NCBI GenBank assembly: GCA_008080765.1
Contig: SHMU01000004.1
Location: 1 to 54,311, forward strand
DNA length: 54,311 nucleotides
Reading direction: 5' to 3'
DNA from: Promethearchaeota archaeon
GTDB lineage: Archaea > Asgardarchaeota > Lokiarchaeia > Sigyniarchaeales > SOKP01
In this document: piece by piece, positions 1 to 54,311 of the stretch
Layout of the letters: every line of letters begins with the position of its first letter
How positions within the stretch are numbered: position 1 is the first letter of the stretch
Notes under the pieces: generated by a model
Told to the model about the DNA's origin: nothing
The model's database searches: none
What the model saw: only the letters and a program-made list of their open reading frames with translations
Position numbers and translations under genes: made by a program

Positions 1-102
1 GAACGTATCGGCGGATATCATTCGACAATATATTAAGAATCAAAAAACAAAGAGTGGCGTCTCATCCACCGACTAAAGTCGGTGGTTTCCACGCTTGCAT
101 AA
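1..102 (+). mobile_element. Right end of an IS200-like element with subterminal hairpin
   Basis: Perfect hairpin CCACCGAC-TAAA-GTCGGTGG at 66-85, typical of IS200/IS605 ends, overlapping the tnpA stop; exact end approximate. Confidence 0.7.
2..76 (+). CDS. tnpA: C-terminal end of an IS200/IS605-family Y1 (HUH) transposase, partial at window edge
   Basis: Frame from nt 2 reads NVSADIIRQYIKNQKTKSGVSSTD*, matching the catalytic-Tyr helix (YIxNQ) of Y1 transposases; immediately followed by a subterminal hairpin. Confidence 0.75.
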   Translation, partial: NVSADIIRQYIKNQKTKSGVSSTD

Positions 103-600
103 TTTATGAATCTCAGGTATTAGTAATAATAGATTTTTGATAGGATGACGTAGTTTTTCCCCAATTGTGGCAATTATTGTACGATTAGAATGAAATACCT
201 CTTTGATAAATGATTCAAAAAAATCTGAAAATAATTCCATTTTACCGATTTCATCAATGATTAGTACTAGTTCTTTCTCGTTTTTCTTCTTGCGGTATTT
301 CGATAGATCTTCAATCAAGGCTATTAGATATTGTTCAAACGTTTCAATAAATACATTATAATTTCCGAGCTTATAGTTTGAATCCATAGTTCCTTTTCTC
401 GCTAGGGGTATTCTTAGAGAGGATTTAATATCTAATATATTGAATCCTATTCTCTTTCCATTTTCAATTATTTCTGGCGTTAAAAATCCTATTAGGAAGA
501 GTTCAGGTCCCAAAGTATCTAGTATCCTTCGTATTAAGGTAGACTTTCCAGAACGTGGTGGTCCCGTTATTAATATTTTAAGATTCGTCCTTCCTTTCAC
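73..600 (-). CDS. Nucleoside-triphosphatase (THEP1/NTPase_1 family), 3' end apparently replaced by IS sequence
   Basis: KILITGPPRSGKST P-loop, GFLTPE, RIGF, IIDEIGKMEL motifs; last residues (CKRGNHRL) read through the IS end. Confidence 0.85.
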   Translation of the reverse strand: MKGRTNLKILITGPPRSGKSTLIRRILDTLGPELFLIGFLTPEIIENGKRIGFNILDIKSSLRIPLARKGTMDSNYKLGNYNVFIETFEQYLIALIEDLSKYRKKKNEKELVLIIDEIGKMELFSDFFESFIKEVFHSNRTIIATIGEKLRHPIKNLLLLIPEIHKLCKRGNHRL

Positions 601-701
601 CTTTGAATGGATTCCATATAGGTGGTAAAAAAAAATATTTTTCTTTATATAAACATTATTTTATAACATTAGTAATCAAAATAATATAAAATTATTTAAC
701 A

Positions 702-1541
702 ATGGAGCATAAAGAAGATTCGTTTATTGGCGAAAAGGATTTAAAGATATACTATCAAATATGGATTCCTGAAGGTAGTCCAAAAGCAGTGATACAAATT
801 GTACACGGATTCGGGGAGCATTCTGGTAGATACATGAATGTAGTAAATAAATTGGTTCCAATGGGATATATCATCTATGCAGACGATCATAGAGGGCACG
901 GGAAATCAGATGGTGTAGAAAATTATGTAGATTCGTTTGATCTATATGTAGAGGATGAAAAGAAGTTATATGATATTGCACGAGAGAATCATCCCAATAT
1001 TCCTTATTTTATGTTGGGACACTCCATGGGGTCAGGAATCGCTCAATATTTTGCGAAAAAGTACCAATCATTATTGGATGGATTAATTCTTTCTGGAGCA
1101 GGAAATTCTGTGGGAGATGAAGTATCTGGATTTATAAAAGTAATGTCAAAAGCTATGGCGGTCTTAGCACCTAAGATGACCGTAGATTCTGGATTGGATC
1201 CAAATTTTCTCAGCCATGATCCCCAAGTCGTTCAAGCATATATTGATGATCCGTTAGTACATTATGAGAAAGTAACTGCCCGTCTTGGGAAAGAAATGCT
1301 TGTTCGATTTACTAACTTGGATGAAGTCGTCGAAGAGTTAACATTACCCCTACTCGTTCAATGTGGTTCTGAGGATAAAGCAGTTTTTGGGATTGATGAA
1401 CTCAAACAACATTACACAATGGAGGATAAAACCGTAAAAATTTACGATGGATTATATCACGAAGTCTATAATGAAGTAAAAGATAAAAGAGAGATCGTGT
1501 TAAACGAACTTGCACAATGGCTTGAGAATCACATAAAATAA
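702..1541 (+). CDS. Alpha/beta hydrolase, lysophospholipase/monoacylglycerol lipase family
   Basis: HGFGEHSGRY, DHRGHGKS, GHSMG nucleophile elbow, GLYHEVYNE catalytic His. Confidence 0.9.
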   Translation: MEHKEDSFIGEKDLKIYYQIWIPEGSPKAVIQIVHGFGEHSGRYMNVVNKLVPMGYIIYADDHRGHGKSDGVENYVDSFDLYVEDEKKLYDIARENHPNIPYFMLGHSMGSGIAQYFAKKYQSLLDGLILSGAGNSVGDEVSGFIKVMSKAMAVLAPKMTVDSGLDPNFLSHDPQVVQAYIDDPLVHYEKVTARLGKEMLVRFTNLDEVVEELTLPLLVQCGSEDKAVFGIDELKQHYTMEDKTVKIYDGLYHEVYNEVKDKREIVLNELAQWLENHIK

Positions 1542-1589
1542 CAACTTTTAAATTTATCTTTTTGTTTTTTATTTTTTTTGAAATGTGGG

Positions 1590-1716
1590 TGAATAAGCCA
1601 ATGAATAAGCCAATGAATAAGCCAATGAATAAGCCAATGAATAAGCCAATGAATAAGCCAATGAATAAGCCAATGAATAAGCCAATGAATAAGCCAATGA
1701 ATAAGCCAATGAATAA
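1590..1716. repeat. Perfect 12-bp tandem repeat (TGAATAAGCCAA) x ~10.6
   Basis: Read directly; intergenic between convergent lipase and dnaJ genes; no spacers. Confidence 0.97.
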
Positions 1717-1791
1717 ACTGATAAACAAAAATCGATAAGTAAACTACTGCTTTAATAAGAGCATAAAAGAGCTAATTAATAAAATATTCTA

Positions 1792-2919
1792 TTAAGAATT
1801 CGATAGTTCTTGAAACTGTTGTAATAATTCTTTTTGTTCTTTATTAGTTGATTTCGGAATGATGATATTAATGACTATATATTGATCTCCTCGTCCTCTC
1901 CCTCTCATATAAGTCGCACCTCTGTTTTTAATGCGAAATTCCGTTCCAAACTGAGTCCCTGGCGGAATATCTAATTCTTTCTCTACTATTTCCTCTTTCT
2001 TATAATTTAAAGTGGGAACGACAATGCTACCTCCTAAGATTGCGGTGACAACATCCACATCCACTTTTGTAAATAAATCATTGCCTCTGCGAATAAAGTT
2101 TTCATTTTGCTCAACCTTGATCTTTAGATATAAATCACCAGGAATTGCATCTCTCGAAGGAATGTGTCCGGCACCTTGTGCTTTTAGATGGACTCCATTT
2201 TCAATACCAGGAGGTATTTCTAATCCTTTGATTTGTTTTTTTTGTTTGACAACTTTCTTTCCTTTACAAACGTGACATTTGTTTTTAATGGTTTTCCCGC
2301 TTCCATCACAATAGGGACATTCTGATTCTCTGATAATCGTTCCAAATCCAGAACGAGTCATTTTTCTGTATCTACCGGAACCTTGACATTCAGGGCATGT
2401 TTCAATTGAAGAAAGATCTTCTGCCCCAGTTCCATCGCATTCTGAGCATGGGACATAGCGTTCGATTTCGACATCTTTTTTTACTCCAAAGATAGCTTCT
2501 TTAAAGCTAATATCGAGAATTCTTTCAATATCTTGACCTACTTCTCTTCTCTGTGCTCTTCGATTTGCTGTACCGCCACTTCCAAAGCCCCCGAAGCCTC
2601 CGAAGCCTCCGAAGCCCCCGAAAAATGATTCAAAGATCTCATCAATGCCCGGAATTCCTCCTTGAAAGATATCAGACATATCAACATCAACCCCCCTAAA
2701 CCCGAAGTTGTCATAATTTCGGCGCTTTTGGTCATCGCTCAGTACTTCATAGGCTTCCTGCACTTCAATAAATTTTTCTTTGGCATTAGGATCTTCCTTA
2801 TTGACATCTGGATGATATCTTTTTGCTAATCTTCGATAAGCCAATTTGATTTCGTCAACACTTGCATCCTTAGAAACACCTAAGACCTCGTAGTAATCTC
2901 TCTTATTAGATGAGCTCAT
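1792..2919 (-). CDS. dnaJ: Molecular chaperone DnaJ
   Basis: J domain with HPD, G/F-rich region, four CxxCxGxG-type zinc repeats, C-terminal domain. Confidence 0.97.
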
Positions 2920-3129
2920 AGTAATATATTCTTTTCACTTAGTCTTGATTAATTAATTCTAAATGCTATTTAGGTAAATCTTTATTACAATTTAATTTTT
3001 TTTCTTGTATTACATATTTTTTACTACCTATGTAGAAAAAATAAAATGAAAATAATAAAAAGAAACCGTAATAAATCCTCTAATCCATCAATTATGAATT
3101 ATGGGAATTTAATGTCTAGTAGAATTTAG

Positions 3130-5127
3130 TTAGTCCTCGTCCCAATCTACATCTACTACGTTTTCCTTTTCTTCGGATTCCTCTTCTTTCTTCGATTTGT
3201 AGGAAGCTCCTCCAGATCCTGTGGCTCCAGTACCTGGTGCGCCCCCCATACCTCCCGGTGGAGCGCCTGTACCTCCTTGGGCTGCTCTTTGTGCTTGCTC
3301 AGCTGCTTGCTGATAAGCTTGCTGTTGTCCTGGTTGCGCATACACTCTCTGAGAAAAGGCGTGCATTGATTTTTGGAGATTCTCTATTCCTGCTTTAATA
3401 CGATTAAGATCATCACTTTGTATGTCTTCTTCTAAAGATTTGATGGCGACTTCAATTTGTTGTTTTTCATCGTCCAAAATTTTATCCTTGTTTTCATCTA
3501 ATAATTTTCTGGTTTGATATATCATTGATTCTGCGTTATTTCTTGCCTCGATTAATTCCTTTAGCTTTTTATCCTCTTCTTCATACTTCTCTGCCTCTCT
3601 CACTTTACGTTGGATTTCATCTTCAGAAAGTCCTTTTGCTCCAGTCACCGTAATTCCTTGTTCCTTACCGGTTCCTAAATCCTTTGCGGTCACATGAACA
3701 ATACCATCGGCGTCAATTGAAAATTTTACTTCTATCTGAGGTACCCCTCGCGGAGCAGGTGGAATTCCCGTCAAATGAAATTCTCCAAGCGAAATATTGT
3801 CTTTCGCCATTGCTCTTTCTCCTTGGAGTACATTTATGGTGACTGCGGGTTGATTATCGGTTGCCGTAGAAAATATCTTTTTCTTTTCGGTAGGAATTGT
3901 AGTATTTCGTTCAATTAATTTTGTAAAAACACCACCTAATGTTTCTACTCCTAAGGAAAGGGGAGTCACGTCTAGTAATAATAAATCATCAATTTCTCCA
4001 GCAATAACTCCCGCTTGAATTGCAGCTCCTATTGCTACACATTCCATAGGATCAACGGAGTGTTCGGGCTCTTTATTGAAGAATTTCTTGAATCGATCTT
4101 GAACACAAGGCATCCGTGTAGGACCACCTACTAACAGAATTTTATCTACCTCACTGATAGGTAACTTACTATCCTCCGTAGAGCGTTTCATAATGGGGTC
4201 TAACCTTCTTAAGACCGGTTCTACTAATTGCTCCAATTTAGATCGAGTTAACTCCATTTCTAAATGAACAGGATTTCCCTCTCTTTGTGAGATATAAGGA
4301 AGATTTATACTGGTAGATAGCGTAGTGGAAAGCTCTATTTTTGCTTTTTCGGCAGCATCCTTTACTCGAATCATTGCTTTTTTATCATTTCGCAAATCAA
4401 TTCCTTCTTTCTTTTCAAATTCATCAATAATCCAATCAGTAATTTTATCATCCATATCCCGGCCACCTAATTGGGTATCACCGGCAGTTGAAAGGACTTC
4501 AACTACACCTTCTCCGTATTCCATTAGGGTGATATCAAAAGTTCCGCCTCCCAAGTCAAGAACGCAGATTTTAAGTAACTCATCGGATACTCTGTCTAAC
4601 CCGTATGCTAAGCATGCAGCAGTAGGTTCGTTGATCATTCGAACCACTTCCAATCCTGCGATTTCTCCGGCATTTTTTGTAGCAGTTCTTTGAGCATCGT
4701 TAAAATATGCGGGAACGGTAATTACAGCTTTCTTGACTTCCTCTCCTAGATAATCTGAGGCATCATTCTTGATCTTTTTTAGAATCATGGCGCTGATTTC
4801 CTCGGGAGTGAATTGCTTTATTTCATCTCCTACTTTGACTTCCGCTTTATAACTTAAGCCCATTTTACGTTTTATGCCCGTAATAGTACCTTCAGGATTA
4901 GATAATGCTTGTCTGCGTGCGGGCTCACCAACTATTTTTCTTCCATTCTCATCAAATGCCACATACGAAGGAAAGGCTTTTCCACCAAGAGTTCGCCCTT
5001 CTGCGGCGGGAACAATTTCAGGTTTACCAACAGCATTTAGTACAGCACAAGCACTATTGCTTGTACCGAGGTCTATACCTATAATTCTCTCTTTTCGTGT
5101 TCGTTTTTTCTTTTCTCCTTCACTCAT
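3130..5127 (-). CDS. dnaK: Molecular chaperone DnaK (Hsp70)
   Basis: [40 protein letters not shown]. Confidence 0.98.
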
Positions 5128-5319
5128 TATTAACTTTCACTTTTTAAAGAGTATTTGTTTATGATTCTAATTTGTAAATTTATAATTGTGATTAAATCTT
5201 GCTTTAATAAACTAAATTAAGTATATCTTAAATTTTTTTTTAATGATCTCTAAATCAAAAAATTTTTTAGAAATTCTACTATAGGTTACTTAAAAATACT
5301 ATTGATAAGAGATTGAGAA

Positions 5320-6180
5320 ATGGATAAAAAAGGAGAAGAAATTAATACCACCTCCCCAAAAGATGACCAAACACGCGAAGCAGAGGTAGAGAAGGAATCT
5401 AAGAAAGAAAATAATAAAGAGAAAAAAAAAACTTTTAAAGATAAATTTGAAGAAGAGCTAAAGGAATTTTCCAAAGAGGAGTTAATTGAAAAAATTATTA
5501 CATTAGAGCAAAAGAAATCGGAGCTGCAAGATCAAAATGAAAACATGAGGGAAGATATTGACAAATGGAAAGATAAATTTATGCGTCTTCAAGCAGAATT
5601 CGAAAATTCACAAAAGCGATGGGATAAGTCTCGAAAATCTCTGATGAATCAATCCATAGCGAATGTATTAAGAAATTTTTTACCTCTTTATGATTCGTTC
5701 CATAGTGCAATAAAGAATATAGAAAGCGACAACCCAATTATCCCTTTTTACAAACAATTTATGAATATTCTGAAATCGTATGATGCACATCCTCTTGAAA
5801 TAAATGAAGGAGATAAATTTAATTATGACTTGCATGAAGCACTTAGTTCTATTGAAAAAGAGGATATGCCAAACAATTCTATTGTTGATGTTATTCAAGA
5901 AGGATGGAAATTTAAGGATGATGTACTGAGATATGCGAAAGTAATCATTTCTCGAAAGCCAAAACCGCCAGAACCCCCTAAGCCTTCTAAAGAGGGGGAA
6001 AAAGCACCCATCGATGACGAAGTAGAGAGTACAGAAAAAAAAGAAGAAAAAGAGGGAAAGAAGGAGAACGAAAAAGAAAAAGAAAAAGAAGAAGAAGAAA
6101 AAGAAAAAGAAGAAGAAGAAAAAGAAAAAGAAGAAGAAGAAAAAGAAAAAGAAGAAGAAGAAAAAGAAAAGAATCCATAA
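5320..6180 (+). CDS. grpE: Nucleotide exchange factor GrpE with charged low-complexity tail
   Basis: RLQAEFEN, FNYDLHEAL, VIQEGW..VLRYAKV; adjacent to dnaK. Confidence 0.92.
   Translation: MDKKGEEINTTSPKDDQTREAEVEKESKKENNKEKKKTFKDKFEEELKEFSKEELIEKIITLEQKKSELQDQNENMREDIDKWKDKFMRLQAEFENSQKRWDKSRKSLMNQSIANVLRNFLPLYDSFHSAIKNIESDNPIIPFYKQFMNILKSYDAHPLEINEGDKFNYDLHEALSSIEKEDMPNNSIVDVIQEGWKFKDDVLRYAKVIISRKPKPPEPPKPSKEGEKAPIDDEVESTEKKEEKEGKKENEKEKEKEEEEKEKEEEEKEKEEEEKEKEEEEKEKNP
6070..6170 (+). repeat. 21-bp coding tandem repeat encoding KEKEEEE x4
   Basis: AAAGAAAAAGAAGAAGAAGAA units at the grpE 3' end. Confidence 0.9.
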
Positions 6181-6254
6181 TCTTCTCAATAAATTATTAA
6201 ATAGCTTTTTCTACTCAACCACATTCATTTTAGTTTTGAAATCATCCCGAGGAT

Positions 6255-7985
6255 TTAAGAGAAAGCTTTATCAAAAAATGATTCTTTCTCAATAAGACCC
6301 GCTTCTTGTAAAATTTTTCGATGATCAAAGGCCAATTTCGTTTTATGTAACTCTTTTATGGGGAGATATAATGCTTCTTTGGAATCAGTATCTCCACGTG
6401 CCTTAGAAGGGTCACCGGTAATTTCACAGAGAAATGCTGTTGAGTGCACTTCTCCACGAGGATCTCGTCCAGGTTCATCGAATACACCAATCTTTTTGAT
6501 AATTTTGATCTCCATATTTGTCTCTTCTTTAATTTCTCTAATAATTGCCTCTTTTGGAGTTTCTCCTTTATTTATAAACCCTCCGGGAAGTGCGAAAAAG
6601 TCTTGAAATGGGGGATATTTCCGTTTAATTAATAATATATTTCCTCTTCTATCAAGAATTACTCCATCAACAGTTTTTCTTATATTCTCTTTTTTAATAT
6701 CATATTTTACAAGCGCATAGTAAATTAATGCAATGACCAATACAGAACTGATTATAATAGCAAATGTTCCATTTAATATCACTGCAGGAATATCTCCTTC
6801 TCCTAAACTAAATGAGATCATCAACAATTCTGCTAAATCGGCAAGAATACCGGCGCCTAAGAGAAAGTTTAAAATATTTAATGCTTTTTCCGTTTTTTCT
6901 TGATCTTGATCAGATCTACGCTGATAAACTTCCCGCATTGTATCATAGATTAAAGAGAATTTTTCATTTACTCGTTCCTTCACGCTAGTTAAATCAAATT
7001 TGGTAATTAAATGTTTTAAAACGGTCGTGTAATGCTGCCGTCGATTATAATCTAATTCATTATATATCATACTGAGTGTATTTTGAAGGATCCCTCTAAG
7101 AAAGCGTAGATTTTTAAGTTTTTCTTCAAGGATTTCAATATCTTGTAATCCTTCCCTATGAGTGTTTAAGAAAAGGTAATCAAGAGAATTATTGATTTCT
7201 CGTAATGAAAACATTATAGTTCTAATTCTGGCAGTTGGTTCTAAGACATTTGTTTTCATATAAGAATTAAAAAATCTTTCATAGTTTTCTTCTGCCATAT
7301 ATACAAATCCTGAGTTTCGATTAATATAGTGTAATTCTGAAAGGCGATTAGATAGATTATTTTGTACTCTCTCCCGATAGAGGGAGGGAGAATAATCTTC
7401 CCATTGACCCGAGTATAATACCGTCCAATAAGACAAGTCTTTATCATGAGCGAAGACTTCCTCATCCGTCCATTCAATATCTCGAGGATCTGTTTTATTT
7501 GAGGTAGCAAATACAAAAATCGGGCTTTCTATATCAAAATAGATCTGCTCTTGAGAAAAGATCTGTTCTTTTTGAATTTCATTTTTGATAAGAAAGGGGA
7601 TTTGTTGAAGTAAAGTAGGTTTAATATCTTTCTTTTTTGCAGGATTGTCTTTGTAATATTCAACTTCAAAATAGAAATATCCGAGGGAATTGTAGAAATC
7701 ATTGGTGTTTTCATTGTAATATGGAAAATTATCAAATGATTCAATCCAATTGCATTTAAGGGATACATTTTTTGCCATCTGAATGAGATCATCTGCAAAT
7801 TCCTCTCGATAGGCATCCTTTTTTGAGATAGTAGAAATTCTCTTTTTTATAGCATTTTCAAGTCTCTGCGCAATTTCTAAAATATCTACTTTGACTGTAT
7901 TGACAAAAGCACTAATAAACCAATACTCTTCTTTATAGATAAATTTGATTTGTTTACTCATTGTAACTCTATTCTCATTCTTCAT
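6255..7985 (-). CDS. Membrane-anchored Nudix hydrolase fusion (large N-terminal domain, 2 TM helices, ADP-ribose pyrophosphatase-like Nudix)
   Basis: Nudix box GGFINKGETPKEAIIREIKEET, GRDPRG and LAFDH motifs; two hydrophobic helices at about aa 370-425. Confidence 0.8.
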   Translation of the reverse strand: MKNENRVTMSKQIKFIYKEEYWFISAFVNTVKVDILEIAQRLENAIKKRISTISKKDAYREEFADDLIQMAKNVSLKCNWIESFDNFPYYNENTNDFYNSLGYFYFEVEYYKDNPAKKKDIKPTLLQQIPFLIKNEIQKEQIFSQEQIYFDIESPIFVFATSNKTDPRDIEWTDEEVFAHDKDLSYWTVLYSGQWEDYSPSLYRERVQNNLSNRLSELHYINRNSGFVYMAEENYERFFNSYMKTNVLEPTARIRTIMFSLREINNSLDYLFLNTHREGLQDIEILEEKLKNLRFLRGILQNTLSMIYNELDYNRRQHYTTVLKHLITKFDLTSVKERVNEKFSLIYDTMREVYQRRSDQDQEKTEKALNILNFLLGAGILADLAELLMISFSLGEGDIPAVILNGTFAIIISSVLVIALIYYALVKYDIKKENIRKTVDGVILDRRGNILLIKRKYPPFQDFFALPGGFINKGETPKEAIIREIKEETNMEIKIIKKIGVFDEPGRDPRGEVHSTAFLCEITGDPSKARGDTDSKEALYLPIKELHKTKLAFDHRKILQEAGLIEKESFFDKAFS

Positions 7986-8174
7986 TTATTAGTTTTTTTT
8001 ATTATAATAAACATTTAGTAAGGATTAAATAAATAGTTAGTTAGTCGAGATAGAAACTGGTCTAAGCATTATTTATAAATTCTTTATCAAATTTATTCAT
8101 AATAGTTCTTATATAATATATAAAATTTAGAATTAAATTAGAAAGCGAACTAACTTTGAAAATAAAATTCAAAA

Positions 8175-9020
8175 ATGACTATGAATAATCAATTCTTTAA
8201 ACAAGTTTGGGCTTTTGCGGACAGATCTTTGCGTGAAATTATTCGCAATAAAATGGTACTTTTCTGGCTATTTTTATGGCCAATTCTATGGTTTTTTTTG
8301 TCAGTATTTCTGTTTATTGCTCCCAATACCCCTCCAGGTATTGGTCTACAGATCGCAATAGGTACAAATGCTATTTCAATGGGTATTTTTGCTTCTCTAA
8401 CCGCCACCATGGTGGGATTTTCCGTGGATTTTGCAGAAGACATCAATCTGAAACGATATCGTTTATATCGCTCCTATCCCATTAATCCTCTAGCGGACTT
8501 TTTAGGGCGATTTTTATCGGGGTTTATCTTTGGGTGCATTAGCTTTAGTGTAATAATAATTATATCGTTTATAATGGGTGCACGCATTATGTTCAATCCC
8601 ATACTCACTATTCCCATAGTGATTCTATCTTTATTACTACTAAGCTTTTTGGGAATGGGTGTCGGGCTTATCATAGCAAATATTTCCAATGATCCGAACT
8701 ATGCTGTAGGTTTTTCTTTGGTGGTCTTGATGCTTTTGTTTTTTATCACCGGGTATAATGGTACCGTTGCAACGATGTTTCCCGGACCTAAATGGATGCT
8801 AAATTTCTTTCCAAATTCTCTTGCTACACGATTAATTGCATTAGCATTAATTGATTTTACAGATTACGGTTTTGATAATCCTCCACTTTCACCACCTACT
8901 ATGCCAACCAATCCTCTTTATATTATTGTACTATTGATTTATGGGATTATATTTTTACTTATTGGATGGTTTTTAATGTATAAATTTCAATATCAGAGAA
9001 GATTATTTGGAGGGAAGTGA
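8175..9020 (+). CDS. ABC-2 type transporter permease
   Basis: About 6 TM helices; co-directional with the following ABC ATPase. Confidence 0.85.
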   Translation: MTMNNQFFKQVWAFADRSLREIIRNKMVLFWLFLWPILWFFLSVFLFIAPNTPPGIGLQIAIGTNAISMGIFASLTATMVGFSVDFAEDINLKRYRLYRSYPINPLADFLGRFLSGFIFGCISFSVIIIISFIMGARIMFNPILTIPIVILSLLLLSFLGMGVGLIIANISNDPNYAVGFSLVVLMLLFFITGYNGTVATMFPGPKWMLNFFPNSLATRLIALALIDFTDYGFDNPPLSPPTMPTNPLYIIVLLIYGIIFLLIGWFLMYKFQYQRRLFGGK

Positions 9021-9023
9021 AAT

Positions 9024-9938
9024 ATGAAAAAAATAATAACCGTGAAAAATCTCCAAAAGGAGTTTGAAGCAGACAGAGTATTACAAAATATTACAATGGA
9101 TGTGCACGAAAATGAGATTTTAGTTCTCCTTGGTCCTAATGGTGTTGGCAAAACGATTTTGCTCTGTTGCCTTACAGGAGGGATTATGCCTTCCCAAGGA
9201 GAAGTTTTAATAAATGGAAAATCGCCAGAATTAATGGAGATAAAAAAGCAAATTAGTTTTTTACTTCAAGGATCTATGGTCATTAATTTTTTAAATGGAA
9301 AAGAAAATATTGACTATTTTACCCGATTGCACGAAAAATCAACCGACAAGTGGAAAGAGCTTGTGAAAAAATTTGAGATTGAGGATGAATTAACAAAAAT
9401 TGTGAAAAATTATTCTGGTGGAATGAAACGGAAAATCGAGCTCATTATTGCATTAACAATGGATACCCCCATTTTAATATTTGACGAGCCCACTACAGGC
9501 TTGGACTTATCTATGATTCGGGTCTTCCATGATCTGTTGCTAAAAGAAAAAGATAAGGGAAAAACAGTTATTCTTTCCACTCATAACCCTATTAATGCAG
9601 AAATAGCTGATCGGATAATCTTTATGCGCGGAACAGAAGCAGGAAGCGAAATTATTACCTCAGATACTCCCCAAGGTTTATTAGATCAAGTACCAAGAAT
9701 TATTCGCTTAACTGCATCAACAGCAAAAATTAATCAAAGAATAGAAAACCATCTTTTAGGAGAACGTTTATTTGAAAAGGGAGGAGAATCCATTGGATTT
9801 ATCTCAGATGATGGTTCCACCTTAAATCAAATTAAATCAATTGTTGCTGATGAAAATCCGAAGTGTGAAGTCAAAATGGAAAGTCCAAGCTATACCGATA
9901 TGTTTAACTATTTTACCTATATTTGGCAAAAAGAATAG
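9024..9938 (+). CDS. ABC transporter ATP-binding protein
   Basis: Walker A GPNGVGKT, signature YSGGMKRK, Walker B IFDEPT, H-loop STH. Confidence 0.95.
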   Translation: MKKIITVKNLQKEFEADRVLQNITMDVHENEILVLLGPNGVGKTILLCCLTGGIMPSQGEVLINGKSPELMEIKKQISFLLQGSMVINFLNGKENIDYFTRLHEKSTDKWKELVKKFEIEDELTKIVKNYSGGMKRKIELIIALTMDTPILIFDEPTTGLDLSMIRVFHDLLLKEKDKGKTVILSTHNPINAEIADRIIFMRGTEAGSEIITSDTPQGLLDQVPRIIRLTASTAKINQRIENHLLGERLFEKGGESIGFISDDGSTLNQIKSIVADENPKCEVKMESPSYTDMFNYFTYIWQKE

Positions 9939-10021
9939 CATTTGAAAATTACTTTCAATTCTTTTTTTTCTTTGATTTTTTAATTTTAACCAAAAGATTA
10001 ATAGAGTTCTCTTAATTTAAT

Positions 10022-10062
10022 TAGATTAAGAAAATAGATTAAGAAAATAGATTAAGAAAATA
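10022..10062. repeat. 13-bp tandem repeat (TAGATTAAGAAAA) x3
   Basis: Read directly, just upstream of the start at 10066. Confidence 0.85.
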
Positions 10063-10065
10063 TTA

Positions 10066-10341
10066 ATGGAAATGAGCGAAGAACCGGAATTACCACCGCT
10101 TCCTGCAATAGGGGACATATTAGATCGAAAGGATCGTTTTATTCAGAAAGTATATAGTGTTGTTAACTGCAAGGATTGCAAAAAGGAATACACTCGAGAA
10201 TTTAAAAAAGGAGATTATACTTTCAAAGAAATTGAAAATGAAAAATGTCAAGAATGTGAGAAAACAACTAAAGCTATGATAACAGAAATCTATTCAGAAT
10301 GGATTGATCCCAAAAAAGTGAAAGACAACATTATTCCTTAA
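10066..10341 (+). CDS. Small zinc-ribbon protein
   Basis: CKDC...CQEC pairs, REFKKGDY motif; ATG start. Confidence 0.75.
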   Translation: MEMSEEPELPPLPAIGDILDRKDRFIQKVYSVVNCKDCKKEYTREFKKGDYTFKEIENEKCQECEKTTKAMITEIYSEWIDPKKVKDNIIP

Positions 10342-11105
10342 GCTATTTTATAGAAATTTACAACCCCATGGCAATTGCAACTGGTAGCTATTAGCAGTCT
10401 AAAATTATTTTTTCTCAAAAGATCGAGATGTTTATTAATCTTTGCTAATACTTCTTCGATTTCCCCTCCTTTAAGCCCTCCAAGACCGGGAAGAAGTTGA
10501 TAACTATGAAGCACAATATTTACTTCCCTCCTCTCTTGAGAGAGATTTATATTATTGGATACATTAAATATCTTTTTTAGATAATTTGTTAGGGTAATGG
10601 GCTTTTCTCTATCGAAATTTGGGCAATATTGAGAAGGTCCTGCACAATTATCGGGACAAACTTCATTTTGTTTAGCATACGATAGATATAAAATATTCTC
10701 TTGAAGTAAGGAGTCTAATAACAAAGCGGGATTAATTCTTTTAGTTGCAGTTATACACCTCTTTCCATCTGGAACTAACTCGATATTGCAAGAAGATAAG
10801 AAGTTTTTTACGATGAGAGCTGTTAGATGTAAGGGGATTACCGGAATTATCCACTCAAACTTAATCTTTTTCAAGAGCTCATTAATAATTATGATATTAT
10901 TTTCAAAAAATACGATTGAATTCTGAGAATTTCTATCAAAATTTGCCAAAAGAAGCTTTAGTTCTTGAAAATGGGTATTGATAATTTTTGAAGCAATGCA
11001 ATTGGGATCATTGTCAATTAAAATGGTAGCATAATGATTTTTCTTAGCAAAATGGAGCGCTTTTTTGCTGAATTTGCCTCCACCCGCAATTAATAACGTT
11101 TTCAT
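10338..11105 (-). CDS. Rossmann-fold (NAD-binding) protein with Cys-rich C-terminal motifs
   Basis: LLIAGGGKF dinucleotide-binding start; CPDNC..YC and TSCNCHGV. Confidence 0.7.
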   Translation of the reverse strand: MKTLLIAGGGKFSKKALHFAKKNHYATILIDNDPNCIASKIINTHFQELKLLLANFDRNSQNSIVFFENNIIIINELLKKIKFEWIIPVIPLHLTALIVKNFLSSCNIELVPDGKRCITATKRINPALLLDSLLQENILYLSYAKQNEVCPDNCAGPSQYCPNFDREKPITLTNYLKKIFNVSNNINLSQERREVNIVLHSYQLLPGLGGLKGGEIEEVLAKINKHLDLLRKNNFRLLIATSCNCHGVVNFYKIA

Positions 11106-11120
11106 TAGAATAACTGCTAA

Positions 11121-11723
11121 TTAAGGTACAGTTGTTTCATTGGAAAGTTTACTTTTTTTTGGAGCTTCTCCATTTTCTTTCTCAATATTATCATCTATGT
11201 CCTTGGTATAATAATTGATAAGGGCACTATTGAAAAAAGAGGTGATAATAAAGGGGATATACATTATCCATTTAGATTGAGGAAGAAAAAAAGGCGATAC
11301 ACAGAGCCAGAAGATTAAAATGATACCAATTATTAAGATGAAATTAAATTGTTCCAATGAATCCGATTCAAAATCGTTATAGAATAATGCTAATGGGATG
11401 CAGCCGAGAATTACTAAAGCTAAAAATTGATATTCTATAAAATTGAAAATAGTGTTTTCCGTAAAATCAAATAGAATGAAAAAATTAACAACTGATTGCA
11501 TAATAAAGGCTGCAACAAAAAAGACATATGCAATAACCAAATTGAATATATTTTTATTATCTTTAGATTGATTATATTTCTTTATATAAAGAATGGTAAA
11601 GAGAGCAATAAAGAGAAGAACAATAATATCAGGTATGATAAATATAATATACTCATCCTTAGGAAAGGCTTCTGAAACAAATGTTTGATTGAAATAATAA
11701 TAAAATATAAGGCCGTCCATCAT
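11121..11723 (-). CDS. Hypothetical multi-pass membrane protein
   Basis: About 5 hydrophobic helices. Confidence 0.65.
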   Translation of the reverse strand: MMDGLIFYYYFNQTFVSEAFPKDEYIIFIIPDIIVLLFIALFTILYIKKYNQSKDNKNIFNLVIAYVFFVAAFIMQSVVNFFILFDFTENTIFNFIEYQFLALVILGCIPLALFYNDFESDSLEQFNFILIIGIILIFWLCVSPFFLPQSKWIMYIPFIITSFFNSALINYYTKDIDDNIEKENGEAPKKSKLSNETTVP

Positions 11724-11980
11724 GAAAGTAATAATTTTAATTATTTTAGAATATATCGCATTGATTTTAAATGTTGCTATAAATTAGATTCGCTTAAATT
11801 AATCTCACATTAGATGAGCATACAAGAGAATCTCAAATAACTACAAGAGTAGAATCTTTTATCGAAATGATAAGGAGGAAGAAATACTTTAAGCGAATGT
11901 GAAACTTTTCCTTTTTCTACTTTTTCTATCATTTATCTATAATTTTGCAATTAGAGATATGAAAAAATAAAATTGAATAT

Positions 11981-12607
11981 TTATTGAATTGTCTTTTCCT
12001 TTGAAATTGGAGGCTCTAATGAGATACATTCGTCCATAATTTCTTGGAAGGTGTCGGGATCGGTAAAAAAGTGGTAAAACTCGTCTATCTCGTTATTATA
12101 AAACTCGTGGGCGTAAGCGTCTTCTAATAGTTCTACAATCTGTTTGAGGCTCGGCTCGTTATCGAAGAGCGTTCCTTTCATCGTGCGAATTAGAAATCGT
12201 AGCTTCTGCTGATTCTGGCTGTCGAATCTCGCATATTTGTTGAATAACAGCGACTTACACGTATAGGGGTGGTGGCATTCCATGATATGCCCGAAGTCGC
12301 AAAACATACACGAAAACAGCTCGTCATTGAATAATTCTCGATTGTCACGGGGGCAAAAATAATGACCTTCCATAATGGTAAGGCTTCGGACTAAGTTTCT
12401 CAACTTTATCTCTTCGTAAGTGGACTTGTGTTCCTTTTCTCGTAGTCTTTTTATAGCGTTGGTTATGATCAATACTGCTTCGGCTTTCTGGCGTGTTGCC
12501 CAATCTGTTATTTCGGTTTCAGCTTTAGCTTCATTCTCATTCTCACTTTCTTCGGCTTCTTGGTCGGAAGATACTGAAACATTTTTTTTTTTGATGTGGG
12601 TATTCAT
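11981..12607 (-). CDS. Hypothetical protein with Cys/His cluster
   Basis: 208-aa ORF; HYFCP..CMFC..HIMECHHPYTC suggests metal binding. Confidence 0.6.
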   Translation of the reverse strand: MNTHIKKKNVSVSSDQEAEESENENEAKAETEITDWATRQKAEAVLIITNAIKRLREKEHKSTYEEIKLRNLVRSLTIMEGHYFCPRDNRELFNDELFSCMFCDFGHIMECHHPYTCKSLLFNKYARFDSQNQQKLRFLIRTMKGTLFDNEPSLKQIVELLEDAYAHEFYNNEIDEFYHFFTDPDTFQEIMDECISLEPPISKEKTIQ

Positions 12608-12732
12608 TTTTATCTACTTTTTTGGATAATTTTTTGATTTGAGTATACTTCTATAAATGAGATTTGCCTATTTAAAATTAAGGAGAGTAATGATTTAGTT
12701 AATAAACTCTTAAGAATGGGTTATTTTAGAAT

Positions 12733-14979
12733 TTGGAGTGCTTTTATAATGTGAAGAGAGGTTTTCTAATATTAGATAATGTAGAGGGTGATACAGAGGA
12801 GTATGTTGTTGTTAATTTATATAGTTACCTTAAGGAAGGCTTCATTCCCACGGGTCATCGAGCAGAAACACTAAAAATGAAAATTGATAAATATTTTGAA
12901 AATAAATTAATGATGAATCCTAATGCTGACCGTAAGCAAGAATTAGAGAATGCTCGTGAGCTCATTTTCTACTTTCTCGATGCGTACATTAAAAAATGTA
13001 CCTCAACCGACCATCTTATCGAACAGATTAAGGCAACCGCTAAAGATGAGAATTCTGCTTTCGTTCAATTTCTTATTGAATTTCTACTGGATAAGGATGT
13101 GAATTTTGCATTCGTAGAATTTTACTATCTAACAGAGTTATCGAGATTTTTATTTACAGATCAAGTTGATCTTTATTTGAGTGGAACGTTAGGTCAAGGT
13201 ACTCTTCCTAAGTTTGATACGCTCTGGAGTAGTATAGAAGCCTCTTTTAATTGGAAATTCGATCGTGACGCAAGCAATCAACAAATAGCTAAAATTCGAG
13301 CTTGTTATATGAAACATGTCGAGAACTTTATGGCTTCAAGACCCATATCCGGTAAGCTACTGGACGGAAAGGATTATTATGGTACCAATTATTATTTTTC
13401 AAAAGGCTATAGAGAAGGCGGATTTTTATTTTCCACCCACACGCAAGATAAGCTTATCGCAAGGATAGGAGGACTTTCTCGAAGGCTAAAACTGGCATAT
13501 GCCGTTGCGGATGTTTCCTCAAACTTGCCTGAATTTTATACAAATATGATCATTCGCACTCCCATGAGCATTCTTCAAGAAATATCGAAAATCAATGGCT
13601 TCATGGAAACTTTATGTGATCAATTTAATAGAGAGGAAATAAGCGAGGAGCAATTCGAATTTAAGTACACTATTTATGAGGAAACTTTAAATAGTCTTCA
13701 TGAATTTTGGACTACCTACGGCATGCTTAATCATGAAATTGAAGTTCAGCATCGCTGGTTAACGTATTTAAGCATAAAGGATGGATATAATTGGTATTCT
13801 CGAGATTTCGCTTACAGATGGGAATCAGATCATTATAGAATTAAGCCTCAAGGAATTGATTATGATATCTTACTTAAATCTCTCTCTTTAGAGACGCGGG
13901 ACAACTTTATTAAATTCATCAACGATGGTATTACCAATCCTCAGCGATATTTAGATGCAAAAGTAAAACACGACTGGCCTTTTGACAATGAAATTTTCGA
14001 TAACGTTATCGCTTCTTCGCTTTCTAACAAGTACTCTAAGAACAGGTTAGCACAAATTCCCGTTGTATCTGATCGCCTATTTGAGAAATTCATTGACCAT
14101 TTCCATGAGAAAGAACTTTATTCGCAATACGTTGAAGGCGATCCCGCAAGGCAAGATCCAAATGTTCCTAAAATCGCAAAGAAAATAGCCGCTAATCTAC
14201 CTCAATTCAGCACGAAATCCTCCTCTAGTATTATTTCCGAAAACGATGAAGTCATCATTTCGCATCGCAGTACAGGGTTGGCATTGAATTTATTGGTCCA
14301 GAACATGCCCGAATGTGTTACCCACGAGTACTTTAGCATGGAAACGGTCGATATTGACGGTGAGGGTCCCTTAGAGCAAAATCGATTATGGGGAGCAAAA
14401 GAGGATCTCTTATTTTTCGATATCATCTTTTACGGCGCCGATCTTAAGCCCGGAATGAGCCTATTTGCGATAGATCCCAAATACCATTTCATAAACGGGT
14501 TTGCGCAGCAGATTGTATCGTCCCTTTCCCATCAAGACGCGCTGGGAACCGCTCCCGATGCGGAAGTCGATTCTATTCTATTTAACTACGGCATTAAGAA
14601 AGACGGCAACAACATCGAAGTCGTGGTATTCAAGACGAAATTATCCTATATGAAAATCCTTGAATTTCTCACTAACCTTCAGAGCACCACATCACCATGG
14701 AAATCCGATTGGGTACAAGATATTGAGGAAACAGCAGGTATTGATGACGATCTCAAGAGTGATTATAGTTATTATAGTGACGCTCAAACTGGAATTAGAT
14801 CCCGCATTCCCGACGTGTATAAAAAGTTTTTGGTGGATTACTGGGAGATCGGGCACATTGAAGAGTATGTGCAACGCTTAATCGCCGAGCAGCCGCAAAG
14901 GGCTCAATATTGGCAAAATTGGCTCACTTGTGCAGAGACAGAGATAAGTGCCCTGCGTATGGAGCTTCTCAATGCTTAA
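12733..14979 (+). CDS. Hypothetical protein, possible C-terminal PD-(D/E)xK nuclease-like domain
   Basis: 748-aa open frame; EDLLF...FAIDPKY motif; start uncertain (TTG just after an in-frame stop). Confidence 0.6.
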   Translation: MECFYNVKRGFLILDNVEGDTEEYVVVNLYSYLKEGFIPTGHRAETLKMKIDKYFENKLMMNPNADRKQELENARELIFYFLDAYIKKCTSTDHLIEQIKATAKDENSAFVQFLIEFLLDKDVNFAFVEFYYLTELSRFLFTDQVDLYLSGTLGQGTLPKFDTLWSSIEASFNWKFDRDASNQQIAKIRACYMKHVENFMASRPISGKLLDGKDYYGTNYYFSKGYREGGFLFSTHTQDKLIARIGGLSRRLKLAYAVADVSSNLPEFYTNMIIRTPMSILQEISKINGFMETLCDQFNREEISEEQFEFKYTIYEETLNSLHEFWTTYGMLNHEIEVQHRWLTYLSIKDGYNWYSRDFAYRWESDHYRIKPQGIDYDILLKSLSLETRDNFIKFINDGITNPQRYLDAKVKHDWPFDNEIFDNVIASSLSNKYSKNRLAQIPVVSDRLFEKFIDHFHEKELYSQYVEGDPARQDPNVPKIAKKIAANLPQFSTKSSSSIISENDEVIISHRSTGLALNLLVQNMPECVTHEYFSMETVDIDGEGPLEQNRLWGAKEDLLFFDIIFYGADLKPGMSLFAIDPKYHFINGFAQQIVSSLSHQDALGTAPDAEVDSILFNYGIKKDGNNIEVVVFKTKLSYMKILEFLTNLQSTTSPWKSDWVQDIEETAGIDDDLKSDYSYYSDAQTGIRSRIPDVYKKFLVDYWEIGHIEEYVQRLIAEQPQRAQYWQNWLTCAETEISALRMELLNA

Positions 14980-15182
14980 ATCAAATTCTTTTTCTCTTTC
15001 CCATTCTTTTTTATATTATTTAAACTTACATTTAATTTTACTTTTTACTTTTTATTTTTATTTTCTAAAGTTTGACTCATTTGGTATTTGCCATAGAAGA
15101 AAAATTTATAATTTAGTACAGTCTTTATATTTTAATAGAGAATTAGTGTTAATATAAAATAAAAAAGGGTTAGTACAATTTT

Positions 15183-16286
15183 ATGTCGCAATATCTCGTT
15201 TCCTTTCGTGGGGCAACGCTCGTTCAAAAAGAGGTAGACGCGCTCAAAAGTATAGAAGAGCAATTACAGAGGCGCTTCATTTCTCTAAAGCATTTTTGGG
15301 ATTTCGGCGCATTGACTCCAGCAGAGACTATTGGATTTTTCGCCAAAGATGGACATATAAACACTTTTTTATTTAATAAAGCCGAGCTAACCCAATTTCC
15401 CGAATATTTACCAATGTTCAAGCATCTCGAGCGTATTAGCTTTAAATATAATCTTGAGATGCCCTTATCGTCGGATTTGGTGAAAATTCCCTCCTTAAAA
15501 AAAGTATATTTCCAATATAACCAATATTCTGAGCTACCCGATTTTTTTTCCGAGTTCCCTTGCATTGAGTATCTCGGACTAGGTGATAATAATTTCACTG
15601 AATTTCCCGAGCCCCTCTTGAAGTTACCAATTCTTAAAGATTTAGACTTGAAAGCAAGCAAGCTTACCTCGTTACCCCCTCAAATAAAGAGGCTTACTTC
15701 ATTATTTCGGATCAATCTTGATGAGAACCATTTTAACCTATTTCCGAAATCATTACTGAAATTGCCTAAACTCCAAATTCTCACCTTAAGCAAAAATACC
15801 ATTTCGAACATTCCTCATTCTATTTCCGCTCTTTCAAGGCTAACTATTTTGTATGTACGAGAAAATCGCCTCACATCGCTTCCCGAATCCATTGGTAGAT
15901 TAACCAAATTAGAATATTTGAATTTAGCCAGAAATAATTTAAAAGAGCTTCCTGATTCTATCGGTAATCTACGTGATTTGAAAACCTTTTATGTAAATGA
16001 TAATCAATTAGAGACACTTCCCCCCACTTTTGGCTATTTGAAAAACTTAGAAAGCCTCAATATCAACGGCAATCAACTTAAAACATTGCCCGCAAGCTTT
16101 ACTCGGCTCACCAAGCTTACACATTTAAGTGTTTTTGGTGGCGATGAAATTGATAGAGAATGGGGTACAAATAAGGATCTGGAGCTCACGCCCGAGCAAG
16201 AACGGTTTTTAAACGAAATAAGGCGCCGATATTGGACCGGATGGGCTGAAGCGGCTTCCTCTGAGATTAAAAATCTCGATCCTTAA
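15183..16286 (+). CDS. Leucine-rich repeat protein
   Basis: About 10 repeats of LxxLxLxxNxLxxLPxxIxx. Confidence 0.92.
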   Translation: MSQYLVSFRGATLVQKEVDALKSIEEQLQRRFISLKHFWDFGALTPAETIGFFAKDGHINTFLFNKAELTQFPEYLPMFKHLERISFKYNLEMPLSSDLVKIPSLKKVYFQYNQYSELPDFFSEFPCIEYLGLGDNNFTEFPEPLLKLPILKDLDLKASKLTSLPPQIKRLTSLFRINLDENHFNLFPKSLLKLPKLQILTLSKNTISNIPHSISALSRLTILYVRENRLTSLPESIGRLTKLEYLNLARNNLKELPDSIGNLRDLKTFYVNDNQLETLPPTFGYLKNLESLNINGNQLKTLPASFTRLTKLTHLSVFGGDEIDREWGTNKDLELTPEQERFLNEIRRRYWTGWAEAASSEIKNLDP

Positions 16287-17286
16287 CTGGAAACTTTAAA
16301 AGCCTAATAATCGAATTTGCCATCTCATAAGGATCCATCGTTTTTTCTATAACTTGAGCAATTAATTTTTCTATCAATGAATTGTCTTCAAACATGTTCT
16401 CAGTTTTTTTTATGAGCTTATATTTTAAAATTTGTAAAGTTTCTTGCTTAATACGATTTCTCAAATAATTCGAAACTATCCCTTGGTTTTGTATAAAACG
16501 ATGATGTTTTTCAATTTTCTCGATAAGTTCCTCGAAATTTTGTCCCGTTATAGAGTTTGTTTGAATAATTTCAGGTGTCCACTCCTCTGTCGTTAAGACA
16601 TTCTTATTTATTTCATGGGATTTATATTTATAGTTCATATTTAATTCTAGCATTTGGATAAGCTCCGCCACTTTTCTATCTGCTCCGGGTAGATCCATCT
16701 TATTTACCACAAATATATCTGTAATTTCCATTATTCCTGCTTTAATAGTTTGAATATCATCTCCTAGACCGGGAACTAATAATACGAGAACAGTATGAGC
16801 GGATCGGAAGATATCAACCTCTGATTGACCTACACCTACAGTTTCCACGATAATAATATCGCACCCATAAGCGTCCAATATTTTAATCACATCTTCAGTA
16901 GCTCTAGAAAGTCCTCCTAATTGTCCACGATTTGCCATACTTCGTATAAACACATTGTCTGAGGAAAACATATCTTTCATTCGGATCCTATCCCCTAATA
17001 ACGCCCCTCCTGTTAAAGGTGAGGAAGGATCAACACAGATCACCCCAATCTTTCGGTCCTCCTTAAGTAGCTTCTGAATGAGGGTTGAAATAAAAGTGCT
17101 TTTTCCTGAACCAGGGGCACCCGTTATCCCAAGAATATAGGCATTACCAGTATGCTTATATACGGAGTGAATTATCGTTTCTGCAGCATTAATATCATTT
17201 TCAGTTAAAGTTATTAGCCGTGCCGCAGCTCTTGTCTCACCTTGCAGCAATCTCTGCATTAAATCATCATATTGGGTACTCATCAT
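16267..17286 (-). CDS. meaB: Acyl-CoA mutase-associated GTPase chaperone MeaB/ArgK
   Basis: GITGAPGSGKST, VDPSSP..GGALLGDRIRM, ETVGVGQSE, NKMD. Confidence 0.95.
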   Translation of the reverse strand: MMSTQYDDLMQRLLQGETRAAARLITLTENDINAAETIIHSVYKHTGNAYILGITGAPGSGKSTFISTLIQKLLKEDRKIGVICVDPSSPLTGGALLGDRIRMKDMFSSDNVFIRSMANRGQLGGLSRATEDVIKILDAYGCDIIIVETVGVGQSEVDIFRSAHTVLVLLVPGLGDDIQTIKAGIMEITDIFVVNKMDLPGADRKVAELIQMLELNMNYKYKSHEINKNVLTTEEWTPEIIQTNSITGQNFEELIEKIEKHHRFIQNQGIVSNYLRNRIKQETLQILKYKLIKKTENMFEDNSLIEKLIAQVIEKTMDPYEMANSIIRLLKFPVKDRDF

Positions 17287-17295
17287 TTTATTTGC

Positions 17296-17697
17296 CTATC
17301 TTTTTAGATTATTTTTAACGAAGTCTACAATGGTTTTTATTTCCGTACCCGGTCCATAAAAGCCAGAAAGCCCGAAGCTTTTTAGATATTCTTTATCCTC
17401 CTCGGGAATAATCCCTCCCACAGCAACCAATACATCATCGATATTATGTTCCTTTAAGAGTTCCATGATTTTCGGACAGAGCGCATTGTGAGCACCACTC
17501 AAAATACTAAGAAGAACGGCATCGGGATCTTCTTGTACAATAGTATTCACAATATCTTTCGGAGTTTGATGAAGTCCAGTATAGATCACTTCAAATCCTG
17601 CATCTCGCAAACCGCGAGCGACCACCTTAGCTCCTCGATCATGCCCATCAAGACCCGGTTTCGTGACTAATACCTTAATCTTTCTATTTGTTTCCAT
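17296..17697 (-). CDS. icmB: Cobalamin-binding small subunit of acyl-CoA mutase
   Basis: KPGLDGHDRG (DxHxxG), SILSGAH, GGIIP. Confidence 0.88.
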   Translation of the reverse strand: METNRKIKVLVTKPGLDGHDRGAKVVARGLRDAGFEVIYTGLHQTPKDIVNTIVQEDPDAVLLSILSGAHNALCPKIMELLKEHNIDDVLVAVGGIIPEEDKEYLKSFGLSGFYGPGTEIKTIVDFVKNNLKR

Positions 17698-17746
17698 TTT
17701 ATTACCTCATTAGTTTATAGTTCGATTTTGTATTTATAAAAAAATT

Positions 17747-19390
17747 TTAGAAGATGCTATCCTCTCTATATATGCCAAATACTTCCTTGAGGGTTCCTAT
17801 TATTTCCCCAATAGACGCATAATCTCTCACAGCATTAATAATATAGGGCATTAAATTTTCTGTTCCTTGTGCAGCTTCCTTAAGTTCACCTAATGTGTCT
17901 TTTACCGCAGCATTATCTCGCTTCTTTTTTACACCGCTTAGAAGTTGCAGTTGCTTTAGTGCTACTTCATCCTCGATCTTGAGTATATCAGGTGTTGAAT
18001 CCTCTTTGGATTTGTACTTATTCACACCCACAATAATTCGTTCCTTTCGTTCAACTTCTCTCTGGTATTTATAGGAGGCATTCGCAATCTCTTTTTGAAA
18101 GAAATTTTTTTTAATGGCAGGAATGACCCCTCCAAGTTCTTCAATTTGATCAAAATAATTATTGGCTTCCTCTTCCATTTTATCGGTTAGCCATTCTACA
18201 TAATAGGAGCCCGCTAAAGGATCGACCGTATCTGCAACCCCTGTTTCATGCGCCATGATTTGTTGGGTTCGTAAAGCAATTCTAACTGCTTTCTCAGTTG
18301 GCAAACATAAAGCTTCATCATAGGAATTTGTATGAAGTGATTGGGTCCCTCCTAAAACCGCTGCTAATCCTTGATAAGCAACCCTTACTATATTATTTTC
18401 CGGTTCTTGTGCTGTTAATGATACCCCGGCAGTTTGCGTATGAAATCTTAACCGCATTGATTCGGGTTTTTTTGCTCCATATTTATTTTTCATTCTTTTT
18501 GCCCAAATCCTTCTTGCAGCTCGATATTTTGCTATTTCTTCAAAGAAGTTATTATGAGCATTGAAAAAGAACGATAAACGATGAGCAAATTCATCTACAT
18601 GAAGCCCGCGCTCCATTGCAGCTTCAACATATGCGAATCCATCAGCTAAAGTAAAAGCCAGTTCTTGCACCGCAGTTGAACCTGCTTCTCGAATATGATA
18701 TCCACTAATGCTAATGGTATACCATTGAGGAACATGATGTGTGCAGTATTCGATTGTGTCTACTATCAATCTCATAGAGGGTTCTGGTGGAAATATCCAT
18801 GATTTCTGAGCGATATATTCTTTCAAAATATCATTTTGAATTGTTCCGCGCAGCTTTTCAGGACTTACACCTTGCTTTTCGGCTACCACAATATACATAG
18901 CAAGGAGGATTGTAGCGGGGGCATTTATAGTCATAGAAGTTGAGATTTTAGAAAGATCAATACCATCAAATAACGTTTCCATATCGGCCAACGTGTCAAT
19001 AGCCACCCCTTCTTTTCCGACTTCGCCCAATGAGCGCTCATCACATGATTCATATCCATAAATAGTTGGTAGGTGAAATGCAACACTCAACCCTGTTTGC
19101 CCATGCTCGATTAAAAATTTGAATCGCTCATTAGTTTGTGCGGCGGTTCCAAATCCTGCAAATTGACGCATTGTCCAGAGTCTCCCCCTGTACATATTAT
19201 TATAGGGACCTCTTGTATAAGGATACTTTCCCGGCTCACCTAAAGCTTGCTCATACTTAAATTCTGAAATATCTTGGGGTTTATAGAGTCGTTTTATTTC
19301 TATATCAGATAAATTCCGAAAAGATCTGCTCTTGTGCTTTGCTTTTTCTTTAGTTTCTTCCTTTTGAGATGTTTCTTCTATTTCCGTCAT
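17747..19390 (-). CDS. icmA: Acyl-CoA mutase large subunit (methylmalonyl-CoA mutase family, isobutyryl-CoA mutase signature)
   Basis: PYTRG, WTMRQFAGFG, QNDILKEYIAQ, SISGYHIREAG, GGTQSLHTN; alternative TTG start at 19402. Confidence 0.88.
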   Translation of the reverse strand: MTEIEETSQKEETKEKAKHKSRSFRNLSDIEIKRLYKPQDISEFKYEQALGEPGKYPYTRGPYNNMYRGRLWTMRQFAGFGTAAQTNERFKFLIEHGQTGLSVAFHLPTIYGYESCDERSLGEVGKEGVAIDTLADMETLFDGIDLSKISTSMTINAPATILLAMYIVVAEKQGVSPEKLRGTIQNDILKEYIAQKSWIFPPEPSMRLIVDTIEYCTHHVPQWYTISISGYHIREAGSTAVQELAFTLADGFAYVEAAMERGLHVDEFAHRLSFFFNAHNNFFEEIAKYRAARRIWAKRMKNKYGAKKPESMRLRFHTQTAGVSLTAQEPENNIVRVAYQGLAAVLGGTQSLHTNSYDEALCLPTEKAVRIALRTQQIMAHETGVADTVDPLAGSYYVEWLTDKMEEEANNYFDQIEELGGVIPAIKKNFFQKEIANASYKYQREVERKERIIVGVNKYKSKEDSTPDILKIEDEVALKQLQLLSGVKKKRDNAAVKDTLGELKEAAQGTENLMPYIINAVRDYASIGEIIGTLKEVFGIYREDSIF

Positions 19391-19630
19391 AATCTTTACC
19401 AAATGAAGATTTATTTATAACTAATTTGAAAATGATATTCCTTACTTTATATAAGCTATTAGAAATTATTAATTTTATATTAATTTTTGATACAATAGAT
19501 ATTGATAAAAGTTGTAATAAAGGAATAAAAGAGGAATATGAATCTTACATCATGAATGTGCTTTTTTAGAACTTCACTCAGCTACATATTCCAAAAATTA
19601 AGATATTGATCGAAATAATTGCTATAAACA

Positions 19631-20773
19631 TTATATTGCTTTAAATGACTCATTAATAGCGGAACATCCTCCACATCTCACACATCCTGCTTTATTTTTC
19701 AAGGGATTGACTCCATATTCCTTCATTAATTCTGCTGTTTTATAATACACTCTTAATAAATCATCTGGGTTAGTGGGTGGTGTTATGGAATGTTTGAGAG
19801 GTATAGAACGTACTGGTGTTATGAAAGGAATTATGCCCAAAGAAATCATCTCTTCTATTTTATTCATAAAGATCTCATGTGGTTCTCCAAACCCCATCAA
19901 AACAAACGATTCTACTTGATTTGCTCCAAAAGTATTAATGGCATGTTTCCAGCTCTTAACGAAAGAAGAATAGGGAATGCTGGCTTTTCCGGGTGTAATT
20001 CTTTTTCGTAATTCATCAGTTAACACTTCAATATGTATGCCTATCGTATCGGCACCCGCCTCTTTCAGTTGATTCAAATAATTTAAATTATCCAAGGGTT
20101 CAATTTGAATATGCAAGGGAATATCGGGATGATTTTGTTTTAAACCTCTCAAAATATTTGTATATCTGAGGGCGCCTTTATCTTCACTTGCTTCTGTTCC
20201 ACTGGTAATTGTCATATGAGAACATCTACCTTCCTTTTTGGCAACAGTTATTACTTCTGAGATTTGTTGAGCTGACTTCTCAACTATGGTAGTATCATAT
20301 TGCAAACTAAGTTCTATTCCACAAAATTTACACGCTTCTCCACATTCCCAATATTTACATTTCTGGTAAATTGTGGTACCAAGACAATCTACTCCATGAA
20401 CTAAGGCGATCCTCTTCATCTCTACACCATCAGAAGTCTTATATTGAGGAGAATAATACTTAGGATTAGGAATTAATTTTAATTTTGTGAAAAGAGAGTC
20501 TTCTTGCCCATTTAAAATCTCAAAAAAAGAGCCTTTCTTCTCTCCTAATGTATATGGCGTCCTCTGCTTCTTATCCCATAAAGCAACATTGACCAAGGTT
20601 TCATTGTCAGCTAATAAAAAGTATCTACCCCCTAACGGCCCTGCACCACCTTTCCTTCCGAAGTCTATGGAAATCCCTTGAGTTTTATAGTGAGAAAGTA
20701 ATGACTTACTTAAATAAAGCCCTCTACATAAAAGGTCGGTTTTTATTCGAAGTATATTTTCAATATCTGACAT
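19631..20773 (-). CDS. Radical SAM protein, MSMEG_0568-like
   Basis: GRKGGAGP, elongated CKYWECGEACKFC motif, C-terminal GCVRCGGCS. Confidence 0.82.
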   Translation of the reverse strand: MSDIENILRIKTDLLCRGLYLSKSLLSHYKTQGISIDFGRKGGAGPLGGRYFLLADNETLVNVALWDKKQRTPYTLGEKKGSFFEILNGQEDSLFTKLKLIPNPKYYSPQYKTSDGVEMKRIALVHGVDCLGTTIYQKCKYWECGEACKFCGIELSLQYDTTIVEKSAQQISEVITVAKKEGRCSHMTITSGTEASEDKGALRYTNILRGLKQNHPDIPLHIQIEPLDNLNYLNQLKEAGADTIGIHIEVLTDELRKRITPGKASIPYSSFVKSWKHAINTFGANQVESFVLMGFGEPHEIFMNKIEEMISLGIIPFITPVRSIPLKHSITPPTNPDDLLRVYYKTAELMKEYGVNPLKNKAGCVRCGGCSAINESFKAI

Positions 20774-21293
20774 ATCTGAGATATATTACATATTCTAAAT
20801 TTATTAAGTATAGATTTAATTCATTATTTACATTACTACTTAATTTATAGCAAAATCAAATTATATACTGATTTGCTTCACTATTTCAATTTAAGAAATA
20901 CCTCATCGTTATTAGTCATTATGCTTATGATTCCTAACATTCTTCCTAATTATCTTCATTATAATTTGGAAAATCAAAAGTGATCAAGATTTTAGTATTG
21001 AAAGTATTTTGAAACACTAGCACCGAGAGGAGCTGGATTATTGTTTCTATAAAGACTGCGCCGTGTGGTGTTTTACAAGATCTCTAGACATATTGCTTCC
21101 CATGGTCCCTATAGTAAAAATGAACTTAATGATCATTCAGCAAAACACAAAAGGGAGTCATATAAGATATAATGAATAAAAAAAAAATATGATAATAAAA
21201 ATTTAAAAAAACTTAGGGTTAAATGATCCTCATTGTAATTATTTGCTTTCCTTTTGAGCTTTTATCTTTGTATCAGTGTATCGTTTTAGGCTT

Positions 21294-23837
21294 TTACTCC
21301 TTTTGTTTCCGTTTCTTAATTGAGTTTTTTCTTTTAAATTTCTTGCTGTCCACTGTATATCCCAGCTTTGACTTAATCGAATCCATATTAGCTTTTAACG
21401 CCTTTTTACTCTTTGGTGTGGTGCGTTTTTTAATAATTGATGTTTTCACTTGCTTATTCAAGGATGAGGATCCTCCCGCAATAGCACAAACCACACCCAA
21501 GGCAATCCCACCTGTTAAGATATAAGTTTGAGCTGTTTGAGCAGGATATAGTTCATCAGTAAACTTGCTGGCTAAATGCTGTGGTACTATACCACTTCTC
21601 TCATACCATACACTTGGCATCACTGTAGAATTTATATCTGAAGTGAAAAATTCATCGGAAGTCAAATTAAAGTTCACTTGAATTCTCTGTCGGGCATTCA
21701 TTGTTGCTCCAGAAATTGGTTCCACATCTATAAATGTTTCATGCATCATTCTGTCTGGATTTACTCCTTCTACTGATGTAATTACGCTCGGATCTGCATC
21801 GAGGAAATGAGGTTTGCTTACAAGAACGGGAGCTCCTTTGAATCGTTCAATAGGTTGCGCGTTGATTAATCCTTGCGTATTCATATAATATTTCTCATTT
21901 GGAGCAAAAGTACTTGGAGCAAAAGTGAATCTGTTTAACTCCACGCCATAGATGGAGGTCTTGCCAACATATACCATGTCAATAACTCGCATTAGATCGG
22001 GATTAAAAATTTTTGGGGGAACTATCCCGGTTGTTCCAGGTGAATTATACATCCCTAAGGAACCCATCACTTTTTCTGGTTGCTGCCAAAGATCTATAGT
22101 TGATTTTCCATCATATTTAACGATTTGATTAGCAAGTTCTTGACTATAAAGACCCGAATATATTGTAATGGGTTTGATACCCACTTCCCGTGCTTCTTGT
22201 TCTGTCTCAATATCTTCAAAGAAATTCACGCGAGACATAGAAGTGTCCCCTCCAGTTGCATTCATGAAATTGTAAATTGCTGTATCATTTGCTTCAAAAA
22301 GCCATTCTTCAACCGTTCGACTAATGATTGGTCCGCTGTTCCATTGACTCGTTTGAAAAGATACCGCATTTGGCATCCAATTAGAGATACTATAGTTTAT
22401 CCAAGCAAGAATCTTTTGAAGCTGGAAAGAGGTAATTCCAAAATAGGCCATTAAGTTTGCTCGGGCTACTGAGCCTTTGGAACCATCTAAGAGAGCATCA
22501 ATCCAAATTGGATTTTCCAGATAATCCATACCCGTCAATGAGAAAGGATCATTTTCATTCCAGAGAGCTTTACACTGGTCATAGATTATACCTGTTCTTC
22601 CAATTTCATCAAATTGCGAATAATTCATTTGAAGTCCGGAGTAAGTTTCACCCACAGTTCTCGTAAAATTCTTGATATATCTCCCCGTTTCTATAAATAT
22701 TGTATTGGTAATATTCAAATCCGCCTCTGGAGGACCTGCTATCCCGCTCAGTCCAAATTCTATATCAATTCCAACTCCACTCGCACTACCAGAATCATCA
22801 AGCATTTCTGCATTTTTCTTGCCGATTAAAGCATTTTGGGCTGCTCGAACCCCATCATCTGATAATGCTTGAGCAGTAAGATTTTCTGCGCTATCTCCCA
22901 ACATTGCTTTTGTTCCCGGATCCATAGTTTCAGGCATATCACTTGCAGTCCAATTAATATTATCCAATAAATAGGAAAAATTACCACCAAATTGAGCATA
23001 GGAGTCATTTGCCCATTCGGCATAGAATGCTGTTTCCCATTCAGGTAGTCCATTTCTTACAAAAGTTTTAAGAACGGAAGTATTAATTGTACTAAAGAAT
23101 ATATCTGCAGTTGTAATATTGTAGTATTCATAGATCGGCACGGATATCCCAAGAGGTTTCGCATCCTTAAGCAGTTCTGTTTGAGTATCTTTAATCCAAG
23201 TATCATTTCCAACGAGATCATTAATGGTGTCTGTATAAATGGTTTGAAAGGTGTCTTTTACTTGAGTGAGTACATAAGGCAATTGCATTTGCAAATAATT
23301 GCGCTCAGAGCCTCCCGCAAGGGCTATACCCCCAACAAACGCGGGATTCAAATTAGTTATATACACCTCTGAGATATTCTCCCCATCCACTTGCACATAA
23401 TCTATATATTCTCTGTAAGTGATCTCGTTAAATAATGCATCAGAGTAATGATCAAACTTATATGACCACGCCCGAAACACGAAGGGACCAATCTCCATAT
23501 AGATAGGTTTCTCAGTTCCACTCATAAATTCATCAGGATTTGTTAAATTCCACATATAATATGAATAAAATTCTGGAGGCGCTCCTGGATATTTATTTGT
23601 GAGAAATGTATAATAGTTCGATTCTAATAATGATGGTACCAGAATCTGATTATTTATTTGTGAATCAATTTCATCCTGGATAAATGAATTGAGAAAGATT
23701 GAGCCCGGGATTAAGGCAAGTCCGAGTATCAATACGCCAATTGCAGCCGCTTTACTTTTTTTACCCGGTTTTTTCACCGATTTTGTGAATGTTTCTGGTT
23801 TTATAGGTTTAATAGTTTTTTTCTTTGATTTCTTCAT
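21294..23837 (-). CDS. CD36/SR-B/LIMP-2 family scavenger-receptor-like membrane protein (paralog 1)
   Basis: N- and C-terminal TM helices; WNLTNPDEF..KPIYMEIGPFVF; RTVEEWLF; PVLVSKPHFLDAD..GVNPD..HETFIDVEPISG...RIQVN. Confidence 0.87.
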   Translation of the reverse strand: MKKSKKKTIKPIKPETFTKSVKKPGKKSKAAAIGVLILGLALIPGSIFLNSFIQDEIDSQINNQILVPSLLESNYYTFLTNKYPGAPPEFYSYYMWNLTNPDEFMSGTEKPIYMEIGPFVFRAWSYKFDHYSDALFNEITYREYIDYVQVDGENISEVYITNLNPAFVGGIALAGGSERNYLQMQLPYVLTQVKDTFQTIYTDTINDLVGNDTWIKDTQTELLKDAKPLGISVPIYEYYNITTADIFFSTINTSVLKTFVRNGLPEWETAFYAEWANDSYAQFGGNFSYLLDNINWTASDMPETMDPGTKAMLGDSAENLTAQALSDDGVRAAQNALIGKKNAEMLDDSGSASGVGIDIEFGLSGIAGPPEADLNITNTIFIETGRYIKNFTRTVGETYSGLQMNYSQFDEIGRTGIIYDQCKALWNENDPFSLTGMDYLENPIWIDALLDGSKGSVARANLMAYFGITSFQLQKILAWINYSISNWMPNAVSFQTSQWNSGPIISRTVEEWLFEANDTAIYNFMNATGGDTSMSRVNFFEDIETEQEAREVGIKPITIYSGLYSQELANQIVKYDGKSTIDLWQQPEKVMGSLGMYNSPGTTGIVPPKIFNPDLMRVIDMVYVGKTSIYGVELNRFTFAPSTFAPNEKYYMNTQGLINAQPIERFKGAPVLVSKPHFLDADPSVITSVEGVNPDRMMHETFIDVEPISGATMNARQRIQVNFNLTSDEFFTSDINSTVMPSVWYERSGIVPQHLASKFTDELYPAQTAQTYILTGGIALGVVCAIAGGSSSLNKQVKTSIIKKRTTPKSKKALKANMDSIKSKLGYTVDSKKFKRKNSIKKRKQKE

Positions 23838-23910
23838 TTTTATTTCGCTATAATTTTTGAATTAGTTTTGATTAGATCAAATTCTATCAATATAATCAGC
23901 AGAGGTGGTC

Positions 23911-23976
23911 ATCACCATAGCTGGTGATCGATAGTGATCTGTCATTAATTATATATCTATTAATGTCATATATAAA
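23911..23976 (-). promoter_or_regulatory. TATA box and palindromic operator upstream of CD36-like paralog 1
   Basis: ATCACC-N6-GGTGAT followed by CGATAGTGAT (23911-23938); TTTATATA on minus strand at 23969-23976 with purine-rich BRE-like flank. Confidence 0.7.
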
Positions 23977-24058
23977 CCTTTCCCTTTATGAATTAGAGAA
24001 TTAGAGAGCCTTTTCTGGTAAAAAAAGTCAATATTACTAAATAGGTTAAAAAGAACTC

Positions 24059-24099
24059 ATACAAAATTAAAAAAATACAAAATTAAAAAAATACAAAAT
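24059..24099. repeat. 16-bp tandem repeat (ATACAAAATTAAAAAA) x2.5
   Basis: Read directly; T-rich on the minus strand. Confidence 0.75.
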
Positions 24100-24189
24100 A
24101 AACAAGAGAAAGAGGAAAAAATAAAAAAAATCCAACTTGACAAAGTCAACCACCCGCAAATAACTTTTTTTAGTTCCATCCTTTACTCC

Positions 24190-24400
24190 CCCAGCATTAT
24201 GCCTGAACTCTTTATGATCCGGATCATCCCGGTACTCGCATAAAAAAATAGGCGTCTGGAGCTGTCGACCAATCCTAATCCTCATGGGTCATACCCGATT
24301 AAAAAACTGAGTCGCATGTTCCGGAATGTGAGTCTTAAAACTCCTTGCTACCGCGCACCTCGTTCGAGAGAGGCGGGAGGAGGCAAGAATAAGACGAAAT
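24190..24400 (+). ncRNA. Candidate IS110 bridge RNA (non-coding end)
   Basis: Two stem/internal-loop/hairpin units (24197-24243 and 24332-24395) plus a middle hairpin (24276-24301); strand assumed. Confidence 0.55.
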
Positions 24401-24430
24401 TACACATAAAGAATACACAAAGGGAGTAAC

Positions 24431-26207
24431 ATGAAAAATAAATCAGACAAGAACACACCAAAAGGGATAAAAACGCCCAACGGTTCTCGTAAGTTTGCGG
24501 GCTTGGTTATCCCAAAAGAGGAACTCGTTGAGCGTGCCGAACTCAGTAAGATTACTTCAGCAAATTTATATAAGTTATTGCAGCATAAAAATGTTCCTAA
24601 TCGGTCGAAACTATCCAAGAAGGGACAGAGAATTAACGCGTTGGTAGGAATGGTTACATACGGTGATATCGAAGAGAAGGGGTTTTCAATAAATATACGG
24701 AGATCACCCCAACTAGAAGTCAGCAACCCGAAGCATGATAGAAAGAGAAAGGAAAAGGAAAAGGAAAAGGAAAAGGCTATAGGGAAGGGAGTTCGGTTTG
24801 CATGCGATGTTGGGGGAATTGATGTGCACAAGTCCACGCTTGTGGTAGCTATTGCGAATACTAAAGGTATAAAAGTCCGTAAAACTGTGCCTAATGATGA
24901 GGCAGGAATTACAGATCTTATCCGATTCTTTACACATTATCGGGTAACCCACTGCGCTTTGTAGTCCACCGCTGAATATTGGCTAAAAGTCTTTTGGCTG
25001 CTTACCGAGGCACGTATTAAGGTTTTAGTGGCAAATCCGCTCCAGACAAAGACTACGCAAGGAAAAAAAGACAGATAAAGAAGATGCCGATAGGATCGCG
25101 CTTGCATTTAGGGATGGGCGCTTAAAGCCTTCTGTGGTCCGTAACGCGGAACAATATTCCATGCGTAAATTGAACCGAGCAGCCCTTAAGAAGACCCAAC
25201 AAGCAACAGCTTCCGCAAATCGGCTCAAAGCAATGGAGGAGATATACGATGCGCCTCAATGGATAAGCACCCTCTGCAAATCAGATCGGGGGCTGTGAAT
25301 CCTATGGAAGGCGCTCCAACTTAATGATGAAAGGGAAATTTTCAACGTTTTAGCTGAGGAATATGCACATGGGAGTCATAAAATTAAATCTGAAAAGGCG
25401 CTTCGGAACAGAGCCCAAGATCTTGCAGCTTTCTTAACTGTTATAGATATTAACGCCAATAATCGGTTAATCTACGCACAGCATATTGAAGATTATGTGA
25501 ACGCGAAACGAATCGCAAAAGAATTTCGGGTAAAGGTTTTAAAGTTTGGACTGGAACATACTGCCGTGAGCAGCCAGTTTAAGACTAATTTAGAATTGTT
25601 ATTGAGCGTTCCTGGCGTGGATATTGAGACCACTCTAACGATTGTAGTTGAAATGGTAAATGTTGATTTCTTTTGGAGTCCTAAAGGACTAGCTAGATGG
25701 GCTGGGCTTCCGCCCACTGTAAAACAATCGGGCTATCGAAAGCGAAGAAATGGGCACATTTATAAGGGAGGAAATAAGTGGCTCCGCACTGCGGTATGGT
25801 TAGCGGCAAAAAGCTGCTATATTCATTTAAAAGATACCGATGAGCCTGTCGGGAGCTTTATTAAGCGCTTATACAAAGAACGGAATAAACACTTTCTTGT
25901 AGCCGTCACCGCGGGTTCTCGGAAGCTCCTAACTTATATTTACTATGTATTAAAAAGCCAGAAGCCCTATGAAAAAGTAGTAGAAATTCAGCAGAACGAG
26001 CAGAGAAAAGTTAAGAATAAACGGAAATTGGCGAAGCTTCATAGATTAATGAATAATTCATCTCTTTCCGAACTTTTACCCCTCGTAGTTAAATCGCTGA
26101 AGCGAGAGCATAATAAACTGAGCGAAACGGAAAAGGAATTAGCATATGAAATGGCATGCAATTTAAATGTGATTCCAAAAGGATTTTCTCCTAATGAGTA
26201 CGGGTAA
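24431..26207 (+). pseudogene. IS110 family transposase/recombinase pseudogene
   Basis: GIDVHK, AL*STAEYW (TAG 24962-24964), VANP, KTDKEDA after a +1 frameshift in the A-run 25063-25069, TGA at 25296-25298, SVPGV, WAGLPPTVKQSG. Confidence 0.9.
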
Positions 26208-26382
26208 ACACTACTCTGTATTCCTTTCAAACTACATGATATAAAACAAAGGTTAATAGAATTAGGGAGTGTGTTAATGTAGTTGATAATAAGATTATGG
26301 TACAGTTAAAGAGAATCTGTAAACACTAAAAAAAATTAAAAAAAGAAATAATTTGATATTAATTAGTTTGTTATTATTGTAT

Positions 26383-29300
26383 CTAGTGGGTTCTAAATCG
26401 TAATTTTCTGCGATAGAAATAGAATACTAGTAGCATAGCTGCAGCGATAGTTGAGAATAGCAGCAATGTTGGATAACCAGGAATTCCTTCCGTTGGTGGA
26501 CGGAAAATTGGGAAGAATGGAGGGACCCATAGAGGCTCCTCTACAGTAATCTTAATGATTACACTTTCCTCATTTCCATGAGCATCCTGAGCAACAATCT
26601 CAAGCCAATATTCTCCAATCACCAAATCAGAATTGTTTGATATGACTCCGGTGTGTGGGTCAATTTGGAAATTCGCAGTGTCATTGATTGAATAAATCAA
26701 TGGTGCCGCAAGATCCTCAGCATTCACATCGTAATTAAATGAATCTCCAAAAACAATAGTTTGATCTTTAGGAATGGGATCCCAAATTGGATCTATTGTG
26801 TCCTCCACAGTAATTTTGATTGCTGCGCTATTTTCGTTTCCAGCAGTATTATTTACAGAGACTTCCAACCAATATTCACCCACCATAAGTGCAGAAAATC
26901 CTTCGGTTATCAATCCTATATTAGGATCAATCTGGAAATTATCAGTATCATTAATCCAATACTGCTCTATTCCTACAGCACTATCCGCATTTACAGTATA
27001 ACTTAATCCTTCTCCAAATTCAATTGTCTGATCTACAGGTTGAGGATTCCATAGTGGAATATCAATTGTTGTAACAGTAATTGTAATAGGAGTACTAATA
27101 TTATTAGGACTGGCTGCTGCATCGGTTGCGATTACAGTGATATCGTAGGTGCCTTCCCCTAACGGGGTTGAATTGGTAAGGACTCCAGTAACAGAATCAA
27201 TATCAAAAGAGCCAGCATCGGGACCGGAAATCAAATAGCTTATCGGTGTGGACAAGTCATTCGCATTCACATCCTGATTGATTTCTGTATCAGGTGCTAC
27301 TACTTGATCTACGGGTGGATTCGTCCATGCTGGTGCAATAGTATCTTGTACCGTAATGGTAATTGCTTGCTCGATGTAATCGGAGGGATTCGTTGCATCT
27401 TCGGCACGTACAGTAATCGAATACACATCTTCTGCCAATGCCCCGTCGTTCGTTATTTCACCGGTTGAATCAATATTAAAGAAGCCCGCATAGGCTCCCG
27501 AAATCGAGTATACAACACCATCAGCATCTTCAGCATTTACAGTATAGCTAAATGGATCTCCAAGTTCCACAGTTTGGTCTTGCGGTGTTGGATTCCAGTA
27601 AGGCTCACCCATAGCAACCGTAATCGTAATAGGAGTACTAATACTATTAGGAGTGGCTGCTGCATCAGTTGCGATCACAGTGATATCGTAGGTTCCTTCC
27701 CCTAACGGGGTTGAATTGGTAAGGACTCCAGTAACAGAATCAATATCAAAAGAGCCCGCATCGGGACCGGAAATGGAATAGCTAATCGGTGTGGAGAAGT
27801 CGTTCGCGTCTACATCCTGATTGATTCCATTGCCCAGCTCGATTGTCTCATCAACGGGTGGTGTTGTCCATGTTGGTGCAATAGTATCTTGCACCGTGAT
27901 GGTTATCGGTGAATTAATAGAATTGGATTCCGCATCGGTCGCGGACACAGTGATATCATACATACCTTCACTTAATGCTACCGAATTGGTAAGAACACCA
28001 GTATTAGGATCAATGGTAAAAGAGCCCGCATCGGGACCGGAAATGGAATAGGTAATCGGTGTGGACAAGTCGTTCGCGTCTACACCCTGATTGATTCCAT
28101 TACCCAGCTCGATTGTCTCATCAACGGGTGCAACAACCCAAGTAGGTGCGGTAGTATCTTGCACCGTAATGGTTATCGGTATACTAATACTATTTGGAGT
28201 GGCTGCCGCATCGGTTGCAATCACATTAATATTGTAGGTGCCTTCTGTTAAAGGACCAGAATTGGTAAGAACACCAGTATTAGGATCAATGGTAAAAGAG
28301 CCCGCATCGGGACCGGAAATGGAATAAGCAACAGGAGTAGAAGGATCAGTCGCATCCACATCTTGATTGACCCCATCTCCAAGTTCGATTGTCTCATCGA
28401 CGGGTGCAACAACCCAAGTAGGTGCAGTAGTATCTTGTACCGTAATGGTAATTGCTTGCTCGATGTAATCGGAGGGATTCGTTGCATCTTCGGCACGTAC
28501 AGTAATCGAATACACATCTTCTGCCAATGCCCCGTCGTTCGTTATTTCACCGGTTGAATCAATATTAAAGAAGCCCGCATAGGCTCCCGAAATCGAGTAT
28601 ACAACACCATCAGCATCTTCAGCATTTACAGTATAGCTAAATGGATCTCCAAGTTCCACAGTTTGGTCTTGCGGTGTTGGATTCCAGTAAGGCTCACCCA
28701 TAGCAACCGTAATCGTAATAGGAGTACTAATACTATTAGGAGTGGCTGCTGCATCAGTTGCGATCACAGTGATATCGTAGGTTCCTTCCCCTAACGGGGT
28801 TGAATTGGTAAGGACTCCAGTAACAGGATCAATATCAAAAGAGCCCGCATCGGGACCGGAAATCGAATAGCTTATCGGTGTGGACAAGTCATTCGCTTCT
28901 ACATCCTGATTCAATCCATTTCCAAGTATAATAGATTGGCTAACTGGAGCAGTCGTCCATGTTGGTGCAGTGGTATCTTGCACCGTGATGGTTATTGGGG
29001 TACTAATGTTATTTGGAGTGGCTGCCGCATCGGTTGCAATCACATTAATATTGTAGGTGCCTTCTGTTAAAGGACCAGAATTGGTCAAGACACCAGTATT
29101 AGGATCAATGGTAAAAGAGCCCGCATCGGGACCAGAAATGGAATAGGTAATTGGTGTGGACAAGTCGTTCGCGTCTAGCTCCTGATTGATTCCATTACCC
29201 AGCTCGATCATTTCATCAACGGGTGGTGTTGTCCATGTTGGTGCAATAGTATCTTGCACCGTGATGGTTATCGGTGTATTAATAGAATTGGATTCCGCAT

Positions 29301-32300
29301 CGGTCGCGGACACAGTAATATCATACGTACCTTCACTTAATGCTACTGAATTGGTAAGAACACCAGTATTAGGATCAATAGTAAAAGAGCCCGCATCGGG
29401 ACCAGAAATGGAATAAGTAACAGGAGTAGAAGGATCAGTCGCATCCACATCTTGATTGACTCCATCTTTAAATTCGATTGTCTCATCGACGGGTGCAACA
29501 ACCCAAGTAGGTGCACCAGTATCTTGTACCGTGATGGTTATTGGTGTACTAATGCTGTTTGGAGAGGCTGCCGCATCGGTTGCGGAAACTGTGATATCAT
29601 ACGTACCTACACTCAGCGCTACTGAATTGGTAAGGACTCCAGTATAAGGATCAATGGTAAAAGAGCCCGCATTGGCTCCCGAAATAGAATACGTAATCGG
29701 TGTGGATAAATCAGTTGCTTCCACATGTTGATTAACCCCAGTGCCAAGCTCAATCGTCTCATCTACAGGAGCAGTCGTCCATGTTGGTGCAATAGTATCT
29801 TGCACCGTAATGGTAATTGCTTGCTCAACATAATCGGAAGGATTCGTTGCATCTTCGGCACGTACAGTAATCGAATACATATCTTCTGCCAATGCCCCAG
29901 CGTTCGTTATTTCACCGGTTGAATCAATATCAAAGAAGCCCGCATCGGCACCAGAAATCGAGTATACGACACCATCAGCATCTTCTGCATTTACAGTATA
30001 GCTAAATGGATCTCCAAATTCTACAGTTTGGTCTTGTGGTGTTGGATTCCAGTATGGTTCATCAACAGCAACCGTAATCGTAATAGGAGTACTAATACTA
30101 TTAGGAGTGGCTGCTGCATCAGTTGCGATCACAGTGATATCGTAGGTTCCTTCCCCTAACTGGGTTGAATTGGTAAGGACTCCAGTAACAGAATCAATGG
30201 TAAAAGAGCCTGCATCGGGACCGGAAATGGAATAGGTAATCGGTGTGGACAAGTCGTTCGCGTCTACATCCTGATTCACTCCATTTCCAAGTACAATAGA
30301 TTGGCTAACTGGAGCAGTCGTCCATGTTGGTGCAGTAGTATCTTGCACCGTGATGGTTATCGGGGTACTAATGCTATTTGGAGTAGCTGCCGCATCAGTC
30401 GCGGAAACTATGATATTATAAGTACCCTCTGCTAATGCCACAGAATTAGTAAGAACACCAGTATTAAGATCAATATCAAAGATGCCAGCATTGGCACCAG
30501 AAATTGAATAGGTAATTGGAGTGGACAAGTCGTTCGCATCTACGTCCTGATTGATTCCATCACCAAGCTCGATTGTTTCATCAACAGGTGCAACAACCCA
30601 AGTAGGTGCGGTAGAATCTTGCACCGTGATGGTTATCGGGGTACTAATGCTATTTGGAGTAGCTGCCGCATCGGTTGCAATCACATTAATATTGTAGGTG
30701 CCTTCTGTTAAAGGACCAGAATTGGTCAAGACACCCGTTCCAATATTAATAGTGAAAAAACTGGCATCGACACCGGAAATCGAATAGGTAATTGGAGTGG
30801 ACAAGTCGTTCGCGTCTACATCCTGATTGATTCCATTACCCAGCTCGATTGTCTCATCAACAGGTGCAACAACCCAAGTAGGTGCAATAGTATCTTGCAC
30901 CGTGATGGTTATCGGTGAATTAATAGAATTGGATTCCGCATCGGTCGCGGACACAGTGATATCATACGTACCTTCACTTAATGCTACCGAATTGGTAAGA
31001 ACACCTGTATTAGGATCAATAGTAAAAGAGCCCGCATCGGCACCTGAAATTGAGTAAGTGACAGGCGTAGAAGGATCAATCGCGTCTACATCCTGATTGA
31101 TTCCATCACCAAGCTCAATTACTTCATCGACAGGAGCAATAACCCAAGTAGGCGCTCCAGTATCTTGCACCGTGATGGTTATCGGGGTACTAATGCTGTT
31201 TGAAGTTATTGCTGAATCTGTTGCAATTACATTGATATCATATGTAGCTACACCTAATGCTACCGAATTGGTAAGGACTCCAGTTACAGGATCAATATCA
31301 AAAGAGCTTGCATCGGCACCGGAAATGGAATAGGCAATCGGTGTGGACAAGTCGTTCGCGTCTACATCCTGATTGATTCCATTACCCAGCTCGATCATAT
31401 CATCAACGGGTGGTGTTGTCCATGTTGGTGCAATAGTATCTTGCACCGTGATGGTTATCGGTGTATTAATAGAATTGGATTCCGCATCGGTCGCGGACAC
31501 AGTGATATCATACGTACCTTCACTTAATGCTACCGAATTGGTAAGAACACCTGTATTAGGATCAATAGTAAAAGACCCCGCATCGGGACCGGAAATGGAA
31601 TAGGTAATTGGTGTGGACAAGTCGTTCGCGTCTACATCTTGATTGATCCCATCTCCAAATTCGATTGTCTCATCTACAGGTGCAACAACCCAAGTAGGTG
31701 CACCAGTATCTTGAACTGTGATAATAATCGGCGTATTGAGAGCATTAGATTCCACATCGGTTGCGGAAGCTGTGATATTATACGTACCTACACTCAGCGC
31801 TACTGAATTGGTAAGGACTCCAGTTACAGGATCAATATCAAAAGAGCTTGCATCGGCTCCCGAAATGGAATACGTAATCGGTATGGATAAATCAGTTGCT
31901 TCCACATCTTGATTAACCCCAGTGCCAAGCTCGATCGTCTCATCTACAGGAGCAGTCATCCATATTGGTGCAATAGTATCCTGCACCGTAATGGTAATCG
32001 GAGTGTCAAGTGAATTAGAATATGAATCAGTTGCAGAAACTGTAATATCATATGTACCTACACTTAATGGCACCGAGTTTATGAGCAAGCCTGTGTTAGG
32101 ATCAATATCAAAGGAGCTTGCATCGGCTCCCGAAATAGAATACGTAATCGGAGTAGAAGGATCAGTCGCTTCCAAATCTTGACTGACCCCAGTGCCAAGC
32201 TCGATCGTCTCATCTACAGGAGCAGTCGTCCATACAGGGGGTTCTGTATCACTAGGTGCTGTTTGCGCAGTGATTGCGATACTAAAACCTTCCTTGCTAA

Positions 32301-34524
32301 AAACATATTGGTTTTTGCATTCAGTATCACTCATTGAACCATCATCAAAGTAGGTTCTTAGAGAGTTCATCAATCCAGTTTTGGTATTCGTAGAACCATC
32401 ATTTCCATAAAGGGACATTTCAGTAAATCCACCAACATCTTGCCAATACCACTGGAGGCTACTATAAGTATCACCCGAAAAGATTTGGGAGAATTCTTGA
32501 ACAGGTATATATGTCCAAGCACCTGCTGTGTTGGTTTTTACGTATCTCCAATCACTTAAGGGATTTCCCGTTACAATCGGTGAGCTTTCATCAAAGAGGG
32601 ATGGATTCGGTCCCGCATCATTTGCAAGATAATCTTCACCAGTATTACCACCATTTGGAGTACAAGTTCGAGTTGTTGCATATACAGGATCACATTGAAT
32701 GTATCCATATCCACTTGGAGCTTGTCCAAGCCATACTGATGGATTATTACTTCGAATATCATTATGAAGCACAGCACCATCATAGAACATGTAATACACA
32801 TTCATATAGACGTTTAAGTTTGGATCTCCAGCACCTCGAGGGGAATAATCTAAATCAAGAAGATATTCCACCTCTCTCATTTCATTCGCAAAAAAGCTGG
32901 TTGTATATCTGTCAAATCTCAAACCTTCTTCATATTCCATTGAATTAACTTCATTATCAACGAAAGTAAACTGTACTTGTCGTAATGAAAATTGATCAAT
33001 AATTACTCTAATGGGTCCATCAACAGCGGCTTGGTGTCCATTCGCAAAAGTGATCAAGCCTCTTACAAATGGGGCATGTTCACTATTAAGACCATAATTC
33101 CCATCATGGTCCATCCCATCATCCCAAGATGCAACATTGCCAATCCCTATTAAACTAAGGAAGAAATATTCATCCCACCATCCACCATATCCAGAAGATC
33201 GATGATTCTGTCCTCCTGGTAATGGTTGGTTCCATGGACGATGTCCATTAGTATAATCACTATCTTGTCCCGGAAAGATAGGATCTCCTACTCCAGCGGC
33301 AAGATTTTGCAGATCAAAATCCATTGTTGTACCATAACCAATATCTGTAATGAGCTCATCATAAAAAGTACCACTCCATGTGCCCATTCTCGTGCCTGTG
33401 CAGGTGTCAGCTTGAGAATCAACTGCACCAGCACCAAATGTAGAGCCTGCTCTTTGAATGTCAAGTTGAAGTTGTTGCCATTCTTTATTCCATTCAGTAA
33501 ACATATTTTGACCTTCAACTACAATTGAAGCAAGAAAAGCTTGATCAGCCGTAGAATCATAAGAATATTGGTAATTTTCACCAGTAACCGTTTGGGTACC
33601 AGAATTCCATGCTACTTGATCATCAGAAGGACCATTAGGCATAAAAAATTTTTCAGCGGGTGGTGGAGTACCCATATCATCATTATAATACAAGTACATA
33701 TACCCAGTACCGCCACCTGACACAGGATCAGTAATGGCTAATTCATATCTATCGGGATATGAAGCGGCATTCCACCAATTAGAGGCATCTACTTGATCCC
33801 CATTGTAGGCATAAAAACTTACCTCATCGTCATAATCAATTCTATCAGGTAATTGTTCCCAAGCACCACCCGGTTGTTCAAGATTATAAGGATATACCCC
33901 CGGATCCGGTTGAACGGGAGGTTCTGCTTGGGGAGCATCTCCATCTGACCATGGTTCATCAGTATAATATTCTGCAGCTCGTGCTGCCCAAAATTCCATC
34001 TCACAATCATACTGAGATAATTCTGTCGCACTTGCAGCATAACTATCTACATGATCACCTACATATCGGTGATCGGAGATAAAGTGACCCCAATTAGTCT
34101 GTTCTGTATATTGAGTACCGCCACTAAAGCTAATATCTCCTTCAACATGCTTTCCAGTTTCATATGTATAGGATCTGAAATACCCCATCTCATCTAACTG
34201 GAAGGGAACTAATACCCAACTGGAGCCATCATAATATGCAATTCTGATATTATCAACATGATGATTTTTTAATGCGGTCCATAATGCACCGCCAGCAGTC
34301 TCATTATCAAGAATCACGGGATAGCCCGTTCGAGTTAAAGTTCCCGCTACATTCGGATTATCGTATTGATTAAATGCGTTCGGAAATGTTAAATCGGTTT
34401 TTTTTGTTGAGTTTAACGCTCCACCCAAACTAAAAAAAATGGGCATTGTTAAACAGCAGATAATTCCAAGAATAATCTCATAATGCTTTAATTTTTTTGT
34501 TTTTCTTAGTTTTGTAATGTTCAT
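26383..34524 (-). CDS. Giant cell-surface protein with 21 cadherin/Ig-like repeats and a C-terminal sorting signal
   Basis: N-terminal basic+hydrophobic signal, ~760-aa unique head, 21 repeats of ~91-93 aa (DTxAPTW...FxIDxxTG...YxITVxATD), C-terminal IPGY-TM-RRK. Confidence 0.92.
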   Translation of the reverse strand: MNITKLRKTKKLKHYEIILGIICCLTMPIFFSLGGALNSTKKTDLTFPNAFNQYDNPNVAGTLTRTGYPVILDNETAGGALWTALKNHHVDNIRIAYYDGSSWVLVPFQLDEMGYFRSYTYETGKHVEGDISFSGGTQYTEQTNWGHFISDHRYVGDHVDSYAASATELSQYDCEMEFWAARAAEYYTDEPWSDGDAPQAEPPVQPDPGVYPYNLEQPGGAWEQLPDRIDYDDEVSFYAYNGDQVDASNWWNAASYPDRYELAITDPVSGGGTGYMYLYYNDDMGTPPPAEKFFMPNGPSDDQVAWNSGTQTVTGENYQYSYDSTADQAFLASIVVEGQNMFTEWNKEWQQLQLDIQRAGSTFGAGAVDSQADTCTGTRMGTWSGTFYDELITDIGYGTTMDFDLQNLAAGVGDPIFPGQDSDYTNGHRPWNQPLPGGQNHRSSGYGGWWDEYFFLSLIGIGNVASWDDGMDHDGNYGLNSEHAPFVRGLITFANGHQAAVDGPIRVIIDQFSLRQVQFTFVDNEVNSMEYEEGLRFDRYTTSFFANEMREVEYLLDLDYSPRGAGDPNLNVYMNVYYMFYDGAVLHNDIRSNNPSVWLGQAPSGYGYIQCDPVYATTRTCTPNGGNTGEDYLANDAGPNPSLFDESSPIVTGNPLSDWRYVKTNTAGAWTYIPVQEFSQIFSGDTYSSLQWYWQDVGGFTEMSLYGNDGSTNTKTGLMNSLRTYFDDGSMSDTECKNQYVFSKEGFSIAITAQTAPSDTEPPVWTTAPVDETIELGTGVSQDLEATDPSTPITYSISGADASSFDIDPNTGLLINSVPLSVGTYDITVSATDSYSNSLDTPITITVQDTIAPIWMTAPVDETIELGTGVNQDVEATDLSIPITYSISGADASSFDIDPVTGVLTNSVALSVGTYNITASATDVESNALNTPIIITVQDTGAPTWVVAPVDETIEFGDGINQDVDANDLSTPITYSISGPDAGSFTIDPNTGVLTNSVALSEGTYDITVSATDAESNSINTPITITVQDTIAPTWTTPPVDDMIELGNGINQDVDANDLSTPIAYSISGADASSFDIDPVTGVLTNSVALGVATYDINVIATDSAITSNSISTPITITVQDTGAPTWVIAPVDEVIELGDGINQDVDAIDPSTPVTYSISGADAGSFTIDPNTGVLTNSVALSEGTYDITVSATDAESNSINSPITITVQDTIAPTWVVAPVDETIELGNGINQDVDANDLSTPITYSISGVDASFFTINIGTGVLTNSGPLTEGTYNINVIATDAAATPNSISTPITITVQDSTAPTWVVAPVDETIELGDGINQDVDANDLSTPITYSISGANAGIFDIDLNTGVLTNSVALAEGTYNIIVSATDAAATPNSISTPITITVQDTTAPTWTTAPVSQSIVLGNGVNQDVDANDLSTPITYSISGPDAGSFTIDSVTGVLTNSTQLGEGTYDITVIATDAAATPNSISTPITITVAVDEPYWNPTPQDQTVEFGDPFSYTVNAEDADGVVYSISGADAGFFDIDSTGEITNAGALAEDMYSITVRAEDATNPSDYVEQAITITVQDTIAPTWTTAPVDETIELGTGVNQHVEATDLSTPITYSISGANAGSFTIDPYTGVLTNSVALSVGTYDITVSATDAAASPNSISTPITITVQDTGAPTWVVAPVDETIEFKDGVNQDVDATDPSTPVTYSISGPDAGSFTIDPNTGVLTNSVALSEGTYDITVSATDAESNSINTPITITVQDTIAPTWTTPPVDEMIELGNGINQELDANDLSTPITYSISGPDAGSFTIDPNTGVLTNSGPLTEGTYNINVIATDAAATPNNISTPITITVQDTTAPTWTTAPVSQSIILGNGLNQDVEANDLSTPISYSISGPDAGSFDIDPVTGVLTNSTPLGEGTYDITVIATDAAATPNSISTPITITVAMGEPYWNPTPQDQTVELGDPFSYTVNAEDADGVVYSISGAYAGFFNIDSTGEITNDGALAEDVYSITVRAEDATNPSDYIEQAITITVQDTTAPTWVVAPVDETIELGDGVNQDVDATDPSTPVAYSISGPDAGSFTIDPNTGVLTNSGPLTEGTYNINVIATDAAATPNSISIPITITVQDTTAPTWVVAPVDETIELGNGINQGVDANDLSTPITYSISGPDAGSFTIDPNTGVLTNSVALSEGMYDITVSATDAESNSINSPITITVQDTIAPTWTTPPVDETIELGNGINQDVDANDFSTPISYSISGPDAGSFDIDSVTGVLTNSTPLGEGTYDITVIATDAAATPNSISTPITITVAMGEPYWNPTPQDQTVELGDPFSYTVNAEDADGVVYSISGAYAGFFNIDSTGEITNDGALAEDVYSITVRAEDATNPSDYIEQAITITVQDTIAPAWTNPPVDQVVAPDTEINQDVNANDLSTPISYLISGPDAGSFDIDSVTGVLTNSTPLGEGTYDITVIATDAAASPNNISTPITITVTTIDIPLWNPQPVDQTIEFGEGLSYTVNADSAVGIEQYWINDTDNFQIDPNIGLITEGFSALMVGEYWLEVSVNNTAGNENSAAIKITVEDTIDPIWDPIPKDQTIVFGDSFNYDVNAEDLAAPLIYSINDTANFQIDPHTGVISNNSDLVIGEYWLEIVAQDAHGNEESVIIKITVEEPLWVPPFFPIFRPPTEGIPGYPTLLLFSTIAAAMLLVFYFYRRKLRFRTH
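26540..32250 (-). repeat. Coding tandem array of ~273-279 bp units with higher-order duplications
   Basis: 27341-27737 and 28430-28826 are essentially identical (offset 1089 bp); third, slightly diverged copy near 29795-30160. Confidence 0.9.
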
Positions 34525-34618
34525 AAAAGGTTTTCACATTTTTTTCTGTATTCATTAGATTTCTTCTAATTTTACACATTTTTCTAATTGTTTTCAATAA
34601 TTTTTTTATAAAAGTTTA

Positions 34619-34671
34619 GATCACCATAGGCGGTGATCGGTAGTGATTAATTCAACTTCAAAGTATATAAA
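34619..34671 (-). promoter_or_regulatory. TATA box and palindromic operator upstream of the giant surface protein gene
   Basis: GATCACC-N6-GGTGATC followed by GGTAGTGAT; 25/28 identical to 23911-23938; TTTATATA on minus strand at 34664-34671. Confidence 0.72.
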
Positions 34672-35257
34672 GGTTTCGATATAGGTGATCAGTAATCATT
34701 AAGGTATTAAGATCGGAGATTAGAAGGTCCCTTCTGATGAGAATGATGTTTTTTTAAATCTTTAACTAATATTTATTCATCAAGTATTATCTTTCGAATT
34801 TCTGTAGGAAAGAGTACTAAGAAACGCAATTTGGGTAAGAGCGAATGTTTAATGGATGTTTAAAAGGATAATAATGTTAAAAAGAAAGAAAATCAGAATG
34901 GGTTTTATTATGTTATTGCAAACTAGTTACTACGAAAGAAGGTATTGATTTATGGATTTCTGAACCTAATCTAAACCCATTAAAGTAAAAATGAGATATA
35001 TCTGAGAAGATGACGAAAAATTTCGCACTAAAAAAAACAAATCTATAATTATTTTTAACAAGGTTTTATAAAATAAGAAGAAGGGAAAAATAGATCATAA
35101 AATTTTTTTGGATTATACATTTATTTAAAATATCAATATAGAATAATTTTTGGAATATCCCAACAGATTTTTTAATGTGGAATCTAACTAACAATATAAG
35201 AACATATTAAAGAGTATTTATAATTATTCTAATCAATAATTTTAATGGTGTTAAATT

Positions 35258-35962
35258 ATTTCTGAACAAGATACAGGCGTAAAATACGAATATGAGATAT
35301 TACAATGCGTCAAAAACAATCCGGGCGGGCTAACGGTTACTGACATTGCGGAGATCAAGGGGTTTAGTCGGAACACAGTATCCAAATATATTAGTATCTT
35401 AAAGGTAAAAAAAAAGATCAGAAAAAAGAAAATTGGCGCCTATTCTCTCTATTTTTCCACGGAGGAGAATTATTTGCCCAATACTCTTGTGTTATCTTAT
35501 TATAAAGTTTTATTGAAAGGGTTAAAAGAGAATTTTCCTGAGAGGGGTGATTTGTTCAAGGAATTAATCAAAAAAAATGTATCTGATATCAAATTCACCT
35601 TTTCGCCCAAAGTATATCAACAATTGAAGTATTTTAAGAATCATCCTATTTCCCAATATACAAAAATCCATTTAGAAATTTTTAAGGAGTTTTATCCTAC
35701 TTATGATATTTTCCAACCGGATGTGGAGATATCGATTCTAAAAATTGATCCTAAGGGGCAAAAAGCTATCTATCGGTTCAGAAATTCTGTTTTTCTAGAA
35801 AATAATGAGGATTATATTTATCATCTTTATTTCATGTGTGGTTTAACTGAAGGGATCTTAGAGCGGGAAATACACCGAGAAGTTAAATGTGAGGTTGAAA
35901 ATTATCATGTAGGGGGAGGAAAGGAAGATTCCTATTTTGATATTTCAATTACCATTAAATAA
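35258..35962 (+). CDS. Winged-HTH transcriptional regulator with V4R-like C-terminal domain (paralog 1)
   Basis: Frame is open upstream of the track start (35474) back to ATT 35258: ILQCVKNNPGGLTVTDIAEIKGFSRNTVSKYISIL is an HTH; aligns with the next gene. Confidence 0.82.
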   Translation: MSEQDTGVKYEYEILQCVKNNPGGLTVTDIAEIKGFSRNTVSKYISILKVKKKIRKKKIGAYSLYFSTEENYLPNTLVLSYYKVLLKGLKENFPERGDLFKELIKKNVSDIKFTFSPKVYQQLKYFKNHPISQYTKIHLEIFKEFYPTYDIFQPDVEISILKIDPKGQKAIYRFRNSVFLENNEDYIYHLYFMCGLTEGILEREIHREVKCEVENYHVGGGKEDSYFDISITIK

Positions 35963-36089
35963 ATTTTGTTCTCAATTAATCCTTTAAAGCTAATATTTAT
36001 AAATATTTCAACAATTCCTAAGACTTATATAGTAAGCATTACAATACACTTATATTACATCCGTAAAACCTAAAAAAGGGTGTGTACAG

Positions 36090-36815
36090 ATAACTGAGCA
36101 ACAATCAATAATAAGCTATGCAAAAGAGATATTGGAATGTATCAAGAACAATCCTGGCGGAATTACGATTACAGATATTTCTCAGATGCGAGGATTTTCG
36201 CGCAATACGGTATCCAAATATATTAACATCTTGAAGGAAAAGAAGAAGATCCGAAAAAAGAAAGTAGGTGCCTATTCTCTCTACTTTTCTATGGAAGAGA
36301 ATTTTTTGCCTAATAGTCTTGTGCTCTCCTATTATCAGGTCATATTAAAGGGTTTAAAAGAATATTTTCCCGATAATGAAAGAGGAGAATTTTTTAAACA
36401 GCTAATTCAGAAGAATGTTGATGAAATTAGGATTAATATAAGCCCGGAAATGAAAAAAAAACTAAATGAATTAGGAGAGAAGCCAACAAGGGAATTAATT
36501 TCGATAAATCTCAATTTATTTAAGGAATTATATTTAATGTATGACCTTTTTCAACCGGATGTTGATATATCCTTATTAGAAATAGATGCAGATCAGAATA
36601 AAGTTATATATCGGTTTAAGAATTCTCGTTTTTTTGAAGATAATGAGGATTACATCTATCACTTATATTTTATGTGCGGAGTCTCTGAGGGGATATTAGA
36701 AAGAGCATTAAAAAGAAAAATAACTTGTCGGCTTGAGAACAATCATATAGCTGGAGAGAAGGAGGATTCATATTTTGATCTTTCAATTGAAATTGGACAG
36801 AGAACTAGGTCATAA
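36090..36815 (+). CDS. Winged-HTH transcriptional regulator with V4R-like C-terminal domain (paralog 2)
   Basis: PGGITITDISQMRGFSRNTVSKYINIL; YHLYFMCGVSEGILE; start at ATA 36090 (inferred) or TTG 36132. Confidence 0.85.
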   Translation: MTEQQSIISYAKEILECIKNNPGGITITDISQMRGFSRNTVSKYINILKEKKKIRKKKVGAYSLYFSMEENFLPNSLVLSYYQVILKGLKEYFPDNERGEFFKQLIQKNVDEIRINISPEMKKKLNELGEKPTRELISINLNLFKELYLMYDLFQPDVDISLLEIDADQNKVIYRFKNSRFFEDNEDYIYHLYFMCGVSEGILERALKRKITCRLENNHIAGEKEDSYFDLSIEIGQRTRS

Positions 36816-36926
36816 AAAAACCAAAATGCATATACATTTCTTAACATGAATCTCTGATTCCGAAAACATCTATTATTGTAAAAAAGATAAACCAAGAAAA
36901 AGGGGAGATGTGTGTTAATAGTTTTA

Positions 36927-38477
36927 CTATTTAGCATCTACACTAAGCTTTTTCTTTGCAGGCTTTTTAAGTAAGTTTTGGGTTTTTTTTCCAATGAATA
37001 AATATCCATCCTCATCTATCTCAGCACTCTCTCCCGTATGTAGCCACCCATGTTCATCAATAATCTTATTGGTAGCTTCCCGATTTTTCCAATAGCCTTT
37101 CATTACTGAGGGTCCCTTTATTAAAAGTTCGTCCTTTTTTTTATTAAGTTTTTGTTTTATTTTTTCATAGGGATTATCTAAAATTTCTAATGGGGGTCCT
37201 CTTGATGTAATTTTATGATAAAAGGGGATCTTTTTCTTAAAATCCGGGCGCTTCTTAGAATTATATTTTGTTCTCAACAGATGGGTAATTGCGGTAAGTT
37301 CTGGAAGGCCATAAGAGGTGAGCAAGGAGATTCCAATTGAATTAAAGAAATACAGATATTTTTCTGATATGTTAGCGGGACTACTAATCATAAGTTTCAG
37401 CTTGCCTCCAAAAGATTTTCTGATGATTTTTCCAATAATTTTTTGAAGAATTTTATGTTTAAGGATTGCACCAATTTTATTTCTCTTAGTTTTTGCTTTG
37501 TTTTTATAATAGATCTCTGCATTTTGTATGAAGTCCTTTACTAATTCTTGTTGTCTTTTAGGATAATCTTCAAGCGTTTTAAAGACAATGAAATGGATAA
37601 CTTGATAAATCAATGGATATGCAATCATAATCGTAGGTTTAAATTTTTCAAATGATTTTTCAATGAGATCTGGGTCTAACTTATTAACAATATCCAAGGA
37701 AGAGCCAAGCATTAAAGAGCTCAACATCAGGAGTCTACCTAGGGGATCTGAAAAAGGGATGAGGGAAAGAATATGTTGTTTCCACGGTTTCATTTTTTTT
37801 TGTGCTTTCATTAATGTAGATGTAAATGCAGTTGCGTTGGAAAGTATATTCTTATGGGTGAGCATTATTCCATTGGGAGCTCCTTTCATCTCTGAAGAAT
37901 AAAGAATAGTTGAGAGATCTTTTTCTTCTGTAGCTCGAATTGAAATATTGAACTTAATAGAGGAATGGTATTGAGCTTCTCCTAAAGACAAGAGCTCATC
38001 GAATGTCATAATATTCGTTTTATTATTAGATTGTTTCTTTGGATAAAAAATGATAATCAATTTGAGAAGAGAAGTATCATTTATAATTGAGGAGAGCTTC
38101 TTTAATGTGGTTAAATTATCAATGAAAAGTGCTTTACACTCAGAATCTTCTAAAATAGAATTCAAGTTTTTTCTCTTAAGATCGGGGTCGATGGGAATCG
38201 TTATCCCTCCCAAAGCTTGGATTGCTAAGTCTGCGATAATCCATTCGGGATTCGCTTTTGAACAAATCCCAATATGATCACCGCGAGTAAAGCCCATCTG
38301 TGTTAATGCATAAAAAACTGCTGTCATAGAATCGGCTAATTCATTAAATGATAAAGTTTGAATTTTATCATGCGATACGAGCCATCGAATTGCAATTTCA
38401 TTATAATATTTATTCTTAATATTTATGATCATTTCAGGTATATTTTTATACCGAATGAGAGATTGTGTTTTCTTCAT
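36927..38477 (-). CDS. Long-chain acyl-CoA synthetase-like AMP-binding protein with degenerate catalytic motifs
   Basis: ANL fold motifs (EWIIADLA, GPSVMKGYW, GWLHTG) but YSSEMKGAPNG, YGLPE, TGE; C-terminal subdomain missing. Confidence 0.85.
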   Translation of the reverse strand: MKKTQSLIRYKNIPEMIINIKNKYYNEIAIRWLVSHDKIQTLSFNELADSMTAVFYALTQMGFTRGDHIGICSKANPEWIIADLAIQALGGITIPIDPDLKRKNLNSILEDSECKALFIDNLTTLKKLSSIINDTSLLKLIIIFYPKKQSNNKTNIMTFDELLSLGEAQYHSSIKFNISIRATEEKDLSTILYSSEMKGAPNGIMLTHKNILSNATAFTSTLMKAQKKMKPWKQHILSLIPFSDPLGRLLMLSSLMLGSSLDIVNKLDPDLIEKSFEKFKPTIMIAYPLIYQVIHFIVFKTLEDYPKRQQELVKDFIQNAEIYYKNKAKTKRNKIGAILKHKILQKIIGKIIRKSFGGKLKLMISSPANISEKYLYFFNSIGISLLTSYGLPELTAITHLLRTKYNSKKRPDFKKKIPFYHKITSRGPPLEILDNPYEKIKQKLNKKKDELLIKGPSVMKGYWKNREATNKIIDEHGWLHTGESAEIDEDGYLFIGKKTQNLLKKPAKKKLSVDAK

Positions 38478-38635
38478 TTTTTAATTATTCCTTTTGGTTT
38501 AGTTATTCGCTACATTATTATATTATTATTTTGTATTATTCTACGGGTATTTTGAATATATTGGATTTAAAAGGTCTAGATAATGTATTCTATCCTTTAA
38601 AAAATATATAAAAAATAAAAAATGTGATTATTGAG

Positions 38636-41239
38636 CTATTTCTTAGTATTTGATTTCTTCGATTTCATTTTTTTTATCGGTTTTTTAGATTTGAGATTCT
38701 TTTTCTTCAAAGTTTTACTTTCTGGAAGTGTATAACCCAGTTTTTCTTTTACTGAACCTAAGTTTCCTTTCAGATTTTGCTTGCTTTTAGGTTGAAGTCT
38801 CTTTTTTATGATAGATTTCTTTACTTCGTGATTCATCGTTCCCGCACCTCCTGCGATGCCAAGTATTACTCCTAAGGTTATTCCTCCAGGAAGTATGTAG
38901 GCTTGTGCTGTTTGGGCAGGATATACCTCATTAGTAAATCGTTCCGCTAAGTGGAGAGGAACGATTCCACTCCGTTCATACCATACTATCGGCATTGTAG
39001 TTGTGTTTATATCTGAGGTAAAGTATTCTTCCGAAGTTAGATTAAAATTGACTTGGATTCGCTCTCTTGCATGCATAGTAACCCCGGAAATAGGTTCAAT
39101 ATCTATGAACGTATCATGAGCCATTCTATCAGGGTGTGTACCATTTATTGAAGCGACTACTTGGGGATCGGCATCAAGAAAATGTGGTTTGCTTACCAAA
39201 ACAGGTACCCCTCTGAACTTTTCGACAGCTTGAACATTGATTAATCCTTGTGTATTCATATAATAATTTTTATTTGGAGAGAATGTTTTAGGAGCAAACG
39301 TAAATCTATTGAGTTGTACCCCATACACAGAAGTTGGACCAAGATATACCAAATCAATTACACGCATTAAATCGGGATTAAATATCTTTGGGGGAACTAG
39401 TTCAGTAGCTTTACCGGGATTATACATTCCTAAAGATCCCATTAAAGGTTCAGAATGCTGCCATAAATTAATCGTCGACTTTCCATCATAAGCCACGACT
39501 TGTCTGGCAAGTTGCTCATTAGTATGCCCAGTCGTCATGGTTATAGTTTTGATATACGCTTCTTCTTCGGCTATGGTTTGATTTTCACAATTATCAAATA
39601 AATGTACACGTCCAATGGAGGTATCCTTTTCATAATACTCCATAAAACTGCATACTGCCTCATCAGTAGCTTCAAAAAGCCATTCTTCTACTGTGCGATT
39701 GGTAATTACTCCACTATTCCATTCATTCGACTGATATGCAACAGCATTTGGAAGCCATGTTTCAATACTTGTATCAATCCATTCCAAAATCTTAGCTAAC
39801 TGGTCGGAGGTAATCCCAAAATAAGCCGTCAAATTTCCTCTGGCATATTCTCCTTCAGGAGTATTGTCAAGAGCATCAAACCACAGTTGATTTTCTTCAT
39901 AGTCCATTCCGGTAAGGGATAAAGGATCGCTCTTGTTCCAGAGTGCTACGCATTGATCATAAGTGATTCCAGTCTCGCCTACTATATTATATTGATCTAA
40001 ATCCATTTTGGTGCCAATATGGAGCGGAATTATCAACCATACCCATTCCCAGAATTCTTCCTCGTAATCTTCAATCTGTACATATTCTGTGTTTGTAATA
40101 TTCAGATCTGCTTCCGGAGGGATTGCAGTTCCTGCAAGCGTACCATCAATATCTACACCTAACCCGTTTAAGCTTCCCGATTCATCGACCATCTCAGCGA
40201 TTTGTTTCGAAATTAAGGCGTTCTGAACCCTCTGGATATCCTCATCTAATAAGGTTTGTACCATCAGATCCTCAATACCAGCTGCTAGAAGTACCTCAAT
40301 TCCACCACCTGTATAATCAACTTGATTTGCCAAGTAATTGTAATCCCCATTAAATTGGGGAGCAGAATCATTTGCCCATTCAGCATAAAATACTTCTTCC
40401 CAATCGGGCATTCCTTGCTCTAAGAAAAACTGTAAATCAGAAATCTCAATGCAATCAAAAAAAATATCAGCCACAGTTTTTGAAGATATTTCAGACGCTC
40501 CGAGAGTTTCACATTCACTTAGAATGTCTCTCTGTGATTGCTCAATCCATTCTTCATCATTCAATTGCGTATCCATACTTTCTGTAAATATAGATTCAAA
40601 AGTTTCTTTTACTTGGCTGAGCACATATGGAAGGTTCATCTCACAATAATCCCTTTGGGAGCCTCCTGCCATCGCCACGCCTCCTAAAAATGCAGGATTC
40701 ACATTGGTGATATAGACTTCGGAGATATTTTCTCCTCCGACTTGGACATATTTTTCATATTCTTTATATGTCACGGTTGAGCTAATCAAATTGTAAGAGA
40801 TGTCGTATTTGTATTTTAAATATTTGAACCTAAATGGTCCTATCTCCTCATATACTGGGGGTTCACTTCCAGAAAGAAACGCATCTGGATTCGTTAAATT
40901 CCATAAGTAATAGGTTTTATATTCTTCGGGAGCCCCGGGATAATCATTAGTAACGAAAGTAAAATAATTTGAATCTAAGGGTGTGGGAACGAGCGTTTGC
41001 TCCCCAATTCCTTTGGCTATTTCTTCATCTATGAATGAATTTAAAAAGATGGTACCGGGTATTAAGGCAATCCCCAACACAATTAAAGTGATGGTTCCTA
41101 CTTGGCTTATCTTTTTAGGTTTTTTCATTGCTTTTGCGAATGGATTTTGGGGCTTTTTCTTTTTTGATAATTTCAATGGAGTCTTAGATTTAATGGTTTT
41201 CGAAGTGTTAAGTTTTTTTTTCTTTAATAATTCGGTCAT
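38636..41239 (-). CDS. CD36/SR-B/LIMP-2 family scavenger-receptor-like membrane protein (paralog 2)
   Basis: WNLTNPDAF..PPVYEEIGPFRF; RTVEEWLF; VSKPHFLDAD..HPD..HDTFIDIEPISG...RIQVN; two terminal TM helices; colinear with paralog 1. Confidence 0.87.
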   Translation of the reverse strand: MTELLKKKKLNTSKTIKSKTPLKLSKKKKPQNPFAKAMKKPKKISQVGTITLIVLGIALIPGTIFLNSFIDEEIAKGIGEQTLVPTPLDSNYFTFVTNDYPGAPEEYKTYYLWNLTNPDAFLSGSEPPVYEEIGPFRFKYLKYKYDISYNLISSTVTYKEYEKYVQVGGENISEVYITNVNPAFLGGVAMAGGSQRDYCEMNLPYVLSQVKETFESIFTESMDTQLNDEEWIEQSQRDILSECETLGASEISSKTVADIFFDCIEISDLQFFLEQGMPDWEEVFYAEWANDSAPQFNGDYNYLANQVDYTGGGIEVLLAAGIEDLMVQTLLDEDIQRVQNALISKQIAEMVDESGSLNGLGVDIDGTLAGTAIPPEADLNITNTEYVQIEDYEEEFWEWVWLIIPLHIGTKMDLDQYNIVGETGITYDQCVALWNKSDPLSLTGMDYEENQLWFDALDNTPEGEYARGNLTAYFGITSDQLAKILEWIDTSIETWLPNAVAYQSNEWNSGVITNRTVEEWLFEATDEAVCSFMEYYEKDTSIGRVHLFDNCENQTIAEEEAYIKTITMTTGHTNEQLARQVVAYDGKSTINLWQHSEPLMGSLGMYNPGKATELVPPKIFNPDLMRVIDLVYLGPTSVYGVQLNRFTFAPKTFSPNKNYYMNTQGLINVQAVEKFRGVPVLVSKPHFLDADPQVVASINGTHPDRMAHDTFIDIEPISGVTMHARERIQVNFNLTSEEYFTSDINTTTMPIVWYERSGIVPLHLAERFTNEVYPAQTAQAYILPGGITLGVILGIAGGAGTMNHEVKKSIIKKRLQPKSKQNLKGNLGSVKEKLGYTLPESKTLKKKNLKSKKPIKKMKSKKSNTKK

Positions 41240-41244
41240 ATAAT

Positions 41245-41318
41245 ATCACATTTTAGAGATGATCAGTGGTGATCATCAAAATACTATTAATGCAATATTG
41301 ATCAACATTATATTTAAG
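41245..41318 (-). promoter_or_regulatory. Operator-like palindrome and probable TATA upstream of CD36-like paralog 2
   Basis: GATGATCA-GTGG-TGATCATC at 41258-41277 with the same TGATC-N5-TGATC spacing; TTAAATATA on minus strand at ~41309-41317. Confidence 0.55.
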
Positions 41319-41497
41319 ACTATCTCAACAAACTTAAGTCCGATTGAAAAGAGATTTAGATAAAAAGAGAGGATTAATTACTCTATAGTGGTTTTATCAA
41401 ATGAATCTCAATCAAAAAGCATAAATATAGTAATGGAAAGAAATGGGTTTGCGTTTGAAATAACTCTTAGCTTACTTTACCAATTCTAGCTTTTCTA

Positions 41498-42364
41498 TTA
41501 ATCCATAACTACAATCTCTTCATTAATTGACGGAATGATGAGGTTAACTTTTGGAAAGTTTTTTTTCATTTTATCAAGAAACGGATCTAGATCTTCTAGG
41601 CGGGAGATGGGCGGAAAAAAGTTATCCCAATGTATTGGTATCACGGTTGAGGGGTTTAAATAGGAGACCATCTTGCAAACCTTCTTTGCCATGTGTTTTG
41701 GAGAGTTTCCTGCAAGAGGAGCAATGAAAAGATCTATATTCGCTAATTCTGTTAATTGGGTTTTTTCTTTATGATAAAGACTTCCATAACTTACGATCTT
41801 GCTTTGATTATAATTGGTACAAAAACCAAACACTTTCCCCATTGGAAGACCCTTTGCGAGGGGAAGTAAATTTTTAGCTTCATTCCAAAACTGTTTTGAG
41901 GTCAAGCGTGACCATATTGTATTAAAATCAAAATTGATATGTTTAGATTTCAGCACATCAACATAAATGTCATTAGTTATCTTAAGCTGATCACCCCACT
42001 CGATGGGAATTATATTTTTCTCACCCTTTTCAGTGAGGCAATAGGGTTCTGTTGTAAATTTCAAACTATAATTTTCAAAGTCTATGATTTCACCTGCACA
42101 CCATTTAATCATATTTTCTTTTCCGATTTTTGAAGTATACACCGGAATGTCATGATTTTCGGCAAACCATGCAGCATCGGTGATGTGATCAACATGTGCA
42201 TGGGTTATAAGTACCGCGCTAATATCGGTAAGCTGTTCCCGCTTGATTTCTAAAAGAGGAGAGGAATTTTCATTCCGAAAGAAGAATGGGTCAAAAAGGA
42301 CTCGTGTACCATCCAAATCTAATACATAGGCTGCTGTTCCCAACCATGTAAATTTAATAATCAT
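41498..42364 (-). CDS. MBL-fold metallo-hydrolase (UlaG-like)
   Basis: WLGTA, FDPFF, THAHVDH, IPIHWD. Confidence 0.88.
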   Translation of the reverse strand: MIIKFTWLGTAAYVLDLDGTRVLFDPFFFRNENSSPLLEIKREQLTDISAVLITHAHVDHITDAAWFAENHDIPVYTSKIGKENMIKWCAGEIIDFENYSLKFTTEPYCLTEKGEKNIIPIEWGDQLKITNDIYVDVLKSKHINFDFNTIWSRLTSKQFWNEAKNLLPLAKGLPMGKVFGFCTNYNQSKIVSYGSLYHKEKTQLTELANIDLFIAPLAGNSPKHMAKKVCKMVSYLNPSTVIPIHWDNFFPPISRLEDLDPFLDKMKKNFPKVNLIIPSINEEIVVMD

Positions 42365-42589
42365 TATCCCATCTAACTAATAACAAAAAGTACTAAAAAA
42401 TCTTTTGAATATTAAAGGTGCAATATGGTGGCGGAATTCCATGCCTTGTAAGAGAACACTTTGTAGGAAAATTGTTAATTAATGATTTTTGAGAAAAATT
42501 TTTAATAATTGCCATATTTTTCATATTAAATATTAAAGCTTAATTTTGAAGTTTACCCATTAAAAAATTAATAGAAAAGGTGAAAGCAT

Positions 42590-43216
42590 ATAGCGACTAA
42601 GAGACCATGGCATTGTTATTCGAAATGGGATAGTAGGCCATATCAGCATAAAAGGTCCGCCAATCATCGGAGGGAATATGCACGAGGTGGCGCCCAGAGC
42701 AAGATTAAACGGTTTTGGGGTGGAAATAAAAGTATTCCTTGGGAAGAATGGGATATTGTAGTAGGATTAAAGGTGGAAAAAAAAGTACAGATCTCTTCAA
42801 GCGCCATGGAAGCGTTAAGGGTTGCAATTAATAGTGTATTTCTAAAGAAAGTGGGGCGAAAAAATTATCGCCTGCGAATTAGACCACATTGCCATCATAA
42901 AATTAGAGAGAACCGCATGTTAGCATTTGCTGGAGCGGACAGAGTGCAATCCGGAATGAGAAATTCTTTTGGAAGAGCTACAACGGTCTGTGCACGTGTG
43001 AATGCGGGACAAGTTATCTGTGATTTGGGTATATCTATGAGAAACTTACCCTTAGCGAAGAAAAGGTTAGATGTTGCATCCAAGAAATTGCCCACTCCGT
43101 GCCAAAACGTACTTTTAAGGTATAAAAAACCAGAATATTTGAAGAGGGCGGGGTTACCTTTATATGATGCTGAAAAGCGTAAACCAATTCCATTATATAC
43201 GATAGAACTTGCATAG
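42590..43216 (+). CDS. rpl10e: 50S ribosomal protein uL16 (L10e)
   Basis: N-terminal ATKRPWHCY..RREY upstream of the track start; QISSSAMEALR, RENRMLAFAGADRVQSGMRNSFG, KKLP; start inferred at ATA 42590 after AGGTGA. Confidence 0.93.
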   Translation: MATKRPWHCYSKWDSRPYQHKRSANHRREYARGGAQSKIKRFWGGNKSIPWEEWDIVVGLKVEKKVQISSSAMEALRVAINSVFLKKVGRKNYRLRIRPHCHHKIRENRMLAFAGADRVQSGMRNSFGRATTVCARVNAGQVICDLGISMRNLPLAKKRLDVASKKLPTPCQNVLLRYKKPEYLKRAGLPLYDAEKRKPIPLYTIELA

Positions 43217-43293
43217 TGCAGCTTAGTACAAATTCTAATTATTGATAACTCTTTCTTTGAATCGTATCAAAAAAGGAAGAGGAATTTTGATTA

Positions 43294-44034
43294 TTATTCT
43301 TTAATACCAAATTTATTCTTTATTGAATCGGGCAATATCCATCCAAGATAAAACATAAACCCACTGAAAATAGAGACAATTCTTATAATTGGGAGTAATA
43401 TAATGTTCAAATTCAAGAGAGCATCCGCCATAGCACCAATAAAATAGGTAATAAATCCTATTAAGAGAAACTTGCCTTTTAATCTATTTCCCACATTCTC
43501 TGACTTAATTGATTTAGCTGCAAAAAGAATTCCTGTTATCATTATGATAAGTATAATTGCAATTAGATATAAGCCAAAAAAACTGGAATATTTCACATCG
43601 ACAGCGCTTGTCGTTTCTCCAATCAGTGTTGGGTCAATAAACAGAAACAAAATCAGAATTATTTCATAGATAGCAACAAAAACCCCATAAATAGATAAAA
43701 TACCTGTTTTGCGTTTTTCAAACATTAAATCCGTCATTGCAATCATCCATATGAAAGCAAGTGGGGGAACCCCAATATTTCCTATAAGGAAATAGAGAGG
43801 ATCGGGTATTGGCATTCCAGAGATTATTGTTGTGAGAAATGATATACAAGAGGGATACCATCCTTGATTTAAGCCAATCCAGCTGATGCCAATATAGAGA
43901 AAAATCTTATCATCATATTTGAAATATTTAGAGGCGATATAAGATCCTATTGATACAGAAAGAATGACGATTAATAAGCTAAAGATCCCATTTACTATTT
44001 CTTGTGTAGTCAAATAAGTAGTCAAAATACTCAC
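43294..44034 (-). CDS. Hypothetical 7-TM membrane protein
   Basis: Seven hydrophobic segments in 246 aa, no soluble domain. Confidence 0.75.
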   Translation of the reverse strand: MSILTTYLTTQEIVNGIFSLLIVILSVSIGSYIASKYFKYDDKIFLYIGISWIGLNQGWYPSCISFLTTIISGMPIPDPLYFLIGNIGVPPLAFIWMIAMTDLMFEKRKTGILSIYGVFVAIYEIILILFLFIDPTLIGETTSAVDVKYSSFFGLYLIAIILIIMITGILFAAKSIKSENVGNRLKGKFLLIGFITYFIGAMADALLNLNIILLPIIRIVSIFSGFMFYLGWILPDSIKNKFGIKE

Positions 44035-44190
44035 GAAAATAATTATTTTTAATATAATGAATAATAACTCCTATTTATAAATCTAAGTAGAGTACCAAAA
44101 AAAATATACAAATAAATATAATGATTGTTATATATTTCTATAAACCCTATAGAAGAAAAGTTAATAATAGGTATTAAGTATAGAAAATTT

Positions 44191-45105
44191 ATGTCAAAGG
44201 TTGGGTTTAATAATCATTCAATTTATATTCATACTGAGAAACCGGGGGAGTCCGTCAACGCCGTAAGGGTCACATTGCAATGTCCCGAATGCAAAAAAAT
44301 GAGGAGTATTTGGATTGCAAGGGAATTTTTTACAAACCAGGAGTTTTCTCGACTCTATCATATATTAATCCCAAGAAGTATAACGTGTGATCATATATAT
44401 ACTGCATTTTTAGATAAAAATGGAGATATTAGAGGATACCAGAAAACAGACTTAGAATTATCGATAGTAGAGAAGATATTCCCTAAACAGGAGATAATAA
44501 CGGAAAGCTTGATTCAGCAAAAGGGAACTTTTAATATTCTTATGGGAACTCTCAAAGAATTGATGTTCAAAACATTGAGAGCGATTTTAACTAATGTTGA
44601 TATTTATTGTATTTCTTCAAGTTTAAACAGTGAATATAAGAAATTTTTTGAGGATATCTTCTTAGATCGATTGAATAGTAAGATTATTATTATTTCTAAA
44701 GAAGTGTTCGATGATGAAGTTCGCCATGTATTAAAAAACATGGATAAGGTGTTTATTTTTAATGAAAATTTAGGAGTGGTGATGAAAGAACCCCCATATT
44801 TTCATAAATTCAATGAGGACTGCGTAGAAAAAGTAATCTTTAACACAGTAAATAGTGAAATGGTTGATAATTTTATTATTATCAAAACTCTCCAGAAAAA
44901 TTTGGAAATTCTATTTAGTTTAACCGATGAGCTATACCAGAGAATTGAGAAGAAGGAATATATTAGCAAAGGTCAAGTGAAAAAACTCTTAAAAAATTCG
45001 ACACTTAAACTAGCATATACCGATTCCTTTCGCAATATAATGAAAAATAGGTATAATATTGATCTTACTGAATTTTTTAGAGATAAAATCCTTGAAATAT
45101 TATAA
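44191..45105 (+). CDS. Hypothetical protein with N-terminal zinc-finger-like domain
   Basis: CPEC...CDHIYTAFLDKNGDIRGY; ATG at 44191 preferred over TTG 44125. Confidence 0.72.
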   Translation: MSKVGFNNHSIYIHTEKPGESVNAVRVTLQCPECKKMRSIWIAREFFTNQEFSRLYHILIPRSITCDHIYTAFLDKNGDIRGYQKTDLELSIVEKIFPKQEIITESLIQQKGTFNILMGTLKELMFKTLRAILTNVDIYCISSSLNSEYKKFFEDIFLDRLNSKIIIISKEVFDDEVRHVLKNMDKVFIFNENLGVVMKEPPYFHKFNEDCVEKVIFNTVNSEMVDNFIIIKTLQKNLEILFSLTDELYQRIEKKEYISKGQVKKLLKNSTLKLAYTDSFRNIMKNRYNIDLTEFFRDKILEIL

Positions 45106-45289
45106 AAGGTTTGCTTTTTCCTATTATTTATGATTTAAGCACAGATTTTTTCATTTCTTCTTCATAACACCTAAAAAAGCGATAGCTTGAAGAGGAATCA
45201 ATTCTAAAATAATAAAAAATAAATAAAATTAGGGGATTTATTATTTATAAGTAGTTCATTTTAAGTTGGAAATTATTCGTGGTAGGAAA

Positions 45290-46666
45290 GTGAAAAACCT
45301 CAAACCTTTTTTTAATCCAAGCTCTATTGTCATCGTGGGTGTATCTCGTGAAGAATTAACATTTAGTTATACTGTTTTAAAAAATTTATTAGAAATTTTT
45401 TATCGCGGTGATATCTTCATAGTAAATCCTAATGCTGAAGAGATTCTTGGCATAAAATCATATCACTTGCTTGAAGAGCTACCAATCGTTCCGGAGTTAG
45501 CCGTGATCGTGCTCGGAAAGCAAATAGAAAACATTTTTCAGCAACTCGCGGACTTTGGAATCAAGTATATTGTAATAGAATCAGAAATTAAGGTAGATTC
45601 CGAATATCAATTAGCTTCTCGAGATGCAAGTATGTCCATAATTGAGCATTTAAATGATATTTCTGAAAAATATGAGGTAATGTATATGGGTCCATCGATG
45701 ATCGGATGCATTAATTTTATTGATAACTTTACTACCTCCATTATCCCCGTTCGGCAACATATTATGAAGCAAAATAGAAATGTAAAATGGGGAGCAAGTT
45801 ATATAGCTCAGTCAGGAGGGCTTGCAGGAGGGCTAGGATGGTGGGCTCCTGGCCAAAATGTTCCCATTTCAAAAGTTGTTCATTTAGGGCATGGATTTAA
45901 TATCAAAGAATCAGATGTACTGCATTATTTTCGAGAAGACACAGAAACAAAAGTAATCTTACTTTTCTTACGAGAAATCTCTGACGATCTAATAAACTCA
46001 GTAAATGCATGTGCTCCTATTAAACCCGTCTTATTCTTTTACGTAGGTAAAAATAGTGAACGAGAAAAAAAACTTAAGGAAGTAGGGGGGCTTGGCGTTG
46101 AAAATTATATTGAACTTTTCGACTTTGCAAAAATCTTTCTTTGGTGTCCCGCACCTAAAGGTCCAAATCTTGGCATTATAGGACCTTCTTCGGGAGCCAT
46201 TCATATCATTGCAAAGGAGATGCGCAAGCAAGATCTTTCATTGGCAAAAATAGATAATAAGCACCGGAATATCATTTTAGATAAAGTAGGGGGGTCTACA
46301 TGCATTACCGGCAATCCCGTTGATTATTGGCCTCCTGATAAATTTATTGGTACTAAAATATGTGGGATTTATAATGTATCATCAAAAACTCTATTAAAGG
46401 ATAATTCCGTAAATGGACTAATCTTAGCGCTGGAATTTTTCATTGAGATTGAGTTTGATTTTAGCATCTTTAAAAATATTAAAGAATTACATCCAGACAA
46501 ACCTATAATTGCTACATTAATACAAGCGGAAAGCGAGGGGGCAAAGCGAGTAATAGAAACTGCAACAGAGTTAAAAATTCCTGTGTTTGAAAATGAAGTG
46601 GAGAGGGCTGTTCGGGGATATCGCCTCCTTTACGATTATTATTCTAAAATAGCGAAGAGAAAATAA
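45290..46666 (+). CDS. Acyl-CoA synthetase (ADP-forming) alpha-subunit-like CoA-binding protein lacking the phospho-His loop
   Basis: FFNPSSIVIVGVS, VNPN, QSGG, NPVD motifs; SHTG segment absent; GTG start at 45290. Confidence 0.82.
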   Translation: MKNLKPFFNPSSIVIVGVSREELTFSYTVLKNLLEIFYRGDIFIVNPNAEEILGIKSYHLLEELPIVPELAVIVLGKQIENIFQQLADFGIKYIVIESEIKVDSEYQLASRDASMSIIEHLNDISEKYEVMYMGPSMIGCINFIDNFTTSIIPVRQHIMKQNRNVKWGASYIAQSGGLAGGLGWWAPGQNVPISKVVHLGHGFNIKESDVLHYFREDTETKVILLFLREISDDLINSVNACAPIKPVLFFYVGKNSEREKKLKEVGGLGVENYIELFDFAKIFLWCPAPKGPNLGIIGPSSGAIHIIAKEMRKQDLSLAKIDNKHRNIILDKVGGSTCITGNPVDYWPPDKFIGTKICGIYNVSSKTLLKDNSVNGLILALEFFIEIEFDFSIFKNIKELHPDKPIIATLIQAESEGAKRVIETATELKIPVFENEVERAVRGYRLLYDYYSKIAKRK

Positions 46667-46831
46667 ATCTCTGAAATCTTCAAATTAATAGATAATTTGA
46701 TAAATATCATAAGAGAATTAAGAAAATAAAAGTATTTTAAAGCGAATAAAATAAAAATATTATAAAGCAAATAAATATAGATTTAATAGAACTATTTCAT
46801 ACAGTTCAGAAAAGAGTTGTTTTATTAAATT

Positions 46832-48139
46832 CTAAAAAATGTCCTTTAATTCATCAGGGATTTCTTGGTCTTTATCCATTAAGGAAAGAGCATAAACCTT
46901 TTCTCCGCAATCACATGGAACACCTTCGAACATATAAAACTTAAATTGTCCCTTCCAATTGGCTATAAAGATGGTTTTAATTTCTACCATTTCGCCACAT
47001 TTGCAATAGATAGCTTTTTCTGAACTATAATCAGAGAAAATTGATTTTATATCTTGAGTAGTCCTCTTGAATTCGCATTCATTTAGTACTTCATTTATTT
47101 TTTCAGCCAGATTTTCTTTTAAGGCGGGTACATAATTCTCGATTTTGCCGTCCTTTATCTCAGCATTTTCTAGTATTACAAAATTCTTTTCCACTTCTGA
47201 GACTGTATCTAATACCTCTTGCTGATTAATATACTGATGAGCGAGTTGGTCTGGAATGGGAAAAGGTTCTACACCTGCAGGATAGTCAAAGCGTACGGTA
47301 TGTATGATAGCACCCTTATTGACTTGTTGATTGAGCACTTTGATCGAATCATAATCATTGCTACTGAGGACAAATTTTATTAACTCTAAGGGAACTTTGA
47401 GATCAATAAGTCTAGATCGGACACTTCGCAGAGTATCATTCACAAATCCTTTCAGAATCATGATGTTTTCTCGATTCTGAGTGTAAATATCCATTTTATT
47501 TTCTTCTTTAAAATTATACCATTTTTTAGCGAGATAATTCCTGATAAGAGTAGGAACCATGCAGAACACGCATAATACAGGAAGTAAATAAAGAAAATCT
47601 ATATTAATACCAAAATAAGGTAAAAGCGTAAAGATAATAACGACTGCAAACATTGGTGCCGAGATAATTAAACTCCAATTGCGCATTTTTTTATTAATAG
47701 ACTTTTTAAAACCCTTTTGTGCGGCGATCTCTTCTGTATTTTCTCTAATCTGATCAATGGTTTGGCTGATCTGTTTTCCTGTAAATTGCTGCTTGATTAA
47801 TTTATCCTCTTCAATCTCCTCACCCAAACCTATTATTATTTGTTCAATTTGAGTTTTATATTTTTCAAGGTCTTTTTCTCGATAAATGAAATCAATTGGC
47901 TCTTCCGAGAAATAATCTAAAAAGCGGGCAATAAATAATTTCTGCTCGATGTTTTCTAAGGTACCCGGCTCTAATCCTAAGGTTTCTTGTAAAATCTGTG
48001 CTTGTGATTTTTTTTCAGGTTTTTTAGATTTCTTTTTATCTTCTTTTTCTGACGCTATGTCTTCTTTTGATTTAAGTTGTTCTTCAGCTTCTCTCTTATT
48101 ATCGTTATTGTTCATTTTATTGTGTTTTTTTCTGATCAA
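46832..48139 (-). CDS. Hypothetical protein with 2 TM helices and C-terminal Cys pairs
   Basis: Hydrophobic hairpin at about aa 155-200; CKCG...CDCG. Confidence 0.72.
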   Translation of the reverse strand: MIRKKHNKMNNNDNKREAEEQLKSKEDIASEKEDKKKSKKPEKKSQAQILQETLGLEPGTLENIEQKLFIARFLDYFSEEPIDFIYREKDLEKYKTQIEQIIIGLGEEIEEDKLIKQQFTGKQISQTIDQIRENTEEIAAQKGFKKSINKKMRNWSLIISAPMFAVVIIFTLLPYFGINIDFLYLLPVLCVFCMVPTLIRNYLAKKWYNFKEENKMDIYTQNRENIMILKGFVNDTLRSVRSRLIDLKVPLELIKFVLSSNDYDSIKVLNQQVNKGAIIHTVRFDYPAGVEPFPIPDQLAHQYINQQEVLDTVSEVEKNFVILENAEIKDGKIENYVPALKENLAEKINEVLNECEFKRTTQDIKSIFSDYSSEKAIYCKCGEMVEIKTIFIANWKGQFKFYMFEGVPCDCGEKVYALSLMDKDQEIPDELKDIF

Positions 48140-48350
48140 AATTTTATTTAATTATGTAATATAGCTTCTTGTTTTTAATTAACTTTATTTTTATAGTTCT
48201 CCATAAACTACGTTTCGTAGTGATTATTTTGGAATCTATATTTAAAATCGTTAAAATTTTTTAAGAATTGAAGGTTTGCTGTTACAACAATCTTTTAAAA
48301 TTAATTCATTATACATTGAAAAGCTAATTAGTAGTAATGAGTGATCTAAG

Positions 48351-49811
48351 GTGTGGTTTCATTCAAAAGAAAAGGAAAATGTGGATTTAGCTAGAAAATA
48401 TGAGGTGCTTTGTGGTATAGAAGAGGAGTTTCTTATTCTTGATAGAGATGGCACTCTTATTGAGGCGGCAGATAATTTAATGGTGAAGGCGGCACAATTG
48501 CTCGAAGATAATAGTGATTTGCTTGACTCATTGCGTTTACGGATCCGGTCCTTGGATGCAGAGCCTAATCCCGCCCAAATTGAATATGTTACACTCCCTC
48601 TAAAACCTTCTCAGTTAGAAGATGCGGTAAAAGCGGGAAGAAAATTATTAATTGATGCTGGTAAGAAATTAGATGTAAAAATATTTACACAAAGTCTTCA
48701 TCCCGTTCAATCGGATCCCCATCCTATTGTAGGCACCCATATTAATGTGTCTGTTCAGAAAAAAGAAAATTTAATGAAGTCTGAAGAATTAAAAGCGGTA
48801 CATAATTATCTGTGGAATATGTTGCCCGAGATCATCTCTCTTTCTGCCAATTCTCCCATCTACCAAGGAAAAAAAAATAATATTGCGACAAACAGATGTG
48901 CAAATAGCACAGTTCTGAAACCCAATGGATTTGCTCAAATTCAAATACCCGAAGAAAAACCTGCCTTAGTTCCTATGCAATATTACGGCAGAATGCGATA
49001 TCAGCTAAAAATAGGGTCTGGAGAGGATGAATTTTCCAAAAAGGTTATTACAAACAAGAGAGGAGAAAGACTAGTGGACTTGACCCCAAGAGGTCCCTTT
49101 ACTAATATCCAAGATGATAAAGACGAATCACCATCCAGAAATCGTGTTGAGATTAGAGTGATTGATGTACAGCATCATTTGGAAGATATATTAGATATTG
49201 CTTATTTGTGTTGTTATTCCGGATTACATGCAATAGATTTAGCAAATTCGGGTAAAATGAGAAGGGATCCGCACCATAAAGAAAATCTTGATAAAGCGAT
49301 TAGTAAAGGTGCCAATGCAAGCTTCAAAAGAGAAAATGGAGAATACATTACATTTCGAGACAGCTTAAGGCAATGGATTCAAGAAACCTCACAATATGGA
49401 GAGATATTAGGGGTCAAAATTAAAAATCTGCCGGACACCAAATTTGAAAGAAAATCCATTCAAGAAGAACTTGGAGTTGAATTTCAAACCAGAAAAATTG
49501 AAAAAATACGACAGCAAGGAAATGTATATGCGACGGTAATCTTAAATGAATCTCGTATAGTAGAAAATGATCAAGGTGAAAAATATAAAGTCACAGCTGG
49601 GCGTCCAATTCAAGGAGAATTAGCAGTTAAATACAATCTTGATTACGAGGAAGAAGATGAGTTGGTAAAATCTTTTAGAAATATTAAAATCACTAATATG
49701 CTGAACGTTCAAGGATTAAGCATCCCATTAAAGCTGGGAGATCGTGTACAGAGTGTACAATCTCGTCAGGAAAGCCTACTTGAGAGGCTATTAGGGGGTT
49801 TTGGATTTTAG
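48351..49811 (+). CDS. Glutamate--cysteine ligase family 2 (GCS2/YbdK-like) carboxylate-amine ligase with C-terminal extension
   Basis: GIEEEF, QIEY, GTHINVS, LSANSPIYQG, RVEIRVID. Confidence 0.83.
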   Translation: MWFHSKEKENVDLARKYEVLCGIEEEFLILDRDGTLIEAADNLMVKAAQLLEDNSDLLDSLRLRIRSLDAEPNPAQIEYVTLPLKPSQLEDAVKAGRKLLIDAGKKLDVKIFTQSLHPVQSDPHPIVGTHINVSVQKKENLMKSEELKAVHNYLWNMLPEIISLSANSPIYQGKKNNIATNRCANSTVLKPNGFAQIQIPEEKPALVPMQYYGRMRYQLKIGSGEDEFSKKVITNKRGERLVDLTPRGPFTNIQDDKDESPSRNRVEIRVIDVQHHLEDILDIAYLCCYSGLHAIDLANSGKMRRDPHHKENLDKAISKGANASFKRENGEYITFRDSLRQWIQETSQYGEILGVKIKNLPDTKFERKSIQEELGVEFQTRKIEKIRQQGNVYATVILNESRIVENDQGEKYKVTAGRPIQGELAVKYNLDYEEEDELVKSFRNIKITNMLNVQGLSIPLKLGDRVQSVQSRQESLLERLLGGFGF

Positions 49812-49935
49812 AATAAGTAAAAATAATTCATTTATAATCTATAATCCTTAAAATTTATTATTTAGCATCATTACTCTCTGTTAAATGAGAAAAAGGGTTT
49901 TTTGATAACATCAATTATAAAATATATCAAAACAT

Positions 49936-50733
49936 TTGTATAATGACAAATTGATAATAATGCCTCTTTTCAAAACGAAAATTTTTTCTAGCATACGACG
50001 AGCTTTTAATAAATTGAAAATTAAAATACGATTAGCCTTTAAAAAGACTCATATTATTTATATTATCAATAATTATCCTTCAAAAGCTAAATCGGAACGA
50101 ATAATTAGATTAGAAAATATTATTCGGATTAATTTTCCGGAAATTAAAGTTAAAACGATTCATTTCTCGGAAATTAACTATTATAATCTCCACAAAAGTA
50201 AGGGGTTGATTTTAACAGGGTCTAGTCTTAATGTATCTTCTTTTTATAAAAACAGGGAAATGGAGCACTTATTTAGGAATGAAATTCGGCTAATAAAAGA
50301 AACCTATAAAAATCCCATCCTAGCAATTTGCTTTGGACACCAATTAGCTGCTCATGCATTCAATTCAAAAGTAAAAAGAATGGCATATAGAGTAGTAAGT
50401 AATGATATTATTTCGTTAGATGTAAGGTTTCCCGATAAACTCATTCCTCATAGCACTGTTTTGGTCAATCTCAATCATAAAGATTATGTAGATCCCTATG
50501 ATTTCGAGCTACGAAAACATTTTCGAATCATTGGGACATTGTCATTAGATGTATATGATACAGTTCAATACATGCGGCATAAAAGAAAACCTATTTTTGC
50601 AGTACAATTTCATCCCGAAAACCACATCGGCAATTATCACTATCCTCCTCATATCAGTGATGAAGTAATTGATAAAGCAAAATTGGATGGAGAAAAAATT
50701 ATCAATGGTTTTGTTAGATTATGTATCATATAA
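49936..50733 (+). CDS. Class I glutamine amidotransferase / gamma-glutamyl hydrolase-like protein
   Basis: LILTGS, ICFGHQ, QFHPE triad; ATG alternative at 49960. Confidence 0.87.
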   Translation: MYNDKLIIMPLFKTKIFSSIRRAFNKLKIKIRLAFKKTHIIYIINNYPSKAKSERIIRLENIIRINFPEIKVKTIHFSEINYYNLHKSKGLILTGSSLNVSSFYKNREMEHLFRNEIRLIKETYKNPILAICFGHQLAAHAFNSKVKRMAYRVVSNDIISLDVRFPDKLIPHSTVLVNLNHKDYVDPYDFELRKHFRIIGTLSLDVYDTVQYMRHKRKPIFAVQFHPENHIGNYHYPPHISDEVIDKAKLDGEKIINGFVRLCII

Positions 50734-50955
50734 TTAGAATAGGTATAGAACCTCTATTTTTTCCATCTTAGAATTATGGGGTAGTGATGTTTATAAGCAT
50801 CTCATAAAGGATAACCATAACTGCCAAATAAGATTTAATTCTTATGTCAAATATATCAATATAATACCATAATTTTAAATATGAAATTAGTTCAATTTTT
50901 TCTTAATCATTTACTTATCTCATTTGCTCAATAAGAGATTTATAGGAGTTGGATA

Positions 50956-51471
50956 ATGCCCTTAAAAAACACATACAAGGTAATAGTTAGCGGAGATGGA
51001 GGAGTGGGCAAGACCACTCTCATTAATCAACTGGTTAATAAAAATCAGGAGGTCAAAATGACTCCGGGACTTAATTTAGAAAATTTAGAACTAAAATTGG
51101 AAAATGATATTAAGGTGGATTTAATTCTTTGGGACCTGGGGGGGCAGCCCCAATTCAGAGATTTTCAAGATAGATTTTACGGAGATGCAATAATTGTTTT
51201 ATTGGTTTTTGATTTGACTCGATATACTTCATTTCAAAATATTGAAAATGAATGGATTCCGATGATTTTAAAAGATAAAGATTTACATGATTGTGCAAAG
51301 ATTCTTATCGGTAATAAAGTAGATTTAGAACAAAAAATAAAGGAAGAATACATACAAACCTTCAAAAAGAAGCACAATCTCCCTTACCTCACAACTTCTG
51401 CCAAGGAGGCAATAAATATAGATCATTTAAAAAATCTTCTCTGTAAAATGATAAGTTCTTGCAAAGAATGA
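50956..51471 (+). CDS. Ras-superfamily (Rab-like) small GTPase
   Basis: GDGGVGKT, WDLGGQ, NKVD, SAK; GGAG SD-like motif upstream. Confidence 0.93.
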   Translation: MPLKNTYKVIVSGDGGVGKTTLINQLVNKNQEVKMTPGLNLENLELKLENDIKVDLILWDLGGQPQFRDFQDRFYGDAIIVLLVFDLTRYTSFQNIENEWIPMILKDKDLHDCAKILIGNKVDLEQKIKEEYIQTFKKKHNLPYLTTSAKEAINIDHLKNLLCKMISSCKE

Positions 51472-51509
51472 ATATTGAGAAAAAAGTAGATAGTTAAAAC
51501 GTAAATGGT

Positions 51510-52181
51510 TCAAGATTCTTGTAAACTGAGAAATACTGTACTTCCACTCATAACATATTCTAAAACAATATTTATGTTTCTATCTGCATGGTTTGAAATG
51601 GCATCAAGAATTCCTTGTGCAATACCTACCATAAATTGTGGTGAAATCGATTCTCGAATAACAATGGTTTTTTCTTCGGAGTCTATATTTTCTATCTTCA
51701 CGAGGTTTTTGTAAATTGGTCCTATTTCATTTTTTAGGACTAAAAGAGGATCCACTTTAAACGTAGCGCCCAACTTAATTATCGGTTCCCTTTTCTTATT
51801 CCAAAGATAAGTTCCAATGTATCTTCCTGCAAGAAATAAGCTTTCGGGTTCCTTTATTTCTGTTATTAAAATCGAAAGGAATGAAAAAAACTCTTTAGAA
51901 GGATCTCGTCGTTCTTTTATCGCTTCTACTTTTTTGTGTAATTGATCTTCGTTAAGAGAGGGATTTACAATGAGAGAAGATTCATCATCTTTTACTAATA
52001 CAATTCTTTCTACACTCCTCACCGCATAATTCTTGTCAACATAGACCGTTATAAAATGATCTTTATGAGAGATAAGAGTGGGAACGACGCTTAATTTATC
52101 AAGTTCCTCTTCAAAACTTTTAGATTCAATATCATAGGAAATTTTCTCTCCACATGTACATTTAAAAGTGATTGTTGGCAT
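51510..52181 (-). CDS. Hypothetical protein: zinc-finger-like N-terminus plus V4R-like domain
   Basis: CTCG...HKDHFITVYVDKNYAVRSVE; LFLAGRYIG and FMVGIAQGIL helices. Confidence 0.7.
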   Translation of the reverse strand: MPTITFKCTCGEKISYDIESKSFEEELDKLSVVPTLISHKDHFITVYVDKNYAVRSVERIVLVKDDESSLIVNPSLNEDQLHKKVEAIKERRDPSKEFFSFLSILITEIKEPESLFLAGRYIGTYLWNKKREPIIKLGATFKVDPLLVLKNEIGPIYKNLVKIENIDSEEKTIVIRESISPQFMVGIAQGILDAISNHADRNINIVLEYVMSGSTVFLSLQES

Positions 52182-52271
52182 TGAAGTCCTACTCTTTCAA
52201 TTATTAATATCCTTAATAAGTATTATTATTAATAAGAGTTTTTATTGATTTTTTTTATAAAAAAAATGAGA

Positions 52272-53528
52272 TTAAAAAAATTGGGCTATATTCAAAAACA
52301 ATAGAAATCCGGTGAGGAATATTGCCAGTGGAAAAACAAAGTAAGGGATATTAGTCTTAAATGGTCTCTCAAGAATAGGCATTTTTATTCGCAAATACAG
52401 AGCAACAATTCCCGCAGGAAGCATTGCAGAAATAAGCACAAGCCCGATACCAATAGAAGAAAAGATACTAACTATAAATCCACCGCTTACAGGAAGTAGC
52501 ACTGTCATAATTAGGCCGATAATAGATGATAATGAAATTGTTATGATAATATTATTTGTATAAATTCCATTTCTGGCTTTTTTAAATATAGTTGGAATAC
52601 TCTCATCACGAGCCATCACGCGTAATTGATGAATACAAGTTGCTAAGACCGCATAACAAGTACCTGCTGCTGAAAATGCGGCAAAGAAAGAAAGTATCTG
52701 AGAGGGAATACCAGTAGTTAGTGCTATCGCTTCAAAAGCATTGGCGTTTCCCAAATTATTTATTCCTACTATTCCTGATGCTCCAAGTGAAACTAGAACA
52801 TAGATTCCAATAATAAGTCCTAAAGATATTAAGACACCATAAGAGACTTTTACATTTCCCTTGAAATATTTGTCCTCTTTATCTACCTCTTCGGCAAAAA
52901 TTAACATAACCTCGAATCCTAACAATGACCACAGAGAAAGTTGTTGGGCTTCACGAAATCCCGAAAAATTTAACTCGTGTAAGGAGTAATTTGCAGGATT
53001 GATATTGAGTAGCATCATTATTGATACAATAACTAGAAAAACAATTTTTAGTACCACCCATCCAAAAGTTATGAAGCCCATTGCTCGAAGTGACGATATC
53101 CCCGCAAATATACCAAACACAAATAAATAAATGAGAGTAAGTAAGATTAAAAGGAGTTGTGAATTTGATTGAAATATTCCGAGAGTAAAATTCGCCGTTA
53201 AAAATGCTAACAATGCAGAAATGAACAAATATCCGATAAAATAAACGATTCCAACTGCTTTACCCCATTTTTTGTTAAAAGCACCACCTACATAAGAATA
53301 GGGACCTCCACTTTTAGGGAACATACTCACACATTCAGCATATGCTAATCCAACAGCTAAGAATAGCAGCCAACTTAAAATTACCGCCAAGATTGACATT
53401 ATACCCGCACTATTTGCCCATTGCAGAGGATCTCTCCATATACCCGAACCAATGACAGTCGTTAACCCGATTCCTATTATTCCTAAAAAGGTAATTGTAT
53501 TTTTCTTTTTAGAATTCTCTTTAGACAT
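52272..53528 (-). CDS. APC-family amino acid permease
   Basis: VIGSGIW, YAECVSMFPKSGGPYSY, GFE, MARD, RPFK; 12 TM. Confidence 0.9.
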   Translation of the reverse strand: MSKENSKKKNTITFLGIIGIGLTTVIGSGIWRDPLQWANSAGIMSILAVILSWLLFLAVGLAYAECVSMFPKSGGPYSYVGGAFNKKWGKAVGIVYFIGYLFISALLAFLTANFTLGIFQSNSQLLLILLTLIYLFVFGIFAGISSLRAMGFITFGWVVLKIVFLVIVSIMMLLNINPANYSLHELNFSGFREAQQLSLWSLLGFEVMLIFAEEVDKEDKYFKGNVKVSYGVLISLGLIIGIYVLVSLGASGIVGINNLGNANAFEAIALTTGIPSQILSFFAAFSAAGTCYAVLATCIHQLRVMARDESIPTIFKKARNGIYTNNIIITISLSSIIGLIMTVLLPVSGGFIVSIFSSIGIGLVLISAMLPAGIVALYLRIKMPILERPFKTNIPYFVFPLAIFLTGFLLFLNIAQFF

Positions 53529-53693
53529 AGTGATTATATTGGATTCTATTCTATTTAAAATTAATTTTTAGTTTGAGAATTTAAATAATAGAGATGGATT
53601 ATTTTGCTTCTTAAAATAATGAAATATTAAAAAATCGAGGAGATTCATAAATAATTTTAAATAAAAAATTTGAAAAAAAGGGAAAAAAAAATC

Positions 53694-53921
53694 TTACACA
53701 TTAACGACGGATTTTACCTCGGGTACGAATTGCTTTATAGCACGTTCTATCCCGAATTTAAGGGTTTGCTGAGCATGCATACAACCCGCACAATGTCCTT
53801 GGAGCTGTACTTTTACAATACCATCATCCGTTATCTCAATAAGTTTAACATCCCCCCCGTCCATCTGTAATTGGGGACGTATCTTATCGATTACTTCCTT
53901 TACTTTCTCTTTATCAACCAT
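53694..53921 (-). CDS. NifU C-terminal (Nfu) domain Fe-S carrier protein
   Basis: IRPQLQMDGGDV, LQGHCAGC, TLKFGIE. Confidence 0.93.
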   Translation of the reverse strand: MVDKEKVKEVIDKIRPQLQMDGGDVKLIEITDDGIVKVQLQGHCAGCMHAQQTLKFGIERAIKQFVPEVKSVVNV

Positions 53922-54311
53922 TTTCAGTCAACTTTTCAAGTTTATTATTTTAATATAGCAATTCTTTTCTTTAATTTGTTTGTTTTATAAGATATGGAAT
54001 TATCATTCAAAATCTAATTATTTTTAGGAAATCTGATGAATTAATTAATAAAAAATAAATTCAACAAAAAATAAATTATAAGTATTATTGAATGGTTTCT
54101 GAATGCTTGTATCAATTTTTTTGGAGTATATGGACCGATATTAATATGAGAAATCATCTAAGTCTTTTGTAAATATTATACATTTTTATATACCTTTTTT
54201 TCTCCAAAATATCTAATATCTTAGCTCTATTTTTTGGGGTATCAACGACAAAAAATCACTAGTAAACAAAAACAAAAAAATCTTTTGCTTCGCCTCCAGT
54301 TATGAATCGCC

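Follow-up and report, generated by a model that had tools for sequence, protein, structure and literature searches.

Analysis of the window, a stretch of 54,311 nucleotides from a Lokiarchaeial genome (assembly of 3.9 Mb) of a marine-sediment Asgard archaeon, reveals two genes for proteins of the CD36/SR-B family, CD36-A (positions 21294–23837, minus strand, 847 residues) and CD36-B (positions 38636–41239, minus strand, 867 residues), which are 56% identical. Both are matched by the Pfam entry PF01130 (E-values of 6.2e-66 and 1.1e-64, bit scores of 223.2 and 219.1, for a curated cut-off of 26.5 bits), and both halves of both genes were recovered in a profile scan of the whole genome. CD36-A is also matched in the PDB; a phmmer search against solved structures retrieved LIMP-2 (4q4b, E 5.2e-21) and CD36 (5lgd, E 1.1e-16). 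Given Pfam E-values of about 1e-65 together with these structural matches, the two CD36-family receptors proposed in a preliminary description of this DNA are genuine. A Kyte-Doolittle scan places hydrophobic segments at residues 36–54 and 777–795 of the stop-to-stop ORF of CD36-A and at residues 45–63 and 782–800 of the CD36-B ORF; from this simple hydrophobicity scan, and not from a topology predictor, both proteins are predicted to be hairpins in which an N-terminal and a C-terminal membrane segment surround one large ectodomain. The PF01130 match of CD36-A is split into profile positions 11–171 and 146–459 by an apex insertion of about 300 residues, located in the Asgard CD36 proteins at profile position ~146–171. 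The split shows that the window proteins have no compact, continuous apex of the metazoan type; a metazoan control protein (P0099) gives an unbroken match from profile position 3 to 462. The barrel part is well conserved across Asgard archaea, including the S-K-P-H-F motif, and no cysteine column is invariant or nearly so in an alignment of 25 Asgard CD36 sequences. The existing Atlas model of the CD36 protein has a mean pLDDT of 0.60.

Within the apex insertion lies a new extracellular module of about 70–90 residues, called here the X-module (residues 405–500 of CD36-A, positions 22338–22625, minus strand; residues 413–508 of CD36-B, positions 39716–40003, minus strand). A profile of the CD36-A stretch retrieves the CD36-B copy with an hmmsearch E-value of 1.0e-38, finds a single copy in each of 23 out of 23 Asgard CD36 ORFs and one to eight copies in 19 non-CD36 proteins (two to eight in 18 of them), and matches long protist CD36 proteins as well. 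A third envelope gene (positions 26383–34524, minus strand) encodes a giant surface protein of 2713 residues, consisting of an N-terminal anchor, a head of about 700 residues that has no Pfam match, cadherin-type repeats and a C-terminal transmembrane segment with a basic tail. Pfam Cadherin matches 19 stretches of it (E 5.8e-147), and by their period the repeats number 21 units of about 90 residues from residue 762 to ~2660, in agreement with the 21-repeat surface stalk noted before. A decayed IS110-family transposase (positions 24410–26207, plus strand) is distributed over three reading frames (24410–24964, 25029–25298 and 25299–26207, from stop to stop), DEDD_Tnp_IS110 and Transposase_20 being matched in separate ORFs.

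Two regulator genes are found on the plus strand, Reg1 (positions 35255–35962) and its paralog Reg2 (positions 36036–36815), with 61% identity. Reg1 consists of an N-terminal wHTH, recognized by HTH_24, HTH_11 and IclR-type HTH profiles, and a C-terminal domain of about 170 residues. HTH_24, HTH_11 and HTH_IclR were matched in all 36 members of the regulator family examined, the homologs carry HTH Pfam domains only, and the PDB profile search likewise gave only HTH matches (IclR, E 2.5e-5), the C-terminal domain remaining without a match in Pfam, NCBIfam or PDB. Of the earlier designation as wHTH-V4R-like regulators the first half is thus borne out in 36/36 members, but V4R was not detected at the sequence level in Pfam and PDB profile searches: it is not one of the 18 families listed at E<=5 for Reg1, nor one of the 25 commonest of the 69 families found across the 36 members. 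The family was met only in Asgard archaea. Both genes lack a canonical start codon; no ATG, GTG or TTG precedes the wHTH of Reg1, whose likely start is an ATT codon, and an ATT following GGTGA is conserved within the genus at the regulator start.

The gene located 158 nt downstream of CD36-B (positions 36927–38477, minus strand, 516 residues) is paralogous to a long-chain acyl-CoA ligase, but degenerate and cut short at its C-terminus. It is matched by AMP-binding PF00501 (E 1.3e-46), in NCBIfam it scores best with long-chain-fatty-acid-CoA ligases, in each case far below the cut-off, and it is 53% identical to an intact 661-residue ligase encoded on contig C41 of the same genome. The canonical P-loop of ANL enzymes reads T-S-G-T-T-G-x-P-K-G. 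The C41 paralog has TSGTTGEPKG at this place and the window protein SSEMKGAPNG; further on, YGLTE and GWLHTGD of the paralog correspond to YGLPE and GWLHTGE, so that the P-loop, A5 and A7 motifs are broken. The C-terminal subdomain, present in the C41 paralog as AMP-binding_C_3 at residues 503–639, is absent, and only 111 nt separate the end of the ORF from the next gene. A degenerate acyl-CoA synthetase beside the receptor had thus been correctly recognized; the idea that it receives lipid is not supported, as it rests on this truncated paralog with its broken P-loop. The gene is probably a decaying duplicate and no working part of the locus.

An operator-like element, GATCAC-N4-GATCACC-N6-GGTGAT, precedes CD36-A (positions 23910–23940, minus strand), with a perfect palindrome at 23911–23929 and a direct half-site pair at 23925–23939, and begins ~9 nt past a TATA-like box (23948–23960). 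The corresponding element of the giant gene, AATCAC-N4-GATCACC-N6-GGTGATC (positions 34619–34648, minus strand; perfect palindrome at 34619–34638), begins 15 nt past a TATA-like box (34663–34673). These are the only two occurrences of the perfect palindrome GATCACC-N6-GGTGAT in the 3.9-Mb assembly, and the 5 matches observed in the window were reached in none of 100 shuffles. The sequence upstream of CD36-B, TGATCACCACTGATCA, differs from the palindrome of the other two genes: reading of the sequence and a pair search identified a variant, GATGATCACCACTGATCATC (positions 41258–41277, minus strand), with two TGATCA elements at a distance of 10 nt from each other, some 20 nt ahead of the ATG; a third TGATCA is present at 41299–41304. 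The single motif first claimed for the three envelope genes therefore exists as a perfect palindrome at CD36-A and the giant, and only as a variant at CD36-B.

The operator of these genes is conserved in relatives, where it takes the form of two GATCA/TGATCA half-sites 8–16 nt apart, placed at or just past a TATA-like box. Such pairs occur 46 times in 732,741 nt. Within −250 to +120 around the gene start, 18 of 42 CD36/X-module genes carry one, for 0.98 expected (binomial p 1.3e-18, a value that overstates the evidence since related genomes are non-independent samples), and the other 24 are without a strict pair; seven control gene families had none. Among intergenic pairs, 19 out of 22 are situated upstream of CD36/X-module genes, the ligase or the giant, and in loci fetched after the motif had been defined the pair was found at 9 of 18 genes (9/15 loci). 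The operator shared by the CD36 genes and the 21-repeat cadherin giant is also found at the intact, FadD11-like ligase of contig C41: a 15-mer from the CD36-A operator has one further occurrence in the genome, between a TATA-like box and the ATG of that gene. The site also precedes the ortholog in a second species (G274), these being the only two of the 14 ligase-family loci examined that carry it, both from the genus of the window (g1).

Comparison of 20 related loci reveals which of these elements belong together. The regulator adjoins a CD36 homolog in 12 of them, all among the 15 loci of one family (f1), and the five loci from other Asgard families have neither regulator nor operator. Orthologs of Reg1 adjoin CD36 or X-module genes, the latter being their neighbors in genomes without a CD36 match. 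In close relatives the same syntenic position is occupied by a CD36-like gene or by one or two X-module genes, one locus containing both; in another genome (G277) a 10-repeat DUF285/BspA-like protein is encoded between CD36 and the regulator. Homologs of the giant head adjoin regulator paralogs divergently in two genomes (G175 and G155), with GATCTGATCA arrays in between, and form a third surface family beside these paralogs. The conserved unit is thus an Asgard-only regulator beside the gene, provided with an operator, for a surface protein anchored in the membrane at its N- and C-termini, which is either a true CD36/SR-B member or an X-module repeat protein. In the window genome this unit is duplicated (CD36-A and CD36-B, Reg1 and Reg2). 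In a genome of the same genus (G276) the same flanking genes enclose a single CD36 and a single regulator, so that the remainder was inserted or duplicated in the window genome; CD36-B groups with CD36-A and the single G276 copy. The giant and the AMP-binding gene adjoin CD36 in none of the 20 loci, so that the five components do not form a conserved system.

Lipid-related neighbors are restricted to two genera (g1 and g11). A FabK-like reductase or a ligase is located 3′ of the surface-protein gene in four related loci; FabK-like genes are found in four loci, and beside CD36 they overlap the gene or come directly after it, the order being CD36 then reductase in G275 and G173, and X-module protein, ligase and FabK-like reductase, convergent with the regulator, in G274. 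A ligase adjoins a surface gene in the window and in one other locus. Most related loci, those of genera g12 and g13, have no adjacent lipid gene; the conserved neighbors there are MoCF, zinc-ribbon, AIR-synthase-like, HEAT, PIG-L and Ras-like proteins, none of them lipid-related. As the same regulator and operator are found at non-CD36 surface proteins, the common denominator is a regulated surface protein and not lipid. The fatty-acid-activation link thus holds through the operator of the intact ligase in two species and through the FabK-like neighbors, but not through the degenerate window gene.

Taken together, we favor, with a probability of roughly 0.45, a lineage-specific regulon of cell-surface proteins whose CD36-like members would take up lipid, likely fatty acid in this genus. 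Lipid uptake by the Asgard CD36 proteins is plausible because in this genus the operator is also found ahead of an intact acyl-CoA ligase, and because CD36 genes of relatives are followed by FabK-like reductases. The regulator would bind the paired half-sites over the transcription start, probably as a dimer, and repress, until a small ligand sensed by its C-terminal domain releases it. The CD36-like proteins may then act like their eukaryotic relatives, taking hydrophobic cargo at the apex and delivering it by way of the barrel to the membrane. The likeliest cargo in this genus would be a fatty acid or an acyl lipid, which CoA ligation would trap in the cell, and the cadherin giant could be a co-induced adhesin.

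The main rival is adhesion or partner recognition, a possible but doubtful reading in which the regulator activates the synthesis of large surface proteins for attachment to other cells, to particles or to polymers. The CD36 domain would be a scavenger-type binding module and no lipid conduit, and the ligase and reductase would be incidental or part of a separate pathway. The variety of ectodomains under the same regulator family and operator class (CD36-like, X-module repeats, head with cadherin repeats, and DUF285/BspA-like) fits this well, as does the missing lipid gene at most loci. Binding of proteins and microbes by CD36 is also known from eukaryotes, in line with such a role. However, the intact ligase shares the operator in two species, FabK-like genes overlap CD36 or come immediately after it, and the Asgard-wide conservation of the barrel with S-K-P-H-F would be needless in a protein that binds only at its apex. 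It is improbable that the slot beside the regulator is instead a hot spot for swapping coats under pressure from viruses or competitors, with the regulator deciding which coat is shown and neither lipid uptake nor adhesion being selected. The exchange of CD36-like and X-module genes at one syntenic position, the variable copy number (a tandem CD36 in G265, the duplicated unit in the window), the IS110 remnant within the locus and the patchy occurrence of CD36 (19 of 134 genomes of the family) would agree with it, but neither invertible DNA nor a recombinase nor any other switching device is in evidence, conservation of the CD36 core is clear, and an operator at a cytoplasmic metabolic enzyme fits badly.

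The machine proposed earlier, in which the stalk tethers, the CD36 proteins import, the pseudo-ligase receives and V4R regulators sense, could appeal to five genes within 20 kb and an operator common to three; it is very improbable in view of the 0/20 loci, the single CD36 and regulator of G276, the loss of the P-loop and the whole C-terminal domain from the pseudo-ligase, and the undetected V4R. What the preliminary description observed, coordinates included, is nearly all present in the sequence, and its interpretation survives in part, for the CD36 homology, the operator and the ligase link. That the genes are chance neighbors sharing the relic of a duplicated promoter is hardly tenable: the two perfect palindromes, ~27/30 identical, could derive from one duplication in a rearranged locus with an IS remnant, but the half-site pair is found at orthologous and non-orthologous surface-gene promoters of several genera, in the out-of-sample set too, and always beside the same regulator family.

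CD36 homologs were found in 29 of 400 Asgard genomes, including those of Lokiarchaeia, Hodarchaeales and Kariarchaeaceae; our literature search found no report of an archaeal CD36. With the eukaryotic SR-B family (CD36, SR-BI, LIMP-2/SCARB2; PF01130) they share significant homology across both ectodomain halves, the hairpin topology, with a membrane segment at either end and short basic tails, and the S-x-P-H-F motif. They differ from it in being encoded by intron-free genes on archaeal contigs of up to 504 kb, apparently under a prokaryotic wHTH regulator and operator, in the ~300-residue insertion and in the lack of an invariant cysteine, the ectodomain disulfide cysteines being described as conserved in Metazoa in the available part of a 2023 survey (PMC10715195). 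In trees the Asgard sequences form one clan, and the sequences nearest to it, with or without the insertion columns, are long protist forms. These (from Amoebozoa, Diphylleia, Stygiella and Muranothrix) also have an expanded apex, its lability being treated in the same portion of the survey (Genome Biol Evol 2023, PMC10715195), a profile split at 142–156 in five of five proteins, for 146–152 in the window proteins, and the X-module within the insertion in four of five labelled proteins (E 1.2e-14 to 4.5e-4); in Asgard archaea the X-module also occurs outside CD36, as repeats of one to eight copies. The regulator resembles MarR/IclR/TrmB-like one-component regulators in its N-terminal wHTH and in an operator of paired short palindromic elements near the promoter, but its C-terminal ~170 residues match no database family and it is Asgard-only.

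Bacterial FadL-FadD-FadR and eukaryotic CD36/FATP-ACSL are fatty-acid uptake systems working by vectorial acylation. The proposed Asgard arrangement is similar in that a putative conduit would be co-regulated, by a wHTH regulator, with a cargo-trapping acyl-CoA ligase; its parts, however, have no homology to FadL or FadR, and its ligase lies on another contig with an operator only in this genus.

The CD36/SR-B family has so far been treated as a eukaryotic invention, dated to the last eukaryotic common ancestor, and the 2023 survey, in its accessible text, covers eukaryotes only (PMC10715195). The specific insertion that Asgard homologs have in common with deep protist lineages is of interest here, and there are hints that the family is older than eukaryotes; a bona fide Asgard CD36 would extend the list of eukaryotic signature proteins by a membrane lipid-handling or scavenger receptor. 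It is unlikely, though of consequence, that lipid-tunnel receptors of this family arose in Asgard archaea with an X-module apex, passed to eukaryotes by descent, and served as the entry for Lokiarchaeial fatty-acid scavenging. If so, the compact animal-type apex would be derived, and the receptors would be the ligand-induced start of a route leading through acyl-CoA ligase to FabK-like reductase, one that could have supplied an archaeal host with fatty acids of bacterial type and would bear on the beginning of the switch from archaeal to bacterial membrane lipids. The abstracts of two sources (bioRxiv 10.1101/2024.07.05.601840; PMC7852524) present the lipid divide as an unresolved matter. Should archaeal CD36 move lipids, uptake of bacterial fatty acids by an archaeal host would become testable with a defined gene set. 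Independently of lipid, the analysis yields a new Asgard-only regulator family with its operator, the X-module as a new extracellular module, and, in the pairing of regulator and hairpin surface protein, a rule by which many unnamed Asgard genes can be annotated.

Two further genes of the window had been connected with fatty-acid use. The presumed lipase is a Hydrolase_4 alpha/beta-hydrolase (positions 702–1541), ~20 kb distant and without the operator. What had been called ICM belongs to the acyl-CoA mutases of the MCM/ICM family and is accompanied by a B12 subunit and MeaB.

Nearly all of what the preliminary description had observed between positions 21294 and 41320 agrees with the database searches. 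The two receptors assigned to the CD36 family, CD36-A (21294–23837) and CD36-B (38636–41239), both encoded on the minus strand, do belong to it: Pfam CD36 is matched with E-values of 6e-66 and 1e-64, and plain sequence searches with both proteins recover the solved structures of LIMP-2 (E 5e-21) and CD36 (E 1e-16). Each protein has a single hydrophobic segment at either terminus, which corresponds to the hairpin layout of the family, together with lysine-rich tails. The profile match is split in two (profile positions 11–171, then 146–459), and approximately 300 residues are inserted in the Asgard proteins at the place where animal CD36 has its compact apex. A search of the protein atlas with this insertion from CD36-A (residues 195–500) returned only sub-threshold matches (feature scores ≤0.80, TM ≤0.35), and no conserved cysteine is found among the 25 Asgard sequences aligned. 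Between the two receptor genes lie a decayed IS110 transposase (24410–26207), broken over three reading frames (24410–24964, 25029–25298, and 25299–26207), the gene of a giant 2713-residue cadherin-repeat protein (26383–34524, minus strand), the paralogous regulator genes Reg1 (35255–35962) and Reg2 (36036–36815), both on the plus strand, and an AMP-binding protein gene (36927–38477, minus strand). A mutase of the MCM/ICM family with its B12 subunit and MeaB is present in the window, as had been noticed; the reported lipase is an alpha/beta-hydrolase of the Hydrolase_4 family and lies 20 kb away. The window also codes for ribosomal protein L10e, an LRR protein, a Ras-family small GTPase (50956–51471), a DnaJ-DnaK-GrpE cluster (1792–6180) and an ADP-forming acetate-CoA-ligase-like alpha subunit (45266–46666). 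It forms contig C4 of an assembly that totals 3.9 Mb and is 73% complete; its sequence is present in two DNA runs of a single marine-sediment metagenome study, one of which may be the source; the labels of its relatives include Lokiarchaeota and Promethearchaeota.

Across the phylum, 29 of 400 genomes and 11 of 85 genera contain PF01130; so do 19 of the 134 other genomes of the family of the window, and none of 14 control genomes does. Up to 20 kb around 20 CD36 homologs were searched with the proteins of the window. A regulator adjoins CD36 in 12 of these loci (12/15 within the family, 0/5 in other families), and neither the giant nor the AMP-binding gene is found beside CD36 in any of the 20. 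The interpretation first proposed, a fixed five-part lipid machine in which a stalk tethers, the CD36 proteins import, a pseudo-ligase receives and the regulators sense, is thus not supported. An MBL hydrolase is likewise found beside none of the 20 homologs, and the rSAM, mutase, B12, MeaB and L10e genes occur near CD36 in a single genome of the same genus (G276), where, on a 504-kb contig, one CD36 gene and one regulator gene stand between L10e and the rSAM-mutase-B12-MeaB block. Since these flanks are the same as those of the window, the window locus, as it appears in the assembly, is a simpler locus that has been duplicated and expanded. The IS110 remnant between CD36-A and the giant is likely a trace of the rearrangement involved in this expansion.

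What stands, as far as sequence comparison can tell, is that a true archaeal CD36 would be one cargo gene of a unit made of a regulator, an operator and a surface protein; we put the probability that this regulon is real at roughly three in four. A second survey, of 20 loci around close regulator orthologs in genomes without a CD36 match, revealed that the regulator adjoins there another kind of membrane protein, some 550 residues long and with larger forms of up to 1597 residues. A profile built from residues 405–500 of CD36-A represents the X-module, a module of approximately 70–90 residues within the apex insertion. It matches once in each of the 23 Asgard CD36 reading frames scanned, and 1–8 times (2–8 in 18 of 19) in 19 non-CD36 proteins, with E-values from 3e-11 to 2e-71, which indicates that the X-module is a domain of its own. 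Loci of g12 and g13, two further genera, have at one conserved syntenic position next to the regulator either a CD36-like gene or X-module genes, and in one case both. In another genome (G277, locus L037, 5630–8299), the CD36 and regulator genes are separated by the gene of an 890-residue surface protein that is anchored in the membrane and has 10 DUF285 (BspA-like) repeats.

The motif noticed upstream of the three envelope genes is a real, operator-like element, though not identical in all of them. The palindrome GATCACC-N6-GGTGAT, itself preceded at a distance of ten bases by an additional (G/A)ATCAC, lies upstream of CD36-A and the giant, and in its perfect form occurs in the whole assembly at these two promoters only; CD36-B has instead a pair of TGATCA elements, spaced by ten bases and located 20 nt ahead of the ATG. 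The elements of CD36-A and the giant begin 9–15 nt past a TATA-like box, that is, at the expected archaeal transcription start, a position that suggests repression. For a wider scan, a site was defined as two GATCA/TGATC half-sites 8–16 nt apart, and each gene was considered from −250 to +120 of its start. Among 732,741 nt (41 loci and the window) there are 46 such pairs; 18 of 42 CD36 or X-module genes carry one, for 0.98 expected (binomial p 1.3e-18, a value that overstates the evidence because the relatives are not independent). Seven neighbouring gene families have no pair in the same scan, and the regulator genes have two. This definition was drawn from the first set of loci; in the second, which was retrieved only later, a pair is present at 9 of the 18 genes and in 9 of the 15 loci, for about 0.4 expected at the overall rate. 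Twenty-two pairs are intergenic, 16 of them preceding CD36 or X-module genes, two acyl-CoA ligase genes and one the giant, with three unassigned. The specificity of the pair for these genes is clear, and the strict form is absent from 24 of the 42, several of which have degenerate versions.

Reg1 and Reg2 each contain a winged helix-turn-helix, as originally assigned; the V4R assignment made at the same time is not supported by Pfam, PDB profile and homolog searches. Conservation is high in the C-terminal part of about 170 residues, which gave no match in Pfam, NCBIfam or PDB; across the whole protein 27 columns are invariant. The family is more broadly distributed than CD36: a threshold of E ≤1e-10 recovers it from 72 of 135 genomes, in several paralogous copies per genome. 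Two distant paralogs of the same genome (37% identity; contig C128, 4250–4939, and contig C3, 33447–34166) adjoin multi-pass membrane proteins, and no half-site pair is found in their intergenic regions, from which it follows that the wider family has other targets and that the association of a regulator with a hairpin surface protein is limited to the closer orthologs. Regulator genes in the genus of the window have no ATG, GTG or TTG ahead of the winged helix. A Shine-Dalgarno-like GGTGA followed by a conserved ATT codon is found in three of five orthologs, some orthologs from g12 and g13 have ACG at the exact position of ATG in others, and for two of these orthologs the public gene calls are too short (191 and 188 residues). 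This looks like a family with conserved near-cognate start codons (window 35255–35270 and 36036–36140; regulator starts of loci L035, L036, L037, L056, L041 and L063).

The giant corresponds to the description of a 21-repeat surface stalk with a distinct head: it comprises 21 units of approximately 90 residues (19 Pfam cadherin stretches), an N-terminal anchor, a C-terminal membrane segment and a head of about 700 residues that has no Pfam match. Among the 134 other genomes of the family, 8 have homologs of the head. Those of G175 (contig C205) and G155 (contig C203) are divergent from regulator paralogs, and the gaps between the two genes contain dense arrays of GATCTGATCA; in the former, five tandem GATCTGATCA units (L093, about 1190–1260) stand between the regulator paralog and the head homolog, an operator array much denser than that of the window. 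This neighbourhood makes it plausible that the giant, absent from CD36 loci elsewhere, is a member of a regulated surface-protein class rather than a random insertion. At the C-terminus (26383–26480), PGY is followed by hydrophobic residues and a basic tail, an arrangement that resembles archaeal C-terminal sorting signals; a signal of the PGF-CTERM type was considered, and an NCBIfam search with the last 138 residues gave no family. The G+C content inside the repeat region (28000–32000) is 0.44–0.45 versus 0.30–0.36 in the flanks, which may reflect a Thr/Asp/Ala-rich composition or a foreign origin.

The AMP-binding protein was rightly called a degenerate acyl-CoA synthetase. With an intact 661-residue ligase on contig C41 of the same genome it shares 53% identity over 514 residues, its P-loop reads SSEMKGAPNG versus TSGTTGEPKG in this paralog, two more motifs are altered, and it stops at residue 516, short of the C-terminal subdomain (503–639 in the paralog); we read it as a probable decaying duplicate. 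In a genome-wide scan the 15-mer of the CD36-A operator recurs once, between a TATA-like box and the ATG of the intact ligase gene (FadD11-like, E 2e-76). Downstream of it lies a second ligase, fused to a membrane domain. In a further genome of the genus (G274), without a CD36 match, a 1012-residue X-module protein, a ligase ortholog carrying its own half-site pair and a FabK-like reductase (TIGR03151, E 3e-58, below the cut-off) are all convergent with the regulator; a FabK-like gene directly follows the CD36 gene in G275 and G173, and lies 4.5 kb away in G175. Within the genus of the window the unit has an operator-level tie to fatty-acid activation. That lipid uptake is the purpose of the regulon we regard as somewhat doubtful. 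The main rival is that the regulon serves adhesion or recognition, against which stands the recurrence of the 15-mer at the intact ligase; on the other hand, the operator is found at only 2 of the 14 ligase-family loci examined, both in the genus of the window, and none of the genes conserved nearby in g12 and g13 is a lipid gene, which speaks against the lipid link. Upstream of the ligase with the operator, and on the other strand, is a gene (L055, 3383–5773) for a glycyl-radical enzyme of the PFL2/glycerol-dehydratase family (E 4e-220, above the cut-off). A membrane-protein family of approximately 250 residues, with no match in Pfam or NCBIfam, is met repeatedly in the vicinity of CD36, regulator and ligase genes (window 43294–44034; L055 1549–3113 and 8962–9700; L039 1–1651; L072; L073); it is also the N-terminal domain of the 912-residue second ligase on C41 and may represent a membrane partner of ligases.

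Literature searches found no paper on an archaeal CD36, although the supplementary tables of Asgard signature-protein papers might list PF01130. A whole-library search for CD36 yielded 2693 representatives at E ≤0.001. FastTree, run on 154 sequences, places all 23 Asgard proteins taken from genomes in a single group of 54 (support 91), and the neighbouring groups are eukaryotic; of ten unlabelled members of the group that were looked up, three carry a name (Lokiarchaeota, Hodarchaeales, and Kariarchaeaceae), in no case a eukaryotic one. An IQ-TREE analysis (LG+C20, 57 sequences) separates the 21 Asgard rows from all others by a single branch (SH-aLRT 92, and 90 without the insertion columns) and places them beside long protist forms with a support of 89 in both runs. 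The profile is split at the same position in all five protist proteins tested, whereas it is continuous in the metazoan control. Moreover, when about 250 sequences were searched with the X-module profile, it matched four of the five labelled protist proteins (E 1.2e-14 to 4.5e-4) and 15 unlabelled members of the long protist clade; six labelled compact forms gave no match. The common split position and the X-module indicate that Asgard and long protist CD36 share a specific architecture. The tree is unrooted and its supports are moderate. Vertical inheritance from an Asgard ancestor would fit, and so would a transfer between the protist and Asgard lineages; the occurrence of free-standing X-module proteins in Asgard genomes makes us lean towards an archaeal home for the X-module.

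Follow-up and report, generated by a model that had tools for sequence, protein, structure and literature searches.

The locus analyzed here raises the question of why a gene for a CD36-like membrane protein and a gene for a giant surface protein, both from a Promethearchaeota archaeon, share a nearly identical promoter sequence. A first-pass annotation had proposed that the sequence is a palindromic operator, present in altered form upstream of a second CD36-like gene, at which a repressor would act. We followed up this proposal in the window, i.e., the whole stretch of 54,311 nt, in the 3.92-Mb assembly to which it belongs (G000), and in other Promethearchaeota MAGs. The window genes that matter to the argument are as follows.

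21294..23837, minus strand: CD36a, an 847-aa CD36-family membrane protein (PF01130, 6.2e-66)
26383..34524, minus strand: giant gene, encoding a 2713-aa cadherin-repeat surface protein (Cadherin, 5.8e-147)
35255..35962, plus strand: candidate regulator 1, with a winged HTH and a predicted Bet3/V4R-like domain; no canonical start before residue 74
36132..36815, plus strand: candidate regulator 2, listed from TTG; conserved coding sequence reaches upstream to ~36087
36927..38477, minus strand: acyl-CoA-synthetase-like gene directly downstream of CD36b, 53% identical to the synthetase on contig C41 (see below)
38636..41239, minus strand: CD36b, an 867-aa CD36-family membrane protein (PF01130, 1.1e-64), 58% identical to CD36a

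The two CD36-like proteins match Pfam PF01130 at 223.2 and 219.1 bits (gathering score, 26.5), and the profile is matched in two pieces flanking an insertion. CD36b and the synthetase-like gene downstream of it probably form one operon. The giant gene looks acquired; the 2-kb bins that it fills have a GC content of 0.40 to 0.45 versus 0.29 to 0.38 for bins outside 24 to 34 kb. The N-terminal 700 aa of its product had no matches at 1e-10 in G001, G002, G004, G005, and G006. The CD36a promoter and the giant gene are separated by IS110 transposase fragments (24431-26207).

The putative operators and TATA-like octamers are listed below, with scores in bits from a position weight matrix (PWM) described later; the octamers were recognized by sequence match.

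23911..23928: left palindrome of the CD36a 28-mer, ATCACC-N6-GGTGAT; its GGTGAT is common to the palindrome and the core
23925..23940: CD36a core operator TGATCG-ATAG-TGATCT, 103 to 88 nt upstream of the start codon; 13.3 bits, window rank 3
23969..23976, minus strand: CD36a TATA-like octamer TTTATATA, 28 nt upstream of the operator
34620..34637: giant-gene promoter palindrome ATCACC-N6-GGTGAT, overlapping the core
34634..34649: giant-gene core operator TGATCG-GTAG-TGATTA; 14.8 bits, window rank 2
34664..34671, minus strand: giant-gene TATA-like octamer TTTATATA, 14 nt upstream of the core operator
34686..34701: second, weaker giant-gene box TGATCAGTAATCATTA, upstream of the TATA-like octamer and containing the extra GGTGATC; 12.7 bits, window rank 4
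41260..41275: CD36b perfect box TGATCA-GTGG-TGATCA, 36 to 21 nt upstream of the start codon; 18.1 bits, window best
41311..41318, minus strand: CD36b TATA-like octamer CTTAAATA, one mismatch to TTTAAATA, 35 nt upstream of the operator

The sites reported in the first-pass annotation were all found where it had placed them. The 28-mers at 23911-23938 and 34620-34647 are identical at 25 of 28 positions, the third site, GATGATCAGTGGTGATCATC, spans 41258-41277, an extra GGTGATC occupies 34684-34690 near the giant-gene promoter, and each of the three sites lies between a minus-strand TATA-like octamer and a start codon. A 25/28 match between two 200-nt upstream regions is expected by chance with a probability of ~7e-7, and the three differences (positions 11, 12, and 21) all fall within spacers. 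Identity in the flanks of the two 28-mers is at background (12/40 and 11/40 versus 27% expected), so there is no larger duplicated block. Among the outcomes named in the annotation as counting against an operator are a motif frequent at random positions and a mobile-element remnant; the 3.92-Mb assembly (73% complete) contains exactly two copies of the 25-position consensus, with a runner-up at 6 mismatches, and the motif is thus neither frequent nor multicopy.

Component motifs gave mixed results. GGTGATC occurs 11 times in the window versus 4.26 expected, and none of 100 shuffles reached at least 11. Exact ATCACC-N6-GGTGAT occurs three times in the genome (twice in the window and once within an open reading frame on contig C46), and other spacers gave no copies (0 to 5, 7, 9, 10, and 12) or one each (8 and 11). 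A looser palindrome pattern with up to 2 mismatches was found three times in the window versus 1.53 expected, which is not significant (18 of 100 shuffles reached 3). The TGATC-N5-TGATC spacing that had been noted at the third site is indeed present there, with no enrichment genome-wide (12 matches versus 2 to 23 at other spacings).

The putative functional core is a 16-bp box, TGATCA-N4-TGATCA, which retains the idea of a shared element and replaces the 28-mer as its unit. The box is nearly palindromic and consists of two self-complementary hexamers one helical turn apart; the 28-mer is this core plus an additional GGTGAT-type element. With 0 to 2 mismatches allowed, all four promoters considered in this genome contain the box, as do 11 of 16 loci from other genomes. 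The CD36b box is one of two exact consensus matches in the genome. With a PWM trained on 10 sites, all from other genomes, the four highest-scoring of the 54,296 window positions were 41260, 34634, 23925, and 34686, the same four sites noted from the window sequence.

The fourth promoter, on contig C41, belongs to a long-chain acyl-CoA synthetase operon headed by the box, which lies 55 nt before the synthetase ATG. This site shares an exact 17-mer with that of CD36a (estimated chance, ~2e-4), and all three copies of the C41 synthetase subfamily in the genome are in box-headed operons. The C41 site ranks second among the 49 genome-wide PWM matches of at least 13 bits, and 41260, 34634, and 23925 rank 5th, 18th, and 42nd. 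Enrichment across the genome is weak (at thresholds of 13 and 18 bits, respectively, 49 and 6 matches versus 42 and 1.8 in order-4 Markov sequence), and most of the remaining genomic matches are probably due to chance.

To assess conservation, we collected 17 CD36-like loci from other Promethearchaeota MAGs, 16 of which include upstream DNA (L030 does not); related genomes in this comparison are non-independent samples. At 11 of the 16, the box (up to 2 mismatches) occurs in the 400 nt preceding the CD36-like gene, with 17 matches in these upstream windows versus 6 in the other ~150 kb of the same loci. The surrounding promoter DNA cannot be aligned among loci, and the proteins are 33 to 49% identical to the query. 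Retention of the box in orthologous promoters that cannot be aligned, together with the recovery of the four window sites by a matrix built from other genomes, supports the shared-operator proposal, and we regard the box with high confidence as a real cis element.

Two further genomes, neither of which contributed a training site, have the box next to an orthologue of the candidate regulators, and CD36 was absent from the search results for both. In G002, the gene for an acyl-CoA synthetase with 62% identity to the C41 enzyme has an 18.4-bit box ~35 nt upstream and an NMO (nitronate monooxygenase-family) gene downstream; in G007, a 22.0-bit box lies in the divergent region adjoining the regulator orthologue. 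Conservation of the synthetase promoter was examined in G002 alone because no C41-type synthetase was found at E 1e-60 in G004, G005, G006, and G016. Neither gene of the module was found in the single-contig relatives G032, G033, and G038. The enrichment upstream of lipid-metabolism genes that the annotation had named as support holds for a few sites, namely, the C41 and G002 synthetase operons, and does not extend to a broad genome-wide signal.

Attempts to widen the regulon yielded candidates that we rejected. The top genomic match, C72:12043, was set aside because its box is not kept upstream of the orthologues in G005 and G006; the membrane protein downstream of it belongs to a 12-copy family in this genome. 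Eight intergenic PWM matches have neighbors of incoherent function (NosD/beta-helix and FG-GAP surface proteins and a tRNA synthetase, as well as radical SAM, ferredoxin, SDR, and DHQS genes) with no shared theme. Among sites with at most 1 mismatch in G004, G005, G006, and G016, 16 of 43 were inspected, and only two CD36 promoters touched known regulon genes.

Which protein reads the box? The first-pass annotation had pointed to the two HTH proteins encoded in the window, and their orthologues adjoin the box in other genomes, which makes them the best candidates for the regulator. Regulator homologues occur at 11 of the 17 CD36-like loci from other genomes, at distances of 0.2 to 3.3 kb from the CD36 gene in G004, G005, G006, and G016. 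They accompany 10 of the 11 box-bearing CD36 loci, the exception (L020) ending just past the CD36 gene, and the box is found at none of the five loci that lack a homologue; L030 has a homologue. Both window regulator genes have a conserved N terminus with no canonical in-frame start, so their expression is uncertain.

The N terminus of the regulator is a winged HTH (Pfam HTH_24, 23.9 bits versus a cutoff of 21.9), and its AlphaFold2 model (mean pLDDT, 82) begins helix-helix-helix-strand-strand. The best Foldseek match of the predicted model was palmitate-bound TRAPPC3 (6aq3; E 3e-5; TM-score on the target, 0.62), followed among 14 matches with an E of ≤0.001 by H-NOX and the MopR/PoxR sensor domains. 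The C-terminal domain is thus predicted to belong to the V4R/Bet3 structural superfamily, with a two-layer alpha/beta fold like those of TRAPPC3, H-NOX, and PoxR. At the sequence level, Pfam V4R (PF02830) gave no match at an E of ≤0.1, TetR_N or TetR-family profiles gave none in Pfam or NCBIfam, NCBIfam returned HTH matches below threshold only, and a PDB search returned only an IclR HTH (E 0.016). The 47 clusters that match the regulator in a set of 5.8 billion proteins are all named hypothetical or generic HTH. C199 is the sole invariant cysteine among 13 regulator sequences.

Modeled as a homodimer, the regulator scored 0.74 (best of three controls, 0.00); the pass mark for such models was attained for 20 of 30 proteins with solved structures of one-chain pairs and for 1 of 23 with single-chain structures. 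Contact agreement between runs was at least 86%, the partner pLDDT was at least 78, and the modeled interface is formed by residues 56 to 102 (sensor-domain helices 1 and 2). This result may reflect likeness to solved dimers of the same fold. We consider it very likely that the neighboring HTH plus Bet3/V4R-like regulator reads the box.

From the computed box, its conservation, its linkage to regulator genes, and the predicted fold and dimer, we infer DNA binding by the regulator, repression, and a ligand. The reading that we favor, and judge likely, is that the sites serve as operators through which a ligand-released repressor controls a small regulon for lipid uptake and activation. The box would lie at or just downstream of the predicted core promoters of CD36a, of CD36b with its synthetase-like gene, of the giant cadherin gene, and of the C41 synthetase operon. 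A homodimer of the regulator (paralogues 35255-35962 and ~36087-36815) would bind there and interfere with the recruitment of RNA polymerase or with its escape from the promoter. The regulator would be freed from DNA by a hydrophobic ligand, for which a long-chain fatty acid or acyl-CoA is the most plausible candidate, and the uptake (CD36-like) and activation (synthetase) genes would then come on together. Within this scheme, repression is a reasonably probable direction of control; that the ligand is a lipid falls a little short of probable.

The position of the box bears on the direction of control. Archaea have position-dependent dual regulators, and the same box and regulator could act in activation, or in both directions according to site position, by recruiting TBP/TFB from sites upstream of the TATA-like box. 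The second giant-gene box at 34686-34701 and the boxes of L026 and L032, 43 nt upstream of their TTTAAATA, are placed in this way and are compatible with activation too. Against this, the best-conserved box in each promoter is downstream of the TATA-like octamer, and the CD36b and C41 synthetase promoters have a single box each, in that downstream position. The distance from the nearest exact TTTAWATA to the start of the box is 11 to 35 nt in most promoters and 49 and 55 nt in two, the TATA elements being octamer matches in AT-rich DNA. We consider activation or dual control unlikely.

It is less likely still that the operator is real and read by a different transcription factor, the neighboring HTH genes being linked to it for other reasons. 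The candidate regulator was assigned from gene linkage and a dimer model, and a different factor would fit with several loci where the pairing breaks down: the regulator-homologue loci of G021 and G009 have no box of at least 9 bits (the best in G019 has 9.9 bits), and neither window regulator gene has an upstream box of at least 8 bits (best, 7.2 bits). It is opposed by the near-complete co-occurrence of box and regulator at CD36 loci, by the boxless state of the five loci without a regulator, by the pairing of the two in G002 and G007, where CD36 was not found, and by the suitability of the modeled dimer for a dyad site.

We consider it very improbable that the palindromes act as RNA hairpins in a 5' leader, controlling stability or translation. 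The four sites of this genome do fold at -9.3 to -12 kcal/mol (z-scores, -1.6 to -3.6), and several boxes are probably downstream of the transcript start; however, the pairing arms differ among sites, 6 of 10 training sites have an uncompensated mismatch in the 6-bp stem, and boxes upstream of the TATA-like octamer would go untranscribed. Least credible of all is chance similarity, recent duplication of a promoter fragment, or a mobile remnant of the neighboring IS110, for which the transposase fragments between the CD36a promoter and the giant gene, the acquired look of that gene, and the AT-rich genome could be cited, and against which stand the low chance probability and two-copy state of the 28-mer, its background-level flanks, and the recurrence of the core box in promoters of other MAGs, where no IS element was flagged.

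The regulon with a ligand-released repressor, our preferred reading, looks like a lipid-responsive gene switch. To our knowledge, almost no pairs of transcription factor and operator have been described for Asgard archaea, and a literature search for CD36 with Asgard, archaea, or Lokiarchaeota returned nothing on CD36-family genes in Asgard archaea. A more speculative possibility, which we hold only tentatively, is that Loki-type Asgard archaea have a eukaryote-flavored lipid-scavenging module in which a Bet3/TRAPPC3-like sensor that binds a fatty acyl chain turns on CD36-type and synthetase genes. If true, this would be the first function assigned to an Asgard Bet3/V4R-like domain, and it would directly document the sensing and import of bacterial-type fatty acids by these archaea. 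A switch of this kind would bear on whether Asgard CD36-like proteins belong to lipid uptake and on what an Asgard Bet3/V4R-like domain binds, and coupling of fatty-acid uptake and activation in a Lokiarchaeon would be relevant to the debate on archaeal versus bacterial lipids in the origin of eukaryotes. Were the ligand not a lipid, the box and regulator would still define a new regulon of surface and membrane genes.

Several known systems resemble parts of this arrangement. The bacterial phenol sensors MopR and PoxR each consist of a sensor fused to a sigma-54 activator module. As the candidate regulator would, they use a V4R-type sensor that binds a small hydrophobic effector to control transcription (PDB 5kbe and 5frz); unlike the proposed repressor, they are activators, and their Foldseek match is weaker than that of Bet3 (E ~1e-3 versus 3e-5). 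Bet3/TRAPPC3 and Asgard TRAPPC3/V4R proteins are described as holding hydrophobic ligands, e.g., palmitate, in internal cavities and as dimerizing via two N-terminal helices (PMC10933270, PMC2253512). They are the best structural matches to the C-terminal domain of the Loki regulator, and the modeled dimer interface is similar. They differ in that, as presented in those papers, they lack a DNA-binding domain and act as stand-alone subunits in trafficking or as ligand binders, and the four-Cys zinc site described for Thor-TRAPPC3 and PoxR (PMC10933270, PMC2253512) is not conserved in the Loki regulator.

Among archaeal regulators of fatty-acid genes, FadR of Sulfolobus acidocaldarius is described as a TetR-family repressor that is freed by fatty acyl-CoA, with a 16-bp dyad motif at four genomic sites, one of them just downstream of a transcript start, and with beta-oxidation and lipase genes of one cluster as targets (PMC6449355). 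The 16-bp dyad, the very few genomic sites, and the link to fatty-acid genes are paralleled here, as would be the release of a repressor by a fatty acyl ligand; the TetR fold differs from the winged HTH plus Bet3/V4R-like domain of the Loki regulator. MsvR of methanogens, as characterized in PMC3729527, is a homodimeric winged HTH plus V4R repressor that recognizes TTCGTA-N4-TACGAA, a partial inverted repeat located on or close to the BRE/TATA box or the transcript start, senses redox state via conserved V4R cysteines, and is described there as unique to methanoarchaea. The two-domain plan and the 6-N4-6 site geometry are common to both systems (PMC3729527). The hexamer sequences differ, as does the presence in the MsvR account of TTCGN7-9CGAA boxes upstream of the regulator's own gene, a position at which the Loki regulator genes have no box of at least 8 bits (PMC3729527). 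The Loki regulator also differs in its single invariant cysteine and lack of a Pfam V4R match, in its linkage to lipid uptake and activation genes, and in its lineage, the Promethearchaeota. Based on the predicted domain structure, the Loki regulator and its box would join the known HTH plus V4R-type regulators such as MsvR.

The four sequence elements that a first-pass annotation had read as a shared palindromic operator upstream of the two CD36-family membrane protein genes and the giant surface protein gene were all confirmed in position. Their core is a 16-bp box, TGATCA-N4-TGATCA, whose hexamers are each self-reverse-complementary and spaced one helical turn apart.

21294-23837, minus strand: CD36a, 847 aa (Pfam CD36, 6.2e-66)
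23925-23940: CD36a site, box with two mismatches
24431-26207: IS110 transposase fragments
26383-34524, minus strand: giant gene, cadherin-repeat protein, 2713 aa
34634-34649: giant-gene site, box with two mismatches
34686-34701: fourth box, upstream of the giant gene's TATA-like octamer and including the extra GGTGATC noted in the first pass
Between the giant gene and the synthetase-like gene, plus strand: two paralogous HTH genes (candidate regulators)
36927-38477, minus strand: AMP-binding (synthetase-like) gene, immediately downstream of CD36b
38636-41239, minus strand: CD36b, 867 aa (Pfam CD36, 1.1e-64)
41260-41275: CD36b site, perfect box (the genome has just two exact matches, this one included)

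The 28-mers at 23911-23938 and 34620-34647 are, as claimed, identical at 25 of 28 positions, and their differences (positions 11, 12, and 21) fall in spacers. A whole-assembly scan with the 25 shared positions recovered this pair alone, every other position having 6 mismatches or more; a 25/28-type match between two 200-nt regions has a chance of ∼7e-7. Identity in the 40-nt flanks was at background (12/40 and 11/40). These sharp bounds, background flanks, and spacer-only differences indicate a constrained element rather than a duplicated block. The element is thus real, but the 28-mer is not its unit: it combines the core box with an overlapping ATCACC-N6-GGTGAT palindrome, which has just three exact occurrences genome-wide. 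Neither the genome-wide count of TGATC-N5-TGATC (12 occurrences versus 2 to 23 at other spacings) nor that of the 2-mismatch palindrome pattern in the window (3 versus 1.5 expected) was significant alone.

Both runs containing the stretch are labeled marine sediment metagenome, and the assembly (3.92 Mb, 274 contigs, GC 33%), in which the window is contig C4, is 73% complete. Relatives reached via the CD36-like protein were Promethearchaeota or Promethearchaeia MAGs, which makes the source a Loki-type Asgard archaeon. CD36-family genes are scattered unevenly across the phylum (13/201 genomes over the cutoff), and the literature searched yielded no relevant paper on CD36 in Asgard, archaea, or Lokiarchaeota. 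The CD36 profile matched both window proteins (21294-23837 and 38636-41239) as two pieces with a ∼300-aa insertion between them. A weakly similar repeat (E 0.002) occurs in 501- to 557-aa membrane proteins adjoining regulator orthologues in two other genomes, G007 and G019 (loci L084, 4693-8033, and L085, 5897-9219).

In four related genomes, a TGATCA-N4-TGATCA-like element lies upstream of each CD36 orthologue, shortly downstream of a TTTAAATA or TTTATATA box. A search with one genome per species gave 17 CD36-like loci, including those four promoters. A box with at most 2 mismatches lay within 400 nt of the start in 11 of the 16 loci with upstream DNA, these genomes being non-independent samples with some near-identical operators (L023/L024/L028 and L026/L032). 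The upstream windows held 17 box matches versus 6 in the other ∼150 kb. A symmetrized weight matrix built from 10 foreign sites only placed exactly 41260, 34634, 23925, and 34686 at the top of the window's 54,296 positions. Genome-wide, window sites ranked 5th, 18th, and 42nd among 49 matches of ≥13 bits, versus 42 by order-4 Markov expectation; 6 matches reached ≥18 bits versus 1.8 expected, and the reversed matrix gave 15 of ≥13 bits. The proposed genome-wide scan, in which enrichment upstream of lipid-metabolism genes was to count in favor, gave a mixed answer: a synthetase promoter ranked second, and the total barely exceeded expectation, which suggests a small regulon with many other matches being noise. 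The weight of the box evidence is in placement and conservation.

A 17-mer at the second-ranked match (contig C41, position 16813) is identical to one in the CD36a site, and the match precedes a long-chain acyl-CoA synthetase (661 aa; AMP-binding, 3.6e-68; closest NCBIfam FadD11, under the model cutoff) by 55 nt. Next in line is a second copy fused to a membrane domain. Each of the three copies of this subfamily in the assembly, two on C41 and one behind CD36b, belongs to an operon headed by the box, and a search of G004, G005, G006, and G016 turned up no close relative. G002, in which no CD36 gene was found, has an orthologous synthetase (62% identity) that is followed by an NMO (nitronate monooxygenase-family) gene and has an 18.4-bit box ∼35 nt upstream of its ATG. 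Genes adjoining further matches shared no theme, and the best match of all, C72:12043, was left out of the regulon because its box is not conserved in orthologues.

The C41 fusion (18961-21699; L014 5962-8700) is a 912-aa protein; the family of its multi-pass membrane domain has 12 matches across the assembly, one at 43294-44034 in the window. The window's synthetase-like gene (36927-38477) encodes 516 aa versus 661 aa in the C41 paralogue and has LYSSEMKGAPNG in place of the paralogues' IYTSGTTGEPKG; the enzyme may be inactive or repurposed. TGATCATCCATGATGA recurs at least nine times with similar flanks (contigs C11, C18, C22, C36, C92, C157, C160, C223, C228, and others) and probably belongs to a repetitive element or gene family that has nothing to do with the operator.

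The giant gene looks like acquired cargo with a native operator in its promoter. Its 2-kb bins have 40 to 45% GC versus 29 to 38% for bins outside 24 to 34 kb, IS110 fragments flank it (region 24431-34524), and its first 700 aa had no match among five same-genus genomes. A GATCACC-N8-GGTGATC palindrome lies inside its 5' part (34053-34074), and a short tandem repeat of AAAAATACAAAATT-type units occupies 24050-24100, between the IS110 fragments and the CD36a promoter.

Homologues of the window's HTH genes adjoin the CD36 gene in G004, G005, G006, and G016 and occur in 11/17 CD36-like loci. They are present in 10/11 box-bearing loci, the exception (L020) ending just past the CD36 gene, and the five loci without a homologue are all without a box; one further locus (L030) has a homologue and no upstream DNA. 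Among relatives searched, the family occurred in 17/24 genomes of one taxonomic family and 0/16 of three sister families; in a large protein set it made up 47 clusters, none with a name more specific than hypothetical or generic HTH. In 11 of 13 regulator genes compared (window and L018-L032), the conserved N terminus lacks an in-frame ATG, GTG, or TTG. At the position of L029's ATG, five orthologues read ACG; both window genes start close to an ATT or ATA codon (35255-35300 and 36036-36132), an ATG at 35245 is one base out of frame, and gene callers truncate the genes to 209 and 149 aa. Near-cognate initiation or decay could account for the missing starts.

The candidate regulator comprises a winged HTH and a ∼170-aa domain without a Pfam match. 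Its AlphaFold2 model (mean pLDDT 82) best matched TRAPPC3/Bet3 with bound palmitate (E 3e-5; TM-score 0.62 on target), followed by H-NOX and MopR/PoxR V4R sensor domains. Published descriptions of Bet3/TRAPPC3- and V4R-type domains have hydrophobic ligands in the cavity and the first two helices as dimer interface (PMC10933270, PMC2253512). The homodimer model scored 0.74, with none of 3 controls above 0.00, against a mark reached by 20/30 solved one-chain pairs and 1/23 single chains; its predicted interface spans residues 56 to 102, with at least 86% contact agreement between runs and partner pLDDT of at least 78. Likeness to solved dimers of the same fold may be the source of this pass.

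In most promoters the box starts 11 to 35 nt past the nearest exact TTTAWATA. Archaeal transcripts start ∼22 to 24 nt past the TATA box, and if that spacing applies here the box would lie on or just past the transcript start. At such positions the archaeal repressors MsvR and FadR are described as blocking polymerase recruitment (PMC3729527, PMC6449355), which favors a dimeric repressor. We infer that the regulator would bind the box as a dimer and repress, and that a hydrophobic effector would release it; sensor fold and regulon content suggest a long-chain fatty acid or acyl-CoA.

Activation or dual control through the box is improbable, though some boxes lie upstream of a TATA-like box. Still less probable is that a different factor reads it: regulator orthologues in G002 and G007 adjoin strong boxes outside the training set (18.4 and 22.0 bits). 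The absence of a box from the regulator-homologue loci in G021 and G009 speaks for such a factor, and the G019 locus has only a weak one. A leader RNA hairpin is very improbable; folds of -9 to -12 kcal/mol can form, but 6/10 foreign sites carry an uncompensated stem mismatch. Chance similarity or a mobile remnant is unlikely given the 28-mer's two genomic sites, its low match probability, and its background flanks.

The closest known system to this putative repressor is MsvR, whose published description (PMC3729527) has the same two-domain plan, a dimer (modeled here), and an operator of 6-N4-6 form close to the core promoter. Identity with MsvR was rejected, since Pfam V4R was undetected, the redox cysteines are not conserved, and motif and lineage differ. 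Sulfolobus FadR, as described (PMC6449355), is alike in logic, with few sites, lipid genes, and release by acyl-CoA, which here would be the presumed counterpart; its fold is unlike that of the window regulator. We place the regulator among those that combine an HTH with a V4R-superfamily domain; the operator and regulon assigned to it are new.
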